A DNA stretch of 64,000 nt from Vicinamibacteria bacterium (lineage in GTDB: Bacteria > Acidobacteriota > Vicinamibacteria > Marinacidobacterales > Marinacidobacteraceae). The notes under the pieces are model-generated. The model was given only the letters and a program-made list of their open reading frames with translations. It had not been told where the DNA came from and did no database searches. Positions 1 to 64,000 of the stretch are shown piece by piece. A program made the position numbers and the translations under genes. The stretch lies in NCBI GenBank assembly GCA_963668695.2, contig CAXXLQ010000004.1, positions 3,712,001 through 3,776,000 on the forward strand, in the 5' to 3' direction. Each line of letters starts with the position of its first letter. Positions within the stretch are counted from its first letter, which is position 1.

Positions 1-924
1 TGCCCTGCATCTCCGCCTGCGCCCGGTCGTAGTGCGGACGTTTCTCGGAGACCGGAGCGAAGAGCCACCACGAGAGACGCTCCGTGGTGTCGTGGGTCAC
101 CTTGGCCCCCTCGAGGCCGCTCAGGTGGCAGGTGGCGCAGGTCGGAACCGGCATGTCGAACGCGGTAAGCAGTTTCGGTTCCGCGTCCAGATTCATGAGG
201 TGGCGCTGCGCCTCGAAAAGGATGCCGTGCTTCGACGCGCTGTAGATCTCCTTCTGGGCGTGGTCGGGACCCATGTGGCACTGCCCGCAGGTCGCCGGCG
301 CCCGGGCGAGCGAAATCGCGGTCGAATGACGGCTGTGGCAGGCCGTGCAGGTCCCGATGGAGCCGTCGGCGTTCGGCTGCCCAATGTCGTGACAGCCGAG
401 GCACCCGGAAACCGCTGTCTCGGACCCCTCGGCCGGGCGAGCGCGTTCGGAGGGCGCCGCACCGCCCCGGGGTGGAGTTCCTCGGCCCGAGCGATCCGCT
501 CGGCGGGGAAACTGGAGGGGTATCCCTCCGTTCCCCTGACCGCCGCATAGGCGGGAAGCGCGTGGCGGCTGCGTTCGAACTGGCGCACCTCGTCGGCGTG
601 GCAGTCCTGGCAGGCGAGGGCGGTGGTAGCGGTCGTGATCTCGAAGCCATGGTGCTCGAAGGCTGTCTGACCTGGACGCACCTGGTGACAGTCGAGGCAG
701 GTGACCCCGGCTCCCGCGTGCGCGCTCATTTCGAACTGCGCGACCACAGCGCCGGTCTCGTTCCGGTGGCAGTTCGCGCACTCGCCGCTCGCCCGGATCT
801 GTTCCGGCGAGCGGTCGGCGATTCCGGGGCGCGCCCGGTGGAGCAGCACCGCGGCCGCCACCAGCACCCCGGCAATCCCGACAACCACCACCACATCCCG
901 AAAGCGGATGCCGGAGAGCGCCAC
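1..924 (-). pseudogene. HAO-like (octaheme-type) multiheme cytochrome c; 1-nt frameshift near 431-433; runs off the left edge
   Basis: N-terminal membrane anchor plus CANCH, CLDCH, CQDCH in ORF 193..924. After a frame change at ~432 the minus strand reads EGSETAVSGCLGCHDIG...CTACHSRH...CGQCHMGPDH...CATCHLSG...AEMQG to the edge (7 CxxCH visible). Could be a sequencing error rather than a true pseudogene. Confidence 0.8.
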
Positions 925-1024
925 GGAACCGCTATTGCGTATTCACCCGCATGCTAGCGAATCTGCCTTCACGGGCCGGGAAGGAATGGGGCATCGCCGT
1001 GGGCGATATTATTGTGGCGCCATC

Positions 1025-1291
1025 ATGATGATTCGCACCCAGATCTCGCTTGATTCCGAACGCCACGCGCAGGCGCGGGCTCGTGCTGCAGAACTTGGCG
1101 TTTCGCTCGCCGAGTACATGCGGCAGCTTGTGGATCGGGATGTGGGCCGCTCACCCCGGGTGGTGGACCGCTCCGTCGTTTTTGACCTCGGCGGCGGAAG
1201 CCCAACCGATATCGCGTCTGGCAAGGATCGGATGATTGCGGAAGCGATCGCCGCATCGTTCAAGCGCGACCGCAACCCGCTCGATCCGTGA
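1025..1291 (+). CDS. vapB: VapB-type ribbon-helix-helix antitoxin
   Basis: MIRTQISLD...ARAAELGVSLAEYMRQLV RHH pattern; stop overlaps the PIN toxin start (GTGA). Confidence 0.8.
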   Translation: MMIRTQISLDSERHAQARARAAELGVSLAEYMRQLVDRDVGRSPRVVDRSVVFDLGGGSPTDIASGKDRMIAEAIAASFKRDRNPLDP

Positions 1292-1701
1292 GCGCCTTCG
1301 TGGACACGTCCGGCTGGTTCGCGGCCGCCTGCCGGAACGACCGGAACAACCGCCGTGCGAAAGCTCTGCTGGCCACGGACGAGTCACTCGTAACCAGCGA
1401 CCACATCCTCGCGGAAACCTGGCGACTGCTCCACCACTTCGTCTCGCCAGCAGCCGCGGAACGATTCTGGGAAGGTCTGCGCAGCGGCGTCGCGATGATC
1501 GAAATGACCACCGAGGCGGATCTCCAGGCTGCTTGGGAAATCGGAGAAGCCTTTCCCGATCAGGATTTCTCGCTGGTTGACCGCACTTCTTTCGCACTCA
1601 TGCTCAGGCTCGGCATCTCGAGAGTGATTTCCTTCGACAGCGACTTCGCCGTGTTCCGCTACGGCAGAGGGCGGCGGGCCGCGTTCACGGTGCTCCGCTG
1701 A
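1288..1701 (+). CDS. vapC: VapC PIN-domain toxin
   Basis: FVDTSGW, ILAET, FSLVDRTSF, SFDSDF acidic PIN motifs. Confidence 0.9.
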   Translation: MSAFVDTSGWFAAACRNDRNNRRAKALLATDESLVTSDHILAETWRLLHHFVSPAAAERFWEGLRSGVAMIEMTTEADLQAAWEIGEAFPDQDFSLVDRTSFALMLRLGISRVISFDSDFAVFRYGRGRRAAFTVLR

Positions 1702-1764
1702 CGGGGACCCCGCTTTGACGACGGCCGCCGCCTGACGCGGCGGCGCGCGCGATCCGTCTCGCGG

Positions 1765-4041
<2,277 letters not shown>

Positions 4042-4267
4042 GGGGCTCTCCTCACAAGATGAGATGCGCGGGCTCGGCCGCTGGAGTGCTGGCGGAGCGG
4101 AACCGCGAATGGACTCAGGGTCCCGCCCATGCGGGACCGGAAGGCGCGAAGTGTAGCGGTCCGGGGGGTCCGCGGCTGCCAGCCGCGGGGTGTTTCGAGC
4201 GTTCTCACCCCGAAGAACGCGGGTGGGGAGCTATCGGTGGTTGCACCCAAGGAGATCAGGACAATCG

Positions 4268-4292
4268 GGTATAACTTCGGTATAATGATTCC
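4268..4292 (+). promoter_or_regulatory. TA operator and -10 box, probable leaderless promoter
   Basis: Direct repeat GGTATAAC-TTC-GGTATAAT; TATAAT (4281-4286) lies 6 nt before ATG 4293 and no SD is visible. Confidence 0.55.
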
Positions 4293-4529
4293 ATGAAGAC
4301 GGCCATCTCGGTTCCGGACCATCTCTTCCGGGAGGCCGACCAATTCGCCGAACAGCACGGCACCTCGCGCAGCAAGTTGTACAGCGACGCCGTTTCCGAA
4401 TACCTGGCGCGACGCCGCCAGAAGGAAGTCACCGCCAGGCTGAACGAAGTGCTCGCGAACGAACCCGAACGGCTGGACCCGGTGTTCGCGAGAATTCAGG
4501 CGGAAAGCATCGGCCCCGAAGATTGGTAG
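4293..4529 (+). CDS. RHH/CopG-type antitoxin partnered with MazF
   Basis: MKTAISVPDHLFREAD..SRSKLYSDAV; overlaps the downstream PemK/MazF gene. Confidence 0.85.
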   Translation: MKTAISVPDHLFREADQFAEQHGTSRSKLYSDAVSEYLARRRQKEVTARLNEVLANEPERLDPVFARIQAESIGPEDW

Positions 4530-4873
4530 CCAAACGAGGAGAGGTGTGGTGGGCCGATCTGTCGGCCCCGCAGGGTTCCGAGCCCGGGTTTCGCCGTCCC
4601 ATCCTCGTCATCCAGTCGGATGCGTTCAACATGAGCCGACTCCGCACGGTTCTCGCTGTGCTCCTCACCGCCAACATGCGACTCGCGGAAAAACCCGGCA
4701 ATGTCATTCTCTCTCGGCAGGCCTCCGGCCTTCCGAAGGATTCGGTCGCCAACATGACAGAAATCGCAACGGTGGACGAGGGTTTTCTGGACCAGCAGGT
4801 CGGCGTGATTCCGCCCAGACTCATGACACAGATCGAAGCAGGCCTCCGGCTGGTGTTGGACCTCCAGATCTAG
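4523..4873 (+). CDS. mazF: PemK/MazF endoribonuclease toxin
   Basis: RGEVWWADL..GSEPGFRRPILVIQSDAFN...GLPKDSVAN motifs. Confidence 0.92.
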   Translation: MVAKRGEVWWADLSAPQGSEPGFRRPILVIQSDAFNMSRLRTVLAVLLTANMRLAEKPGNVILSRQASGLPKDSVANMTEIATVDEGFLDQQVGVIPPRLMTQIEAGLRLVLDLQI

Positions 4874-4915
4874 TCGCTCCCGGACGCGCCGCCGCTCGGC
4901 GCATGGCGCCCGCCC

Positions 4916-4944
4916 GGGACCGCCGGTCTCCAGACCCGCATCGC
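4916..4944. repeat. REP-like palindrome (empty form)
   Basis: GGGACCGCCGGTCTCCAGACCCGCATCGC between convergent genes; related copies at ~26216-26317 and 35159-35202. Confidence 0.5.
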
Positions 4945-4999
4945 CCGCCAGAGGCGGGCGAAACATGCCCCGGTCGCGGCGCCGCCCCAAGACGGCGGC

Positions 5000-7045
5000 T
5001 CAGCGGCCGCTCGGCGCCGCGTCCGTATCCGCCTCCGGGGTGTGCTGGCGGAACCAAGCCAGGATGCGCTCCGAAACGTCCATGAGGAACTTGGGCTCTC
5101 TCGGGCCGTGCGGAGTCCGCGGATAGACGACCATCTCGGTCGGCACCCCGCGCCGGTCGAGCGCCCGGTAGAACTCCTGGCCCTGGGTGAACGGCACCCG
5201 GAGATCCTCGGCGCCGTGAATCACCTGGGTGGGGGTGGTCACTTCGGCGATCCGGTAGATCGCCGAGTGGGCTTCGTACACCTCGTAGTCCTCCCAGAAG
5301 TCGCCTCCCATGTGCCCCGCCAGGTAGTCCTGGATGTCCGTGGTGGTGACCATGCTCACCAGGTTCGGGAGCCCGGCTCCCATGCTGGCGGCCACGAAGC
5401 GGTCGGTGCGGGTGACCGCGAAGGAGGTCATGTAGCCGCCGTAGCTCCATCCCATGATGTAGAGCTGGCTGGGTTCGGCCACCCCCTGCTCGATCACCAG
5501 GTCCACCCCCGCCATGAGGTCGTCCATATCGCCGAAGCCCCAATCCCTGAAGTTGGCGTAGCGGAATTCCTTTCCGTAGCCGGTGGAACCCCGGGGGTTG
5601 GCCCGCAGGATGGCGAACCCTTCCTGGGCGAAGTACTGGAGCATGTAGATGGACGGCGCGCCGGTGAAGGATTCCGAGTAGGCGCCCGCCGGCCCGCCAT
5701 GCACGTTCAGGATCAGCGGATACCGCTGCCCCTCGCGGTAACCGATCGGGAGGGTCAGCAGCCCTTCCACCGGGGTGCCGTCGGGCGAGGTCCAGGTGAG
5801 TACCGAGGTCTTCCCCATTTCGGGACGGGCCACACCCTGGTGGAGGTCGGTGAGGCGGCGCGGTTCGAAGGCGGAGGCGGCTCCGCCCCCTGCCCCGAGG
5901 CTGGCAGCGAAGACGTCCCAGGGCGTCTCCGGAGTCTCGTGCGTGAAGGCCATTACGTCCGCGGCAGCGGCGATCGCCGGAGCACCGTAGACCCCGTTCC
6001 CCGGAGTCAGTTCCACGAGGTCTCCGCCGTCGGCGGGAAGCCCGAAGAGGCGCCGCGACGTGCGGTGGGCCTCGGTCACGTACACGAGCGAGCCGTCGCG
6101 GGACCAGCCACGAATCCCCGGGCTCCGGTCCCGGGTCTCGGCGAGGCGGACCCGCTCGCCGCCCATCACCGGCATTACGTATACGTCGCCGAGCCCGATC
6201 GGCTCCGGACCGTCACCGGTCGAGCGGAACGCCACCGTCTGCCCGTCGGGAGAGACGCGCGGCGAGCTTTCAATCCCGTCACCGCCGTGGAGCAGGCTCA
6301 CCTTGCCGTCCCCCAGGTGGACGACCGACAGATCGCCGGAGCGGCGGTTCGTGTTGATGCGGGGATCGTCCTGGTGGGCGAAGACGATCCGGTCACTGCT
6401 CGACCAGTCCCACCCGGAGACATGAAAATCGCCCCAGGTGAGGCGCCGATCCTCGCCGTCCGGGTCGTAGCCACCCGTTACCAAGGTCGCGTAGAGGTGG
6501 CCGTACTTGAAGTTCCGGTCCACCAGTTCAACGTCCCGCTTCTCCTTCTTCCGGGTCTTCTCCTCTTCGGTTTCCGGATCGCTCATCACGTAGCCGACGC
6601 TCCGGCCGTCCGGCGAAAAGCGGAAAGACCGCGCGCCGCTCTCGGCGTGAGTGAGCTGGAAGGCCTCGCCCCCGCCGAGCGGCAGGGCCCAGACCTGCTG
6701 TTTTTCCGCACCCTGCCGGAGGAAACCGAGGGTGCGGCCATCCGGGGAGAAGGAGGGGGAAGTGGCGGAGTTCTCACCGGTGGTGTACGCGACCGCGTCG
6801 CCCCCGGCCGCCGGGACCACGTGGATCTGGGTCCGGTACTCGGATTTCTCGCCCTCCATGAGCGGCACGGTGACCGTGAAGGCGACGAGAGACCCGTCGG
6901 GGGAAATCGCCACCGACGAGACCCGGCTGTACTTCATGGACAGGGACGGCGTCCAGCGATCCTCTTCGGCGGTCGCGCTGGAGGCGGCGAACAGCACCCC
7001 CGAGAATGCGAGAAGAACGGCGAAAACGGTTGAGCGAGCGAGCAC
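5000..7045 (-). CDS. Secreted S9 family peptidase (prolyl oligopeptidase/acylaminoacyl peptidase)
   Basis: Signal peptide, PD40-like propeller repeats, VHGGP, GWSYGG nucleophile, HGAEDLRVP, PHG. Confidence 0.93.
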   Translation of the reverse strand: MLARSTVFAVLLAFSGVLFAASSATAEEDRWTPSLSMKYSRVSSVAISPDGSLVAFTVTVPLMEGEKSEYRTQIHVVPAAGGDAVAYTTGENSATSPSFSPDGRTLGFLRQGAEKQQVWALPLGGGEAFQLTHAESGARSFRFSPDGRSVGYVMSDPETEEEKTRKKEKRDVELVDRNFKYGHLYATLVTGGYDPDGEDRRLTWGDFHVSGWDWSSSDRIVFAHQDDPRINTNRRSGDLSVVHLGDGKVSLLHGGDGIESSPRVSPDGQTVAFRSTGDGPEPIGLGDVYVMPVMGGERVRLAETRDRSPGIRGWSRDGSLVYVTEAHRTSRRLFGLPADGGDLVELTPGNGVYGAPAIAAAADVMAFTHETPETPWDVFAASLGAGGGAASAFEPRRLTDLHQGVARPEMGKTSVLTWTSPDGTPVEGLLTLPIGYREGQRYPLILNVHGGPAGAYSESFTGAPSIYMLQYFAQEGFAILRANPRGSTGYGKEFRYANFRDWGFGDMDDLMAGVDLVIEQGVAEPSQLYIMGWSYGGYMTSFAVTRTDRFVAASMGAGLPNLVSMVTTTDIQDYLAGHMGGDFWEDYEVYEAHSAIYRIAEVTTPTQVIHGAEDLRVPFTQGQEFYRALDRRGVPTEMVVYPRTPHGPREPKFLMDVSERILAWFRQHTPEADTDAAPSGR

Positions 7046-7179
7046 GGTGGCCTCCCCGGCAGCCGGGGGCGTCTCGGCCGCCAGAGCCGAAGTATCCCAC
7101 CGGCAACGGAACCTGCGCGAGTCTCAGCCGTGACCAGCAGCGGCAACCTAAGGTAGCCAAGGTTCGAGGGTGACAGGTC

Positions 7180-7461
7180 TCATCCGAGGCGTCGCCGCAG
7201 CCTGTCGTTAACGTCAGTACGTCGGGCAACGGTAAGGATCAGAATCACCAACTGATCCTGCTCCCACGTGTAACAGATCCGATAGTCGCCTACACGGATT
7301 CGCCAGATCGAGTTGAAGCCCACGAGTTTCCGGGAGTCGGGCGGATGCGGCTCCTCCGCCAGCGCCTTGATCGCGGCAACCAGCCGTTGCCGAATGGCTC
7401 TGTGGGAAACCCTGCGAAAGTCCCGCGCTGCCGCGCGGGAGAAGACGATCGGCGGCTTCAA
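7180..7461 (-). CDS. relE: RelE/ParE family toxin
   Basis: PHPPDSRKLVG...WRIRVGDYRICY...ILTVARRTDV. Confidence 0.88.
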   Translation of the reverse strand: MKPPIVFSRAAARDFRRVSHRAIRQRLVAAIKALAEEPHPPDSRKLVGFNSIWRIRVGDYRICYTWEQDQLVILILTVARRTDVNDRLRRRLG

Positions 7462-7480
7462 AGACTCAGATCAGCCTTAA

Positions 7481-7786
7481 CAGCCTGTGGTGAAACCCAC
7501 GCGGCGTTCGGCCGGCGATCCATCCCGGCTGAACCGCGTCGCTGCGCGCCGCTCATCGTTACGTTTCGGTCGAAATACACCCGGTATTCCTCCCTCACGC
7601 GCCTTGTCAGCCGGGCGCCTCACCGGCCTCGCGCTCCCGCGGGTTCCACCACCGGCTGAACCGCGTCGCTGCGCGCCGCTCATCGTTGCGTTTCGGTCGA
7701 AATACACCCGGTATTCCTCCCTCACGCGCCTTGTCAGCCGGGCGCCTCACCGGCCTCGGCGCTCACCCGGGTTTCACAACAGGCTG
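7481..7786. mobile_element. MITE copy 1 (306 bp, internal duplication), inserted in the antitoxin 3' end
   Basis: Terminal IR CAGCCTGTGGTGAAACCC / GGGTTTCACAACAGGCTG; flanks TTAA/TTGA; core duplicated at ~7525-7630 and ~7652-7757. Confidence 0.85.
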
Positions 7787-8025
7787 TTGAGTTCTTCGAA
7801 GGGCACGCCGCCGTTCGCCCGGTAGTCGGCAAGGGCGTCGAGCGCATCGAGGAGGTCCAGGCGATCCTCCAGGGCCTCAAGGGCCTCAAGATCCGACGGC
7901 GACACCAGAGCGGCGACGGTCTTGCCGTGCTTTTGCAGCACGATCCGCTCCCCGCCGAAGCGGACCCTCCCGGTGATCTCGGCGAGTTGTTCGCGAGCTT
8001 CAGTGACGGACACGACCTCGACCAT
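7774..8025 (-). CDS. Phd/YefM family antitoxin (last codons supplied by the MITE)
   Basis: VSVTEAREQLAEI..V..GGERIVLQKHGKTVAALVS; AAGGAG RBS upstream. Confidence 0.88.
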   Translation of the reverse strand: MVEVVSVTEAREQLAEITGRVRFGGERIVLQKHGKTVAALVSPSDLEALEALEDRLDLLDALDALADYRANGGVPFEELNSLL

Positions 8026-8045
8026 GGCGGTCTCCTTTCTTACGG

Positions 8046-8072
8046 ATTGTACAAATTAGCAAATCTGCACAC
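8046..8072 (-). promoter_or_regulatory. Probable Phd/YefM operator and -10 box
   Basis: TGTACA (8048-8053) and TGCACA (8066-8071) hexamers; TACAAT on the minus strand upstream of the antitoxin. Confidence 0.5.
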
Positions 8073-8117
8073 TTCGTGCATGAACCCCCGCGGCCTCGTT
8101 TGCGTAGTCTTCGCCCG

Positions 8118-9281
8118 ATGACCCCGGACACGGTACGCAGCGGGCTGGACCGGCTCCCGGAAATGGGAGGGCTCCTCCGGGGGCTCCGGGTCGGACTGAT
8201 CGCGAATCCCTCCTCGGTGGATTCCTCGTTCCGGCACGCGCGGGAGGTGGTGGCCAACCTGCCGGAGGTGACGCTGGCAGCGATCTTCGCCCCGGAGCAC
8301 GGCTTCGACGCCGTCGAGCAGGACCTGATCGAGATCCCGGACGGGGAGCGACGGATCCCGGTGTACAGCCTCTACGGGTCCACCCGCCGTCCTACGGCGG
8401 CGATGCTGAACGGGCTGGACGCGCTCGTGTTCGACGTTCAGGACATCGGCTCGCGCTACTACACCTACATCTGGACGATGGCCCACGCGATGGAGGCCGC
8501 GGCCGAACACGGCAAGCGCATCTTCGTCCTCGACCGCCCAAACCCGATCGGCAGCGCCGTGGAGGGCAACCTCATCCGGGACGACCACCTCTCCTTCGTG
8601 GGGCTCTATCCCCTGCCCAACCGCCACGGCATGACCGCCGGCGAAATCGCCGGCCTCCTGAACCGCCACCACGGGATCGGGGCCGATCTCGTGATCGTCG
8701 GCTGCCGGGGCTGGGGGCGGGAGCAATGGCTCGATGAGACCGGGCTCCCGTTCATCCCGCCATCTCCCAACATGCCGACCCTGGGCACGGCGACGGTGTA
8801 CCCCGGGGCGTGCCTGATCGAGGGGACCACCCTCTCCGAGGGCCGGGGAACTACCCGGCCGTTCGAGCTCTGCGGGGCCCCCTGGGTGGATGGTTTCCGC
8901 CTGGCGGAGGCGCTGGCCGAAGAGGAACTCCCCGGAGTTCACTTCCGCCCGGTGCGGTTCCGGCCCACCTTCCACAAGTTCGCGAACGAAGAGTGCGGCG
9001 GCGTGATGCAGCACGTCACCGACCGGGATACCTACCTGCCCTGGCGCACCGGAATCGCCATCCTGAACCAGATCCGGCGTCTCTCGCCGGGCGAGTTCGC
9101 CTGGCGGCAGCCTCCCTACGAGTACGAATTGGAGCGCCTCCCGATCGACATCCTGGCCGGGAGTCCTGCCATGCGGGAAGGGATCGAGGCGGGGCGGTCG
9201 ACCCCCGAGATCGCCGACGCCGGGAACGCGGAGGGGAGGAGCTTCGCGCAGGTACGAGAGAACTTCTTGCTCTACCACTAA
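8118..9281 (+). CDS. namZ: DUF1343 / NamZ exo-beta-N-acetylmuramidase family
   Basis: GLIANPSS, FAPEHG, FDVQDIGSRYYTYI, VLDRPNP, PPSPNMP, SEGRGT. Confidence 0.9.
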   Translation: MTPDTVRSGLDRLPEMGGLLRGLRVGLIANPSSVDSSFRHAREVVANLPEVTLAAIFAPEHGFDAVEQDLIEIPDGERRIPVYSLYGSTRRPTAAMLNGLDALVFDVQDIGSRYYTYIWTMAHAMEAAAEHGKRIFVLDRPNPIGSAVEGNLIRDDHLSFVGLYPLPNRHGMTAGEIAGLLNRHHGIGADLVIVGCRGWGREQWLDETGLPFIPPSPNMPTLGTATVYPGACLIEGTTLSEGRGTTRPFELCGAPWVDGFRLAEALAEEELPGVHFRPVRFRPTFHKFANEECGGVMQHVTDRDTYLPWRTGIAILNQIRRLSPGEFAWRQPPYEYELERLPIDILAGSPAMREGIEAGRSTPEIADAGNAEGRSFAQVRENFLLYH

Positions 9282-9290
9282 CTTCCAGTC

Positions 9291-9770
9291 GTGGTGCAGG
9301 TAACCCGCACGTTGGACCCTTCAGGACACCCATGTTGGAGGCCATACTCTTCCTTGGCTCGCCCTGTCTTACCCGCTCGGTTGAGGGTACGGACATCGGA
9401 GTGGCCGAAGGGACAAACAGATGACGAGAGCGGGGGGGCCGCAGATCTATTGCGTCTCATGGGCATTCATCCGGCTGCGGCCGTTGGTGTTATCGCTGTT
9501 GATGTGATGCTCTTTGGCGGGACCGTCGCCACCCTGGGCACCGGTTGGGCAATATCGATTCCGGTCGGGATTGTGCTCGCGATTGCAGTCGCCCTCATCC
9601 AACACGGAGCGTTGCCACGCGACAATCTCGCTCTTGCGGCCGGAAAGGGAATCCTCATCGGCCTTCTAACGGCGATACCTACACCGTTGCCGTCGGCGAT
9701 TACCCTTGCATCCGGGACAATGGGCGGGATCACACTGTTCCGGGATCGGAAGACGCGCTCCCTTACCTAG
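9291..9770 (+). CDS. Small hypothetical membrane protein (start uncertain; ATG at 9459 possible)
   Basis: Several hydrophobic helices ending LLTAIPTPLPS; visibly lower GC than neighbours. Confidence 0.55.
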   Translation: MVQVTRTLDPSGHPCWRPYSSLARPVLPARLRVRTSEWPKGQTDDESGGAADLLRLMGIHPAAAVGVIAVDVMLFGGTVATLGTGWAISIPVGIVLAIAVALIQHGALPRDNLALAAGKGILIGLLTAIPTPLPSAITLASGTMGGITLFRDRKTRSLT

Positions 9771-9827
9771 AATCCGCAGCGCCAAATGCCTGATCACTGG
9801 TTGAGCGAGCAAGCTGGCCGGTAGTCC

Positions 9828-10991
9828 CTAACCCCCGAGGCCGCGATTCGTCGCCAGATAGGTGGCGAAGCTCCCGAGCCAGTGGCTGCCGATGTAGTTG
9901 CTCGGGTCCACGCCGGCGAAACCGGCCTCCGCGTTCCGGGCAGCGAGCGCGACCATCTCTCCCCTTCTGCGGTCGCTCTCCGGAAGCGCGCTCGTGATGC
10001 CTTGCAGCATCCAGGCGCGACTCAGGTGGAGGCCGTGGAGGTGCCCGAAAGCGTCTTCCTCGTCCTCGGGGACGTTCACCGGCTCCAGCGTGGTCGGGAG
10101 CGGACCGGGCAGGAAGCCTCCCAACCAGGCGCCGAACTCTTCCGCGGGAAGCACCCGCCGCATGAAGTCCGCCTCCGACAGGCAGGGAGAGAAGAAGTCC
10201 TGTCCTGACGGTTCGTAGTCCACCGGACAGTCGCGGTCGTCGCCGTACCAGACCCGCGCCCGGGCGGCCAGGAGGTCCTGCATGGGTTGGTCTCCCACGG
10301 ACACCGCCCAGTCGTGGATCAGGCCAACCGAGAACGCGGTCTGTTTGTGTTCCCCCACCCGCACGGGATGCCCCAGCTTCTCCAGGAACTCACTGAGCCG
10401 TTCCACCGCGTTGGCGATCAGCGGCGCGAGCGTCTCACGCCAGCGGGCAGCCCGGCCGCGGTCGTCCTCCGTGGCGGCCGCATCGGAACTCCATTCGTGA
10501 AGCTCGGCGTCGAGCTGGAGCAGCCAGGCAAGGCCGTAGGGACGCTCGAAACCGCGCCGGCCCTTCTTCGAAACGAAGACCAGTTCTCCGGCCACCCGCT
10601 CCTCGGTGAGGTTCTGATCGAGCGCCGCTCGGGCGCCGGAAGCGAAGTCGGCGCCGGGGAATTTGCGGGTCAGGCGAGCGAGCAGCCAGTGTCCGTGCAC
10701 CGCGGAATGCCAGTCGTAGCAGCCGTAGAAGACCGGCGTCAGGTCCCGGGGTAGGGCCAGGTCGTCGTCACTCTCGAGGCGCAGGCGCAGGCTGTACGGA
10801 TACTCCTTGAGCACACAGTCGAGGGCGAGCGCCGCGAACGCGGCCGCGCCGCTCTCGTCAAGCGCCGGGGGCGTCAAGTCCACGGGAGGTGCTTCGTCGG
10901 AAGGCGCCGGATCGCCGCTCCCGCAGCCCGCCACCAACCCGGCGACGAGCGCGAGTGCGGCGAACCGCTGCTTCGGGTTGTCTTGAACCAT
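9828..10991 (-). CDS. DUF2891 family lipoprotein
   Basis: Lipobox LVAGC; FYGCYDWHSAVHGHW, FERPYGLAWLL, YEPSGQDFFSPCL, SHWLGSFA. Confidence 0.88.
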   Translation of the reverse strand: MVQDNPKQRFAALALVAGLVAGCGSGDPAPSDEAPPVDLTPPALDESGAAAFAALALDCVLKEYPYSLRLRLESDDDLALPRDLTPVFYGCYDWHSAVHGHWLLARLTRKFPGADFASGARAALDQNLTEERVAGELVFVSKKGRRGFERPYGLAWLLQLDAELHEWSSDAAATEDDRGRAARWRETLAPLIANAVERLSEFLEKLGHPVRVGEHKQTAFSVGLIHDWAVSVGDQPMQDLLAARARVWYGDDRDCPVDYEPSGQDFFSPCLSEADFMRRVLPAEEFGAWLGGFLPGPLPTTLEPVNVPEDEEDAFGHLHGLHLSRAWMLQGITSALPESDRRRGEMVALAARNAEAGFAGVDPSNYIGSHWLGSFATYLATNRGLGG

Positions 10992-11015
10992 CGCACATTC
11001 CTCCTTCCTTCGCAG

Positions 11016-11705
11016 TCAGAGCTTCCGGGCCTGGCTCACCAGCCAATCGGCGCGGCGAACGGGCTCCGGTACGCGAAATCCTATGGCGCAGGCGAGTACG
11101 AGCGCCTCGGCAGCCTGCAGATCCACGCGGTGACCGATGCTCACGAAGACCGGTCGAACCCGGTCACGGGTCCGGAGGACCGTTCCAACCCGCTCCCCCC
11201 GATGCAGGAGCGGGGCCCTCGAGCCGCGGGCGAGACCGATCTCGGAATGCCCACCGACCAGGATGCTCTTCGCGCAGCCGATCGCGGGAATCCCGGTCAG
11301 GACGCCCAAATGGCAGGCAAGACCGAAGCGCCGCGGATGGGCCAGCCCGTGGCCATCGCACAGCAACGCGTCCACCGGAGTCTTCAGTTCCGAAAGCGCC
11401 GCGAGCACCGCCGGGGCTTCGCGGAAGGACAGCAGGCCCGGAACGTAGGGGAAGGTGAGCGGGCGGCGGACGACCCGCTCCTCGAGCACCCGGCGTTCGC
11501 CCACCGACCACGCCACGGCCGCCGCGACGCACTCCCTGCCTCCCGTCGGGAAAGCGGCATCCAATCCCGCCACGACTACGGGATCGAAGCCCGCCGGAGT
11601 CTCCCGTTCGACCCGCTCCGCGAGTTCCCGCTGAATGGCTGCTGCCGCGCGCGGGGAAACGTCCCATGAATGGGGCGCGGCGGCCGGGTTCGGGGACGCG
11701 GACAA
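11016..11705 (-). CDS. nfi: Endonuclease V (start approximate)
   Basis: AGLDAAF, FPYVPGLLSFRE, CDGHGLAHPRRFGLACHLG, PVFVSIGH, PEPVRRAD. Confidence 0.93.
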   Translation of the reverse strand: MSASPNPAAAPHSWDVSPRAAAAIQRELAERVERETPAGFDPVVVAGLDAAFPTGGRECVAAAVAWSVGERRVLEERVVRRPLTFPYVPGLLSFREAPAVLAALSELKTPVDALLCDGHGLAHPRRFGLACHLGVLTGIPAIGCAKSILVGGHSEIGLARGSRAPLLHRGERVGTVLRTRDRVRPVFVSIGHRVDLQAAEALVLACAIGFRVPEPVRRADWLVSQARKL

Positions 11706-11877
11706 GGGTGCAGTTGCTGCCTTGTTGAACCATACAAGTCGCGGTGGTGGGGCCTCGCGCCGCAGTGCTATGTTTTCGGGACTTGTCCACACGGGGTGAG
11801 TTCGCGGAGAATCCCGCGCTGAATTGCCGCGCTGGAGTTGCCCGGCACCCCAACCGGCCCAAGGAGGTCCCAAACCC

Positions 11878-12243
11878 ATGATTCGAACGATTCTCGCGGG
11901 CGCACTGCTCGCCGCCGGCTTGGGGACCGTTTCTCTCTCCGAAGCGGCGTCCGGATCCATCGGGGTCGGCGCCGGCAAGCTGAGCCCACGGGCTGCCTAT
12001 GCCCAGGGCAAGGCGCTCGCCTTCAAGGAGCTGGTCTGCGACGGCTGCCCGCTCCAGAAGAACGAGCTGGACAAGGAGCGGGCGATGAGCCTCACCCGGA
12101 GCCTCGAAGCCGCCTACGACGGCGAAAAGGCCGGGACTCCCGACGACGACGCCGTCCAGGCGCTCTGCGGCGAGGGCGTCGAGGACTGCAAGCTCCGGAT
12201 GGAGACGGTGCACTACTTCCTCAGCCGCCGGTACCGGCTGTAG
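11878..12243 (+). CDS. Secreted hypothetical protein with CxxC motif
   Basis: AAGGAGG RBS, signal peptide, CDGCP and two further Cys. Confidence 0.75.
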   Translation: MIRTILAGALLAAGLGTVSLSEAASGSIGVGAGKLSPRAAYAQGKALAFKELVCDGCPLQKNELDKERAMSLTRSLEAAYDGEKAGTPDDDAVQALCGEGVEDCKLRMETVHYFLSRRYRL

Positions 12244-12255
12244 GGAGGCGCTGTG

Positions 12256-13134
12256 ATGAAAGGTCAGCTTCGCTTCCTTCCGCGGGCCGCCTTCGCGGCG
12301 GTAGTCCTGCCCCTCGCGGCCTCGTCCGCCTCCGCCCAGGGCTCTCCCTGGATCGCCGAACCGCGGACCGGCTCCATCACCATCTCGTATGGACACCAGG
12401 CCGCCACCGAGTTCTACCGGGCCGACGTGAAGGGCCCGACCCCCGGCGACGGAGCCAACCTCTCGCAGACCACCGGCTGGATTGACGTCAACTACGCGAT
12501 CACCGACGCGATTGCGGTGGATCTGCGGTCCGGCCTTGGCCGAAGCCACATCCCAGGGCCGGTCGGACCCACCCCGGAGGAGAGCTTCAGCGGTCTCGTG
12601 GACACGAACGTCTCAGTGACCTGGCGGGTGATGGACGAGCTGGTGATGGACGGCGCCCCGAGCGTCGCGATCCGCGCCGGCGTGATCGCCGCGGGCGGCT
12701 ATGACACCGGCTACATCAACTCGCTGGGAGACGGCGGGAACGGGTTCGAGACTTCGGTGCTGGTCGGCAAGTTCGGAGACCGTTTCGGGGTCTCCGGAGA
12801 GATCGGCTACCGGGCCCGCTCGAACAACGTCCCCTCCGACACTTTCGTCAACCTGGCCGGCTTCTTTCCGGTGAACGACCGGATCACGGTCGCGGCGGAC
12901 TACCGGATGGTCAACGGCAGCGATTCAGGACTCGATATCGGTGGTCCCGGTTTCTCTCCGGACCGCTTCCCCGAGCTTCAGGAGGATGCGCAGCTCCTCG
13001 GCGGCCGCGTGCTGGCCGCCATCAACGACTCCGTCAGCGTGAGCGGGTTCTACGGCCAGATCATCGGGGGGCGGAACACCGCGGCATCAGGGATCCTCGG
13101 AGTCGGCATCACCTACAGCTTCCTGACCAACTAG
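12256..13134 (+). CDS. Putative outer-membrane beta-barrel protein
   Basis: GGGAGG RBS, signal peptide, amphipathic strands, C-terminal GVGITYSF. Confidence 0.75.
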   Translation: MKGQLRFLPRAAFAAVVLPLAASSASAQGSPWIAEPRTGSITISYGHQAATEFYRADVKGPTPGDGANLSQTTGWIDVNYAITDAIAVDLRSGLGRSHIPGPVGPTPEESFSGLVDTNVSVTWRVMDELVMDGAPSVAIRAGVIAAGGYDTGYINSLGDGGNGFETSVLVGKFGDRFGVSGEIGYRARSNNVPSDTFVNLAGFFPVNDRITVAADYRMVNGSDSGLDIGGPGFSPDRFPELQEDAQLLGGRVLAAINDSVSVSGFYGQIIGGRNTAASGILGVGITYSFLTN

Positions 13135-13135
13135 C

Positions 13136-14105
13136 TTCCCGAGGGGCAAGCACCCCGCATCGCGCCACCCGGCACAAAAGGACACCCGCTCCCTGCATTC
13201 TTCGGATGCGGGGCGCTACCCCTCGGGGAGGTGTGGCGAATCGCTTCGCGATTCTCCACACCCTTTTCCGTGGGGAGGGGAAACCCCTCCCCACACCCCC
13301 TCCCCCGGCGCTTCGCGCCGCCAGACCCCTGCGTTGTCCGCGCCGAAAGGGAATCTCCCCGAGGGCAAGCTCCGGCATCGCGCCCACCCGGTAAGAAAGC
13401 ACACCTGCTCCCTGCATTCCTCGGATGCGGGGCGCTACCCCCTCGGGGAGGGGTGTGGCGAATCGTCCGCGCCGAATCTCCCCGAGGGGCAAGCACCCCG
13501 CGTCGCGCCCACCCGGTAAGAAAGCACACCCGCTCCCTGCATTCCTCGGATGCGGGGCGCTAACCCCTCGGGGCGGTGTGGCGAATCGCTTCGCGATTCT
13601 CCACACCCTTTTCTGTGGGGAGGGGAAACCCCTCCCCACACCCCCTCCCCCGGCGCTTCGCGCCGCCAGACCCCTGCGTTGTCCGCGCCGAAAGGGAATC
13701 TCCCCGAGGGGCAAGCACCCCGCGTCGCGCCCACCCGGTAAGAAAGCACACCTGCTCCCTGCATTCCTCGGATGCGGGGCGCTAACCCCTCGGGGCGGTG
13801 TGGCGAATCGCTTCGCGATTCTCCACACCCTTTTCTGTGGGGAGGGGAAACCCCTCCCCACACCCCCTCCCCCGGCGCTTCGCGCCGCCAGACCCCTGCG
13901 TTGTCCGCGCCGAAAGGGAATCTCCCCGAGGGGCAAGCACCCCGCGTCGCGCCCACCCGGTAAGAAAGCACACCTGCTCCCTGCATTCCTCGGATGCGGG
14001 GCGCTACCCCCTCGGGGCGGTGTGGCGAATCGCTTCGCGATTCTCCACACCCTTTTCCGTGGGAGGGAAACCCCTTCGCACACCGCCTTCCCCGGCGCTC
14101 CGCGC
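13136..14105. repeat. Tandem array of a 222-bp hairpin-rich unit (3 full and 2 partial units)
   Basis: Unit starts at ~13138, 13358 (truncated), 13481, 13703, 13925; near-identical copies between convergent genes. Confidence 0.92.
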
Positions 14106-14214
14106 CGCAGGTTGGCGCCGGCCGACCTTCGCCATCACCTGCTAGTGAGGCCCGTGTCGGGTCGAGCTCTGGACGAGACATCCGTTCCCGTTCGGAGCGG
14201 AGCCGACGGCAGCC

Positions 14215-15084
14215 TCAGGGGGCGTCGTTGAGGTCCCAGTCGTATTCGTAGTCGAAGCCGCCCTCGAAACTCTGTAGCTGTTCCGCCAGTTCGGGCTCCG
14301 CGTGGCGGAGCAGATGCTCGACGACGCCGGCTTCGCTCCCGGCGAAGTCTTCCTGGAACCAGGTATAGATGCTTGAGACGACTCCGAACGACTCGTCCAT
14401 GAGTTCGACCCCTCGCGGGTGGTTGACGTAGCCCCGGGCGGCCGCATCCAGCATTTCCTCGAGGCTCGCCGCGGTGAAGACCTGGGGCGCCAGGTTCGGA
14501 CAGCCGAGGCTCGCGCAGTTCACCGCGTAGTGGATGCGCGGATCCCGCCAGAGCGCGCGCAGGATGTCGTGCTCCATATTGTCGAGGCTCAGCCGCTGCC
14601 CGGCGACGGTGGCGCGCTTGTCGCCCCACGGACCCGAAAGGGGCACGATCCCGTCGTGGATCTTCTTGATGGAGTCCACCGGATACCCCTCAACCACCGT
14701 CTCGACCGTGAGCGCGTTGTAGAAGTTGATCCAGTAGGCCATCTGCTCGTCGCGGGAGTAGAGACGCGCATCCACCGCCTCCAGGTGCGCGAGGTAGCCC
14801 TGGAGACGTCCGCGGTCAGCCGCGTTCCCCTTGAGTCCGCCGTAGTCGAACAGGTGGATGCCCGAAGGATCGCCGGTGCGGAGGTAACCGTCCAAAACGG
14901 CCTGCCACTCGCCGTGATCGATCGAATCGGTGTTCGTGTCGTCGTGTTCCGCCCAGGACACGGTGGGTTCGGGCCCCTTCGCGGCGCAGCCGCTTCCGAC
15001 GAGCCAGCCCAGGGTTAGAAGGACCGTCAGGCCCAGGAATACGGGGCCTCGACGCGTGTTTCGGGTCATTTTTTCACTCTTCAT
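14215..15084 (-). CDS. DUF547 domain lipoprotein
   Basis: Lipobox GSGC; AYWINFYNALTV, LDNMEHDILR, DPRIHYAVNCASLGCP, YDWDLND. Confidence 0.92.
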   Translation of the reverse strand: MKSEKMTRNTRRGPVFLGLTVLLTLGWLVGSGCAAKGPEPTVSWAEHDDTNTDSIDHGEWQAVLDGYLRTGDPSGIHLFDYGGLKGNAADRGRLQGYLAHLEAVDARLYSRDEQMAYWINFYNALTVETVVEGYPVDSIKKIHDGIVPLSGPWGDKRATVAGQRLSLDNMEHDILRALWRDPRIHYAVNCASLGCPNLAPQVFTAASLEEMLDAAARGYVNHPRGVELMDESFGVVSSIYTWFQEDFAGSEAGVVEHLLRHAEPELAEQLQSFEGGFDYEYDWDLNDAP

Positions 15085-15842
15085 AAGCGATCTGCCTCCT
15101 TCCTCCGGCCCGGCCGGAGGGCACTGAGTTTCTGTCTACCGAATAGCCTAGCGATCATCGTCAGGATGCCGGCGCTCGCCCCGATAACTCCACGGATCGT
15201 GCCGCCGACCTTGGATTTTCCGTGGCGCCGGCGCCGAGTGTCCACCGGAACCTCGACCACCTGCAGCCCGCACTGGATCGCTCTGACCTGCATCTCGACA
15301 GTCCATCCGTACGCCTGGTCCTTCATCTCGATCCGCCGGAGTGCTTCGGACCGCACGGCGCGGTACGGACCGAGGTCGGTGATCCGCCGCCGCCACAACA
15401 GATAGATCAACAGCGCGGCAACCCGATTCCCCATCACCTGCGGCGCCGACAGCGCCCCGGGCTCGATGCGCCCGAGCACCCGGGACCCCACCGCCAGGTC
15501 GGCGCCTTCCGCGATCGCGGTGAGGAGGCGGAGGCACTGGCCCGCCACGAAGGATCGGTCTCCATCGGTGAAAAGCACCACGTCCACCGGAGCGAGCGCC
15601 GACAGGGCAGCGAGGCACGCGATCCCATAGCCCGGCTGCTCCTCGCGGACTACGCGGGCGCCCGCCTCCCGTGCCCGCTGCGCCGTCCCGTCGCGCGATC
15701 CGTTGTCGCAAACGACGAAGTCGTCGATCACCCTCCGGCCCGCCTCGTCGGTGAGTGCGAGCAGATCCCCCACGACCGGACCGATGTTTCGCTCCTCGTC
15801 CCGCGCGGGGACGATGACGCCGACCTTCAGCCCGCGGAACAC
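15081..15842 (-). CDS. Glycosyltransferase family 2
   Basis: GTG start after GGAGG; IVPARDEE, VCDNGSRDGT, GYGIAC, FTDGD, TDLGPYRA, YGWTVEMQ. Confidence 0.9.
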   Translation of the reverse strand: MFRGLKVGVIVPARDEERNIGPVVGDLLALTDEAGRRVIDDFVVCDNGSRDGTAQRAREAGARVVREEQPGYGIACLAALSALAPVDVVLFTDGDRSFVAGQCLRLLTAIAEGADLAVGSRVLGRIEPGALSAPQVMGNRVAALLIYLLWRRRITDLGPYRAVRSEALRRIEMKDQAYGWTVEMQVRAIQCGLQVVEVPVDTRRRRHGKSKVGGTIRGVIGASAGILTMIARLFGRQKLSALRPGRRKEADRL

Positions 15843-17200
15843 GCCGTCCCCTCCCTCGGGGTACCGGACTGCTCGCGGCGGGAGAGCATCCCGATCGCGA
15901 CCGCGAGCGCAATCGCCCCGTACTCCACCGGCCGCACCCACCACGGATGTCCGAAGGGGTGCAGATTCATATCCTGCAGATTGAGTCCGGTGGCGTACGA
16001 AAGCAACACTGCCAGCGACGCCGTCCACGCCCAGGGGCTCGGTCGGATCGCCGCGAAGGGCAACACCCAGAGGAGATACCAGGGATTCACCACCGGCGCC
16101 AGGAGGAGGAGCAGGCCGTAGAGCTGGTCTCCCGGCGGGACGCTCCCATCGGATTTCCGCTCCCGAAAGTAGAGCCACCCCGCGCCCGAGAGGAACGCCA
16201 GGCCGCAAACCACCCGGGCGGCCGTATTGGAAAGCAGCGGCGTCAGCAAAGCGAAGATCGCCGAGTTGAACTCCCATTCGCGGGCGAAAACGAAAAGCGT
16301 CGGTAGATCGCTGCCGCCCTGCCAGGCGAACGGCAGGTAGAGGAATCCCAGCACGCCGCCAAACGTCAACCAGTGCGCCGGACGGGACGGTCGGAGCACG
16401 AACGGAACCAGCACGAGGGCGAGCACCTTGGCGCCGGTGGCGAGCGCGAGGCAGGCCGCCGCGGCGTGGAATCGCTCCCGCTTCGTGAGAAGTACGGCGG
16501 CAAGCAGCAAGAAGACGGCAAAGCCGTCCGGGTGGGCGGTGAATGCCACCTCCTTCACTACCAGCGGGCACCACGCGTAGAGCAGGACCGCGCGGGGCGG
16601 CGCGAGGCGCAGCAGCAGACCGATGGTGAGCAGGTCGAAAACGATGAAGATCGCCTGCAGCGCCGCGACACTGCCCGGCGCAACGCCATAGCCGAGCAGG
16701 AAGGCGAACTGCGTAACCGGTCCGTAAATGGTCGGCAGTTCCGGGAAATTGATCTGGTCGAGGATCCCCCGAAAGAGCGTCGGAACGGCGGGATCGGCGA
16801 AAAACGCTTCGGGAGCGATTCCGTAGGGGGTGCCGTCCTGCGCGAAGCGGTAGCCGTCCCAGAGGTAGCGGAAAAAGTCGTCTTCGAACAACGGTCCGCC
16901 GAACAGGCCGATCGCGCGGAAGACCACCGCCCAGAAAACGAGACGCCCTACCGGAATGCGCCCCGGCTGCTTCCCCGACCAGACGTAGAGCCCGAACGTC
17001 AGCGCCGCGATCGCGGCCGAGATCAGCAGGAACGCTCCCACGCCGGGACCGCCGGGGCTCCGGGCGAGCATCGCAAGTCCGCCGTAGAGGGCGGCGCAGC
17101 CGAATCCGGCCGCGTCCACCCAGCCCGCGTCCACCCAGCCGGGCCGGAGCCCGGCTCCCGAGGATTCCGGCAGCGCGCGCCCTGCCCCGTGCCCGGGCAT
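15827..17200 (-). CDS. Polytopic membrane glycosyltransferase (GT-C, GT87-like)
   Basis: EDDFFRYLWDG, TIYGPVTQ, YAWCPLVVKE, AHPD, WEFNS, VNPWYLLW; many TM helices. Confidence 0.82.
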   Translation of the reverse strand: MPGHGAGRALPESSGAGLRPGWVDAGWVDAAGFGCAALYGGLAMLARSPGGPGVGAFLLISAAIAALTFGLYVWSGKQPGRIPVGRLVFWAVVFRAIGLFGGPLFEDDFFRYLWDGYRFAQDGTPYGIAPEAFFADPAVPTLFRGILDQINFPELPTIYGPVTQFAFLLGYGVAPGSVAALQAIFIVFDLLTIGLLLRLAPPRAVLLYAWCPLVVKEVAFTAHPDGFAVFLLLAAVLLTKRERFHAAAACLALATGAKVLALVLVPFVLRPSRPAHWLTFGGVLGFLYLPFAWQGGSDLPTLFVFAREWEFNSAIFALLTPLLSNTAARVVCGLAFLSGAGWLYFRERKSDGSVPPGDQLYGLLLLLAPVVNPWYLLWVLPFAAIRPSPWAWTASLAVLLSYATGLNLQDMNLHPFGHPWWVRPVEYGAIALAVAIGMLSRREQSGTPREGTACSAG

Positions 17201-17601
17201 CACCGCGAGGGTTCCCCCTCCGGGAAGAAGAACGCGTCCGTTTCCGACGGCTCGAAGAGAAAGCGGTCGAGAAGCACGCGGCCGGAACGGTCGAACCTCA
17301 CCCCTTCGCGTGCGAGGAGCGCCCGCTGCCGGCCGGGTTCGCAGTTGCCGCTCAGCTCGGCGGAGAGCAGCCCCTGGGCATTCACGACCCGGTGCCACGG
17401 GACGCCCTGCGGGCAGTTCCGGAGCGCCCAGCCGGCCGCCCGCGCCGACAGCGGATACCCGGCCGCGGTGACCACCCGCGCCACCCGGCCATAGGTGGTC
17501 ACCCGGCCGGCGGGGACCCTCCGGACGACCGCGTGGACCCGCCGGAACTTGCCCTCACTGCCAGAAGGGAGGAAAAGGTCCGGTGGGAGAAGCGGCATCA
17601 C
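17200..17601 (-). CDS. Alkyltransferase-like (Atl/YbaZ, MGMT family) protein
   Basis: VPAGRVTTYG..ARAAGWAL..VPWHRVVN (Trp replaces the catalytic Cys). Confidence 0.88.
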   Translation of the reverse strand: MMPLLPPDLFLPSGSEGKFRRVHAVVRRVPAGRVTTYGRVARVVTAAGYPLSARAAGWALRNCPQGVPWHRVVNAQGLLSAELSGNCEPGRQRALLAREGVRFDRSGRVLLDRFLFEPSETDAFFFPEGEPSR

Positions 17602-17649
17602 GAGGATTAGCCCGGCTGCCTCCGTGGAGAGCCGCCTGGATGAAATGAA

Positions 17650-17919
17650 CAGCCTGTGGACAAAGTCAGACGGCCCAGTTCTCCCGGTGGGGGCTCGAGC
17701 GGCGATGCATCCCGGCTGAACCGCCCCCCCACCGGGAGAACTGGCGCTTCGCGTCGCTCATCGTTGCGCTTCGGGCGCTTCGGGCGCTTCGGGCGCTTCG
17801 GGCGCTTCGGTAGAAATACACCCGGTATTCCTCCCTCGCGCGCCTTGTCAGCCGGGCGCCTCACCGGCCAGTTCTCCCGGTGGGGGCCTCGGCGCTCCCG
17901 TCACTTTATCCACAGGTTG
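17650..17919. mobile_element. MITE copy 2 (divergent), with 3 micro-inserts and a 5x9-bp microsatellite
   Basis: IR CAGCCTGTGGACAAAGT / ACTTTATCCACAGGTTG; shared core AAATACACCCGGTATTCCTCCCTC..CCTTGTCAGCCGGGCGCCTC; (GCGCTTCGG)5 at 17766-17810. Confidence 0.8.
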
Positions 17920-18024
17920 TTCAGTGTGGTACAAGCGGTAGCCGTCCCTTCCGCCGGCCAAGAGCAGCTATCCGATCGTATCCTGCGGAGGGCGCAGCAC
18001 CTCACGCCGCACGGAGACCCGACC

Positions 18025-19965
18025 ATGACCCCGCCCCAGAAGACGTACCGCCCCTTTGGAGACGGCGTCAGCCGCCGCGATTTCCTTTCCGGGATTCCCG
18101 TGGCCCTGACCGGGACCGCCCTCGCCTGCCAAGAGGTTCCGGCGTTCCAGTCCGAAATCGAGCGCGAGGGCGCGGCGGCCTATCCGCCGCTTCGCACCGG
18201 GATGCGTGGATCCCACGCGGGCTCCTTCGAAGTCGGGCACCAGATGGCCCACGAGGGCCGGAGTTGGGAAGCCCCGGACACCGGCGAGGCGTACGACCTC
18301 GTGGTGGTGGGCGCCGGGATTTCAGGACTTTCCGCCGCCCATTACTTCTCGAAGGAGGCCGGCCCGGACGCCCGCATCCTGCTTCTCGACAACCACGACG
18401 ATTTCGGCGGGCATGCCAAACGCAACGAGTTCCACCTCGACGGGCGGACCTACCTGATGAACGGCGGAACCCTCAACGTGGAAGCGCCCTCGCAGTACGG
18501 GGATATCGCCGGCGGGCTGCTCAAGGAGATCGGGATCGACCGGAAGCGTTATTACGAGAGCATCAGCGCCGTCTCGGACACCTACGGGAATCTGGGTCTC
18601 CAGCGGGCCATGTTCTTCGACCGCGAGACTTTCGGGACGGACCAGTTGGTCGCGGGCATCGGGAGGCGTCCGCTCTCCGAGTTCCTCGCCGACTCGCCGA
18701 TGCCGGAGGCCGTCCGGAACGACCTGATCCGGCTTCACGCCGACGGGCAACCGGACTACCTGCCGGACCTCTCGCCCGCCGAGAAGAAGGCGTTCCTGGC
18801 CACCATCAGCTACAAGGACTTCCTGCTCGAATACGCGAAGTGCGACCCCGGAGTGGTCTGGTTCTTCGACCACCGGCCCAAGGGCCTCTTCTGCACCGGC
18901 ATCGATGCCTACCCGGCGCGCTACGCCTGGGAGGAGGGTTTGCCGGGGTTCTCGGGAATGGAAATTCCCGAGACGCCACCGGATGCTCTCGCCGACGAGC
19001 CGGGCGGCCAGCACGGACGCGAAAACCAGGCACGGGCCGATTCGGGCGATCCCGACCTCTACTTCCCGGACGGGAACGCGACGATCACCCGGCTCCTCGT
19101 GCGGGGGCTCATTCCGAACGCCGTCCCGGGGTCGACCATGGAAGACGTGGTGATGGCGCCACTGGACTACGGGATGCTGGACCAACCGGGTAACCGCGCC
19201 CGGATCCGGCTCTCCTCGACGGTCATTCGCGTCGAACCCGGCGAAGCCGGCCCGGCCCGGATCACCTACGTGCACGGCGACCAGGGGCACACGGTGACCG
19301 CCGGGCGGGTGATCCTCGCCTGCTGGCACAACATCATTCCCTACCTCGTTCCCGAGATGCCGAAGGCCCAGCGGGATGCGCTCTCCTGGCCGGTCAAGTC
19401 GCCGCTTCAGTACACGAGCGTGCTGCTCCACAACTGGCGGGCGTTCACCGAGGCGGGCGTCTCCTCGATTTCCGCGCCCGGGGGGTACCACACCTCGGTC
19501 GGACTCGCCCCCCAACTCGCGCTGGGCGACTACCGCACCTCGACCTCACCCGACGAGCCGCTGGTGGTGCGGATGAACCGCTACCCCTGCGAGCCCGGGC
19601 TCTCCCGCCGGGAGCAGCACCAGATCGGCAGGATGGAGCTGCTCCACACCACTTTCGAGACGGTGGAGGCGAACATCCGCGACCAGCTCAACCGGATGCT
19701 TGGCCGGAGCGGCTTCGACGATCAACGCGACGTCGCGGCGATCACCGTCAATCGCTGGCCGCACGGGTACACCTACTCCTACAACCCGCTCTTCGATCCC
19801 CCGGAGTGGGCGTTCGAGAACGGCGACGGCCGCCCCAACGTTTCCGCCCGGCAACCCTTCGGACGGATCGCAATCGCGGGCACCGACTCCGCCGCCAGCC
19901 CGCACACCGACGCCGCGATTCGCGAAGCCCATCGCGCGGTGGCGGAGATCCTCGCCGCGGACTGA
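18025..19965 (+). CDS. Tat-exported FAD-dependent oxidoreductase, spermidine dehydrogenase (SpdH)-like
   Basis: SRRDFL Tat motif; YPPLRTGMRGSH, VVGAGISGL, DNHDDFGGHAKRNEF, FPDGNA, ITVNRWPHGY. Confidence 0.85.
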   Translation: MTPPQKTYRPFGDGVSRRDFLSGIPVALTGTALACQEVPAFQSEIEREGAAAYPPLRTGMRGSHAGSFEVGHQMAHEGRSWEAPDTGEAYDLVVVGAGISGLSAAHYFSKEAGPDARILLLDNHDDFGGHAKRNEFHLDGRTYLMNGGTLNVEAPSQYGDIAGGLLKEIGIDRKRYYESISAVSDTYGNLGLQRAMFFDRETFGTDQLVAGIGRRPLSEFLADSPMPEAVRNDLIRLHADGQPDYLPDLSPAEKKAFLATISYKDFLLEYAKCDPGVVWFFDHRPKGLFCTGIDAYPARYAWEEGLPGFSGMEIPETPPDALADEPGGQHGRENQARADSGDPDLYFPDGNATITRLLVRGLIPNAVPGSTMEDVVMAPLDYGMLDQPGNRARIRLSSTVIRVEPGEAGPARITYVHGDQGHTVTAGRVILACWHNIIPYLVPEMPKAQRDALSWPVKSPLQYTSVLLHNWRAFTEAGVSSISAPGGYHTSVGLAPQLALGDYRTSTSPDEPLVVRMNRYPCEPGLSRREQHQIGRMELLHTTFETVEANIRDQLNRMLGRSGFDDQRDVAAITVNRWPHGYTYSYNPLFDPPEWAFENGDGRPNVSARQPFGRIAIAGTDSAASPHTDAAIREAHRAVAEILAAD

Positions 19966-20123
19966 GGACCGGCCAATCCAAGGGACCGGCTAGACCCGCT
20001 TCGAGAAACACGAGAAACGACAGACAGTCCCTTGGCATCGCGAGCTACCCAAGAGCGCTCCGGACAGCGATGATGCAGCAGCGGTACGAGAGCTATGCCC
20101 GTCGCGTTCTCTAACAGCTGGCA

Positions 20124-20498
20124 ATGACCCGAAGGAGCAGAGTGTCTCTAGATTTCTATGATCGGTCTGGCGCGGCAGTGGCCTATACGAATGATGGAGA
20201 GAACATCTACCTGTATTCAGGTGAACCCGTCGCCTATCTCTCGGATGGTTCCGTCTATTCCTTCGCGGGCCAACATCTCGGATGGTTTGAGGGCGGCTGG
20301 CTAAGGGATGCGGCTGGACACTGCGTTCTCTTCACAGCGGACGCTCGCGGTGGCCCTCTGAAACCCCTCCGTCAGTTGCGTCCACTAAAGGGATTGAGAC
20401 AACTCCGACCCACGAAGGGCGTACGGCAGATTAAACCTCTCAAGCCTTTGAAATCCCTGTCCTGGTCAGACTTGTCGGCTGAGGAGTTCTTTCGGTGA
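20124..20498 (+). CDS. Small '4-fold beta flower'-like protein with basic KPL repeats
   Basis: FYDRSGAAVAY, IYLYSGEPVAYL, VYSFAGQHLGWF repeats followed by (L)KPL(R/K)Q repeats; lower GC. Confidence 0.65.
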   Translation: MTRRSRVSLDFYDRSGAAVAYTNDGENIYLYSGEPVAYLSDGSVYSFAGQHLGWFEGGWLRDAAGHCVLFTADARGGPLKPLRQLRPLKGLRQLRPTKGVRQIKPLKPLKSLSWSDLSAEEFFR

Positions 20499-20510
20499 CG
20501 GCCGGTTGAC

Positions 20511-21200
20511 TTGGACTTGATTCCGCTCGCTCGGGTCCGCTTCGCGATTCTCGACGTCCTAGTCGAAACTGGCGTCGCCCCCTCTCCTAGCGAGGTGGCC
20601 GAAAGACTGGGGACCGCATTGGAGACGGTTCACGACGCGTGGAGCCAGTTGCGGGAGTCGCGGGCGATCGTCACCGGTGAGGACGGGGTCTCCATCCTGA
20701 TGGCAAACCCGTTCTCGGGGATTCCCACGGAGCACACCTTCGAAGCGGCGGGAATCCGCTACTACGCGAACTGCGCCTGGGACGCCCTCGGGATCCCCGC
20801 CGCGCTCGGGCGAGGCGGGACCGTCCGGTCGCGCTGTGCGAACTCCGGGGAACCCCTGCGGCTCGAACTCACCGGCGCCGGGCCGGAACCCTGCGACTGG
20901 CTCTTCCATTCGCTGGTGCCGGCGGCCCGCTGGTGGGACGACATCGTCTTCACCTGAGCGAACATGCTGTTCTTCCGGTCGGAAGACGACCTTCGCGCCT
21001 GGTGCGGCGAGCGCGGGCGCGAACCGGGGCCCGCGGTTCCGGTGTCCCGGCTCTGGAACCTCTCACGGATCTGGTACGGAAGCCGGCTTGATCCGAACGC
21101 CCCCCGGCCCACGCCCGAGGAGGCTCGCGCTATCTTCGCCCGAGTAGGCCTGACCGACCCTTTCTGGGATCCGGTTCCGCGCGAGGAGCAGACGCCATGA
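20511..21200 (+). CDS. MerB-like organomercurial/organometal lyase family protein with in-frame UGA (probable selenocysteine, codon 149)
   Basis: wHTH-like N-terminus, ANPFSG, YANCAWDAL, then WWDDIVFT-UGA-ANMLFFRSE continuing in frame to 21200. Confidence 0.8.
20969..20987 (+). promoter_or_regulatory. Candidate bacterial SECIS hairpin
   Basis: TCTTCC-GGTC-GGAAGA (20971-20986); G-initiated loop begins 19 nt after the UGA at 20955-20957. Confidence 0.6.
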
Positions 21201-22585
21201 TTGACGAGAAGTCCGATAGACAAAGCCAGGATTCACCCTCCGCACCCAAGATGCGCTTCGGACTGACCCGCCGACAGTTGCTGGCCGCCGGGGCCGGAGC
21301 GGCTGTCGTTCCGGCACTCGTCGCCGCCCAGGCCGCACCGGCCTCCCTGCTGGCGGCTCCCAAGATCCCGAACGTCCGTATCGGGTTCGTGGGAGTGGGC
21401 GGGATGGGAACCGTGCACGTCCAGAATCTGCTCGCGGTGGGCAAGGCGTCACCCGGAGTGGAGATCCGGGCGATCTGCGACATCCGTGCGGAACACGCCG
21501 AGCGGGCGCGCGACTTCATCCGCGAGGCGGGAGGGCCGGAACCCACTCTCTACACCCGGGGGGAACGGGACTTCGAACGGATGTGCGCCGAAGAGGACCT
21601 CGACCTCGTCTTCACCGCGACGCCCTGGCGCTTCCACGTCCCGGTGTGCCTCGCCGCCATGGAGAACGGCAAGCACGCCGCCACCGAGGTGCCGGCCGCG
21701 ACCACCATCGAGGAGTGCTGGGCGCTCGTTGAGGCCGCGGAACGCACCGGCCGGCACTGCGTGATGATGGAGAACTGCAACTACGGCCGCTGGGAAATGA
21801 TGGTCTTCCACATGGTCCGACTGGGGATCTTGGGCGAGATCCTCCATGCCGAAGGCGGCTACCTCCACGACCTCCGCGAGGTGAAGTTCGCGGACCGGGG
21901 GGAGGGGCTGTGGCGGCGCGCCCATTCGAGCACCCGGGACGCGAACCTCTACCCGACCCACGGCCTGGGTCCGGTGGCGAACTGCCTGGACATCGGCCGC
22001 GGCGACCGCTTCGACTACCTGGTCTCGATGAGCGGGCCGTCGCGGGGACTTCAGGACTACGCGCGGGAGCACTTCCCCGAGGGGGCGCCGCCGCGGGCGG
22101 AAGAGTTCGTGCTCGGGGACGTGAATCTGAGCCTGATCAAGACCGCCCGCGGCCGCACCATCACCGTGGTCCACGACACGAACCTGCCGCGCCCGTACAG
22201 CCGGATCAACCTGGTCCAGGGCACCCGGGGCATCTTCGCGGGCTACCCGAACCGGGTCTACGTCGAGGGAAGGAGCGAGTCGCACCGCTGGGACGACGCC
22301 GAGAAATGGCGCGAGGAGTACGAGCATCCGCTCTGGCGGAACGTCGCGGGCCCCGGTGAGGAGCTGGGGCACGGCCAGATGGACTACCTTGAGGACTACC
22401 GCCTCGTGCGATGCCTGCAGGAAGGGTTGCCGACCGAAATGAACGTCTACGACGCCGCCGCGCTCTCCGCCGTCATAGACCTCAGCGAACGCTCGGTGGC
22501 CGACCGCAGCCGGCCGATGGACTTCCCGGACTTCACACGGGGCGGCTGGAAAACGTTCCCGAAGCTGCCGGTCGTCACCGACTGA
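21197..22585 (+). CDS. Tat-exported Gfo/Idh/MocA oxidoreductase, GH109 (alpha-N-acetylgalactosaminidase-like)
   Basis: TRRQLL Tat motif; GVGGMG, ATPW, EVPAA, MMENCNY, YPTHGLGP, HDTNLPRPYSR, HGQMD. Confidence 0.9.
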   Translation: MIDEKSDRQSQDSPSAPKMRFGLTRRQLLAAGAGAAVVPALVAAQAAPASLLAAPKIPNVRIGFVGVGGMGTVHVQNLLAVGKASPGVEIRAICDIRAEHAERARDFIREAGGPEPTLYTRGERDFERMCAEEDLDLVFTATPWRFHVPVCLAAMENGKHAATEVPAATTIEECWALVEAAERTGRHCVMMENCNYGRWEMMVFHMVRLGILGEILHAEGGYLHDLREVKFADRGEGLWRRAHSSTRDANLYPTHGLGPVANCLDIGRGDRFDYLVSMSGPSRGLQDYAREHFPEGAPPRAEEFVLGDVNLSLIKTARGRTITVVHDTNLPRPYSRINLVQGTRGIFAGYPNRVYVEGRSESHRWDDAEKWREEYEHPLWRNVAGPGEELGHGQMDYLEDYRLVRCLQEGLPTEMNVYDAAALSAVIDLSERSVADRSRPMDFPDFTRGGWKTFPKLPVVTD

Positions 22586-22606
22586 AGCCGCTCGTCGCCG
22601 CGATTC

Positions 22607-22720
22607 GGCCCCCTCGGGCGCGCCAGCCAAATCCCCATCGGCCCGGTCATTCAATGCCGGGAAGCAAACCAAACGCAGTTTCCACAATCACCGGCCTACA
22701 CACGGAATTTCTGACAGTCC
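22607..22720 (+). mobile_element. Orphan right end of the IS256-family element
   Basis: ~115 bp closely matching 61408-61522 and ending in the IR ACACGGAATTTCTGACAGTCC. Confidence 0.85.
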
Positions 22721-22721
22721 T

Positions 22722-23530
22722 GCAGATCCCGGAATTGACGCATGCCCGGCTCGGCAGACCCCGGAATTGACCCATGCTCAGCCCGGCAGATCCCGGAATT
22801 GACGCATGCCCGGCCCGGCAGATCCCGGAATTGACGCATGCCCGGCTCGGCAGATCCCGGAATTGACCCATGCTCGGCTCGGCAGATCCCGGAATTGACC
22901 CATGCCCAGCTCGGCAAATCCCGGAATTGACGCATGCTCGGCCCGGCAGACCCCGGAATTGACCCATGCTCGGCCCGGCAGACCCCGGAATTGACGCATG
23001 CTCGGCTCGGCAGACCCCGGATTTGACGCATGCCCGGCTCGGCAGACCCCGGAATTGACGCATGCCCGGCCCGGCAAATCCCGGAATTGACGCATGCCCG
23101 GCCCGGCACACCCCGGAATTGACGCATGCCCGGCCCGGCACACCCCGGAATTGACCCATGCCCGGCCCGGCACACCCCGGAATTGACCCATGCTTGGCCC
23201 GGCAGACCCCGGAATTGACCCATGCTCGGCCCGGCACACCCCGGAATTGACCCATGCTCCGGCCAGCCGGCCCCGGAATTGACCCATGCTCGGCCCGGCA
23301 GACCCCGGAATTGACCCATGCTCGGCCCGGCACACCCCGGAATTGACCCATGCTCGGCCCGGCAGACCCCGGAATTGACGCATGCCCGGCCCGGCACACC
23401 CCGGAATTGACGCATGCCCGGCTCGCAGATCCCGGAATTGACGCATGCCCAGCTCGACAAATCCCGGAATTGACGCATGCCCGGCCCGGCAGACCCCGGA
23501 ATTGACGCATGCTCCGGCCAGCCGGCCCCG
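22722..23530. repeat. Minisatellite, 25 copies of a 32-bp unit
   Basis: Consensus GCAGA(T/C)CCCGGAATTGAC(G/C)CATGC(C/T)CGGC(C/T)CG; GGAATTGA core (one GGATTTGA) counted 25 times at 32-bp spacing, with one 31-bp unit. Confidence 0.95.
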
Positions 23531-23575
23531 AAAGGGAAACCAGCCGGGGCTGCCAGACTGGCCGGCGCCGGGCGC

Positions 23576-24985
23576 TCAGTCCTCCTGTCCCGGGCCGGGC
23601 CGGACGCGGGTTTCGGGGGGCGTCGGCTGGACCGTCCCGTTCCGGACCACCCAGTAGCCGTCCCGGAAGACTTCCGCGACGTTGGCGAGCGCGCCCAGGT
23701 CAGTGAGCGGATCCCCTTCCACGATCAGGATGTCAGCCAGTTTCCCGACCTCGAGGGTGCCTAGCTTGTCGTCCATTCCGAGCACCTTCGCGCTGTCCCG
23801 GGTGGCGGCGACAAGCGCCTCCGCCGGGGTGAACCCACTCTCCACGTACGCCTCCAGCTCCCAGATGTAGGCGTAGGGCAGATCCCGGAAGTTCTCCACG
23901 ATCAGGTCGGTTCCCACCCCGATCAGGACGCCGGCGTCCTTGAGCTCGCGCAGCATCGCCCGGCTGATCTCTCCGTCCAGCTCGAAGCGCCTCGACGTCG
24001 AGCTGTGGTAGCTGCCGCGCTCGTTGAAGATGTAGTCGTAGGTGATGATCGTGGGCACCGACGCCGTGCCGCGCCGCGCCATCATCTGGACCACCTCGTC
24101 GGTACGCGGCAGCGGGTGCTCGATGGTGTCGGCGCCCGCCTCGACGGCCCAGCCGGTGTAGAACGTCTCCGAGTCCACGGTGACCTTGAGGCCGAGCGCG
24201 TGGGCCTCGTCCACCGCGGCGGCGATCTCTTCCTGGCTGAAGTGGCTCGCGATCTTGATGAGGTCGGCGCCCTTCTTGAACTGTTGGCGGACGGCGTCGC
24301 GGAATTCGTCGGGCCCGGAGGCTTCGACGATCCCGCCGTAGAGCGCATGGTGGATCGAATACCCCTCGGCGCCGTGACCGCCGGTCCCGGTGATGAGCGA
24401 TCCCGCGGCGAAGACCCGCGGCCCGGGCAGGCGGTTCGCGTTCACCCAGTCCTTGACGATGAAGGGCACGGTCCCCGCCGAGCCCGTGTCCCGAATCGAG
24501 GTGATCCCCGAGCCGATGAAGACGTGCAGCCGCTCCATCGCCCGGAGCGTCTGGTGGGCCGGATCAATCGCAAGCGGCTGCGGTATTCCCGGCTCGGTGT
24601 AGGTGAGATGCGTGTGGAGATCGATCAGCCCCGGCAGGACGGTGTGGCCGGAAACGTCGAGCACCATGGCGTCCTCCGGCCAGCCGGTTTCCCCTTCCGC
24701 CAGGACGGCCGCGATCCGGTTGCGCTCGATGACGAGCGTGCCCACTCGGGAATCGGCGCCCGTGCCGTCGAAGACAAAGCCGCCGGAGAGGACGGTCGTC
24801 CCTTCGGGGCCGCGCGCACCGGGCGGCGCGGGAACCCGGCGCGGGTCGTCCGAGGTCTGGATGTCGTTCAGGAATTGGCGCCGGTCCACGACCTGGCGCT
24901 GGGGCTCGGGGGGTTGGGCGAAGGCAAGTGGGGCCACGAGGGAGAAGAGGAACGCAGTGGCGACGATCACGCGAGCAGGGGACAT
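23576..24985 (-). CDS. Secreted metal-dependent amidohydrolase
   Basis: Signal peptide; LPGLIDLHTH, GITSIRD, TGTGGHG, IEH, GTD, GTLEVGKLAD. Confidence 0.9.
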   Translation of the reverse strand: MSPARVIVATAFLFSLVAPLAFAQPPEPQRQVVDRRQFLNDIQTSDDPRRVPAPPGARGPEGTTVLSGGFVFDGTGADSRVGTLVIERNRIAAVLAEGETGWPEDAMVLDVSGHTVLPGLIDLHTHLTYTEPGIPQPLAIDPAHQTLRAMERLHVFIGSGITSIRDTGSAGTVPFIVKDWVNANRLPGPRVFAAGSLITGTGGHGAEGYSIHHALYGGIVEASGPDEFRDAVRQQFKKGADLIKIASHFSQEEIAAAVDEAHALGLKVTVDSETFYTGWAVEAGADTIEHPLPRTDEVVQMMARRGTASVPTIITYDYIFNERGSYHSSTSRRFELDGEISRAMLRELKDAGVLIGVGTDLIVENFRDLPYAYIWELEAYVESGFTPAEALVAATRDSAKVLGMDDKLGTLEVGKLADILIVEGDPLTDLGALANVAEVFRDGYWVVRNGTVQPTPPETRVRPGPGQED

Positions 24986-25144
24986 GGGGAACTCCTTGGC
25001 GGCCGACCGGCCGGCCGGACTATTCTCGCCGGTAGGAGCGGTCGCGGCCGCGCGGCGCCCGAGTCAGGACGGCCCGCGGCTGGGAAGTCGGGCATTCGTG
25101 CTTCTGATTGACGGGAGGCGCCGGCGCCGGAACAATGCTGCTTC

Positions 25145-26167
25145 GTGTTCGGCAAACCCTGGTCCCTCGGCGTGAGGCGCGCGAAGGTGCGGACGACCGG
25201 CGGCAGGCTTCGAGTGCCGGTTCGCTTCTGGGTTTCGTCCGTCAGCCGCTTCCTCGCTCTTCTTGTGGGGGTAGTGGTCGCGGGCTGCGCCTACGGGCCG
25301 TCGGGCTCCGGGCCGGCCCAGGCCGAACCGGCAAAGGCGAAGGTGCTACTGATCGGAATTGATGGGGTGCGGCCCGACGTGATGGCCGAGGTGCCGACTC
25401 CAAATCTCGACGCTCTCGCCGGAGGGGGCCGGTTCATCACCGACGCGCAGACGACGACCCCCTCGGTGAGCGGGCCGGCCTGGTCGTCCATGCTGACCGG
25501 CGTCTGGCCCGACAAGCACGGCGTCACGGACAACGAGTTCACCGGGAAGCGATATGACGAGTTTCCCGATTTCCTGACGCGTATCGAGCAGGTGCGCCCC
25601 GAACTGGCGACGGTGGCCATCGCGGATTGGATGCCGCTGGTCCGGGCCGAAGAGGGGAGCGCCACCATCAGCGACGCCGTTGACGTGAAGCACGCGCTCG
25701 ACGGCTACCAGCTCGGATGGGCCGAGGCGGACGGCCGAGCGGCAGCGCTCGCGGTCGAGCTGCTCACCCAGTCCGACCCGGATGCGCTCTTCGTTTACCT
25801 CGGCCACGCCGACGAGGCGAGTCATGAGCACGACTCGATCGGTGAGGAATACCGCGCGGCGATCGCGCTTGCCGACCGGCATGTGGGGGAGATCGTCGCG
25901 GCGGTGCGAGCCCGCGCGTCATTCGCAAGCGAGGATTGGCTGATCCTGTGCAGCACCGACCACGGCCGCCGAGCCGACGGCGGGCATGGCGGAGACAGCC
26001 CGGAGGAAATGACGATCTTCGTGATCGCGAGCGGCGCCGGGTCGGCGACCGCCCCCATCCCGAATGGTGTCGGGATCGTGGACGTAGCGGTGACGGCGCT
26101 CACCCATCTCGGACTCGCCATCGAACCCGAGTGGGAGCTGGACGGAAAGTCGCTGCTGGATCCTTGA
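25145..26167 (+). CDS. Alkaline phosphatase superfamily / nucleotide pyrophosphatase lipoprotein (start uncertain)
   Basis: Lipobox VAGC; IGIDGVR, SVSGPAWSSMLTG, DEASH, STDHG, HGG. Confidence 0.87.
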   Translation: MFGKPWSLGVRRAKVRTTGGRLRVPVRFWVSSVSRFLALLVGVVVAGCAYGPSGSGPAQAEPAKAKVLLIGIDGVRPDVMAEVPTPNLDALAGGGRFITDAQTTTPSVSGPAWSSMLTGVWPDKHGVTDNEFTGKRYDEFPDFLTRIEQVRPELATVAIADWMPLVRAEEGSATISDAVDVKHALDGYQLGWAEADGRAAALAVELLTQSDPDALFVYLGHADEASHEHDSIGEEYRAAIALADRHVGEIVAAVRARASFASEDWLILCSTDHGRRADGGHGGDSPEEMTIFVIASGAGSATAPIPNGVGIVDVAVTALTHLGLAIEPEWELDGKSLLDP

Positions 26168-26215
26168 CCGAGGGGGCGCAGCGCCATCGGGGCTGGTTTC
26201 GCGCTGCGCGCGGCG

Positions 26216-26317
26216 GTGCCGGGCTCCACTGGGAGAACTGCCCGGAGGTCGGCGTTCCCGTGCCTCCGCGCCACCCGTGCCGGCCGGAGGCCGGCCCAGT
26301 TCTCCCGGTGGGCGTTC
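26216..26317. repeat. Pair of REP-like palindromes, each interrupted by the micro-insert
   Basis: GTGCCGG[..]CCGGAGGTCGGCGTTCCC and GTGCCGGCCGGAGGCCGGC[..]GTTCC between convergent genes. Confidence 0.6.
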
Positions 26318-26367
26318 CGCTGTCGCCCGCGTTTCACGTGGGTCGGCGGTCCCCCGCCGCCGGCACG

Positions 26368-27420
26368 CTACAGCGCTGCCAGGACGATGTCGGTGATGTC
26401 GGTGGTGCCGGCGGAGCCGCCCAGGTCGCGCGGCAGGACCGAACCCAGCAGGCAAGCGGTAACCGCCGCCTCGATGGCCGCTGCCTCCTGTTTCAGTCCG
26501 AACGACAATTCCAGCATCATGGCGGCCGAGGAGATGGCCCCCAGCGGATTCGCGATCCCCTGCCCCGCGATGTCCGGCGCGGAGCCGTGGACCGGCTCGT
26601 AGAGGCCGCCGCCCTCACCCACGCTGGCGGAGGGCAGGAGGCCGAGCGATCCGGCCAGCACCGAAGCCTCGTCGCTGAGGATGTCCCCGAACATGTTGCC
26701 GGTCAGGATCACGTCGAACTGGCTCGGGTCCCGGATGATCTCCATCGCCGCCCGGTCCACGTACATGTGGTCGAGGCGCACCGCCGGATATTCCGATGCA
26801 AGCCCGGCGACCACCTCGCGCCAAAGCTGCGACGACTCCAGCACGTTCGCCTTGTCCACCGACAGCAGGAGACCGCGGCGCCGGCCGGCTGCCTTGAAAG
26901 CCACCCGGGCGATCCGCTCGATCTCGCGCGCCTCGTAGCGGAGGGTGTTGATGCCGACCCGCTGGCCGCCCTCCTCGCGGATTCCGCGCGGCTCGCCGTA
27001 GTAGATGCCGCCGGTGAGCTCCCGCACGATGAGCAGGTCCGTCCCCTTGATCGCTTCCGGGCGGAACGGTGAGCTGTCGAGCACGCGAATCACCTTGATC
27101 GGACGGAGGTTCGCGTAGGCGCCGAGCATCCGGCGAAGCTCCAGCAGCGCGCGCTCCGGACGGTCGGCGGCGGGCAGGACATCGTGGCGCGGATCGCCGA
27201 CCGCTCCCAGCAGGATTGCCCGGGCTCCGGCGCAGGCGATCCGGGTCTCTTCGGGGAATCCGGTCCCCGTTCGGTCCCAGGCCGCTCCCGCGAAGTCGTG
27301 GTGCTCGACGAGGAGGCGGTGGCCGAAGCGTTCGGCCACCCGTTCCAGCACGCGTTCGGCTTCAGCCACCACGTCGGGGCCGATGCCGTCCCCGGGCAGA
27401 CAGATTACGGGCAGATCCAT
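26368..27420 (-). CDS. leuB: 3-isopropylmalate dehydrogenase
   Basis: LPGDGIGPDV, NLRP, IVRELTGGIYYG, VDKANVL, NMFGDILSDEA, YEPVHGSAPDIAG. Confidence 0.96.
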   Translation of the reverse strand: MDLPVICLPGDGIGPDVVAEAERVLERVAERFGHRLLVEHHDFAGAAWDRTGTGFPEETRIACAGARAILLGAVGDPRHDVLPAADRPERALLELRRMLGAYANLRPIKVIRVLDSSPFRPEAIKGTDLLIVRELTGGIYYGEPRGIREEGGQRVGINTLRYEAREIERIARVAFKAAGRRRGLLLSVDKANVLESSQLWREVVAGLASEYPAVRLDHMYVDRAAMEIIRDPSQFDVILTGNMFGDILSDEASVLAGSLGLLPSASVGEGGGLYEPVHGSAPDIAGQGIANPLGAISSAAMMLELSFGLKQEAAAIEAAVTACLLGSVLPRDLGGSAGTTDITDIVLAAL

Positions 27421-27479
27421 GGTGGGCGGGGATGGTAATCGCCCACCGATTCGCGGTGCCCCGTCATAGACTCACGCGA

Positions 27480-28205
27480 ATGGCCATGGCCACGGCCCCG
27501 AAGCTGACCGTCTGGGAAAACCTCCGCCGCTATCTGCTTCGCGGTTTCCTCGTCTGGATCCCGCTGGCGGCGGTGTTTCTGGTGGGCCGGCTGATCTACT
27601 CGATCATCCAGTCCTGGTTCTTTCCCTCCCTCCCCTGGGAGCCTCGGCTCACCGCGCTGGGCGTGGTGATCGTGGTGCTCGTGTTGACCGGTTGGGGAGT
27701 CTCGAGGTTCGGGGTCGCCCGGCTCGTCCTGCGGGCAGTGGTGGAACGCCCGCTCAGCCGGATTCCGGTAGCGCGCTGGATCTATTCGGGCGTGCGCGAG
27801 TTGCTGGAGGCGCTCTTCACCTCAGGCGACGCGTTCGGGAAGGTCGTCCTCATCGAGTATCCGCGGCGCGGCGTCTACAGCATCGCGTTCCAGATGGCGA
27901 GTGAACTCGGTGAAGTGCAGCACCGGGTCCGCCAGCGGATCGCAGAGCGGACCGGTACAGGTGCCTCGACCGAACCCGGCGAAACCGATGCCGGCCCGCG
28001 TGAAGTCATGGCGGTCTTCGTCCCCACCACCCCGAATCCGACCTCGGGTTTCGTGATCACGCTCCCCAAGGAAGACGTGATCGAGCTTTCCATGAGCCGG
28101 CAGCAGGCCCTCCAGATGGTCATCTCGCTCGGAGTGGTCGTGCCCGAGTGGCAAAAGGACCAGTTGGACGGGGAGCCCCCCCCGCCTCCGGAACCGACCT
28201 CCTAA
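27480..28205 (+). CDS. DUF502 domain membrane protein
   Basis: IPVARWIY, VVLIEYPRRG, VFVPTTPNPTSGF, VISLG. Confidence 0.9.
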   Translation: MAMATAPKLTVWENLRRYLLRGFLVWIPLAAVFLVGRLIYSIIQSWFFPSLPWEPRLTALGVVIVVLVLTGWGVSRFGVARLVLRAVVERPLSRIPVARWIYSGVRELLEALFTSGDAFGKVVLIEYPRRGVYSIAFQMASELGEVQHRVRQRIAERTGTGASTEPGETDAGPREVMAVFVPTTPNPTSGFVITLPKEDVIELSMSRQQALQMVISLGVVVPEWQKDQLDGEPPPPPEPTS

Positions 28206-28403
28206 CAGCCTGTGGTGAAACCCACGTGAGCGCCGAGCCTGGCCAGTTCTCCCGGTGGGGGCGAGGCGCCCGGCTGACAAGGCGCGTGAGGGAGGAATAC
28301 CGAGTGTATTGCGACCGAAACGCAACGCAGAACGGAGCGAAGCGGAGTGGTTCAGCGGGGATGCATCGCCGGGCGAACGCCGCGTGGGTTTTGCCACAGG
28401 CTG
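28206..28403. mobile_element. MITE copy 3, directly after the DUF502 TAA, with 1 micro-insert
   Basis: CAGCCTGTGGTGAAACCCACG...CGTGGGTTTTGCCACAGGCTG; flanks CTAA/TCAA. Confidence 0.85.
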
Positions 28404-28481
28404 TCAAGGCTCCGCCTGAGCGCGGGCGGCTCGGAAGCCTTTCTGGGAAGCCTTTCTTCGAAGCCTTTCTTGGCGCGCCGC

Positions 28482-29840
28482 TCAGACGACGCCCTGGTCC
28501 ATCATGGCGTCGGCGACCTTGAAGAACCCGGCGATGTTGGCGCCGACCACGTAGTTCCCGACCGCGTCGAATCGCTCCGACGCCTTGATGCAGGCGTCGT
28601 GGATCTCGAACATGATGTCGCTCAGCCGGTGGTCCACCACCTCGCGCTTCCACTGGATCATCCCGATGTTCTGGGCCATCTCGAGGCCCGACACGGCGAC
28701 GCCGCCGGCGTTCGCGGCCTTCCCGGGCCCGTAGAGGATCTTGGCGGCGACGAACTGGTCCACCGCGTCCGGCACCGACGGCATGTTGGCGCCCTCCGAG
28801 ACCAGGAAGCAGCCGTTCGCGAGCAGATTCGCGGCGTCCTTGCTGCTGACCTCGTTCTCCGTGGCGCACGGGAAGGCGCAGTCGGCGGGAATGGCCCAGA
28901 GCGGGTTGTGATCCGCCCCCGGATCGGACTCGTAGTAACTCACGCCCGGGAATTTCGCGGCGTATTCCCGAATCCGGCCGCGCCGGACGTTTTTGAGTTC
29001 CATCACCCAGGCCAGTTTTTCGGCGTCGATGCCGTCCGGGTCGTGGACGAAGCCGCTCGAGTCCGAAAGGGTCACCGCCTTCGCCTCGAGGTCGTTCAGT
29101 TTTTCCACCGTGTACTGGGCGACGTTCCCGCTGCCGGAGACAAGACAGGTCTTCCCGTGGAGGCCGTCGTTGCGGGTGGCGAGCATCTCCTGGGCGAAAT
29201 ACACCGCCCCGTAGCCGGTGGCCTCCGGCCGGATCAGCGATCCGCCCCAGCCCGGTCCCTTGCCGGTGAGCGTCCCGGTGAACTCGTTGGCAAGCCGCTT
29301 GTACTGGCCGAAGAGGAAGCCGATCTCGCGTCCGCCGACCCCGATGTCCCCCGCCGGAACGTCCGTGTAGGGGCCGATGTGGCGCTGCAACTCCGTCATG
29401 AAAGACTGGCAAAAGCGCATGACCTCCAGGTCGCTCTTGCCTTTCGGATCGAAATCCGAGCCGCCCTTGCCGCCGCCCAGCGGCAGCGTGGTAAGGGAGT
29501 TCTTGAACATCTGCTCGAAAGCGAGGAACTTGAGAATCGAGGCGTTGACCGAAGGATGAAAACGGAGCCCTCCCTTGTAGGGCCCGATCGCGCTGCTCAT
29601 CTCGATCCGGAAACCGCGGTTCACCTGGACATCTCCGGCGTCGTCCACCCAGGGGACCCGGAACGTCACCACCCGCTCGGGCTCCACCATCCGGTCGAGG
29701 ACGCGGGCGGCGCGGTACTCGGGATGGCGTTCGATGACGACGGCGACGGATTCGACGACTTCGCGGACCGCCTGGTTGAACTCGGGCTCGGCCGGGTTCC
29801 GCGCCGCTACCTGATTCAGTACGGATTCAATGTAGTTCAT
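28482..29840 (-). CDS. gdhA: NADP-specific glutamate dehydrogenase
   Basis: GPYKGGLRFHPSVN, GGGKGGSDFDP, DVPAGDIGVG, RPEATGYG, SGSGNVA, GKAANAGGV. Confidence 0.97.
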   Translation of the reverse strand: MNYIESVLNQVAARNPAEPEFNQAVREVVESVAVVIERHPEYRAARVLDRMVEPERVVTFRVPWVDDAGDVQVNRGFRIEMSSAIGPYKGGLRFHPSVNASILKFLAFEQMFKNSLTTLPLGGGKGGSDFDPKGKSDLEVMRFCQSFMTELQRHIGPYTDVPAGDIGVGGREIGFLFGQYKRLANEFTGTLTGKGPGWGGSLIRPEATGYGAVYFAQEMLATRNDGLHGKTCLVSGSGNVAQYTVEKLNDLEAKAVTLSDSSGFVHDPDGIDAEKLAWVMELKNVRRGRIREYAAKFPGVSYYESDPGADHNPLWAIPADCAFPCATENEVSSKDAANLLANGCFLVSEGANMPSVPDAVDQFVAAKILYGPGKAANAGGVAVSGLEMAQNIGMIQWKREVVDHRLSDIMFEIHDACIKASERFDAVGNYVVGANIAGFFKVADAMMDQGVV

Positions 29841-29967
29841 GGACCCTCCGGCCAATTTGGGCGCGGATTGTAGGGTGCGGAAGGCTCTCCGGTACCGCGA
29901 TCTTCGCGAATGGCCGCCCTCGCGCTCCGGCGAGAAGGCCGCCGGAGAGTGACACACTAGGAATTCA

Positions 29968-32937
29968 ATGCCGCTCCATGGCGCCCTCTCGCCGGCGTTC
30001 GCCGATCTGGTCGGGTTCCAGATTCGCGAAGTTCTCTTCGTGCTGAGTCACTACGACTCGTTCATCCTCGCCGAGGACGGCCAGCTCGACGACCGGGTTC
30101 TTTCCGGGTTCCTCGATCTGAACCTGAGGACCCTGCCGAGCGTGACGCAGGTCGAGTCGGGGACCGAGGCCCTCGATCGCCTCGCCCGGGCGCCGGACCG
30201 TTTCCAACTGGTGATCGGCTCGCCGGATCTCGGTGACATGGACATCGGGACGTTCGCGCATCGGCTCCGCCACGCCGGCCGGGAGACGCCGGTCACGCTC
30301 TTCGGGTACGACACCCGCACGGTGCGCGAGTACCTGGCGCGCCACCATGGCCGCGACCTCGAAAAACCCTTCGTCTGGCAAGGGGACGTCGGGATCTTCC
30401 TGGCGATCGTGAAACAGATCGAGGACCGCCGGAACGCACCCCAGGACACGGGCAAACTCGGAGTTCCCGCCATCCTGCTGATCGAGGACAGCATCCGCTA
30501 CTACTCCTCGTTCCTTCCGGTGGTGTACCAGGCGGTCTTCGAGCAGACCCGGAAACTCATCCCGGAAGGGCTCAGCCTCACGGAGAAATTCGACCGGATT
30601 CGCCGCCGGCCGAAGATCCTGCTCTGCGACGATTACGAGGAGGCGTGGGATTCCTTCACGGCCTTCCCGGACCAGATCCTCGGGGTGATCTCGGACGTCG
30701 AATTCCCGCGCGAGGGCCGGCCGGACCCGCAGGCCGGAGAACGGTTCGTCGCCGCCATGCGGCGGATGCGCCCGGACATCCCGGCGATCCTGCACTCCCG
30801 GCGTCCGGAAAATGAAGCGCTCGCCCGGGAGGTAGGCGCCGACTTTCTGCTGAAGGGCTCGCGGGACCTCCTTCGCCGGATCCGGGGCCTGATGCGCGAC
30901 CGGTTCCATTTCGGCGACTTCGTGTTCCGGGGGTCCGACGGGACGGAAGTCGCGCGCGCCGCCGATCTGGATTCGTTCGAACGGGTGATCGGCTCCGTGC
31001 CGCACGAGGTACTGGTGCAGCACGCCCGAAACAACGAAATCTCCCACTGGCTGATGGCGCGGGGGGAACTGGAGCTGGCCCGCCGGCTCCGCGAAGTGCG
31101 CATCAGCGACTACGGCCCGGGCGACCACATGGGACGCGATGTGGCCCGACGGCTTCAAAAGCGCAGGCAGGAGCGGACCCGCGCGGTAGTGGCCGACTTC
31201 CCTCGCGAGGGTTTCGATCCGGGCGCCCCCTTCCTCCGCATCGGGAGCGGCTCCGTGGGCGGCAAGGCTCGCGGCCTCGCGTTCACCAACTCGGTACTCG
31301 CCCGGTCCGGAATCCAGGAACGCCATCCGGACACGATCATCGCCGTGCCCCAGGCGGTCGTGCTGGCGACCGGGATCTTCGACAGCTTCATGGAGGAGAA
31401 CGACCTCCTTTCCTTCGCGCTCGAGGTCACGAGCGAGGCCGAACTACGGGAGCGCTTCGACCAGGCGCACTTCCCCGAGGAGGCTTGGCGGGATCTCCGC
31501 CGATTCCAGGAGCAGGTGCGCTACCCGCTTGCGGTCCGGTCGTCGAGCCTGCTCGAAGACTCGCCCTACCAGCCTTTCTCGGGGGTGTACGAGACCGTCC
31601 TGGTGGCGAACCAGGAGGAAACGGCGCGAGGACGTCTGGACGCCCTGGCGAGGGCCATCAAGCAGGTGTATGCCTCGCTGTTCCTGCCGCGGGTCCGCAG
31701 CTTCCTCGACACCACTCCCTACCGCCAGGAAGAAGAAAAGATGGCGGTCATTCTCCAGCGGGTCGTGGGCCTGCCCCACGGGCGGCGCTTTTACCCGGAC
31801 ATCGCCGGAACCGCCAGATCACAGAACTTCTATCCCACCCCACCGCTCGGCGCCGGGGACGGCATTGCGACGGTCGGACTCGGACTCGGCGAGCAGATCA
31901 CGAGCGGCGGACCGGCGGTCCGTTTTTCGCCGCGCCATCCCCACCACCGCCTGGGCCACCGGAGCGCCGAAGATGCCTGGCGCAATTCGCAGAGCGAGTT
32001 CCTCGCGGTGGATCTCGACGCCGAGCCTTCAGCCGGAGTCGCGGGAGCGCCGCCGCTCCGGGCGGGCTCGCTCGCCGATGCGGAGGCCGACGGCGTGCTG
32101 GGGTTGCTCGCCTCAACCTGGTCCAAGGACTCGGGCACTCTGCACGACGGCATCTCACGACCGGGGAGCCGGCTGCTGACACTCGCTCCACTGCTCAGGA
32201 TGCCCGACGTGTTCCCGCTCGCCGAAATCCTCACCGAGCTCCTCGAGCTGGCGGAAGAGGCCTGCCGCGCTCCGGTGGAGCTGGAGTTTGCGGCCAACCT
32301 TTCGGTTCCGCGGGGAAGCCCCCGCGAATTCGGATTCGTCCAGTTGCGGCGCCTCCAGCGGACCCGCGAGCCACCGCCGGCGGAGGCGACCGCCGTCGCG
32401 AGCGGGGAGGGTGTCCTCTGCCGGAGTTCCCAGGTGCTTGGTCACGGGCAGATCGAAGGCATCCATGACCTCGTCGTCGTCCATCGGGATACCTTCGACC
32501 GGCTGAAGAGCCGGGAGGTGGCCCGCGATGTCGCCCGGCTCAACAGCCGCCTCCAGCGCGAGAATCGTCCCTATGCGCTCATCGGCGTGGGGCGCTGGGG
32601 ATCACGGGACCGCTTCCTCGGGATTCCGGTTACCTGGGAGCAGGTGAGCGGCGCCCGGGTCATCGTGGAAGCCGGGTTCCGGGATCTCATCGTCACGCCT
32701 TCGCAGGGGACCCACTTCTTCGACAACCTGGTCTCGAACGGGATCGGCTACTTCACCGTGAACCCCGAGCGCGGTGACGGCGTCCTCGATTGGGACTGGC
32801 TGGGTAGCCAGCCCGCGCTCTGGGAGAGCGGCCCCGTCCGCCACTTGCGTCTCCGCTCGCCCCTCCGGGTGCGCATGCAGGGAGGCCAGAGCGACGGCTG
32901 GATCCTGAAGGAATCTCCCGACGGACCGGGTGACTGA
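29968..32937 (+). CDS. PEP/pyruvate-binding (PEP synthase N-terminal-like) protein with degenerate receiver domains
   Basis: YDSFILAEDG, GSVGGKARGLAF, LAVRSSSLLED, SQGTHFF; divergent from gdhA. Confidence 0.85.
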   Translation: MPLHGALSPAFADLVGFQIREVLFVLSHYDSFILAEDGQLDDRVLSGFLDLNLRTLPSVTQVESGTEALDRLARAPDRFQLVIGSPDLGDMDIGTFAHRLRHAGRETPVTLFGYDTRTVREYLARHHGRDLEKPFVWQGDVGIFLAIVKQIEDRRNAPQDTGKLGVPAILLIEDSIRYYSSFLPVVYQAVFEQTRKLIPEGLSLTEKFDRIRRRPKILLCDDYEEAWDSFTAFPDQILGVISDVEFPREGRPDPQAGERFVAAMRRMRPDIPAILHSRRPENEALAREVGADFLLKGSRDLLRRIRGLMRDRFHFGDFVFRGSDGTEVARAADLDSFERVIGSVPHEVLVQHARNNEISHWLMARGELELARRLREVRISDYGPGDHMGRDVARRLQKRRQERTRAVVADFPREGFDPGAPFLRIGSGSVGGKARGLAFTNSVLARSGIQERHPDTIIAVPQAVVLATGIFDSFMEENDLLSFALEVTSEAELRERFDQAHFPEEAWRDLRRFQEQVRYPLAVRSSSLLEDSPYQPFSGVYETVLVANQEETARGRLDALARAIKQVYASLFLPRVRSFLDTTPYRQEEEKMAVILQRVVGLPHGRRFYPDIAGTARSQNFYPTPPLGAGDGIATVGLGLGEQITSGGPAVRFSPRHPHHRLGHRSAEDAWRNSQSEFLAVDLDAEPSAGVAGAPPLRAGSLADAEADGVLGLLASTWSKDSGTLHDGISRPGSRLLTLAPLLRMPDVFPLAEILTELLELAEEACRAPVELEFAANLSVPRGSPREFGFVQLRRLQRTREPPPAEATAVASGEGVLCRSSQVLGHGQIEGIHDLVVVHRDTFDRLKSREVARDVARLNSRLQRENRPYALIGVGRWGSRDRFLGIPVTWEQVSGARVIVEAGFRDLIVTPSQGTHFFDNLVSNGIGYFTVNPERGDGVLDWDWLGSQPALWESGPVRHLRLRSPLRVRMQGGQSDGWILKESPDGPGD

Positions 32938-32964
32938 CGGGGGCGACTGAGCGCCGTCCGTCGG

Positions 32965-33129
32965 GGGAAGATCAGCCTCTACGGGAGGAGCAGTCCCTTC
33001 GGGGAAGATCAGCCCCTACGGGAAAATCAGCCCCTACGGGAAAATCAGCCCCTACGGGAAAATCAGCCCCTACGGGAAAATCAGCCCCTACAGCCCCTAC
33101 GGGAAGACGAGCCCCTACGGGAAGATCAA
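32965..33129. repeat. 18-bp tandem repeat derived from the transporter's last codons and stop
   Basis: GGGAAAATCAGCCCCTAC x4 exact (33020-33091) plus degenerate flanking copies. Confidence 0.88.
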
Positions 33130-34737
33130 ATAGATCGCCGCGATCGCCGCCAGCGCGAGGCCGCCCTTCCAGAAGACTCCCGGCAGCGGCGTCAGATCGA
33201 CCCCGGTGACCGGGGCCGGCGGTTCGTAGACGACCGTGCGGGGCCAGCGCCACGCGGCGAGCGCGAGTCCCGCCACCAGAATCAGGAAACTGATCCCCAT
33301 GTGGTGGAGGAAGGCGGTCTCGGGCCAGCCGAGCCGCAGGGCGGCATAGATCGGAATCCCTCCCAGCAGCCCGGCCCGCGCGGCGAACGCCGGGATCCGG
33401 GTCGACACCACTCCGGCGAAGAAGACCGCGACGATCCCGGGGGTGACGAAGCCCCAGACCGTCTGGATGTACCGGAACACGCCGGGGAATCCACCGATCA
33501 GGGGCGCCCAGAGGCAGGCGGCGATCACGAAGACGGTGGAGGCGACGCGAGCGATCCGAACCGAGGAAACGCCCCCGTCTGCCTCCGGACTCCGGCTCCG
33601 GCGGAAGAGACGGTGGTGCACGTCGAGCGCGTACATCGTGGAAGCCGAGTTCAGCATCGAATTGAAGGAACTCATGATCGCCCCCGCGAGCGCGGCGAGC
33701 AGCACCCCACGGAGCGCCGGCGGGACAAGTTCCCGAACCAGCACCGGATACGCCTGATCGGGATGGACGATCTGGTCGCCGTAGAGCTGCATCGCGAGGA
33801 TGCCGGGGAAGCAGATCAGGAACGGCACCAGGATCTTGAGCCAGGCCGCGAAGATGATCCCCCGCTGGCCCTCGGCGAGGCTGCTGGCGGCGAGCGTGCG
33901 CTGGATGATGAACTGGTTCACCCCCCAGTAGAAGAACTGCGCGATCCAGAGCCCGCCGATGAATACTGCGGTCCAGGGAACCTCCGGATGGTCGGCGGGC
34001 AGGATCGTGTGCAGCCGGTCCTCGTTCTCCGCAAGAAATCGCGCGGCGCCGGCCAATACACCGTCGTCCCCGCCGAGCTCCGAGAAGCCGAGCCAGAGCA
34101 CCATCGCCCCGCCGGCGAGGATCGCGATCCCCTGGATGAAGTCGGACCAAACGACCGCCCTCAGTCCGCCGTAGATCGTGTAGACGCTGGCCAGCAGACC
34201 GATACCCCACACCCCCAGCAAGGTGGCCGCTAACTCCGCGGCAGCGGGGGAAAGCCCCAACAGGTTCCCGAGGATTTCGGGCAGCAGGAAGATGGCGTTC
34301 AGCGCCACCGCCCCGGCGTAGAGCACCGTCGCCATTGCGACGAACACGGTGGCGGCCGTGAGGAGGGCGGCGAGGATGGTCCGGCTCCCCCGGTCGTATC
34401 GCCGCTCCAGGAACTCCGGCATGGTGAACACGCCGCTCTTCAGGTAGCGGGGCAGCAGAAACCACCCGATGACGATGAGGGCCGCCGCCGCCGTCCACTC
34501 GTAGCTGGCGATCGCAAGGCCGATGTCGGTGGCCGCCGACCCGGACATCCCGACGAAGTGCTCGGTCGAGATGTTGGTCGCAACGAGCGACATCCCGATG
34601 GCCCAACCACCGAGGTTCCGGCCGGCGAGGAAGTACCCCTCCGCCGTTCGCCGTCCGCGCGACGCCCGCAGAGAAACGAAGACCACGGCCCCGAGGAAGA
34701 GGACGAAGGTCAGCAGATCGGTGGTGGAGAGCGGCAT
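33115..34737 (-). CDS. Sodium:solute symporter (SSS family, sugar-type)
   Basis: YFLAGR, ATNISTEHFVGMSG, TMPEFLERRY, YTIYGGLRAVVWSD, YWGVNQFIIQRTLAA. Confidence 0.95.
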   Translation of the reverse strand: MPLSTTDLLTFVLFLGAVVFVSLRASRGRRTAEGYFLAGRNLGGWAIGMSLVATNISTEHFVGMSGSAATDIGLAIASYEWTAAAALIVIGWFLLPRYLKSGVFTMPEFLERRYDRGSRTILAALLTAATVFVAMATVLYAGAVALNAIFLLPEILGNLLGLSPAAAELAATLLGVWGIGLLASVYTIYGGLRAVVWSDFIQGIAILAGGAMVLWLGFSELGGDDGVLAGAARFLAENEDRLHTILPADHPEVPWTAVFIGGLWIAQFFYWGVNQFIIQRTLAASSLAEGQRGIIFAAWLKILVPFLICFPGILAMQLYGDQIVHPDQAYPVLVRELVPPALRGVLLAALAGAIMSSFNSMLNSASTMYALDVHHRLFRRSRSPEADGGVSSVRIARVASTVFVIAACLWAPLIGGFPGVFRYIQTVWGFVTPGIVAVFFAGVVSTRIPAFAARAGLLGGIPIYAALRLGWPETAFLHHMGISFLILVAGLALAAWRWPRTVVYEPPAPVTGVDLTPLPGVFWKGGLALAAIAAIYLIFP

Positions 34738-34809
34738 GCGGCCCGGGGATTGTGAGGCAACTCAGGGTCGAGCGACCCGCTGCCGGGGCTTCTCCCCCTG
34801 TTGGTCACG

Positions 34810-35120
34810 TCAAGAGCAGAAGCAAGGGCAAGCCCCGCCAGCGGATCGCCCGGCGCTTCGCGCCGGGCTTTCGAAGTGCGGCGAGAGCCGTACGGAGACC
34901 CCGGAGCGGGAGGGGTTGGAGTCGGGGGACCCGACTCCCAGCCGCTCCTGGCTCGGGAATCGCAACTCCCTTGCGCGCCTTCGGCGCACGGCGGCGAGTT
35001 CCGATTCGTCATTGCCGATTGTGAAAGGGGGTGACGCCTGGGGTGACCCCCTTTCACACTTTCCCCCGAAATCGCCGGCAGCGAACCAAGTTCGCTGCCA
35101 TTGGTTTTGTCGCACGCTCG
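34810..35120. other. Hairpin-rich non-coding element (possible IS-end remnant or structured RNA)
   Basis: Stems at 34848-34868, ~34902-34948, 35020-35058 and 35077-35099; ends TTTTGTCGCACGCTC. Confidence 0.4.
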
Positions 35121-35254
35121 ACAGTACGCCGGTCTTTCAGAGAGTGCGCCCCGAGATAGGAGCACCGGGCAGTTCTCCCGGTGGCCTACAGACCGGCATC
35201 GCTCCCCGCAGGGGAGCGAAACGCAACGCGCCCGCTCGCGCGAACCGTGGGCAG

Positions 35255-36418
35255 CTACCCGAACGCCCCGCTGATCAGCCGCGACCCACCCACAAACGTC
35301 CCGATGACGCTGCCGATCGTCGGCAAAATGAGCGCCAGCGCGATCTTGAGCGCCCGGTTCCGGAACCAGCGCCGGGGAACCAGCGCGTCCGCCTTCAGCT
35401 CCCGCAGCTCGAACACCCGCGGTGGCCGGACCCAGGCCTGGACGAACGCGGTGACGTAGCCGGCCCCCATGACCGGGGTAAGACTCGTGAACGGGGCGCA
35501 CAAGAAAGCCGCCAGCACCGTAAGCGGGTGCGCGAGCGCCAGCACGGCTCCGATCGCCGCCGGGATCGAGTTCACCGCGATCCAGAAGAGCGCACCGTCG
35601 GAGGCGGCGTCCGCCCCCCGCACCGCCCAGGTCCAGCCCAGCGTCCCCAAAATGACGATCGGAATGGCGAGCCCGATGATCCGGCCGGCCTTCCCCGGCG
35701 GCGGAACCCGGGCCAGCGGTGCGGTGGAGACCTCTTCCGAACGGAGCAAAGTGCGCTCAACGCCGTCGAGATGCCCCGCCCCGATCACCACCACCAGACG
35801 GCCTCCCGGAACCGCCTTCACCGCCTCGCCGATCCAGGTGTCCCGTTCGTCGATGACTACTTCCTTGAGGGTGGGAAACGCTTCCCCCAGTTCGCTCACG
35901 AGCCGCGACACCACGTCCCCGGAGAGCAGCTCTTCGATGTCCTCCTTCGTCGGCTCGTCGGCGCTCCCCGATTCGAGACCCCCGGCGAGCAGCTTGACCT
36001 TCTGCCAGAAACTGGCCCGCCTCCACACCCGAAGGAGGGTGATTCGTACCTGGCGGTCCACCAGATGGACCTTCGCCCCCACATCTTCGGCAGTCTTCGC
36101 CGCTTCCCGGAGTTCGGCGCCCGGCTCGACGCCGAGCCGGAGCCCCATCCGCGCCTGCCAGGCGCCGAGCGCCACCCCGGCGAGCAGCGGCAGGAGCTTC
36201 CGCTCCCGGACGACCTGCTTCAGGTCGAGCCGCTCGATGGCCCCCGGGTCCATAAGCGCCTGGTAGCGGTCGCCGTCCAGCTCGATGCACACCCCGTCGG
36301 GCTGCTCGCGCTCGATGGTCTCCCGCACGAGGCGCACGGAGTCCGGAGAAATGTGGGCCGTTCCCACCAGCACCACCTCGCGCTCCTCCGGCCAGTCGGG
36401 ACGGCGGAGACGGCGCAC
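35255..36418 (-). CDS. TraB/PrgY/GumN family membrane protein
   Basis: LVGTAHIS, VCIELD, PGAE, LVDRQVRITL, IDERD, VIGAGH, APFTSLTP. Confidence 0.9.
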   Translation of the reverse strand: MRRLRRPDWPEEREVVLVGTAHISPDSVRLVRETIEREQPDGVCIELDGDRYQALMDPGAIERLDLKQVVRERKLLPLLAGVALGAWQARMGLRLGVEPGAELREAAKTAEDVGAKVHLVDRQVRITLLRVWRRASFWQKVKLLAGGLESGSADEPTKEDIEELLSGDVVSRLVSELGEAFPTLKEVVIDERDTWIGEAVKAVPGGRLVVVIGAGHLDGVERTLLRSEEVSTAPLARVPPPGKAGRIIGLAIPIVILGTLGWTWAVRGADAASDGALFWIAVNSIPAAIGAVLALAHPLTVLAAFLCAPFTSLTPVMGAGYVTAFVQAWVRPPRVFELRELKADALVPRRWFRNRALKIALALILPTIGSVIGTFVGGSRLISGAFG

Positions 36419-36438
36419 CAGCGGGGGGCCTGGTGAAG

Positions 36439-36990
36439 TCAGTCGGAACTCCGGTCGGACGCCAGACGTCCTTCGTCGTCAACCAGCCGCACCCGGATCG
36501 GAAGGGAGTCGCTCCACTTCCAGAGGACGAGGTTCCGGTCGTCGTCACCGGGATTGCCAGAGAGATCGTCTGCCTGCGGCAACCCGACGGGAACGAAACT
36601 CGGGACGAGCATTCCTGCATAACCCTGAGCGATCAGGCGCTCGGCGAGCTGCTGCGAATCCGGGATACCCCCTCCCAGCATGCGCCGCTCCCAATCTGGA
36701 CAGTCCAGGTCGGCGGCCGATGCTCCCGCGGCGGCCAAAGTCGAGGCATCCGTTGCGTCGAAAACGGGTTCCACGCTCACATCGTACGAACAGAGAAGGA
36801 CCGGCTGGAGGGGGAACAAAGGCTGGCTCACTTCCCGAAGGGCGCCGAACAACAAGAGGGCGGTGTAGAAGGCCGACGTCCCCTGCCGGTTGAATCGTCC
36901 ACCGCGACGACGGGCGCCTTCGCCCGACAGCGGGTCGTCCCATGCCCACCGCGGCTTGTGCGCCCGGTACACATAGCCGCGGAACCGCAC
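36439..36990 (-). CDS. RES-domain toxin (MbcT/ParT-like)
   Basis: YRAH..W..PLSGEGARRRGGRFN, FYTA, ALREV, GMLVPS, NLVLW. Confidence 0.88.
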   Translation of the reverse strand: MRFRGYVYRAHKPRWAWDDPLSGEGARRRGGRFNRQGTSAFYTALLLFGALREVSQPLFPLQPVLLCSYDVSVEPVFDATDASTLAAAGASAADLDCPDWERRMLGGGIPDSQQLAERLIAQGYAGMLVPSFVPVGLPQADDLSGNPGDDDRNLVLWKWSDSLPIRVRLVDDEGRLASDRSSD

Positions 36991-36994
36991 GACG

Positions 36995-37345
36995 TCAGGC
37001 GAAACCGCCGTCCATCACCCGGTCGAGGTGGGCATGGACCCAGTCCGCGTGACCATCCTGAACAAGCCGCTGCGGCGTCATCCCATCGAAGCCGGAAAGC
37101 GGCTGGGCGCGGAACCACGCGTACGCAGCGAGCGGTGACCCGCTGTATTCGGAAACCCGCTGGACGATCTCCATCATCTGACGAAGCCGGATCTGGGTCT
37201 TGACGGCCCCCACGCGGGCCTTGCGCGAAAGGGCGTCGCGCGGCAGGCCGAGGGTGTCGGCGATCTCCGCCCGGGTCGTGCGGAGCGCCTTGGCGATGAG
37301 CGCCGGAGAGAACTGGTCGTTCTCGACGAACTCCTGAATCTGCAT
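36995..37345 (-). CDS. Xre/MbcA/ParS-type antitoxin
   Basis: HTH, then AYAWFRAQPLSGFDGMTPQRLV..GGFA; GGAGG RBS. Confidence 0.88.
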   Translation of the reverse strand: MQIQEFVENDQFSPALIAKALRTTRAEIADTLGLPRDALSRKARVGAVKTQIRLRQMMEIVQRVSEYSGSPLAAYAWFRAQPLSGFDGMTPQRLVQDGHADWVHAHLDRVMDGGFA

Positions 37346-37425
37346 GGGTGCCTCCGCCGAATGCCACTCGGATTCACGCATTCTAGCGTGATTCTGAGTG
37401 TAATAACCCGACAGGCACGGCTTAA

Positions 37426-37604
37426 CAGCCTGTGGCAAAACCCACGCGGCGTTCGACCGGCGATCCATCCCGGCTGAACCACTCCGCTTCGCTGCGTTCT
37501 GCGTTGCGTTTCGGTCGAAATACACCCGGTATTCCTCCCTCACGCGCCTTGTCAGCCGGGCGCCTCGCCGGTCTCGGCGCTCACGTGAGTTTCACCACAG
37601 GCTG
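37426..37604. mobile_element. MITE copy 4 (179 bp) with perfect TTAA target duplication
   Basis: TTAA|CAGCCTGTGG...CCACAGGCTG|TTAA; right flank contains the stop codon of the PIG-L gene. Confidence 0.9.
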
Positions 37605-40238
37605 TTAACGCGGGGCGCGCGACGCCGCGATCAGGTTGCCGAGCAGCCGGAACGCTCCCGGCACCCCCTCGGGAAGCTGCCGGTGGAGCGCATAGGCGAA
37701 GTAGGTGTAACGCCCCTCGCCCACCTCCGCGGTGAGCGCCCCGCCCCGCTGGGGGTCCTGCCCGGTGTCCTGCGTCTCGAAGAGCGCGGTGTAGGCGCCG
37801 TCCCATCCGCTCCAGAACTTGGAGCCCCGCTGCTCCACCCAGCCTTCGAGGTCGGCGGGGCCGATCCGGTGGGGCCAGCTCAGCAGCGGATGTTCCGGCG
37901 CCAGGATGGTCAGCGGGCTGTCCTCCTCGGAGACCTCCTCGGACCGGAGCGGCAGCACTCCCGGGTAGGGCGCGTGCTGGTCCGGGACCAGTTCGTTCGT
38001 GTTGTAGAGCACGACGAGGTGTCCTCCGGCCCGGGCGTAGTCGAGGAGCCGCCGGTTGGCCCGGTGGAGATCCGGCCGGACCGCGTAGGCGCGCGTCCCG
38101 GTCATCACCGCGTCGTAGCCGCTCAGATCGGAGTTCAGCAGCGCCGCTTCGTCCAGCAGGGTCACCTCGGCTCCGAGCGCCTCGATACCGGCGGGGACCT
38201 CGTCCCCCGCCCCCACCACGTAGCCCACCCGGAGACCGGCAGGAACCGCCAGCTCGACGCCCGCCACGCGCAGCGACGCCGGGCGGACCAGGTAGCGGAG
38301 CGCCAGGTCCCGGTGGGCGATGCGGGTGTAGCCGATCGCCGGCTCCGGCTCGCCCGAACCCGCGGCCACTGTCGCCGCGATCTCGTAGGCGCCCGCCGGT
38401 GCGCCTCCGGGATGGACGGTGAAGCGAACGCCTGCCTCCTCCCCGGCCCGGTCGAAGGCTACGGTGGCGTCGGCAGGTTCCGCCCGGAAGCCGTCCGGCA
38501 GGTCGAGCCCGACCCGGAACTCTCCCGCCTGGTGTCCGGTGACGACCAGATTCGCGGCAAAGGAGGCGTCGCCTTCACCGGAGGGGAAGACGGAAAATCC
38601 GGGCGCGAAGGAGGCCGACACCGGCGGCAGGATCTCCACTTCCCGCCGCTCGTAGCCGTAGGGGAGATTGGACTCGAAACGCGCCACGGGAACGCTCAGC
38701 GCCACCGGAACCGTCTCGCCGCCGTCGCCCGCGGGAACCTCCAGTTCCAGCGTCGCGGTGACCCCCGGGGGCGGGGCGCCGAGCGTCCAGTCGCCGTGGG
38801 TGCGGTAGCGGCTCTCGCCGAGCCCGGACCGCTCGACGTGCGGACGCAGCACGGGAGCGTCCGCGGCGAGGGTCACGAGAAATCGGTGCGCTCCCCCGTC
38901 TGCGTCAAAACCCGGAAGGGCCTCGACTTCGCCGGGAGCTTCGACCGAAACGCCGGTGATCCGCACCGCAGCGAGGGCTTCGGCGCCGACTTGGACCTCG
39001 ACTTGGACCTCGAACCGCTGCCCGGGGACGACGGGCCCGAAGGCGGGAGGCGGGGCGAACGGGGAATCGCCGGTCTCGGCGGCCGGCTCGCGGGCCACCG
39101 CATCCAGCCGAGTTCCGGCCGCGTAGCGGATCGCGGCGAGGAGCTGCTCCTCCTTCCGCTCGAGGTCGTGCCGCACGTCGAAGAACCCGGACGGCGAGCG
39201 CTCGGCGAGCAACTCTCTGGCTGCGACGAGCGCCTGGCCGAGCCGCGGCAGGCTCGCTTCCGGGGCGCTCCAATTGAACTCGGCGGCCACCGCCCGGAAG
39301 TGCGCGTCCAGCCGCTCCAGCACCTCGGCGAGGCGCCCTGGTACCACCGGACCGAACCGGGCGGAAAGCGAAGCCCGCTCCGGACTGAGCATGGCGAGAA
39401 GATCGTTTTCGGCGCCGGGATCTCCGTCGGCGCGGATGAGGCGGGCGGTACCTCGCCCGGTGACGGGCCGGACCACGCCGCGGGTCTGGGAACGCTGGTA
39501 GGAGAGCCCCACCGCGTTCAGCTCGGCGAACGAATGCGAAAGCCAGGGCCGCGACCCCGAGACATCAACCTCGAACTCCCCGTCCTCATCGCGTCCCCGG
39601 TGAAAGAAGGCGATCGGCAGATGCGGCCTCCGGCCCTCCCGGGTCGGGAACGCGCCCATGTCCGGGGCGCCGTCGAAACCCCGCGCCGCCATCCGCCCGG
39701 CGAACTGGTGCTGGCCGTGCCCATCCCGCGGGTCCCCGGTGAAGCGCGCCAGGATGACCATCGGCCGCTCCCGGCGGATGACTTCCACGACGTCCGCCAC
39801 CGCCGATTCCTCGTCCCACGAGCGGAGCGCTTCGTCGAGGTTCTTCGAGTAACCGTAGTCGGCAAGGGGGGTGTGGTAGATCCGGTCGAGGCCGTACCAG
39901 TTCCCGGCCGCCTCGAGTTCCGCGGCCCGGATCAGCCCGAGCCCGTCGAACAGCTCCGGACCGATGGCGTTCGCCCCCGCCTCGCCCCGGGTGATGCTGA
40001 GGAGCGCCGTGCGCACCCCGTGGCCCCGGCTCAGCAGTGCGAGCAGCGCCCCGTTCTCGTCGTCGGGATGCGCGGTGACGTGCAACACCGACCCGGTGGT
40101 CTGGAGTTTCTGGATCCAGTGCCAGGCCATCGCCGCCCGTCCCTGCCCCGGTCCGGTCGGCTGGGCAGCCGCCACACCGGCGACCGCGAGGAAGACGGAA
40201 ACCGATCCCAGACCACGAACGAAACGAAACCGCCACAT
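37605..40238 (-). CDS. Secreted PIG-L/LmbE family deacetylase with C-terminal beta-sandwich and GATase-like domains
   Basis: AHPDDE, TRGEAGAN, DYGYSK, GHGQHQ; RQLPEGVPGAFRL at the C-terminus. Confidence 0.9.
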   Translation of the reverse strand: MWRFRFVRGLGSVSVFLAVAGVAAAQPTGPGQGRAAMAWHWIQKLQTTGSVLHVTAHPDDENGALLALLSRGHGVRTALLSITRGEAGANAIGPELFDGLGLIRAAELEAAGNWYGLDRIYHTPLADYGYSKNLDEALRSWDEESAVADVVEVIRRERPMVILARFTGDPRDGHGQHQFAGRMAARGFDGAPDMGAFPTREGRRPHLPIAFFHRGRDEDGEFEVDVSGSRPWLSHSFAELNAVGLSYQRSQTRGVVRPVTGRGTARLIRADGDPGAENDLLAMLSPERASLSARFGPVVPGRLAEVLERLDAHFRAVAAEFNWSAPEASLPRLGQALVAARELLAERSPSGFFDVRHDLERKEEQLLAAIRYAAGTRLDAVAREPAAETGDSPFAPPPAFGPVVPGQRFEVQVEVQVGAEALAAVRITGVSVEAPGEVEALPGFDADGGAHRFLVTLAADAPVLRPHVERSGLGESRYRTHGDWTLGAPPPGVTATLELEVPAGDGGETVPVALSVPVARFESNLPYGYERREVEILPPVSASFAPGFSVFPSGEGDASFAANLVVTGHQAGEFRVGLDLPDGFRAEPADATVAFDRAGEEAGVRFTVHPGGAPAGAYEIAATVAAGSGEPEPAIGYTRIAHRDLALRYLVRPASLRVAGVELAVPAGLRVGYVVGAGDEVPAGIEALGAEVTLLDEAALLNSDLSGYDAVMTGTRAYAVRPDLHRANRRLLDYARAGGHLVVLYNTNELVPDQHAPYPGVLPLRSEEVSEEDSPLTILAPEHPLLSWPHRIGPADLEGWVEQRGSKFWSGWDGAYTALFETQDTGQDPQRGGALTAEVGEGRYTYFAYALHRQLPEGVPGAFRLLGNLIAASRAPR

Positions 40239-40352
40239 GGCCCGGAAGTGTAGGAGGGAAATGTCGATCCCGGCGTCACACCGCCCAACGGGTGGCGGGT
40301 ACCTCTCAAGGGAACTGTCTTTGCCGACAGTATCCGTATGGCTGAGCGGCTT

Positions 40353-41702
40353 CTAATTCCTATCCCGCCACTTCATGGCGGCAAAAATCCGTCCGCCTTC
40401 GTTGCACAACGTGAGGACATCGGCTTGGTCGAGCGGGCGGCTGTGAGAGAGCGCATTCCGCACCGGCCGAATCCGCCTAAAGGACACCATGACGTCCGCT
40501 CGATCCACAAAAATCGATGCAAAGGCCTCACTCCAATTGCGTTCTTCGCAGATTATTCCGGCAAGATCCATGAAGTCCGCATAGTGAATTGGTGCAAATA
40601 CCGGGCGACGAGCAACACGATCTTCTTCCTGCCGCTTGATCCACCGGTTTCGTATCTTCATCGGTACACGGCTGATCCAACTCTTCTCGCCCGGCACCAT
40701 TGACAACACCTCTGGCACGAAAGAACGAAGGCAGCGCTCCAACGATGTCATCCACTCCCGATACACCGGATCGGCAGTTACTTCCACGTTGGCCGATTCG
40801 ATCGGTTTGGGTAACGGCGGATCCGGCCACTGGAGTTGGATCGTGACCATTGGTATGGCCGCAGTACCCGCATGGACCGGTTCTTCTGGGCGGACGAGAG
40901 CCGTACGGATCCGAACACTCAAGTCGGCACCCGGCGCAGATGCACTGGTTGGCGTCTCCCGTGCCGGATTACGCACCCTCACGCCATCAGCCTGGATCCT
41001 CGCACTACCCCAGCCCGCGGCCACGGGAGCCGCGAACTTCCGGATCTGTTCCCCATTGTGTGCCAACCCGCGGAGGACGCCCGGGTTAATCGCCACACTT
41101 CTCGCGAACTTCTGCACCTGTACTCCGGTGTGTGTCAACCCACGAAGAACATCCGCGTTTCTCGCCACGCTCCCCGCGAACTCAGCACTCAGGCCGACCT
41201 GGATAGCCGGCACGAACGCCGCGAACCTTCGGATCTGTTCCCCAGTGTGTGCCAACCCGCGGAGGACGTCCGGGTCAATCGCCACACTTCTCGCGAACTT
41301 CTGCACCTGTACTCCGGTGTGTGTCAACCCACGAAGAACATCTGCGTTTCTCGCCAAGCGCTTCGCGAACTCGGTAGTCAGGCCGACCTGGATAGCCGAC
41401 AGGGAGGCCGCGAACTGCCGCACCTGTTCTCGAGTGCGCGCTAGTTCACGAAGAGCCTCCTCGTTATCACTCAACGACCTCGCCTGATCGGCGCTCGCGC
41501 CGACTCTAGTTGCCGATGCGGACGCATCCAACTCCTGAAAGCCTGCCAACTCTCGTGCCGCACCATGAAGAGCGCCCGCGTTGCTGATCAGCGCCCTCGC
41601 CAGATCGGCGCTCAGATTGCGGGCAATCGGCTCCTGTGGGAGCCGGGAGGAGTCCCGAGGAGCGACCGGGGCACCCGGTGACGCAGTGCTATTCGATTTC
41701 AT
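40353..41702 (-). CDS. Swt1-like HEPN domain protein with N-terminal helical repeats
   Basis: LERCLRSFV..W..YADFMDLAGII...NWSEAF..IF...RNALSH (Rx4H); 63-aa (189-bp) internal duplication; lower GC. Confidence 0.8.
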   Translation of the reverse strand: MKSNSTASPGAPVAPRDSSRLPQEPIARNLSADLARALISNAGALHGAARELAGFQELDASASATRVGASADQARSLSDNEEALRELARTREQVRQFAASLSAIQVGLTTEFAKRLARNADVLRGLTHTGVQVQKFARSVAIDPDVLRGLAHTGEQIRRFAAFVPAIQVGLSAEFAGSVARNADVLRGLTHTGVQVQKFARSVAINPGVLRGLAHNGEQIRKFAAPVAAGWGSARIQADGVRVRNPARETPTSASAPGADLSVRIRTALVRPEEPVHAGTAAIPMVTIQLQWPDPPLPKPIESANVEVTADPVYREWMTSLERCLRSFVPEVLSMVPGEKSWISRVPMKIRNRWIKRQEEDRVARRPVFAPIHYADFMDLAGIICEERNWSEAFASIFVDRADVMVSFRRIRPVRNALSHSRPLDQADVLTLCNEGGRIFAAMKWRDRN

Positions 41703-41706
41703 CCTA

Positions 41707-42921
41707 GTGTCGTGTCACATGTGATATGTCGTATTCCTGATAGCCTTGTCGTCGTCCAACGACGACGAGGAGGTTGGCATGAAACGGTACGTGGTGACTT
41801 TGGAAAAGGAGGAGCGGGAGGAACTCGCGGGGATCACGCGTAAGGGCTCACATCAGTCGCAGAAGGTGATCAACGCGCTGATTCTGCTCAACTGCGACGA
41901 GGGCGAGTTCAACGAGCACCGGGCGCGCGGGGAGGCCATTGCCGAGATCCTGCGCATCAGTGCGCGGAAGGTGGATCGCGTCAAAAAGCGTTTCGTCGAA
42001 GAGGGCATGGAGGCGGCACTCGGCGGGCGGCAGGGTCGCCGTCCCCGCTACCTGCGCAAGGCCGACGGCGAGTTCGAGGCGCGCTTGGTGGCGCTGAGCT
42101 GCGCCGAGCCTCCGCAGGGCCACTCGCAGTGGTCGCTGCGGTTGCTGGCGGATCGCGTCGTGGAGCTCGGCCACATCGACAGCGTGTCGCACGAGACGGT
42201 GCGGCGGGTTCTAAAAAAACGAACTCAAACCGTGGCGGCGGGTCGGCTGGGTGATTCCCCCACAGGGCAGCGCGGACTTCGCGGCAGCGATGGAGAAGGT
42301 TCTCGACGTCTACCGGCGTCCCTACGATGCGGCCTTTCCGGTGGTGTGTATGGACGAGACGCCCCGGCAACTGATCGGCGAGACGCGCGCACCGGTTCCG
42401 GCCGCGCCGGGGCGACCGGCGCGCGAAGACTACGAGTACCGACGCTGTGGAACCTGCAACGTGTTCATGGCGACACAACCCCTGGCCGGGCGGCGCATGA
42501 CCCAGGTGACCGCGCGACGAACCAAAACCGACTGGGCGCACTTCCTCAACGACATCGCCGCGCGCCTCCCCGGCGCCAAGAGGATCACGCTGGTGATGGA
42601 CAACCTGAACACCCACCGCCCCGGCGCCCTCTACGAAGCCTTTCCTCCGGCCGAGGCCAAGGCCCTGTGGGACCGCTTCGAGTTCGTCTACACACCCAAG
42701 CACGGCAGTTGGCTCAACGTCGCCGAGGTCGAACTCAGCGTCATGATCCGTCAGTGCCTCAACCGCCGGATCGACTCCATCGACATCCTACGCGACGAGG
42801 TCGCCGCCTGGCAGGCGTCCCGAGACCGCGTCCAGGCCAAGGTCAACTGGCAGTTCACTACCGACGACGCCCGCATCAAGCTCAAACGCCTCTATCCGAC
42901 ACTTGATGAATGACACGACAC
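41707..42921 (+). mobile_element. IS630-family insertion sequence, apparently intact
   Basis: IR GTGTCGTGTCA / TGACACGACAC with TA duplication (41705-41706, 42922-42923). Confidence 0.95.
41779..42913 (+). CDS. IS630 transposase expressed by programmed -1 frameshift
   Basis: HTH orfA, A7 run at 42213-42219 (LKK/NELKPW), DDE motifs CMDE, VMDNLNTH, WLNVAEVE. Confidence 0.92.
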
Positions 42922-43325
42922 TAGGACTGAACCACAACATATGGCGGTATGCAAGCCGTGGCACCACAACCGGTAGTAGGCCGGGCCGGCTGTGCTGGCT
43001 ACCGCATCCGTGTTCCGGCAGGGCTCGGGGCGCACGGGGTTCGGTGGGTGTTCGCCAGGAGGCGACCGGATCCGCCGCATTCCGGGCCCCTTTACTTTCG
43101 GACGACGACTTGGCGCCAGAAGATCAACGGGCCCTTCAGTGTTGGCAGTTCACCGCCCTGTCAAGGGGAGACCCGGCCGGAGGAAACGGGACTCCTGTCC
43201 GACCGGCGGTCCAGGAGAATGCAATGGGCGCGCCGAGGCTTGAACCCGGTGCTCCCGGCTCCCCGCTCGTCTGCCTACCGCGAGCAATGCTGGTCTGGAG
43301 TCGGCGGTCCCTCCCCGCTCCGCCG

Positions 43326-44396
43326 TCAGCGCTGAGGGGCTTCCCAGGCGCGGACGCGGCGGCGGGCGGCGTCGAAGAGCCGTTCGTAGTTGCCCATCCG
43401 GACCTGATGGCTCGCGGCCGGATCGAGCTCGTCGAGAAGCGGCTTCCAGACCTCAAGGGCGCCCAGATAGGCGGCAGCGTCCTTCGCCACCACCGAATCC
43501 GAACCGATGATGAACCGGTCCGGCCAGGCGTTCACGAGGGCGACCCAGGCCGCGCGCGTTTCCTCCGCCCCAACGATCTGCTCGGCCACCACGTCCCAGG
43601 ACAGATCGAAGTAGAGGTGGTCGAGGCTGTCGTCCCGCAGGATCTCCTCCAGCAGCTCGACGTAGTCGGGGGTCGGCTCGACGAAGCGGCCGATGCCGGC
43701 GTGGGCCCAGACGATCGTCGTCCCCGGATGCCGCCGGACCACCTCCACGAAGGCGTCGAGATGCGTCGGCCGCTCTCCCTCGCGCGGAAGGATCACGTCC
43801 GCGTCGTTGTGGATCAGGGTCAGGAGCCCGACCTCCCCCGCGAACTCGAGGATCCGGTCGAGTGCCGGATTACGAAGGCTCGCACCGTGCCCCACCGTCT
43901 TGGGAGACACCACCTCCTTATGGATGGAAAACTCCCCGATTCCTGAAAACACGCCCGGATAGAGGCGGAGCACCCGGCGAATGTGATCCGTCGCGTACAT
44001 GTCGGTCGGATTGAACCCGGTGATCATGGGATCGAAGCGCGCCCGCTGCTCCGCGGGCAGTGCGAGAACCGCCTCCGCCACTGTCGCATCCACGAACGGG
44101 TAGTAGTAGAGCGCCGCGTCCGAACGCAGGTAGTAGTCGGGGGCGCGGTCGCCCGACTCGAACCAGTCCCACTTCTGCTGGAGGGGAATGCCCATCAGCG
44201 CCGCGCGGCCGACCCGGTCGCCCATCAACCCGAGAAACTCGGGCAGCGCCGTCTCGCGCTGGATGTAGTCCGTGGGGTGGTAGTGGGCGTCGTAGAAACC
44301 GTTGTCCGGCGGCTGTGCCGAGGCGACGCTGGCTGACACGAACAGGGCCGCGCCAAGGAAACGGATCCGCCGAGAACCTCCGCGGGAGCGGGACAT
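43326..44396 (-). CDS. Secreted amidohydrolase-family protein
   Basis: DAHYH, GIGEFSIHKE, IHND, WAHAG, FDLSW, IGSD. Confidence 0.85.
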   Translation of the reverse strand: MSRSRGGSRRIRFLGAALFVSASVASAQPPDNGFYDAHYHPTDYIQRETALPEFLGLMGDRVGRAALMGIPLQQKWDWFESGDRAPDYYLRSDAALYYYPFVDATVAEAVLALPAEQRARFDPMITGFNPTDMYATDHIRRVLRLYPGVFSGIGEFSIHKEVVSPKTVGHGASLRNPALDRILEFAGEVGLLTLIHNDADVILPREGERPTHLDAFVEVVRRHPGTTIVWAHAGIGRFVEPTPDYVELLEEILRDDSLDHLYFDLSWDVVAEQIVGAEETRAAWVALVNAWPDRFIIGSDSVVAKDAAAYLGALEVWKPLLDELDPAASHQVRMGNYERLFDAARRRVRAWEAPQR

Positions 44397-44444
44397 CTCT
44401 GGAAGCGTACCCCCGGGCTACCGAAACGGATAGCCTTGCTTCTG

Positions 44445-45350
44445 ATGGTTTCCGAAGCACCGCGACTGCTGGTCGCCGGGGAGACTTTTGAGGATCTCAT
44501 CTTCGCCGGCCTGCCCCGGCTCCCCCGGCCCGGTGAGGAGATCCGGACGAGCGCGTTTCGTCGCACCTTCGGGGGCGGCGCGCTCATCGGGGCGGCCTGG
44601 GCGCGCTCCGAGGGGCTGGAAGTGGACATCCTGTCGGCCCTGCCCCCCCGGATTGGGCGGGTCCTCGAAGCTGAAGGCATCGGCTACCGGAATCTCCGCC
44701 GACCCAGGGAACCGCATGCGATCACGGCCTGCCTCTCATTCGGTGCGGAGCGCAGCTTCGCTACTTTCACCGGAACGAACCCGAAGCTCGAAGAGCGGAT
44801 CTACGTCAACTTGCACCGTAAGGGATCCACGGCGTCCTTCGCCGCAGTGTTCTTGGCAATGCCCCCGTGCGTCTGTCCCGCGTGGACGGAAGCGCAACGG
44901 CTGATGCGGAATGTATCCGGAAAGGCCGAGGTGTTCTGGGATTTCGGCTACGACGAAGACCTCCCGCTGCGGGAGGGCTTCGGCGACTTGTTGGCGAGCG
45001 CAGCGGGGATCTTCGTGAACCTTCAGGAGTCCCGCTTGTACGATGGCCCGGACGGCTTACTGCGCCGGGCCGCCGACGCCGGCACCCTCGTCGTTGTGAA
45101 GCGGGGCGCCGACGGCGCCGAGGCGTTCGGGCAGCCCGAAACCCGGGTCGCCGCCCCAATTCCCTTACTCGGTGTCCGCGACACCACAGGAGCCGGGGAC
45201 GCGTTCGCCGCCGGCTTTCTGGCCAGCCGGCTGCACGGTGGCACGCTGGCCGAACAGCTCACCGCGGGTAACGTCTGCGGCGCTCGCTCCGTCCAATATC
45301 TGGGCGGACTACCCGCCCGGCCGTGGTGGCGAGAACGGCGAGAAGATTGA
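44445..45350 (+). CDS. PfkB family carbohydrate kinase
   Basis: FGGGA, VVKRGADGA, DTTGAGDAFAAGF. Confidence 0.9.
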   Translation: MVSEAPRLLVAGETFEDLIFAGLPRLPRPGEEIRTSAFRRTFGGGALIGAAWARSEGLEVDILSALPPRIGRVLEAEGIGYRNLRRPREPHAITACLSFGAERSFATFTGTNPKLEERIYVNLHRKGSTASFAAVFLAMPPCVCPAWTEAQRLMRNVSGKAEVFWDFGYDEDLPLREGFGDLLASAAGIFVNLQESRLYDGPDGLLRRAADAGTLVVVKRGADGAEAFGQPETRVAAPIPLLGVRDTTGAGDAFAAGFLASRLHGGTLAEQLTAGNVCGARSVQYLGGLPARPWWRERRED

Positions 45351-46690
45351 AGGTAAGTATCCTGGGTGGCGGTGGCTCGCGTACACCCCTGCTGGCTCGC
45401 GCGCTTGCCGGAAGCCGTCTCGGAGTTCGCGAGTTGGCGCTCTATGACACGAACCGGAAACGCTTGGCGGCGATCGCTCAGGTCGTCCGGGCCATCGCTC
45501 CGAGGATCCGGCTACGCGTAACGCACGACCCGGGAGTTGCGGTGCGCGGGTGCCGATTCGTGATTGCCGCCATTCGAGCCGGCGGGCAGGAGGCGCGCTC
45601 CCACGACGAGCAGCTGTGCGTCGCGGCGCGAGTCCTCGGGCAGGAAACCGTGGGCGCGGCAGGCGCGGCGCTCGCCATGCGAAACATCCCACCCATGGTG
45701 CGCCTCGCCAGGATCATGGAGCGTGAGGCGCCCGGGGCGACTCTCATCAACTACACGAACCCGGCGGGAATGGTCACCGAGGCGCTCCTCAACGAGACCT
45801 CAATCGACGTAATCGGAATCTGCGACACACCCGCCGAACTGACCCACCGCGTTGCGGACCTGCTCTACCTCGATCGCGCCGCCTGTTCCGTGGCTTGGTC
45901 AGGGATCAACCATTTGGGGTGGCTTACCGGGCTTTACGAGGCGGATCCAACCGGTCCCCTCCCACCGGAGAACCACCTCGAAGACCTGTTCCGCGACCCG
46001 GGCCGCTTAGTGCGGGTGTACCCGAACCATCTCTTCGAGGCCTCCGAAATGGTGGGAGCAATCCCCTCGGAATACGTCTACCTACACCTCCACGCCCAGC
46101 GGGCCGTCCTTCGCACCCGCGCCGCTGGAACGACTCGGGGCGCTTCGATTCTCAGTCTGGAGGGGACGCTCTTCTCCGCGCTCGAGGCGGCCGCCGGGGA
46201 CCGACAAAGAGCCCACTCGAGCTACTGGGACTTCATCAACGCCCGTAGCGCATCGTACTTTCAGATCGAGACCCGGGGGGACGTGCGACCGGCTGGCAGG
46301 GTGCCCCGCGATCGTGGTCCTACGGGCTACGACCGCATCGGCCTCGCGGTCATGAAGGCGCTGGCCGGAGACGAACCCGTGAGAATGGTCGTTAACACCC
46401 GGAACCGTACCGCTTCCGGCGGCCTGGTGGTGCCGGAACTGCTCGGTGAGGATGTCGTCGAGGTGGCGGCCCAGGTGGGAAGCGATGGAGTCTCCGCGGT
46501 TCCCCAGCCTCCGTTACCGGTGGCGGCAGGCAACCTCCTGCGCCGGGTCAAAGAAACGGAGCGGGAGTTCGTCCGGGCAGCCCTGGCCCGGGATCCCGGG
46601 ATCGCCGCCGAAGCGCTTCGTGAACATCCGGCCGGCGGGGCGGCGGCGGCGCGCATCTTCGGCCAGCTCCAGGCGACAGGGCACGACTGA
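45347..46690 (+). CDS. GH4 NAD-dependent glycoside hydrolase (6-phospho-beta-glucosidase-like)
   Basis: ILGGGGSRTP, GQETVGAAG, INYTNPAGMVTE, GICD, GINHLGW; TTG start overlaps the pfkB stop. Confidence 0.92.
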   Translation: MKVSILGGGGSRTPLLARALAGSRLGVRELALYDTNRKRLAAIAQVVRAIAPRIRLRVTHDPGVAVRGCRFVIAAIRAGGQEARSHDEQLCVAARVLGQETVGAAGAALAMRNIPPMVRLARIMEREAPGATLINYTNPAGMVTEALLNETSIDVIGICDTPAELTHRVADLLYLDRAACSVAWSGINHLGWLTGLYEADPTGPLPPENHLEDLFRDPGRLVRVYPNHLFEASEMVGAIPSEYVYLHLHAQRAVLRTRAAGTTRGASILSLEGTLFSALEAAAGDRQRAHSSYWDFINARSASYFQIETRGDVRPAGRVPRDRGPTGYDRIGLAVMKALAGDEPVRMVVNTRNRTASGGLVVPELLGEDVVEVAAQVGSDGVSAVPQPPLPVAAGNLLRRVKETEREFVRAALARDPGIAAEALREHPAGGAAAARIFGQLQATGHD

Positions 46691-46879
46691 AAACAGGTTC
46701 GCTTCCCAGGGCGTCAACCGCGGACTCTTACCCGCATCCCCTCGGTTTCCCAATAGGCCCTCGGAGCCTCGTTCCGGCTTGCGCCCCTTCCCTCGCGAGA
46801 AGGGCGACGACAGCCTCCTCGGGAGCGGAGCCACAATGTCATCCCTCGGTTGTCGTTACCACGATCAGCAACATCAGGC

Positions 46880-47190
46880 CCAGATCGAGAATCCTGGGAT
46901 CGGGTGGCCTCTCGCGCGAACCAGCCTGCCGCGTGCTTCAGGATTTCGCGGTCCTGTCGCAGGCGGCGGATCTCGCGCTTCGCAACGCTCAGATCGGAGA
47001 CATCCGTTTCTTGTCCGCGCGGCGGGAGGTTGTCGGCAAACTCCGCTCCCGCCAGCCAGTTCCTGAATGGTCTGCGCGTTGGGTCGGAACTGCCGGGCCA
47101 GTTCCCCGGGGTGCTCCCGCTGCGCACGCGATCAATCTTTCGCCTCCGAAGTTCAACAATATTTGGAGACGCGCTTGGTCGCGATGATTG
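46880..47190 (-). pseudogene. Degenerate IS3-family OrfA (HTH transposase A) remnant
   Basis: RVRSGSTPG/ELARQF../RNWL...EIRRLRQDREILKHAAGWFARE pieces in shifting frames; resembles ORF 62905..63246. Confidence 0.65.
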
Positions 47191-47215
47191 TGATCCTCCT
47201 TTGCTCCTTCATGGG

Positions 47216-47246
47216 GCCCATCTCCCGGCGAACCCGGGAGATGGGC
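47216..47246. terminator. Strong hairpin downstream of the adhesin gene
   Basis: GCCCATCTCCCGG-CGAAC-CCGGGAGATGGGC (13-bp stem); no clear U-tract. Confidence 0.5.
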
Positions 47247-47298
47247 GATTAGGTTGCGCGACGCTACCCCAGTAGCAGATCGCCAGCTGCGCCGAGGG

Positions 47299-50200
47299 TC
47301 ACCGGAGGTGCCCCCGGATCACGAAGGCGTGGTCCGGCCCGGTGAAAGATCCCAGGCGGCGGCTTCCTTCGACGCTGAGTTGTAGCGACGAACCCAGTTG
47401 CAGGCGGCTGCCCAGCCGGAAGGCGCGGCTCGCGTCTTCCTGGAGGGCCACGCCGGCATACGGGGTCAGTGACCCGATTGCGAACCCACCGAATCCGTAG
47501 CCGACTTCCCCTTCGAGGCGCGCGCTGCCACCCGCGGCGAACTGGGTGCCTGGGACCAGCGGGGAACGTCCGTTCCACAACCGGTTCACGCCGCTCAGGG
47601 CTTGCCCGTGCGAAGAGGCGAGCGAGAGGGACAGCCCTCGGCGATCGTCGCCTGGGTCGATCCGCACCGTGCCGCCGATTCCCCACTCCCGGTACGCCTT
47701 GTCCTGGTGCACCGCCAAGGTGCGGCCGGTCAGCTCGACGCTCAGTCCACGGGTCGGATGCCGGTAGCGGAACCCGGAGCCCACTTCGAGACCTAGTCCG
47801 GTCTCCGCATCACCAGCGTCATACCGGAGCCCGGCTTCCAGGATCGGCGTGATCTCGCCGCCCCAGAGCGATCCGAGCCGCCAGGAGCCTTCCGCCAGGA
47901 CCCGGCCGCGTGAAACGAGGCCCGTACTGGCAGGGCGCACCGCCGTAGCGCCGGCATCGACCCGCGTCCAGAACATATCCGCCTTCAGGGCCAGTTGGAG
48001 ACGGCTGCCGCCCATTCCCGGCCAGAGGTTCCCGCGAGCTCCGATCGCCCCCAGGCGCATGGAAAGGTCGCTCTTGCCGTCTTCGGCAGCCAGGGACATC
48101 GTCCCGATCCCGTAACCTCCGAGGCCCCATACGGAAACCCGCTCGCCGAGCGGGACACTCACGTAAGGACTCAGGATTGAGATCCGGCTGTCCGCGACAC
48201 CGGCCCGGGTCGAGCCGTTCCGTTCCGAGCCGGCGACCTCGAACCCGCCAGTGCCCAGGCTGTTCGAGAGGGCGAATCCCGCCAGCGTCCGACCGCGCCG
48301 GTAGTCCATTCCGACGGTCGTGGTGAAAACGTCGCCGTTCACCGAGATGCCATCCTCTTCGCCGGCGAAGCGAAGGGTCGCTCCTCGGCCCCAGAATGCC
48401 CAGCCCCGGGGCTGCTGCCCGGAATCGGCTCCCGGCTGGACCAGGAACGCACCCCGCTCGAGCAGTTCGCGCCCGTCGAGACCGAAGAGTCCGTTCGCCC
48501 GCTCTCTCACGTCGCTCCAACTCTGTCCGAGAGTGTCCCGCGAGGCGACCTGGAACAGGGTCGGCATCGGATCAAGCCCGAGCGATAGGCGGCTTCCGCG
48601 TGAGCCGTCGTCCATCCGGTCCTCAACGGACTCCATCACCTGGGTCGCCACGCTCCGGCCGAAGCGCGTGATCCACATGCGCGCCGCACGTTCGTTCCCG
48701 TCGTCGTCCTCGATCGTCCCGATGCACGTGATGGTGCCGATTCCGGCCTCCCGCGGGTTGTTGAGCGACACCAAGAAGGTCTCCTCGGCTTCGTCGAACG
48801 CATCGTCCACCAGCGGCACCGCCAGAATCGCGGTCGTGGCACCCGCCGGGATGACGAATTCGGCTCGCCGCCCTTCATAGTCCTCTCCGGCGAGCGCCTC
48901 AGCGTCGGTGGTCCAGTAGGAGTAGCGGAGATCCCGCCCGGCCACGGCCTCGAGGGTCGCCGAGAACCCGATCGTTCCTGCGTTCTCAGAAGCGCGGGCA
49001 TCCTCCATCCGCAAACTGGGTTCGACATCGTCGTCCTCGATGGTCCCCACGGCGCGCGGGACCTCCACAATGGCGTTCGCCGGAGCGCTCAGGGCCAGCT
49101 CGAACGTCTCGTCGGCCTCGTCCAACTCGTCGTCGAGCAGCCGCACCGCAATCCGCTTCGACAGCTCTCCAGGAAGGAACTCGACGGTTCCCGAGGCGCC
49201 CTCGAAGTCCTCGCCGTCCCCTGCCGTCAGTTCGGACGTCCGGTAGTCAACCCTGACCGACCGGCCGCTCCTAACGTTCAGCCATACCTGGAAGGCCAGC
49301 TCACCGTTGTCTTCGGCAGCGCTTTCGTCGGCGGTGTGGAGCGTCGGAAGCGCGTCGTCGTCTTCGATCGTCCCCTCAGCTTCGCCATCCGCCACAACGG
49401 CGTTGCGGACGTTCGTTACGGCGAGCACGAAGGTCTCGTCGTCCTCGTCCAAGCTGTCGTTCGACACGCGCACCCGGACGGTATGGATCTGCCGGCCAGG
49501 GCTGATTTGGAAGACCGCCTCCACCGGCTCGTAGTCCTGGCCCGCGGTGGCGGTGACATCGGAAGTCGCGATGCGGCCCTCGATTACCTGCACGCTCGGC
49601 GCGGAAAGGCTCACGGCGAACTCAAGCCATCCCGCCGACTCGGAAGCGTGTTCGTCGGCGATCCTGAGTTCCGGGTCATCGTCATCCATAATGGTTCCCA
49701 CGGCGATATCGTCGGCGATCTCTCCCGCCGAGGCGCCGAAAAGCACCACTTGGAAGCGCTCGTCGAACTCATCGAGCAGGTCGTCCCGAAGGTGGACCGT
49801 GATCCGTCCCGAGGTCTGCCCGGAGGGGATGACAAGCGTCCCGAAGGCTCTCAGGTAGTCGACGTCCTCGTCGGCGGATTTCGGACCGAACGCCAGCGGC
49901 TGCGTCCCCCAGTCCACCGCGATCGATGCGGACGGAGCCTTGTCCAGGCGCACAGAGAATCGCATGATTCCTGCGCCTTCGCGGGCACGAGAATCCAGAA
50001 TCCGGATCTCGGTCGGCACGACCGGGGGCTCGATGTCTCCGTCGTCGTCAGTCAGCCTCAGCGTGGCCGGCTCCACGGCGAAGCCGGACGCCGTCCCATG
50101 CACGGTGATCCTCTCCGCGTCCTCCGCAATCTGGTCGTCGATCGGGGTCAGCGTGAAGCTTCCGCTGCCACGCCGGGATCCCGCCGGGATCGTGACCACA

Positions 50201-53200
50201 AAATCGGAGACCGCCGCGTAGTCGCCGCCGGAAGCCGCCGAGTCGTTGGCGCTACCGACCGAAACCGTCACTACGGTCGCTTCGTTGCGGGCGCCCTGGT
50301 CCAGTTTCGCCGTCACCGTGACGATGGTCGCCGCATCGTCTTCCGAGATCTGCCCCGGGTTCACCGATAGCGCCACCGAACTGGACGGGGAATCGCCGTC
50401 GTTCAGCACGAGCTCCGCCGGCTCCACCGTCAGCCCCCGGGACCGGCCGTGCACGGTGATCTGCTCCGCGCCCTCAAAGATCCGGTCGTCGATCGGGATC
50501 AGCGTGAAGCTCTCGCTGCCACGCCGGGATCCTGCCGGGATCGTGACCACAAAATCGGAGACCGCCGCGTAGTCGCCGCCGGAAGCCGCCGAATCGTCCC
50601 CGCCGCCGACCGAAACCGTCACTACGGTCGCTTCGTTGCGGGCGCCCTGGTCCAGTTTCGCCGTCACCGTGACGGTGGTCGCCGCATCGTCTTCCGAGAT
50701 CTGCCCCGGGTTCACCGATAGCGCCACCGAACTGGACGGGGAATCGCCGTCGTTCAGCATGAGCTCCGCCGGCTCCACCGTCAGCCCCCGGGACCGGCCG
50801 TGCACGGTGATCTGCTCCGCGCCCTCAAAGATCCGGTCGTCGATCGGGATCAGCGTGAAGCTCTCGCTGCCACGCCGGGATCCTGCCGGGATCGTGACCA
50901 CAAAATCGGAGACCGCCGCGTAGTCGCCGCCGGAAGCCGCCGAGTCGTCCCCGCCGCCGACCGAAACCGTCACTACGGTCGCTTCGTTGCGGGCGCCCTG
51001 GTCCAGTTTCGCCGTCACCGTGACGGTGGTCGCCGCATCGTCTTCCGAGATCTGCTCCGGGTTCACCGATAGCGCCACCGAGCTGGACGGGGAATCGCCG
51101 TCGTTCAGCACGAGCTCCGCCGGCTCCACCGTCAGTCCCTCGGACCGGCCGTGCACGGTGATCTGCTCCGCGCCCTCAGAGATCCGGTCGTCGATCGGGG
51201 TCAGCGTGAAGCTCTCGCTGCCACGCCGGGATCCCGCCGGGATCGTGACCACAAAATCGGAGACCGCCGCGTAGTCGACGCTGGAAGCCGCCGAGTCGTT
51301 GGCGCTACCGACCGAAACCGTCACTACGGTCGCTTCGTTGCGGGCGCCCTGGTCCAGTTTCGCCGTCACCGTGACGGTGGTCGCCGCATCGTCTTCCGAG
51401 ATCTGCTCCGGGTTCACCGATAGCGCCACCGAGCTGGACGGGGAATCGCCGTCGTTCAGCACGAGCTCCGCCGGCTCCACCGTCAGTCCCTCGGACCGGC
51501 CGTGCACGGTGATCTGCTCCGCGCCCTCAAAGATCCGGTCGTCGATCGGGGTCAGCGTGAAGCTCTCGCTGCCACGCCGGGATCCCGCCGGGATCGTGAC
51601 CACAAAATCGGAGACCGCCGCGTAGTCGACGCTGGAAGCCGCCGAATCGTCCGCGCCGCCGACCGAAACCGTCACTACGGTCGCTTCGTTGCGGGCGCCC
51701 TGGTCCAGTTTCGCCGTCACCGTGACGGTGGTCGCCGCATCGTCTTCCGAGATCTGCTCCGGGTTCACCGATAGCGCCACCGAACTGGACGGGGAATCGC
51801 CGTCGTTCAGCACGAGCTCCGCCGGCTCCACCGTCAGTCCCTCGGACCGGCCGTCCACGGTGATCTGCTCCGCGCCCTCAGAGATCCGGTCGTCGATCGG
51901 GGTCAGCGTGAAGCTCTCGCTGCCACGCCGGGATCCCGCCGGGATCGTGACCACAAAATCGGAGACCGCCGCGTAGTCGCCGCCGGAAGCCGCCGAGTCG
52001 TTGGCGCTACCGACCGAAACCGTCACTACGGTCGCTTCGTTGCGGGCGCCCTGGTCCAGTTTCGCCGTCACCGTGACGGTGGTCGCCGCATCGTCTTCCG
52101 AGATCTGCTCCGGGTTCACCGATAGCGCCACCGAGCTGGACGGGGAATCGCCGTCGTTCAGCACGAGCTCCGCCGGCTCCACCGTCAGTCCCTCGGACCG
52201 GCCGTCCACGGTGATCTGCTCCGCGCCCTCAGAGATCCGGTCGTCGATCGGGGTCAGCGTGAAGCTCTCGCTGCCACGCCGGGATCCCGCCGGGATCGTG
52301 ACCACAAAATCGGAGACCGCCGCGTAGTCGCCGCCGGAAGCCGCCGAGTCGTTGGCGCTACCGACCGAAACCGTCACTACGGTCGCTTCGTTGCGGGCGC
52401 CCTGGTCCAGTTTCGCCGTCACCGTGACGGTGGTCGCCGCATCGTCTTCCGAGATCTGCTCCGGGTTCACCGATAGCGCCACCGAGCTGGACGGGGAATC
52501 GCCGTCGTTCAGCACGAGCTCCGCCGGCTCCACCGTCAGTCCCTCGGACCGGCCGTGCACGGTGATCTGTTCCGCGCCCTCAGAGATCCGGTCGTCGATC
52601 GGGGTCAGCGTGAAGCTTCCGCTGCCACGCCGGGATCCCGCCGGGATCGTGACCACAAAATCGGAGACCGCCGCGTAGTCGACGCTGGAAGCCGCCGAGT
52701 CGTTGGCGCTACCGACCGAAACCGTCACTACGGTCGCTTCCTTGCGGGCGCCCTGGTCCAGTTCCGCCGTCACCGTGACGGTGGTCACCGCATCGTCTTC
52801 CGAGATCTGCTCCGGGTTCACCGATAGCGCCACCGCACTGGAAGCCAGATCGTCGTCGTTCAGCACGAGGGTCGCCGGCTCCACGGTCAGCCCCCGGGAC
52901 CGGCCGTCCACGGTGATCTGCTCCGGACCCTCGGCAATGTCGTCGTTGTTCGGCATCACGCGAACGACGGTCGTCGCGCTCTCCTCGCCCGCGGGAATGA
53001 CCAACAGGCTGTCCCCGACCGCCCGGTAGTCGACGCCACTGACGGCTGCGTCGCCGGTGGCGCCGAACCGGATCGAAACACTCGTGTCCTTGCCCAGCAT
53101 GCCGCCGAACAGTTGCGCGGTGAGCGCAACCTCGTGAGCACCGCCTTCCTCCGAAATCGCCACCGGATCCAACAACAGCACCACCGAACTGGGCGGGGAA

Positions 53201-56200
53201 TCGCCATCGTCGTTCAGCACGAGCTCCGCCGGCTCCACGAGGAGCCCCCCGAACACGCCGTGCACGGTGATCCTCTCCGCGTCCTCCGCGATCTGGTCGT
53301 CGATCGGGGTCAGCGTGAAGCTCTCGCTGCCACGCCGGGATCCCGCCGGGATCGTGACCACGAATTCGGAGACCGCCGCGTAGTCGGCGCCGGAAGCCGC
53401 CGAGTCGTTGGCGCTACCGACCGAAACCGTCACCGCGGTCGCTTCCTTGCGGGCGCCCTGGTCCAGTTCCGCCGTCACCGTGACGGTGGTCGCCGCATCG
53501 TCTTCCGAGATCTGCTCCGGGTTCACCGATAGCGCCACCGAACTGGACGCGGAATCGCCGTCGTTCAGCACGAGGATCGCCGGCTCCACGGGCAGCCCCC
53601 GGGACACGCCGTGCACGGTGATCCGCTCCGGACCCTCGGCAATGTCGTCGTTATTCGGCATCACGCGAACGACGGTCGTCGCGCTCTCCTCGCCCGCGGG
53701 AATGACCACCAGGCTGTCCACGATCGCCCGGTAGTCGACGCCACTGACGGCTGCGTCGCCGGTGGCGCCGAACCGGATCGAAACACTCGTGTCCTTGCCC
53801 AGCATGCCGCCGAACAGTTGCGCGGTGAGCGCAACCTCGTGAGCACCGCCTTCCTCCGAAATCGCCACCGGATCCAACAACAGCACCACCGAACTGGGCG
53901 GGGAATCGCCATCGTCGTTCAGCACGAGCTCCGCCGGCTCCACGAGGAGCCCCCCGAACACGCCGTGCACGGTGATCCTCTCCGCGTCCTCCGCGATCTC
54001 GTCGTCGATCGGGGTCAGCGTGAAGCTTTCGCTGCCACGCCGGGATCCCGCCGGGATCGTGACCACAAAATCGGAAACCGCCGCGTAGTCGACGCCGGGA
54101 GCCGCCCAGTCGTTGGCGCTACCGACTGAAACCGCCACCGCGGTCGCTTCCTTGCGGGCGCCCTGGTCCAGTTCCGCCGTCACCGTGACGGTGGTCGCCG
54201 CATCGTCTTCCGAGATCTGCTCCGGGTTCACCGATAGCGCCACCGAACTGGAAGCCGGATCGTCGTCGTTCAGCACGAGCTCCACCGGCTCCACGAGGAG
54301 CCCCCCGAACACGCCGTGCACGGTGATCCTCTCCGCGTCCTCCGCGATCTCGTCGTCGATCGGGGTCAGCGTGAAGCTTTCGCTGCCACGCCGGGATCCC
54401 GCCGGGATCGTGACCACAAAATCGGAGACCGCCGCGTAGTCGACGCCGGATGCCGCCGAGTCGTTGGCGCTACCAACCGAAACCGTCACCACGGTCGCTT
54501 CCTTGCGGGCGCCCTGGTCCAGTTCCGCCGTCACCGTGACGGTGGTCGCCGCATCGTCTTCCGAGATCTGCTCCGGGTTCACCGACAGCGCCACCGAACT
54601 GGAAGTCGGATCGCCGTCGTTCAGCACGAGCTCCGCCGGCTCCACGATGAACCCCTCGAACACGCCGTGCACGGTGATCCTCTCCGCGTCCTCCACGATC
54701 TCGTCGTCGATCGGGGTCAGCGTGAAGCTCTCGCTGCCATGCCGGGATCCCGCCGGGATCGTGACCACAAAATCGGAGACCGCCGCGTAGTCGACGCCGG
54801 ATGCCGCCGCGTCGTCCGCGCTACCGACCGAAACCGTCACCGCGGTCGCTTCCTTGCGGGCGCCCTGGTCCAGTTCCGCCGTCACCGTGACGGTGGTCGC
54901 CGCATCGTCTTCCGAGATCTGCTCCGGGTTCACCGACAGCGCCACCGAACTGGAAGCCGGATCGTCGTCGTTCAGCACGAGCTCCGCCGGCTCCACGATG
55001 AGCCCCTCGAACACGCCGTGCACGGTGATCCTCTCCGCGTCCTCCGCGATCTCGTCGTCGATCGGGGTCAGCGTGAAGCTTTCGCTGCCACGCCGGGATC
55101 CCGCCGGGATCGTGACCACAAAATCGGAGACCGCCGCGTAGTCGACGCCGGAAGCCGCCGCGTCGTCCGCGCTACCGACCGAAACCGTCACCGCGGTCGC
55201 TTCCTTGCGGGCGCCCTGGTCCAGTTCCGCCGTCACCGTGACGGTGGTCGCCGCATCGTCTTCCGAGATCTGCTCCGGGTTCACCGACAGCGCCACCGCA
55301 CTGGAAGCCGGATCGTCGTCGTTCAGCACGAGCTCGGCCGGCTCCACGATGAGATCCTCGAACACCCCGTGCACGGTGATCCTCTCCGCGTCCTCCGCGA
55401 TCTCGTCGTCGATCGGGGTCAGCGTGAAGCTCTCGCTGCCATGCCGGGATCCCTCCGGGATCGTGACCACGAATTCGGAGACCGCCGCGTAGTCGACGCC
55501 GGATGCCGCCGCGTCGCCCGCGCTACCAACCGAAACCGTCACCACGGTCGCTTCCTTGCGGGCGCTCAGCAGTTCCGCCGTCACCGTGACGGTGGTCGCC
55601 GCATCGTCTTCCGAGATCTGCTCCGGGTTCACCGACAGCGCCACCGAGATGGGTGAGGAATCGCCATCGTCGTTCAGGACGAGTTCCGCCGGCTCCACGA
55701 TGAGCCCCTCGAACACGCCGTGCACGGTGATCCTCTCCGCGTCCTCCGCGATCTCGTCGTCGATCGGGGTCAGCGTGAAGCTCTCGCTGCCATGCCGGGA
55801 TCCCGCCGGGATCGTGACCACGAAATCGGAGACCGCCGCGTAGTCGGCGCCGGAAGCCGCCGAATCGTCCGCGCCGCCGACCGAAACCGTCACTACGGTC
55901 GCTTCCTTGCGGGCGCCCTGGTCCAGTTTCGCCGTCACCGTGACGGTGGTCGCCGCATCGTCTTCCGAGATCTGCTCCGGGTTCACCGACAGCGCCACCG
56001 AACTGGAAGCCGGATCGTCGTCGTTCAGCACGAGCTCCGCCGGCTCCACGATGAGCCCCTCGAACACGCCGTGCACGGTGATCCTCTCCGCGTCCTCCGC
56101 GATCTCGTCGTCGATCGGGGTCAGCGTGAAGCTCTCGCTGCCATGCCGGGATCCCGCCGGGATCGTGACCACAAAATCGGAGACCGCCGCGTAGTCGACG

Positions 56201-57600
56201 CCGGATGCCGCCGCGTCGTCCGCGCTACCGACCGAAACCGTCACCGCGGTCGCTTCCTTGCGGGCGCCCTGGTCCAGTTCCGCCGTCACCGTGACGGTGG
56301 TCGCCGCATCGTCTTCCGAGATCTGCTCCGGGTTCACCGACAGCGCCACCGAGATGGGTGAGGAATCGCCATCGTCGTTCAGGACGAGCTCCGCCGGCTC
56401 CACGATGAGCCCCTCGAACACGCCGTGCACGGTGATCCTCTCCGCGTCCTCCGCGATCTCGTCGTCGATCGGGGTCAGCGTGAAGCTTCCGCTGCCACGC
56501 CGGGATCCCGCCGGGATCGTGACCACAAAATCGGAAACCGCCGCGTAATCGACGCCGGGTGCCCCCGCGTCGTCCGCACTACCGACCGAAACCGTCACCG
56601 CGGTCGCTTCCTTGCGGGCGCCCTGGTCCAGTTCCGCCGTCACCGTGACGGTGGTCGCCGCATCGTCTTCCGAGATCTGCTCCGGGTTCACCGACAGCGC
56701 CACCGCACTGGACGGGGAATCGTCGTCGTTCAGCACGAGCTCCGTCGGCTCCACGGGGAGATCGAGATGCTCGAACACGCCGTGCACGGTGATCCTCTCC
56801 GCGTCCTCCGCGATCTCGTCGTCGATCGGGGTCAGCGTGAAGCTTTCGCTGCCACGCCGGGATCCCGCCGGGATCGTGACCACAAAATCGGAAACCGCCG
56901 CGTAGTCGACGCCGGGAGCCGCCCAGTCGTTGGCGCTACCGACCGAAACCGTCACCGCGGTCGCTTCCTTGCGGGCGCCCTGGTCCAGTTCCGCCGTCAC
57001 CGTGACGGTGGTCGCCGCATCGTCTTCCGAGATCTGCTCCGGGTTCACCGACAGCGCCACCGCAAACAACTGCGATCGGGCAGCCGAATCGCCGTCATTC
57101 AGCACGAACTCCGCCCGCGCGTCACCCTCCCCATTGAGAGCAGGGTCATAGTCCTCAAGACTCGAGGTCGGGAGGCCCGTCAACCCCGGCGCAACCCGCG
57201 TTTCCGCGGCCGAAACCGCCGTATTCGCCGTCGAGAGCAGCAAGGCCGCGAATTGGATCGCGCAGAAGAACCTCAGTACAACGCCGCAGACTTGGGCACT
57301 GCGACCGCCCCGCAATCCGCCCGGACAGGACCTCGCGCCAGCACTCCCGCCCGGCAGCGGTCCGGCGGGTTCGTCGCCGTCCGCACCGCGCCAGCCTCGG
57401 ACTCCCGGGAATGGAACCACGACTCCGCGCGGCTCACCGCCGAACTCTCGCGCGCTTGCCGCCCGCGCGATGCGCGGGTCACTGCCGGGTCCGACAGGCT
57501 TCCCGCCGGCGTTCCCGTTTCGGGCACGCCAAGGGCTTGATTCAAAGATCTGTCGGACGAACCGCAGGCAAATCTGGAAGGGACGTTGGGGATATGGCAT
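47299..57600 (-). CDS. Giant repetitive adhesin: 20 Calx-beta-like repeats, 4 divergent Calx-beta domains and an autotransporter-type beta-barrel (start uncertain)
   Basis: 3433-aa ORF; acidic DD-rich 117-aa repeats; EGAG/ESAG/EDNG/ENAG Calx-beta starts; WITRFGRSVA linker; WGRG..GLRYDAGDAETG..LTPYAG barrel motifs. Confidence 0.9.
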   Translation of the reverse strand: MPYPQRPFQICLRFVRQIFESSPWRARNGNAGGKPVGPGSDPRIARAASAREFGGEPRGVVVPFPGVRGWRGADGDEPAGPLPGGSAGARSCPGGLRGGRSAQVCGVVLRFFCAIQFAALLLSTANTAVSAAETRVAPGLTGLPTSSLEDYDPALNGEGDARAEFVLNDGDSAARSQLFAVALSVNPEQISEDDAATTVTVTAELDQGARKEATAVTVSVGSANDWAAPGVDYAAVSDFVVTIPAGSRRGSESFTLTPIDDEIAEDAERITVHGVFEHLDLPVEPTELVLNDDDSPSSAVALSVNPEQISEDDAATTVTVTAELDQGARKEATAVTVSVGSADDAGAPGVDYAAVSDFVVTIPAGSRRGSGSFTLTPIDDEIAEDAERITVHGVFEGLIVEPAELVLNDDGDSSPISVALSVNPEQISEDDAATTVTVTAELDQGARKEATAVTVSVGSADDAAASGVDYAAVSDFVVTIPAGSRHGSESFTLTPIDDEIAEDAERITVHGVFEGLIVEPAELVLNDDDPASSSVALSVNPEQISEDDAATTVTVTAKLDQGARKEATVVTVSVGGADDSAASGADYAAVSDFVVTIPAGSRHGSESFTLTPIDDEIAEDAERITVHGVFEGLIVEPAELVLNDDGDSSPISVALSVNPEQISEDDAATTVTVTAELLSARKEATVVTVSVGSAGDAAASGVDYAAVSEFVVTIPEGSRHGSESFTLTPIDDEIAEDAERITVHGVFEDLIVEPAELVLNDDDPASSAVALSVNPEQISEDDAATTVTVTAELDQGARKEATAVTVSVGSADDAAASGVDYAAVSDFVVTIPAGSRRGSESFTLTPIDDEIAEDAERITVHGVFEGLIVEPAELVLNDDDPASSSVALSVNPEQISEDDAATTVTVTAELDQGARKEATAVTVSVGSADDAAASGVDYAAVSDFVVTIPAGSRHGSESFTLTPIDDEIVEDAERITVHGVFEGFIVEPAELVLNDGDPTSSSVALSVNPEQISEDDAATTVTVTAELDQGARKEATVVTVSVGSANDSAASGVDYAAVSDFVVTIPAGSRRGSESFTLTPIDDEIAEDAERITVHGVFGGLLVEPVELVLNDDDPASSSVALSVNPEQISEDDAATTVTVTAELDQGARKEATAVAVSVGSANDWAAPGVDYAAVSDFVVTIPAGSRRGSESFTLTPIDDEIAEDAERITVHGVFGGLLVEPAELVLNDDGDSPPSSVVLLLDPVAISEEGGAHEVALTAQLFGGMLGKDTSVSIRFGATGDAAVSGVDYRAIVDSLVVIPAGEESATTVVRVMPNNDDIAEGPERITVHGVSRGLPVEPAILVLNDGDSASSSVALSVNPEQISEDDAATTVTVTAELDQGARKEATAVTVSVGSANDSAASGADYAAVSEFVVTIPAGSRRGSESFTLTPIDDQIAEDAERITVHGVFGGLLVEPAELVLNDDGDSPPSSVVLLLDPVAISEEGGAHEVALTAQLFGGMLGKDTSVSIRFGATGDAAVSGVDYRAVGDSLLVIPAGEESATTVVRVMPNNDDIAEGPEQITVDGRSRGLTVEPATLVLNDDDLASSAVALSVNPEQISEDDAVTTVTVTAELDQGARKEATVVTVSVGSANDSAASSVDYAAVSDFVVTIPAGSRRGSGSFTLTPIDDRISEGAEQITVHGRSEGLTVEPAELVLNDGDSPSSSVALSVNPEQISEDDAATTVTVTAKLDQGARNEATVVTVSVGSANDSAASGGDYAAVSDFVVTIPAGSRRGSESFTLTPIDDRISEGAEQITVDGRSEGLTVEPAELVLNDGDSPSSSVALSVNPEQISEDDAATTVTVTAKLDQGARNEATVVTVSVGSANDSAASGGDYAAVSDFVVTIPAGSRRGSESFTLTPIDDRISEGAEQITVDGRSEGLTVEPAELVLNDGDSPSSSVALSVNPEQISEDDAATTVTVTAKLDQGARNEATVVTVSVGGADDSAASSVDYAAVSDFVVTIPAGSRRGSESFTLTPIDDRIFEGAEQITVHGRSEGLTVEPAELVLNDGDSPSSSVALSVNPEQISEDDAATTVTVTAKLDQGARNEATVVTVSVGSANDSAASSVDYAAVSDFVVTIPAGSRRGSESFTLTPIDDRISEGAEQITVHGRSEGLTVEPAELVLNDGDSPSSSVALSVNPEQISEDDAATTVTVTAKLDQGARNEATVVTVSVGGGDDSAASGGDYAAVSDFVVTIPAGSRRGSESFTLIPIDDRIFEGAEQITVHGRSRGLTVEPAELMLNDGDSPSSSVALSVNPGQISEDDAATTVTVTAKLDQGARNEATVVTVSVGGGDDSAASGGDYAAVSDFVVTIPAGSRRGSESFTLIPIDDRIFEGAEQITVHGRSRGLTVEPAELVLNDGDSPSSSVALSVNPGQISEDDAATIVTVTAKLDQGARNEATVVTVSVGSANDSAASGGDYAAVSDFVVTIPAGSRRGSGSFTLTPIDDQIAEDAERITVHGTASGFAVEPATLRLTDDDGDIEPPVVPTEIRILDSRAREGAGIMRFSVRLDKAPSASIAVDWGTQPLAFGPKSADEDVDYLRAFGTLVIPSGQTSGRITVHLRDDLLDEFDERFQVVLFGASAGEIADDIAVGTIMDDDDPELRIADEHASESAGWLEFAVSLSAPSVQVIEGRIATSDVTATAGQDYEPVEAVFQISPGRQIHTVRVRVSNDSLDEDDETFVLAVTNVRNAVVADGEAEGTIEDDDALPTLHTADESAAEDNGELAFQVWLNVRSGRSVRVDYRTSELTAGDGEDFEGASGTVEFLPGELSKRIAVRLLDDELDEADETFELALSAPANAIVEVPRAVGTIEDDDVEPSLRMEDARASENAGTIGFSATLEAVAGRDLRYSYWTTDAEALAGEDYEGRRAEFVIPAGATTAILAVPLVDDAFDEAEETFLVSLNNPREAGIGTITCIGTIEDDDGNERAARMWITRFGRSVATQVMESVEDRMDDGSRGSRLSLGLDPMPTLFQVASRDTLGQSWSDVRERANGLFGLDGRELLERGAFLVQPGADSGQQPRGWAFWGRGATLRFAGEEDGISVNGDVFTTTVGMDYRRGRTLAGFALSNSLGTGGFEVAGSERNGSTRAGVADSRISILSPYVSVPLGERVSVWGLGGYGIGTMSLAAEDGKSDLSMRLGAIGARGNLWPGMGGSRLQLALKADMFWTRVDAGATAVRPASTGLVSRGRVLAEGSWRLGSLWGGEITPILEAGLRYDAGDAETGLGLEVGSGFRYRHPTRGLSVELTGRTLAVHQDKAYREWGIGGTVRIDPGDDRRGLSLSLASSHGQALSGVNRLWNGRSPLVPGTQFAAGGSARLEGEVGYGFGGFAIGSLTPYAGVALQEDASRAFRLGSRLQLGSSLQLSVEGSRRLGSFTGPDHAFVIRGHLR
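50040..57065 (-). repeat. 20 tandem ~351-bp intragenic repeats
   Basis: VALSVNP(E/G)QISEDDA unit x18 plus 2 variant units (LLDPVAISEEGG). Confidence 0.93.
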
Positions 57601-57633
57601 TTCGCCGTGCCTCGCTTGTTTTGGATTGTTGGG

Positions 57634-57651
57634 AAGATCTAGTCAGATCTT
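57634..57651. promoter_or_regulatory. Perfect 7-4-7 inverted repeat upstream of the adhesin (candidate operator)
   Basis: AAGATCT-AGTC-AGATCTT in an AT-richer stretch ~35 bp upstream of the longest-ORF ATG. Confidence 0.4.
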
Positions 57652-58351
57652 TGTGAACCGCAACTTTACCCAAAGCACAACAACAACACAAACTGTCAAG
57701 ATTGGTTTTCCATAACACGGCGCCTCCCCGATCTGCCGGCTGCCGCCCAACCACAAACTTCTGACTCGCAAGGCAAGCCAGTCCCAATGACCAAACGAAC
57801 TCGTTGATATAAGGGCCTATTCCGCCATCTCATCGATGACCGCTACCGCTGTTTCCGGACATGCCGAAACACAAATCCACCGGCCGTTCGGCCTTATGTT
57901 TCTCTCAAGAACAGTTGGTGACACCAAGTTCACCAACTTCCCGCAGCTTGCGCCGGGCGGACGAGAACTCAGCCGATTCGCTGCCGAACGCCGCGACGCC
58001 GGTTTTTCTCCACCCCCTGCCCGGCCATCTCCCACGCCTTCGAAACGTGCCTGGGCTCCCCGGCAAGAGACCTCCTCTCGGCTGTCCGCCTCCCGGCGGG
58101 GCCGGGACATCTTCGACTCCGATTGGGAGCGACGACGCGCCACCGAGGAGGGCTAAACACCGCATGGGAGGCGATTCGCATGGGTGTTCGGGTACCTGCG
58201 TAGCGGCGCAGACCGAAATGGGCAGGGGGCGGCCGAATATGTGGATCCCGCAACGGCGGACCGGTGGGGACGGCGGAACTGCTGGTGACCCGGAAGGGAG
58301 CGATCCTGGGCGGCGGCGGGATCGCCGCGGCGCTCCTGAGTCGGCTCCTGG

Positions 58352-58530
58352 CAGCCTGTGGTGAAACCCACGTGAGCGCCGAGGCCGGTGAGGCGCCCGG
58401 CTGACAAGGCGCGTGAGGGAGGAATACCGGGTGTATTTCGACCGAAACGCAACGCAGAACGCAGCGAAGCGGAGTGGTTCAGCCGGGATGGATCGCCGGT
58501 CGAACGCCGCGTGGGTTTTGCCACCGGCTG
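58352..58530. mobile_element. MITE copy 5 (179 bp) with CTGG target duplication
   Basis: CTGG|CAGCCTGTGGTGAAACCCACG...CGTGGGTTTTGCCACCGGCTG|CTGG. Confidence 0.9.
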
Positions 58531-59109
58531 CTGGGTCGGCGCCACATCGTGAACATCCGGGGCACGCCTGTCGGATGGGCAGGGCGCTTCATCGGGCACC
58601 GGCGAGAAAGGAACCCGGAGCAGGCTGAGGCAGAGGAGCCAGCTCCCTGAGCCACCAAGGGCAGTTGTCGCAGAACTCGTCCGTGCGCCTGTCAGACGTT
58701 CCCGTTCGGGAGGGTAGAGACCCAGTCAGGAAGGGAAGCGCGGCCGGCGCGGCAAAGGGCCTCGGCGGTGGTGACCTGCCGGGCGAGCCGCTGCCGAGGG
58801 AGAACCCGCGGGCTGCGTTTCAGGGTGGGAAGTTGCTTACGGGATTCAGAAGCCGCTGGCCGAGCGGGTGTTGAACGCGGCAACGGAGGCACGCGTTTTT
58901 CGGGCTGGGAGGAGGTCGGGTCGGGGAGCCACCGGACCGGTCACAACCGGGATGTTGGCGGCCTTTGAAAGAGTCGCACTTCTGGGCGGCCAAAATGTCT
59001 CACTCGGCTTTGGAAGAACGGTGAGCACGGAGATTGTCCAAGGGTGCGCCTTGGGCTAATCGACGGGCCGGGTCCATTGCGATGCGCGGCTCCCCGGAGA
59101 GGGGGGGCC

Positions 59110-59785
59110 ATGCACGACAGAGACAAGCGGGGTGCTTCTGCGGCGGCATCTGGAAGACGGGCTGAGTAAGAAAGCGATCCGTCGGAAGCTGGGGGTTGGT
59201 CTTGCGACGTCTATCGCTGGATCGAGCGGGGGGAGGCAACCCGGGAACGAGGTGGAGAGGCCCTGCGCCATGGGCCGCAGCATTCGGTGATTTCGGTTTT
59301 GGATCCGCACCAGGGTGTGATCGCGGCGCGTCTCGAGGAGTATCCGGAGTCGAGCGCGAATCGCCTGTTCCGGGAGATTCAGGAGCTGGGTATCCGGGGG
59401 GGCTATGGCTAGGTGAAGCGTGACCTGTTGGTGGAGCGGGCGCGTCCGGAGGTGGAGCCGGTGGTGCGCTTTGAGACGGCGCCGGGGCAGCAGGGTCGGG
59501 GGGACTTCGCGAAGGTGCTGTTGCCCTGGGGTCGGCGGCAGGTTCTCGCGGTGGTGTTGGGCTCCTCGCGGCTGCTGTGGTTCCGGTGCTGCGAGCGGCA
59601 GACAATGTGGACGCTGACCCGGGGTTTGGGGGAGGCGTTCGCGTATTTCGCCGGGGTTCCGAAGGAGCTGTTGTTCGACCAGATGAAAGTCGGTGGTGGT
59701 GGACCGCCGCGATTCGGGAGGCGGGGTGCTGCAAGAACCGGGAGTTCGAGCGGTTCGTGGCTCACCGCGACTTTCGGGTGAAGGT
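59110..59785 (+). pseudogene. istA: IS21-family istA transposase fragment (frameshifted, truncated)
   Basis: VLLRRHLEDGLSKKAI.., EPVVRFETAPGQQGRGDF, VVLGSSR, AFAYFAGVPKELLFDQMK. Confidence 0.85.
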
Positions 59786-59861
59786 GCCTGACGCTGCGGA
59801 AGATCAAGGGGAAGTGGCGGCGGCCGGCGGCGTTGTGGCCGCAGGCGCGCGCCGAGTTCGC

Positions 59862-61523
59862 GAACCTGTCAGATATTCCGTGTTTGGGAGGGACGTAACC
59901 CAGACAAAAGGAGAACGAGAGATGGCGCGACGGAAGAGTCGGATCAGCGGAGAGCTTCTGGACGAGCTTTTGTGAGGGGAGGACCCGCGGGAGGCGGTCC
60001 GGAGCGGGGAGTTATTTGCGGAGCTCCAGAAGTCGCTGGCGGAGCGAGCGCTGCAGGCGGAGATGGAGGTTCATCTTTCGAGCGCGGAGGAGGCTGGGTC
60101 CGGGAACCACCGGAACGGTCACAACCGGAAGCGGGTGTTGACGGGGACGGGGTCGGTGGAGTTAGCGGTTCCGCGGGACCGTGCGGGACGTTTCGAGCCG
60201 CAGTTGATCGAGAATTGGGCTCGGCGTCTTCCGGGGTTCGACGAGAAGGTGATTTCGCTGTATGCGCGGGGTTTGACGACGCGGGAGATCCGGGCGCAGG
60301 TGGAGGAGTTGTATGGGGTTACGGTGTCTCGGGAGTTGATCTCGAAGGGGACGGACGAGATTCACGAGGAGCTGCGGGAGTGGCGTTCGCGGCCGCTGGA
60401 GGCGGTGTATCCGCTGGTGTATTTCGACGCGTTGCGGGTGAAGGTTCGCGAGGAGGGGTTGGTTCAGAACCAGGCGGTTCCTCTGGAGATCGGGGTGACG
60501 GCGTTGGGGCTGAAGGAGATCCTGGGGATGTGGACGGCGGCGAACGAGGGGGCGAAGTTCTGGTTGGGGGTGATGAACGAGCTGAAGGCGCGGGGCGTTC
60601 GGGACGTTTTGATCGTGGTGGTGGACGGGCTGAGGGGGTTTCCGGAGGCGATCGAGTAACGGATCAGGGCGGCGTTTCCGGAGGCGACGGTGCAGGGGTG
60701 CCTGGTGCATCTGATCCGGTATTCGCTGGCGCACGCCTCCTGGAAGGAGCGCAAGGAGCTGGCGGCGAAGACTGGGCGCAGGTGATCCCGTTCTTTGCGT
60801 TTTCGGGGCCGATCCGGCGGGTGATCTATACGACGAACGCGATCGAGAGCCTGAACAGCACGGTGCGGCGTGCGGTGCGAACGCGGGGCCACTTTCCGAA
60901 CGACCGGGCGGCGATGAAGCTGATCTACCCGGCGCTGCGGAAGATCGAGCGGAAGTGGCAGCGGCCGCAGACGTTCTGGCCGCAGGCGCGCGCCGAGTTT
61001 CCGATCCTGTTCGGCGACTGGTTCCCGGTGGAGGCCTTGTGAGTCCGGCGCGCGCCGCCCCCCACAGAGCGGTGGCCGGTCCGCCGCGCCGCCTCCGGCG
61101 GATTGCCGTAGGGGCGCCGCCTCAAGCCCGTGGAAAGCGCCGTCCCGGAGAAATCGCAGCGCCCGTGGCGACCGGATCGCGAGAGACCGCTTCTTCCGGA
61201 GCGATCCCCCCAGGACTTGGAAAACGCTGGAGCCGTGTCGCGTCTGGCGGCCGGACAATACCGGGCGGAGGACGCGTTTCCCACTCTTCCCACCGGCTCA
61301 CCTTGGAGCCTGGAGTTTTCTGGAGAGCATTGGCCCGTGGAGAGCCTCGGGGTCCGGCCCTCTCCTCGAGCTCCAAGAACCCCCGGCGTCCCTACCCGCC
61401 CCGGTCTGGCCCCGACGGGCGTGCCGGCCAGATCCCCATCGGCCCGGTCATACAAGTGCCCGGAAGCAAACCAAACGCAGTTTCCACAGTCACCGGCCTA
61501 CACACGGAATTTCTGACAGTCCT
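59862..61523 (+). mobile_element. IS256-family element, decayed
   Basis: IRL CTGTCAGATATTCCGTGT (~59866) and IRR ACACGGAATTTCTGACAG (~61502); no target duplication seen. Confidence 0.85.
59922..61042 (+). pseudogene. IS256 transposase pseudogene
   Basis: RNGHNRKRV, VPRDRAGRFEP, YFDALRVKVR, DGLRGFPEAI, IYTTNAIESLN; stops at 59973 and 60657 and an internal deletion near 60767. Confidence 0.9.
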
Positions 61524-61799
61524 CCGGCGGGACGGTGCAGACCAGAGAACCCCGACACCTCCCCGCCTTGCCTTTTCGGGCTCACGTCGGAGCTTGCGTT
61601 TGCGCGAGAGGAATTGTCTGCGGAGCCCGCGATCGATTCGCTGTTCGAACTCAAACACGCCCCAGAGGCGCGACCCGCCGCGACCCTACCGAGGCCGTGG
61701 CGTCAAGTCACCTGATGGCGCATGGCGCGCGCGGCTGTCCGCGCTCGCCGGCCGGACGCACCTTCGACAGCGCGCCGCACGGAGCCCGACGGAAGTCTG

Positions 61800-62230
61800 G
61801 GAGCCAGGTTACCGGAACGCGACACGGGCGACCCGTGACGCCGCCGGGGTGGCGGGGATCCGAACCTGCTGAATGAACTTCGCGATCCTTTCTTGCGTCA
61901 CACCCCATCCCCGCTCGCTCAGTCTCCGTTCGATCGGCGCCGGGTCGATCACCCCAACTGTCGCTGTCGCGCCGGCCCCCCAAACGCCGCATTCGCTGGC
62001 GTCTGTCCCGCTTGCGAAACCCGACTCCGCCATGCGTAGTAGCCGCGTCGCGAGACACCCAGCACGCGGGCCATCGTGGAAATGCTCCACTTCGTGCGGT
62101 TCGCCGTCATGAAACGATAGGCCTCCATCCGACATTCCCGGGCGTTCGTGTGCACGAACGGCTCCGCGTAGCCGTCCAATCCCTTCAGGATCCCGGGTCG
62201 CGCAATCCCGGAGTGCCGCGGGCCATCTGC
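61800..62230 (-). pseudogene. IS3-family orfA/orfB junction remnant
   Basis: ..GILK.. followed by EAYRFMTANRTKWSISTMARVLGVSRRGYYAWRSR (IS3 OrfB N-terminus), then decays. Confidence 0.7.
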
Positions 62231-62904
62231 CGCGGGAATCTCCCAGCCTCCTGACCAGTAGCTCGACTCCCGCCGACCACCGAATCTGGCGACCCCGACC
62301 TGCCCAGCGGCGCTGTCCGAACGTGCTGCGTCATTCGTCGACAGGTTTCCGTTGTCTGCTTCCAGCTGCCGCACTGTGTTTGACCGAATCAAGATGTTCC
62401 TCCCCAGGCTAACTGGACGCCCAAGCTGTCCTTGGCAATCCAGTGGTTTACGGCTCGGCAGACAGCGTGAGAAACATCAGCCGGACCGCACCCGATCCAC
62501 GCAAGCAATAGCCCGGCGAGCCGGTCTCGCGGGGTTCGGCCGAAGCGTGCTCTGTCTGCCAGCCCGCGCACTCTATTCAAACTTCACCAACAATTCAACC
62601 TAAGATTTTCACGGGCGAGCTGTTTTGTTGGGATTCGGAAACTGGAAAAGAACGGGATCTCGCGCTTGGACACTGCTGGAGTTGGGGTGAGCTTCGCGAA
62701 CAGCTCGCAACGGCCCGAGGTCGGCATGGATGGCCGCAGGGGCCGTCGCGTCCTGCTAATCTGTTCATTCAAGATGACTTTTGGTGCCCGTCTGGATTTA
62801 CAGACGGGCCGTCGGATCCGATGTCGGAGCGGATTCGTCCATGGTTCGTCTTGTGGCAATGCCCCGTCGGCTGCGGTCTGGTCGCAATGGGGAGGCAAGC
62901 TGGC

Positions 62905-63246
62905 ATGACCAACACCGGGCGCCGCTACCCGCCGGAATTTCGCCAGCGCCTGATCGAGCTTGTTCGAGGCGGGCAAAGGCCGGAAGAGCTCTCGCGTGAA
63001 TTCGAGCCAAGCGCACAGGCGATCCGGAACTGGGTAGCCCGTGCAGATCGTGAGGAAAAGCAGGCTATTCAGCCGACCGCTGAGCGGGAGCGTGAACTCG
63101 TGGAGGCGAAGGAGGAGATCCGCCGCTTGCGTGAAGAGCGTGCAATCCTCAGGGAGATGCTCAAAGTGGCCGCCGCCTGGTTTGCGCGGGAGAGGCCGGC
63201 GGACTCGGAAGACGACGATCCACTGCCATGGCGGATTCCGGAATAA
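62905..63246 (+). CDS. Stand-alone IS3 OrfA-like HTH/leucine-zipper protein
   Basis: GGAGG RBS; RYPPEFRQRLIELVRGG..ELSREFEPSAQAIRNWV..EIRRLREERAIL..AAAWFARE plus acidic tail; no orfB follows. Confidence 0.8.
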   Translation: MTNTGRRYPPEFRQRLIELVRGGQRPEELSREFEPSAQAIRNWVARADREEKQAIQPTAERERELVEAKEEIRRLREERAILREMLKVAAAWFARERPADSEDDDPLPWRIPE

Positions 63247-63718
63247 AGAGTTCGCTGCACACGCATCCCGTAGAAAGTTCTCAGCGTGGTCCTTCCTCAG
63301 CGTGGCCCTTCAAGGACGAGTTCGGGCCGCTTACCGGCCCCCAAACTGCCGCGCCCCGAATAGTTCGCAGACGAGTGAGGCGAGCGTCCGGGCAGGTGGC
63401 CCGACCGGCCTGACCCTCATCTCGCGGTGGCGCGCGTCTTGAGCGGCTCCGGGCGCTTCGGCCGATTCGCAACGCAACATCAGGCACTACAGCCACTTCC
63501 CGCTGGGGCAGGCCGCCCATCCGCGGCCGTATCTGGAGTAGGGCTCGTGCACTGCGCGCAGATCGCGTAGCGGGAGGGATGGGAGACGGTGGAACCCGAC
63601 CCCCATCCCTCCCGGCTGCACCGGCCGCTCCTCTTGTCTGAGGACTGCTAGGATGGGGACGGATCGTTTGAGGGCTTGCTTCCCACACCCACGGTCCCGA
63701 AGCGGCAGGGATTCCAGA

Positions 63719-64000
63719 ATGCCTCACATCAGCCTTTTTCCGGTGCTGCTCGCCGGGCTGCTCCCGTTCGCCGCGGTTCCGCAGCTTGGCGCCCAACCCC
63801 CGCCCCAGCCGCCCACCCTGCCCGGAGATCCCTTCGGAGAGGATCCCTTCGGAAACCGTTTCGAGGAGCCGGACGCCGACGTCGACGCCATGGTCCGGTC
63901 CGCGTTCTTCGCGAGAGGCGGCGCGCAGCGGAACCGGGCGCTCCGCTTTCTGGTCGAACGCGACCAGAAGGACGTGATCCCGGCGTTCATCGCGGTCCTG
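63719..64000 (+). CDS. Secreted protein, N-terminal part (runs off the right edge)
   Basis: ATG 63719 opens MPHISLFPVLLAGLLPFAAVPQLGAQPPPQ... with no stop to the edge; signal-peptide-like start. Confidence 0.65.
   Translation, partial: MPHISLFPVLLAGLLPFAAVPQLGAQPPPQPPTLPGDPFGEDPFGNRFEEPDADVDAMVRSAFFARGGAQRNRALRFLVERDQKDVIPAFIAVL

Follow-up and report, generated by a model that had tools for sequence, protein, structure and literature searches.

A cassette of about 20 nt at the tips of hairpin repeats, among the smallest known mobile DNA units

A word of about 20 nt, present in some 1,700 copies and added at the tips of hairpin repeats and occasionally within genes, is among the smallest known mobile DNA units. 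The cassette consists of CCAGTTCTCCCGGTGG, usually followed by GGG and then C, and each one lengthens its site by a net 18 or 19 nt. Comparison of filled and empty sites indicates that it is gained secondarily, and we tentatively favor templated short-patch copying at hairpin tips, together with conversion between paralogous copies, as the best reading of how this occurs.

The cassette and its host repeats

The window, by which we mean the whole stretch of 64,000 nt analysed here (positions 3,712,001 to 3,776,000 of contig CAXXLQ010000004.1), contains seven matches (at most two mismatches) to the 15-mer that forms the cassette core, against 0.20 expected; none of 100 shuffled windows gave seven. 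The matches lie at 17676 (+), 17729 (-), 17869 (+), 26226 (-, one mismatch), 26297 (+), 28244 (+) and 35170 (+), precisely where a sequence-only reading of this DNA had placed them. A genome-wide count, which that reading called for, gave 1,691 copies across the 4.1-Mb genome, 1,338 of them exact. The G-run of the cassette is variable, with 0-5 extra G and three extra G in 78% of copies. The three nucleotides 5' of CAG were GGC in 839, GCC in 632 and CGC in 110 of 1,690 copies, in agreement with the earlier remark that GG or GGC usually precedes the motif. The cassette is not palindromic and lacks an inverted repeat of its own; its only pairing partners are another cassette in the inverted orientation and the CCGG of the host.

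Table 1. Cassettes and host elements in the window
Feature	Position	Strand	Observation
Cassette copy 1 of MITE 1 (CCAGTTCTCCCGGTGGGGGC)	17675..17694	+	15-mer match; orthologous MITE of G008 lacks exactly 18 nt
Cassette copy 2 of MITE 1, inverted, long G-run	17723..17744	-	15-mer match; 18-nt gap in G008 ortholog
Cassette copy 3 of MITE 1, after CACCGG, opposite strand of S1 region	17868..17887	+	15-mer match; 19-nt gap in G008 ortholog
MITE-A copy 1 (MITE 1), ends AACAGCCTGTGG ... CCACAGG, three cassettes	17648..17921	-	Family empty length 177 nt
Cassette, one mismatch (CAGTTCTCCCAGTGG), in REP-like hairpin family ggaacgccgacctcYgg[cassette]	26224..26242	-	Family filled elsewhere in genome
Cassette, short G-run, in second REP-like family ggccggaggccggc[cassette]	26296..26313	+	Empty paralogue, e.g. 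C4:455496
Cassette in slot S1a of MITE 2	28243..28262	+	15-68 empty paralogous junctions for S1a
MITE-A copy 2 (MITE 2), one cassette, 196-nt length class	28204..28402	+	Length class
Short 16-nt cassette, no G-run, 5' stem-loop junction of REP-B hairpin	35169..35184	+	REP-B family filled and empty
Empty REP-B element, unfilled reference	4905..4975	+	Comparison with filled REP-B

MITE 1 carries the cassette at three positions and in both orientations, as had been described. Its first two copies form a long inverted pair, and the element also holds an expanded 9-nt tandem repeat. The site is empty of the MITE in G001, G004 and other congeners; a contig of run X8 lacks it as well, passing directly from 17638 to 17923. 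The empty REP-B element (4916) has the build of the element at 35150-35230 minus the insert. Genome-wide, a cassette-free paralogous junction exists for 265 of the 1,691 copies, and the lengths of the host MITE are quantised (177/196/213/232/249/267). These observations uphold the proposal that each copy is extra relative to an empty sister repeat.

About 79% of all copies occupy fixed, orientation-specific slots of a 177-nt hairpin MITE; REP-like hairpins and a small number of unique palindromes hold the rest. Four slots scored in 223 MITEs show every one of the 16 possible filled/empty combinations, and slot orientation is constant apart from one exception. Filled and empty copies have flank haplotypes in common. 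Copies are grouped in 628 clusters with quantised spacings; single-linkage clustering of flanks merged the majority of MITE slots into a single group of 1,367 and thus gives no reliable tally of independent insertion contexts. Across 77 S4, 81 S2 and 49 S1a copies, no cassette column varies, while adjoining host columns have minor-allele fractions of 0.3-0.45, which means that the cassettes are younger than their hosts, or homogenised relative to them.

Invariance beside variable flanks could also be taken as a sign of function, the cassette being kept because it binds a nucleoid protein or a regulator or because it lengthens the MITE hairpin, and the patchwork resulting from selection and recombination, as for the extra motifs of E. 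coli BIMEs. Cassettes on opposite arms indeed pair, lengthening the predicted MITE rod, and the filling of one slot goes with the filling of others (odds ratios 3.5-4.0, p 3e-6 to 4e-5). The 18-mer amounts to six codons and has, by inspection, zero stop codons in all six frames, so that it can be tolerated within genes. We nevertheless regard a retained function as unlikely, as 0 to 1,288 copies among close relatives fit poorly to a conserved cellular role. The association is as strong for the non-pairing slots S2 and S4 (4.0) as for the pairing slots S1 and S4 (3.5), and it is not significant for S2 and S3. Furthermore, no strand or position bias was seen along the chromosome (646 + / 635 -, regional skew absent), and Rfam covariance models run over window positions 15000-37000 returned a single match, to mir-760, at E 0.89 and far under the gathering score. 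Clustering, absent strand skew and a range of 0-1,288 copies within the family also set the cassette apart from DNA uptake sequences and from polar motifs such as Chi and KOPS.

Among related genomes, the exact 18-mer is found in 21 of 41 assemblies from five genera, in 1 to 1,288 copies, and a reversed control pattern has 0 matches in the same 41 assemblies. The 18-mer is exactly kept although genes of the five cassette-bearing genera are only 73-79% identical. Copy numbers reach 525-1,288 in G000, G001, G004 and G008, versus 5-85 in other congeners. The MITE 1 locus was found in 20 sequencing runs from eight studies. In two of these runs from different studies (X2 and X9), contigs cross the unique flank into the first cassette as far as 17692, and contigs of both runs begin again at 17868, the start of the third copy. 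As the contigs of the four runs compared break within repeats, mixtures of slot occupancy in a population are not readable from them, and RNA contigs of run X15 over the MITE are not assignable to the MITE 1 locus and have no bearing on expression. An adapter, primer or assembly artefact, the refuting case raised by the sequence-only reading, has no supporting point and is contradicted by the assemblies, the runs, the junction contigs and an in-frame copy within a gene of two species; its probability is negligible.

Gains and recent flips

The clearest gain lies within a gene. An exact cassette is found in frame in an RND-transporter gene of both G000 and G001, whereas 12 other genomes of the genus are without exactly those 18 nt. 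The target is the centre of a 10-bp palindrome, CCCGCGCGGG; no donor copy with convincing flank homology was found for this insertion. In a hairpin of G001, the cassette replaces 3 nt beside the loop, while the G000 counterpart is a perfect palindrome with a 15-bp stem. A MITE common to G000, G001 and G008 carries cassettes in slots S2 and S4 in G000 only. Judged from these three comparisons, the cassette is a secondary gain at hairpin and palindrome tips, which accords with the earlier view of a discrete unit far below transposon size that targets hairpins. The earlier remark that it was not spotted in coding DNA stands, by inspection, for the seven copies of the window but fails genome-wide, given the RND-transporter gene and a further cassette within a 102-nt REP-like insert of a conserved ATPase-like ORF. 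Coding potential was assessed by GC3 and a no-stop check of the flanks; this replaced the longest stop-to-stop frame, which is uninformative because spurious long frames are abundant at 67% GC.

Cassettes also come and go on a very short timescale. Near-identical duplicate haplotypes differ by five clean slot flips in 258,608 aligned columns that contain 1,679 substitutions (0.65% difference; 99.35% identical). At one of these flips (C4:90726), the 200 nt to either side show no other difference between the haplotypes. Three near relatives represent three states of one orthologous slot, with no cassette in G001, a single one in contig C1 and a double one in contig C4. At three haplotype flips, the MITE is absent or different at the corresponding sites in G001, G004 and G008, and the outgroup state was likewise not recovered for locus L120, nor for the hairpin locus in G004 and G008. 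The arms of the MITE common to three genomes diverge far more than the flanking genes, so that orthologous sites compared between species may reflect replacement of the whole MITE instead of a flip of a single slot.

The direction of change matters for the converse account, in which the repeats originally contained the cassette and the empty copies arose by deletion. Since direction is assignable at few loci only, some flips may be losses, and the GGC that flanks many copies on both sides could allow deletion by slippage. As a general explanation, however, this account is contradicted by the outgroup states of the RND gene (12 genomes without the cassette) and of slots S2, S4 and S1b, all of them empty, and by the hairpin locus, whose perfect palindrome is not restorable by deletion. 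Empty states moreover have one to three specific bases that are absent from filled ones, and unrelated host families bear the identical unit. We therefore consider ancestral presence very unlikely, and the corresponding refutation foreseen by the sequence-only reading did not materialize.

Junction alleles and the proposed mode of copying

Alignment of filled with empty repeats, as had been recommended, revealed fixed slots in which 1-3 target nucleotides are replaced and junctions are specific to the slot. Slot S1b reads GTCC when single-filled and GCCC when empty or double; this rule holds in all three recent events and genome-wide by 71 to 6. Slot S2 swaps TAT for G..GC at six orthologous loci, and S4 swaps GT. 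Target bases are replaced, not duplicated, in S2, S4, the RND gene and the G001 hairpin; S1a and REP-B are the only sites where GGC on both sides is consistent with a 3-nt repeat. The slot-specific alleles suggest templating by paralogues, and the replacement of 1-3 nt, the net gain of 18 or 19 nt and the variable G-run fit repair synthesis better than cut-and-paste.

Two more specific schemes were rejected. Copying from the opposite arm within one MITE, as in quasipalindrome correction, does not account for the S1b allele, as the S4 and S2 junctions supply no T. A HaeIII-like blunt fragment (GG^CC) fits the 18-nt tandem form but fails for the 78% of copies with three extra G and for the target in the RND gene.

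We propose that the cassette is non-coding and is copied instead of excised. A GC-rich hairpin or short palindrome would be nicked at its tip, or replication would stall there, with loss of 1-3 nt. Repair synthesis would then copy the cassette from an existing copy elsewhere, guided by 2-4 nt of GG/GGC micro-homology, leaving the net gain of 18 or 19 nt. After entering a slot of the 177-nt MITE or of the REP-like hairpins, both multi-copy repeats, the cassette may be given to or taken from sister copies by very short-patch paralogue conversion. Transposition of the MITE would multiply resident cassettes passively, and slippage could generate the tandem 18-nt and 13-nt arrays.

The evidence of gain, the recent flips, the paralogue-like junction alleles, the flank haplotypes common to filled and empty copies, the presence of all 16 slot combinations and the invariant cassette columns support this templated copying. 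So does the failure to find traces of a larger element. Genome-wide, 10-mers of the motif halves occur outside the whole motif as only 7-67 scattered chance matches versus ~1,400-1,680 in total, indicating that no long element of the genome ends in motif halves. This result, together with the non-palindromic motif, speaks against the earlier suggestion of an excision footprint, and the long element sought on that account did not turn up. The sequence-only reading had alternatively envisaged a templated tag written into palindromes by a nuclease, reverse transcriptase or HUH system; in a host-repair form, such a tag is our best reading. Its HUH and reverse-transcriptase forms found no counterpart in the two families searched. 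The Pfam profile Y1_Tnp (PF01797) had 0 matches in the cassette-rich G000, G004 and G018, and RVT_1 (PF00078) had 0 matches in G000, G004, G008 and G018. Among 26 family genomes, Y1_Tnp is present in 14, unrelated to cassette copy number, and matches to the RVT_1 model occur in three.

The main rival of templated copying is a dedicated trans-acting enzyme, be it a sequence-specific nuclease, a recombinase or an integrase-like protein, that recognises the cassette and writes it into CGG/CCGG hairpin tips. The cassette would then be a non-autonomous element, a MITE shrunk to a single binding site. Specific protein recognition would be expected to yield an 18-mer that is exact across five genera and cassette edges that are equal in unrelated host repeats, as observed in G000 and in another genus; a passive process must explain the cross-genus conservation by concerted evolution. 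The fixed orientation and consistent outcome of each slot, the C[C/T]GG common directly upstream of targets and the lineage-specific bursts in copy number point the same way, and the missing RND-gene donor further weakens templated copying. Against the enzyme stand the absence of any candidate from the Y1_Tnp and RVT_1 searches in the cassette-richest genomes, the variation in G-run length and in the number of replaced bases, and the slot-specific letters. The T of single-filled S1b, in particular, is hard to obtain from one source but easy from paralogous templates. High-copy genomes are, by first-look candidate counts, also rich in the host MITE, so that the bursts may reflect MITE amplification alone. 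On balance, a dedicated enzyme appears possible but rather doubtful.

In a broader formulation, a family-specific activity might write one fixed 20-nt word into hairpin or palindrome tips, replacing 1-3 bases without transposase, HUH enzyme or reverse transcriptase, and carry it to repeats and, in frame, to genes before haplotypes have diverged by 1%. Such an activity could come from a sequence-specific DNA-writing enzyme of a new type, or from a repair bias that reinforces itself as the commonest template prevails. We view this as a somewhat unlikely, speculative option.

Comparison with known systems

Mobile DNA is usually thought to require at least two enzyme-binding ends. The cassette, at 20 nt and with no inverted ends, is not itself a MITE, and several known repeat systems resemble it in part. 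BOX (boxA-boxBn-boxC) of pneumococcus and ERIC variants contain internal modules of 45-70 nt, each within one host element. Copies of MITE-A similarly differ in the count of a short module at fixed positions, but the 20-nt cassette is found in unrelated repeats and in unique DNA as well. Rickettsia palindromic elements are 100-150 nt, palindromic and inserted in frame within protein genes. The cassette is likewise a selfish repeat that keeps the frame in genes (18 nt in the RND transporter; 102 nt in the ATPase-like ORF), with a far smaller unit of 18-20 nt.

In E. coli, template switching at quasipalindromes produces precise templated changes of a few to tens of nucleotides through the replication and repair machinery alone, with the opposite arm as template. 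The proposed templating of the cassette would similarly be a precise change at hairpin-forming DNA. In contrast to quasipalindrome mutagenesis, the cassette word recurs at unrelated sites, so that any template must be a distant copy.

The E. coli BIME/REP mosaics and REPINs with RAYT transposases are described as intergenic hairpin repeats with short modules of fixed order and orientation, high copy number and clustering (PMC3116915). The cassette-bearing repeats are also abundant, clustered intergenic hairpin mosaics with modules fixed in order and orientation. Unlike REPs and REPINs, whose unit is an imperfect palindrome of 20-40 nt, the cassette is non-palindromic and is an add-on to REP-like hairpins; no RAYT-type Y1 gene was found in G000.

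The small dispersed repeats (SDRs) of cyanobacteria are the closest known parallel. These near-identical, protein-less sequences of ~20-27 nt occur in high copy, are present or absent at conserved sites and are often nested in repeats. To our knowledge, the mechanism of SDR mobility is not known, and we know of essentially one description of precisely appearing and disappearing units of ~20 nt, namely these SDRs. SDR1-8, notably SDR4-6, were reportedly found in Nostoc punctiforme and relatives by Elhai et al. in 2008. The cassette shares with them the tiny protein-less unit (~20 nt, 1,338 exact copies among 1,691 in the 4.1-Mb genome) and its presence or absence at conserved sites, at repeat-nested sites and in the orthologous DNA of relatives. 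We thus consider it to be of the same kind, as judged from descriptions, not sequences. One account characterizes SDRs as ~20 bp, tandemly repeated and possibly mobile (PMC2884548), and another places the insertion of SDR5 precisely between nucleotides 3 and 4 of HIP1 (PMC4390886). A defined short target is thus common to both, with CGG/CCGG-bearing hairpin tips taking the place of HIP1. The cassette differs in its host phylum, Acidobacteriota, in replacing 1-3 target bases, in its slot-specific junction alleles, in its far higher copy number (~1,700) and in its in-frame insertion in a conserved gene.

Each cassette lengthens the intergenic repeat that holds it, and within a gene it can contribute six extra residues to the protein, with consequences for strain typing, assembly and annotation of sponge-associated bacteria. 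Compared with the SDRs, this is a much richer case, comprising ~1,700 copies per genome, five genera, dated gains that include a conserved gene, flips at 99.35% identity and defined hairpin-tip targets, and it thereby makes the writing of short DNA pieces testable by comparative genomics and long-read population data.

The cassette in the window, the genome and related genomes

The sequence-only reading had listed positions for a 15-mer core, CAGTTCTCCCGGTGG, in the window, and all of them were matched, with six exact copies and one carrying a single mismatch. These 7 matches compare with an expectation of 0.20 and were not equalled in any of 100 shuffles. The further claim that the core takes three positions and both orientations within one MITE was borne out by reading the repeat at 17648-17921, and the supposed empty sister repeat is present as a cassette-free counterpart of the 35.17-kb hairpin at ~4905-4975.

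The 4.10-Mb assembly of the source genome, G000 (67% GC, 4 contigs, with the window at C4:3712001-3776000), contains 1,338 exact copies of the 15-mer and 1,691 at up to two mismatches. On the main contig, the strands are balanced (646/635) and regional skew is absent. Copies group into 628 clusters and are spaced at quantised distances: direct pairs lie 18, 25, 71 or 98 nt apart, convergent pairs 50, 53 or 57 nt, and divergent pairs 63, 110 or 116 nt. Of the 1,337 exact copies examined, 97% have a C immediately before the 15-mer. On its other side, 1,313 of 1,690 copies continue with three extra G, and the base after the G-run is C in 1,513 of 1,690; the usual cassette unit is therefore the 20-mer CCAGTTCTCCCGGTGGGGGC. 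One cassette harbors an internal 11-nt duplication, giving the string CCAGTTCTCCC twice.

The exact 18-mer form occurs in 21 of 41 related genomes at 1 to 1,288 copies. Within the genus of G000, every genome searched has it (G000 and 15 others), as do 5 of 9 genomes from the other six genera of the family (4 of 6 genera); it is missing from all 16 genomes of two sister families, and a reversed control pattern gave 0 matches across the 41. An uptake or polar motif was rejected on the balanced strands, the clustered, quantised copies and the variable copy number among relatives. In G018, a genome from another genus of the family, the cassette followed by GGGC is present unchanged in the same MITE, there with more slots, and also in host repeats of other kinds, a 44-nt tandem unit among them. 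Six loci of this genome (L076, L077, L083, L085, L088 and L093) have up to three consecutive partial 13-nt units (CCAGTTCTCCCGG) arrayed in tandem ahead of a full cassette, which suggests slippage between CCGG words.

The window locus was found in 20 public runs from 8 studies. Contigs from two studies cross from the unique flank into the first cassette of the window MITE, and in a contig of a third study the flanks are joined and the MITE is missing. Occurrence in 21 genomes and 20 runs, together with the junction contigs, rules out an artefact, a reading to which we give practically no weight; the cassette is a real feature.

Host repeats, slots and their filled and empty states

About 79% of the cassettes (1,341 of 1,690 classified) reside in a single host MITE bounded by AGCCTGTGG...CCACAGGCT. 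Without a cassette this MITE measures 177 nt, and its lengths rise in steps (177, 196, 213, 232, 249 and 267 nt). Among 362 oriented copies, 86 are empty, and between one and seven cassettes are present in the other 276. Anchoring succeeded for 223 copies, whose cassettes lie in four regions (S1-S4). Orientation is constant within each region save for one exception, and all 16 filled/empty combinations are seen. Occupancies are positively associated, with odds ratios of 3.5-4.0 for S1-S2, S1-S4 and S2-S4. The other 349 cassettes lie in REP-like hairpin families, extra MITE slots and a few unique sites, usually with C[C/T]GG then C as 5' flank; in the REP-B hairpin family, the cassette sits where the 5' stem arm meets the loop, and may lie on either strand.

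Two host elements have features of their own. A 102-nt REP-B-type element with a cassette lies in frame in a conserved ORF that carries a YELLQNAEDA ATPase-like motif, and is missing in three congeners (G001, G008 and G004). MITE 1 of the window contains a 9-nt tandem repeat (unit GCGCTTCGG, ~five copies) that is expanded in G000; the orthologous MITE of G008 contains one unit.

Coordinates of cassette-bearing repeats, comparison sites and duplicated segments in G000
Feature	Position	Content or counterpart
Second copy of the 17648-17921 repeat	window ~28204-28402	one cassette (sequence reading)
REP-like repeats	window 26.2-26.3 kb	two cassettes (sequence reading)
REP-like hairpin	window 35.17 kb	one cassette (sequence reading)
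Polymorphic host MITE	window 17638-17923	
9-nt tandem repeat in MITE 1	window 17760-17812	
In-frame REP-B-type element (L060)	C4:1820421-1820522	
Cassette with internal duplication	C4:2637616	
Perfect palindrome (L121)	C4 ~3626040	
MITE with divergent arms	C4:3654600-3655013	compared with G001, G008
Near-identical duplicates (two ends of C4)	C4:13-148 kb	C4:3.783-3.914 Mb
Near-identical duplicates	C1	C4:304-421 kb
Near-identical duplicates	C3	C4:3.505-3.538 Mb

A cassette-free paralogous junction exists for 265 cassette copies in G000. The filled state exceeds the empty one by a net 18 or 19 nt, often through replacement rather than plain insertion. Read in cassette orientation, TAT is swapped for G + 18-mer + GC at S2 and GT for the 20-mer at S4, and one variable base is replaced on filling at S1a; at S1b, GTCC always accompanies the single-filled state and GCCC the empty and double-filled states. 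Slot-flanking variants are common to filled and empty copies. At three slots, the cassette columns are without variation in 77, 81 and 49 filled copies, and minor alleles stand at fractions of 0.3-0.45 in the adjoining host columns. That the cassette is kept for a host function we consider improbable.

The MITE behind the same gene in G000, its closest relative G001 and G008 has S2 and S4 filled in G000 only. Its arms differ in a matched way, far beyond the flanking genes, and replacement of the whole MITE is therefore possible; the sequences suggest that entire copies may be replaced or converted at a fixed TA site. The window MITE at 17.6-17.9 kb has all three slots empty at the same site in G008. 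This MITE is itself polymorphic, being absent in G001, G004, nine other congeners and a contig of run X8, and the G001 site has a short, unusual junction, possibly left by excision.

Approximately 259 kb of the G000 assembly is duplicated at 97.6-99.7% identity, which explains its 9.3% 'contamination' figure. The duplicates, probably strain haplotypes or unresolved overlaps, offer a useful natural short-time comparison: 258,608 aligned columns contain 1,679 substitutions and 5 clean slot flips. For the flip at C4:90726, 200 nt on each side are identical, and the sole differences are an 18-nt indel and one neighbouring base. One orthologous S1b slot adopts three states: empty in G001, single in C1 and double in C4. 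Comparison of G000 with 400-kb samples of G001 and G008 revealed shared cassettes, cassettes in one genome with the host in both, and cassettes whose MITE the other genome lacks. Against G001, 20 were present, 16 diverged, 3 G000-only, 5 G001-only (one being a partial internal duplication, not a slot flip) and 72 in absent hosts.

Two layers are to be explained, flips within repeat families and placement at new sites. In the flips, slot-specific junction letters recur in otherwise identical backgrounds, and the simplest reading would be very short-patch conversion from paralogues with the other allele.

Placement at new sites

An exact cassette lies in frame in an RND/AcrB-type transporter gene of G000 and G001 (~94% identity over 244 kb), and exactly those 18 nt are missing from this gene in 12 other genomes of the genus. 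The protein reads ...HGGEPGPHRENWRDAA... with the cassette versus ...HGGEPARDAA... in G008, and the target is the centre of a 10-bp palindrome, CCCGCGCGGG. Here the cassette was gained, and in coding DNA that is unique. In G001, a cassette stands in place of 3 nt next to a hairpin loop; the G000 counterpart of this hairpin is a perfect palindrome with a 15-bp stem. A perfect palindrome could not be restored by deletion. It appears very improbable that the cassette is ancestral in the repeats, with the empty copies as deletions. The palindrome, which has a GCA loop (GGTGGTGCGAATCGC / GCGATTCGCACCACC), sits within a larger structured intergenic element, inside which G001 carries the cassette.

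The new sites, comprising the transporter gene, the hairpin of G001 and a dozen or more distinct slots and host families, need a placing process of their own, one that removes 1-3 bases and sets an identical 18-20 nt at the tip of a hairpin or palindrome. We tentatively favour a process in which DNA breaks or replication stalls at a hairpin tip and repair synthesis is then templated by one of the many existing cassettes, guided by GG/GGC micro-homology. Such templated repair would require no dedicated gene, and would account for the tandem forms of 18 and 13 nt as well as for the replaced bases and the varying length of the G-run. Placement by an unrecognised sequence-specific enzyme, the chief competing explanation, we regard as rather unlikely; in its favour are cassette edges that stay constant and a word that is conserved letter for letter between genera. 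The mechanism is now testable.

Excluded origins and known parallels

The sequence-only reading had proposed an excision footprint, or a templated tag written into palindromes by a nuclease, HUH or reverse transcriptase system. The footprint idea did not hold: 10-mers of either half are seldom found outside the full motif (7-67 stray versus ~1,400-1,680 total), and since they are nearly confined to it, no longer element in G000 ends in the motif halves. Nor did the HUH and reverse transcriptase proposals find support, as Pfam RVT_1 had matches in just 3 of the 26 family genomes, with none in G000, G004, G008 or G018, and Pfam Y1_Tnp gave 0 matches in G000, G004 and G018. The same lack of Y1_Tnp matches, and the fact that the cassette is not a palindrome, led us to reject a REP/RAYT system; Y1_Tnp was matched in many cassette-poor relatives. 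Genes of this IS200/RAYT type are present in 14 of 26 family genomes, these three not among them. An Rfam search of window 15000-37000 returned no matching family.

Elements of the cassette's kind are barely known so far. The closest described parallel is offered by the small dispersed repeats (SDRs) of heterocystous cyanobacteria, which are mentioned in passages of PMC2884548 and PMC3116915; according to a passage of PMC4390886, the insertion point of SDR5 is exact, between HIP1 bases three and four. BIME mosaics, the modular BOX and ERIC elements, the in-frame palindromic elements of Rickettsia and quasipalindrome template switching each have one aspect in common with the cassette.

Follow-up and report, generated by a model that had tools for sequence, protein, structure and literature searches.

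Gene organization at the locus

The window, which is the whole 64,000-nucleotide stretch of DNA that was analysed (Vicinamibacteria bacterium assembly GCA_963668695.2, contig CAXXLQ010000004.1, positions 3,712,001 to 3,776,000), contains a forward-strand MerB-family gene that has an in-frame TGA. The gene (20511..21200, + strand) comprises 229 codons: a TTG start, an internal UGA at codon 149 (20955–20957), predicted to be read as selenocysteine (Sec149), and a true stop TGA at 21198–21200. An earlier note on this DNA, made from the letters alone, had described two same-frame open reading frames (ORFs), 20511..20957 and 20964..21200, with TGA, GCG, and AAC between them, and a read-through product of 229 residues; both descriptions are borne out, and 20511–21200 is one intact gene rather than two ORFs. 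The read-through product contains the segments ..YYANCAWDALG.. and ..WWDDIVFT-U-ANMLFFRSEDD... The TTG start is also used by one database gene call (P0003).

The N-terminal part of the read-through product (about residues 6–50) is HTH-like, and residues 68–190 form the MerB catalytic domain. In an alignment of 32 homologues, the segment that follows the TGA is conserved (residues W164, W188, Y189, R192, G213, L214, F218, and W219), and protein-level conservation of the post-UGA frame extends down to 30–40% identity. This copy of the gene is an ordinary member of a widespread MerB-like family.

Upstream of the MerB-like gene lie two genes on the + strand. The more distant encodes an FAD/NAD-binding oxidoreductase (17656..19965; Pfam NAD_binding_8, DAO, and others at residues 213–274), the N-terminal motif of which is PigB-like or protoporphyrinogen-oxidase-like, with weak NCBIfam matches that fall below cut-off. 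The nearer encodes a 4-fold beta-flower protein (20124..20498; PF21784, 1.1e-40) and ends in TGA, 12 nt ahead of the MerB-like TTG start. In tblastn comparisons of 34 loci (L025–L058), the beta-flower gene is present at the locus in this genome (L025) alone, as an insertion. Downstream is the gene for a GH109-type/Gfo-Idh-MocA NAD-dependent enzyme (21197..22585, + strand; PF21252, 6e-60; PF01408, 6.6e-17), the product of which combines Glyco_hydro_109_C and GFO_IDH_MocA domains and has a twin-arginine-like N-terminus (..GLTRRQLLAAGAG..).

The gene order in the genus is FAD oxidoreductase, MerB-like gene, GH109-type gene, and the FAD oxidoreductase gene is found in 11 other genus loci. It had been proposed that the MerB-like gene is translationally coupled to the GH109-type gene through an ATGA overlap. 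The overlap itself stands, at 21197–21200 and in 9 of 15 genus loci, and in 5 of the other 6 genus loci the ATG of the GH109-type gene is located 3–6 nt past the MerB-like stop; no GH109-type gene was seen beside the distant homologues. Within the genus the two genes probably share a transcript and may be translationally coupled, and the GH109 linkage is genus-level synteny only. A start of the GH109-type gene at Met19, which would leave no ATGA overlap, was considered and rejected, since in congeners the gene begins at the ATG that overlaps or adjoins the MerB-like stop, so that the product reads MTEKRSGLTRRQ...

Beyond the genus, the flanking genes differ from locus to locus, and include prolyl oligopeptidase, GGDEF/EAL, MacB, GcpE together with DoxX, and amidohydrolase genes. 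A Pfam scan of 147 flanking ORFs from 14 distant loci revealed no mer genes and no neighbour common to the single-Sec forms. An all-against-all clustering that took in 2256 ORFs, drawn from flanks of up to 3 kb at 73 cross-phylum loci, likewise revealed no recurrent neighbour: the clusters represented in more than 6 loci are alternative frames of the MerB-like gene, and the largest cluster of true neighbours comprises 4 loci. The genome itself (91.7% complete) has one PF03243 copy, no MerA above cut-off (best score 371.9 vs 454.45 bits), and no MerT, in line with the earlier placement of the gene outside any mer operon.

Conservation of the in-frame UGA and presence of the Sec machinery

The genome from which the window derives (4.10 Mb in 4 contigs; 91.7% complete, 9.3% contamination) encodes tRNA-Sec (69.7 bits vs a cut-off of 47; anticodon TCA, identified with ARAGORN), selA (499 bits), selB (306 bits), and selD (253 bits), with all three sel genes above their curated cut-offs. 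The check for Sec machinery that had been suggested thus finds every component sought, and the Sec reading is not refuted.

The TGA is widely conserved. Among 61 genomes (60 relatives and the own genome), 30 contain a match. Within the genus, 14 of 15 other genomes contain an orthologue (71–84% identity), with the in-frame TGA in 14 of 14; the sole congener without a match is 91% complete. All 31 loci extracted from relatives have TGA at the column corresponding to MerB Cys159, including loci of homologues at 37–42% and 24–31% identity from other families of the order. For the phylum, we searched an evenly drawn sample of 401 genomes with a match threshold of E <= 1e-8: 33 genomes matched, and the 29 loci extracted have TGA at the column in 27 cases and TGC in 2 (two of the 27 TGA loci come from unpublished genomes, G209 and G083, without which the count is 25 of 27).

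To this we add a pattern scan of 185,579 species genomes, which returned at least 582 relatives among at least 594 pattern matches. In the best 80 loci of these relatives, which come from more than ten phyla, TGA is present at the column in 80 of 80. The taxa among the matches listed are Candidatus Marinacidobacterium, Vicinamibacteria, Terriglobia, Thermoanaerobaculia, Chloroflexota, Gemmatimonadales, Verrucomicrobiota, Planctomycetota, Ca. Eisenbacteria, Calditrichaeota, Omnitrophota, Bacteroidota, Ignavibacteria, Alphaproteobacteria, Gaiellales, and Ilumatobacteraceae, and the family occurs also in Acidobacteriota; the closest of the matches listed are from Ca. Marinacidobacterium (84–85%), and one of these shares its coordinates with the same-genus genome G001. 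The TGA is therefore not a peculiarity of one strain, a concern that the earlier note had raised: 14 of the 15 congeners keep it, as do 27 of the 29 phylum-sample loci and all 80 of the best cross-phylum loci.

Contigs from public sequencing runs contain the same TGA. One, from another study (X3 record 6), spans 20661–21472 with 2 differences, neither of which is at the TGA or the hairpin described below; a second, from a divergent strain (X8 record 16), spans 20748–21537 and has 35 differences over 760 nt, none of them at 20955–20957 or within 20971–20986. Contigs from RNA libraries (X19, X20) cover 20200–20787 at a depth of 2.5–3.4 and may be DNA carry-over; they end short of the TGA and are therefore silent on read-through.

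A selA gene (E <= 1e-60) is present in 33 of 33 phylum-sample genomes that have a match, vs 300 of 401 overall; this co-occurrence lends weak support, because selA is present in 75% of the sample and genomes that share ancestry do not count as independent cases. In this organism TGA otherwise serves as an ordinary stop, terminating four neighbouring Pfam-supported genes, the MerB-like gene included. An alternative genetic code, in which TGA specifies Trp or Gly, was accordingly rejected: neighbouring genes stop at TGA, and homologues have Cys, not Trp.

A SECIS-like hairpin downstream of the UGA

The SECIS element of Escherichia coli fdhF is a hairpin located just 3′ of the UGA; its apical loop is GGUC, and its 5′ arm contains a bulged U. 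In the present gene, a bacterial SECIS-like hairpin is located inside the coding sequence (20969..20987, + strand), is identifiable by covariation and frozen codons, and is present in the MFE fold. Specifically, the hairpin TCTTCC-GGTC-GGAAGA (20971–20986) has a stem in which 20971–20976 pairs with 20981–20986 and an apical loop, GGUC, at 20977–20980; at its base, G20969 pairs with C20987 and U20970 is bulged. The G-led loop that had been noticed in the letters is confirmed, with loop G 20977 standing 19 nt past the A of the TGA. The hairpin resembles the fdhF element in its GGUC loop, its bulged U, and the position of the loop, which starts at nucleotide 23 here vs 22 in fdhF, and differs in having a shorter upper stem and a different sequence; SelB binding here is predicted.

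The distance between the hairpin and the TGA is fixed across Sec forms, the loop comprising nucleotides 23–26 counted from the U of the UGA, and the columns of the TGA and of the hairpin are shared by all orthologues examined. In an alignment of 31 sites (A1; 30 distinct), 97.1% of cells are paired and 3 of 7 pairs have changes on both sides; neither the observed covariation score nor the observed pairing is reached by any of 500 shuffles. In a control in which the partner was slid by 1–3 columns, pairing falls to 46–64%. The pair that closes the loop changes from C-G to U-A in a compensating way in three loci (L054–56), whose peptide at this site is FFWSE and whose Ser codon has become TCA, and from C-G to A-U in four others (L082, L104, L156, L161). 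In the best 80 cross-phylum loci (65 distinct 36-mers), all 6 stem pairs are present in 79 and the loop is GGTC in 77, and synonymous codons are nearly frozen (Arg CGG in 76 of 80, Ser TCG in 76 of 80). DNA was available for three Cys forms, which have other codons and just 3–4 of the 6 pairs, and have no hairpin.

The case for a SECIS element is one of conservation and covariation. The hairpin does not fold with unusual stability (z = −0.85; 40 of 200 shuffles fold at least as well), and we do not count stability as evidence, because this z-score is not significant. A scan of 20900–21060 against Rfam at E <= 10 returned noise and no SECIS family. Nucleotide conservation at the hairpin partly overlaps the conserved FFRSE peptide.

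Cys homologues and truncated database entries

An exhaustive phmmer search of 1.84 billion cluster representatives yielded 1819 matches at E <= 0.001, of which the best 150 (representatives of 50%-identity clusters) were examined. At the UGA column, 57 of the 150 have Cys. A further 73 end exactly at query residue 148 (..[IV]xFT), and are therefore gene calls stopped by TGA; 8 are fragments that lack the column, and the remainder have W (3), R, S, or H (2 each), or A, Y, or P (1 each). One representative (P0125) is the 78-residue piece that follows the TGA. Additional Cys forms are present in two loci of the phylum sample (L085 and L087, both with TGC) and in L173. In the comparison of homologues called for in the earlier note, full-length homologues without the TGA thus have Cys at that position. 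Of the 57 Cys representatives, 27 also have Cys where the triad Asp would be (CAWC), giving a CCC triad.

Database proteins matching at E <= 1e-5 number 3736. In a database clustered at 90% identity, 119 of the 120 best matches are 126–160 residues long and cover 49–64% of the query; the truncated entries are named, where they have any name, 'hypothetical protein' or 'alkylmercury lyase'. The sole full-length entry among these 120 (P0053) has W at the column. The W in this entry and in the 3 cluster representatives probably reflects a TGA translated under another code table. Databases systematically mis-annotate the family, cutting the gene at the Sec codon. The family is on record as fragments of 146–148 residues, and reading the UGA as Sec corrects these annotations and enlarges the prokaryotic selenoproteome.

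MerB fold and predicted active site

The read-through product matches the Pfam MerB domain (PF03243) with an E-value of 8e-28 and a score of 97.4 bits vs a cut-off of 27. The match extends over residues 68–190, spans the TGA, and covers the whole profile (positions 1–126 of 126). No NCBIfam model claims the protein above its cut-off.

In phmmer alignments to PDB chains, the MerB catalytic columns are occupied as the earlier note had supposed: C88 aligns with Cys96, D91 with Asp99, and U149 with Cys159. The register of the alignment is fixed, because the 3F2G chain has Ser at the next position, matching its C160S title. The counterparts of MerB Cys96 and Asp99 are encoded at 20772..20783 (+ strand; Cys88-Ala-Trp-Asp91). 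An alignment of 32 sequences (A2) shows no variation at C88 or W90 and at least 90% conservation at D91. The three MerB triad columns, as judged from these alignments, are kept in the Sec clade as Cys/Asp/Sec, with Sec rather than Cys as the third ligand.

An AlphaFold2 model prepared from a 32-sequence alignment has a mean pLDDT of 95.0 and a pTM of 0.91. A Foldseek search of the PDB with this model returned MerB or MerB2 as all of the top 11 matches (E 4.8e-11 to 5.2e-8; TM 0.49–0.70); the next matches have E > 0.1 and are winged-helix regulators that align with the N-terminal domain alone.

Relationship to canonical MerB and to SaoL

The present protein shares its fold (Foldseek E down to 4.8e-11, TM 0.57–0.70) and domain with canonical MerB (EC 4.99.1.2; plasmid R831b; PDB 3F0O, 3F0P, 3F2F, and 1S6L) and with MerB2 (5C17), and its Cys88, Asp91, and Sec149 align with the MerB triad columns. 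It differs in having Sec in place of Cys159, in its low identity to MerB and MerB2 (22–27%), in its scores below the curated MerB equivalog cut-offs (57.5 vs 193 bits for NF009710 and 52.6 vs 200 bits for NF033555), in having no mer genes nearby, and in having an extra conserved C-terminal segment of ~35 residues. The Cys-containing MerB-like proteins, exemplified by a 'hypothetical protein' of Ralstonia solanacearum megaplasmids (L173) and by the representatives with CDC or CCC triads, have the same length and architecture and are 27–41% identical; they differ in having Cys for Sec, in having no hairpin, and in often having Cys for the Asp (CAWC).

MerB-like selenoproteins were already known, as the earlier note had stated. 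SaoL is a MerB-like 'selenocysteine-assisted organometallic lyase' (NF040728), which, according to the report that describes it, marks the SAO locus, a set of nine genes present in about 50 species of strict anaerobes, and for which Haft and Gwadz caution that the substrate may not be mercury (bioRxiv 10.1101/2022.07.06.499078). The two proteins are alike in being PF03243 proteins that have Sec for the Cys159 equivalent and keep the Cys96 and Asp99 equivalents, and in having database entries truncated at the UGA. The differences are that SaoL has a C-U dipeptide, whereas the present protein has F-T-U-A-N with no adjacent Cys; that SaoL sits in its nine-gene locus, whereas the present gene stands alone and has other neighbours; and that SaoL occurs in about 50 species, whereas members of the present family were matched in at least 582 stretches of species genomes. 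The SaoL model matches the present protein at residues 8–120 alone, with a score of 41 bits vs a cut-off of 140, and the present protein belongs to a different subfamily.

SaoL is the one described MerB-like selenoprotein that our literature search found, in a search whose coverage stopped short of supplements and subscription journals. Two reviews, from 2022 (PMC9312934) and 2026 (PMC13188914), tabulate selenoproteins, and in the matched passages of both tables MerB appears solely in one entry, that of SaoL or 'alkylmercury lyase MerB-like'. As far as the search reached, the present Sec-MerB family is uncatalogued.

We computed a quick maximum-likelihood tree of 114 rows, with SH-aLRT as the only support measure, that includes every third cross-phylum locus and leaves out the unpublished loci and two partial loci. 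A branch with 99% SH-aLRT sets the 2 canonical MerB proteins apart from all 112 MerB-like rows. The present protein is located in an all-Sec clade of 33 rows (100%). Elsewhere in the tree, Sec and Cys forms are interleaved; the minimum number of changes between them on this tree is 9, of which well-supported branches force just 1.

Proposed function and alternative readings

The reading that best explains the data as a whole, and that we consider likely from the comparisons above, is that of a recoded, stand-alone Sec-containing MerB-family protein with a MerB-like active site. In this model, the hairpin 11–33 nt downstream of the UGA (20955–20957) would recruit SelB carrying Sec-tRNA(Sec), and the UGA would be read as selenocysteine, yielding a 229-residue, presumably cytoplasmic, MerB-family protein. 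The predicted active site comprises Cys88, Asp91, and Sec149: by analogy with MerB, the metal(loid) would be coordinated by the thiolate of Cys88 and the selenolate of Sec149, and Asp91 would protonate the leaving carbon, resulting in cleavage of the carbon–metal bond. Sec would have a lower pKa and bind soft metals more tightly, which may help at trace levels of substrate. The gene stands apart from any merA or merT and has no conserved partner outside the genus; in the genus it is co-oriented with, and may be stop/start-coupled to, the gene for a GH109-type enzyme predicted to be secreted.

The in-frame UGA very probably encodes selenocysteine, and the gene is thus in all likelihood that of a selenoprotein, because four independent lines agree: the Sec machinery, the conservation of the TGA, the Cys in homologues, and the SECIS-like hairpin. 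If the TGA were instead a true stop, termination and reinitiation at the ATG at 20964 would give pieces of 148 and 78 residues that assemble as a split MerB-like protein. This reading can appeal to the ATG two codons past the TGA in the window, to the Met that is common at that position in the family (..U-x-x-M-L-F-F..), and to the gene callers that predict the 148-residue piece and the one representative (P0125) that corresponds to the 78-residue piece. The Met, however, is also present in uninterrupted Cys forms (CSTMLLF) and is therefore a structural residue, and many Sec forms (L040–47, L076, L081, L084, L086, L088, L148) have in its place Ile (ATC), which is no start codon. A split protein would also lose the residue that is an invariant Cys in full-length homologues, and would leave unexplained both the conserved hairpin with its compensatory changes and the existence of relatives with two TGAs; we judge it highly improbable. 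That the gene is a pseudogene, or that the TGA arose by nonsense mutation or by an error in this assembly's sequence, has negligible probability: nothing more than the bare in-frame stop speaks for it, and against it stand the same TGA in all orthologues examined, the TGA in contigs from other studies, including the strain with 35 differences over 760 nt, and the conservation of the downstream frame as protein down to 30–40% identity.

With the selenoprotein reading preferred, the question turns to what the protein does. By analogy with MerB, lyase chemistry of the MerB type on some organometal(loid) is plausible, and we lean toward it with restrained confidence. The substrate may not be mercury, and organomercurials as the natural substrate are a somewhat doubtful proposition. 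The main functional rival is a non-catalytic binding role, in which a real selenoprotein is not a lyase but handles soft metals or selenium in the manner of a chaperone, a sink, or a sensor, or, by a further variant, acts in thiol-selenol redox chemistry; its HTH-like domain might then be regulatory. Such a role would fit a protein that has no mer operon partner and no conserved neighbour, that misses the MerB equivalog cut-offs (57.5 vs 193 and 52.6 vs 200 bits), and that has weak HTH Pfam matches at residues 8–63, and it would fit the CCC triad of 27 among the 57 Cys representatives, where Cys stands in place of the Asp that donates the proton, a replacement that suggests metal binding instead of protonolysis in part of the wider family. 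In the Sec clade, however, the Asp column is at least 90% conserved beside Cys88 and Sec149, and the protein matches the entire MerB catalytic domain (1–126 of 126) as well as the fold; canonical MerB, moreover, has the same N-terminal domain and yet is not known to be a regulator. On this evidence we regard a non-lyase role as unlikely.

The family offers a naturally occurring exchange of Cys for Sec at one metal ligand of an enzyme scaffold that is well studied, together with natural Cys forms for comparison, and the pair of Sec and Cys MerB-like proteins is a clean system for defining the contribution of Sec to metal–carbon chemistry. Should methylmercury or another organometal prove to be the substrate, the family would become a candidate for organometal turnover outside mer operons. 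A bolder proposal, which we offer as speculation with the chances against it, is that the Sec-MerB family, which occurs in hundreds of soil, sediment, marine, and sponge-associated species, might demethylate or dealkylate trace methylmercury or other environmental organometal(loid)s independently of mer operons, with Sec supplying the affinity needed at natural concentrations. Were this so, the two-Sec sister clades would represent a more extreme version of the same enzyme.

MerB-like relatives with TGA at both metal-ligand columns

Genomes of the same order contain two further MerB-like subfamilies that have TGA at both metal-ligand columns, the equivalents of MerB Cys96 and Cys159. The first subfamily (loci L049–L053) has the motifs WYGQ-U-GIE and AFT-U-ARM, and the second (loci L054–L056) has the motifs YAA-U-AED and DDF-U-RNS. 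In each of the two subfamilies, the first TGA is likewise followed by a hairpin whose loop contains GU. The first column of L053 is occupied by TAA, not TGA, and this locus may be a pseudogene. Each of the three loci of the second subfamily has, as a neighbor, a gene of the sulfite-oxidase type of molybdopterin oxidoreductase (PF00174).

Cysteine-form relatives and phylogenetic position

Many relatives with Cys at the UGA column carry a CAWC motif, in which Cys replaces the proton-donor Asp (among them cluster representatives P0133, P0139, and P0143, and genomic loci L085, L087, and L173). The resulting CCC triad is present in 27 of the 57 Cys-form proteins among the best 150 cluster representatives. 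One CAWC example, encoded on megaplasmids of Ralstonia solanacearum, is annotated as a "hypothetical protein."

In the quick maximum-likelihood tree, the sister of the genus clade containing the window protein is a locus from a Planctomycetota metagenome-assembled genome (L158; 97% SH-aLRT support), and the two together are nested in a clade drawn from many phyla. This placement hints at horizontal transfer of the MerB-like gene.

Selenium machinery

A selA match over the cut-off is present in 296 of the 401 genomes of the phylum sample, so selenocysteine use appears to be the norm in this phylum. The selD match of the genome under study (C4:729848–731614) lies inside a 1359-residue open frame that also gives a weak pyridine-nucleotide-disulfide-oxidoreductase-like match; the frame may encode a SelD fusion protein or may be no more than an extended open frame in G+C-rich sequence.

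Neighboring genes

Downstream, on the minus strand, a 287-residue ORF (22647–23510) contains no Pfam family over the cut-off. It aligns with one congener locus (L034) at ten offsets that overlap one another, and is therefore internally repetitive. Upstream, between the FAD-oxidoreductase and MerB-like genes, lies a gene for a 4-fold beta-flower protein (20124–20498; PF21784), which was not detected at the 14 congener loci and occupies this place in this genome only. Its TGA stop is located 12 nt upstream of the TTG start of the MerB-like gene, and the two genes are in the same frame.
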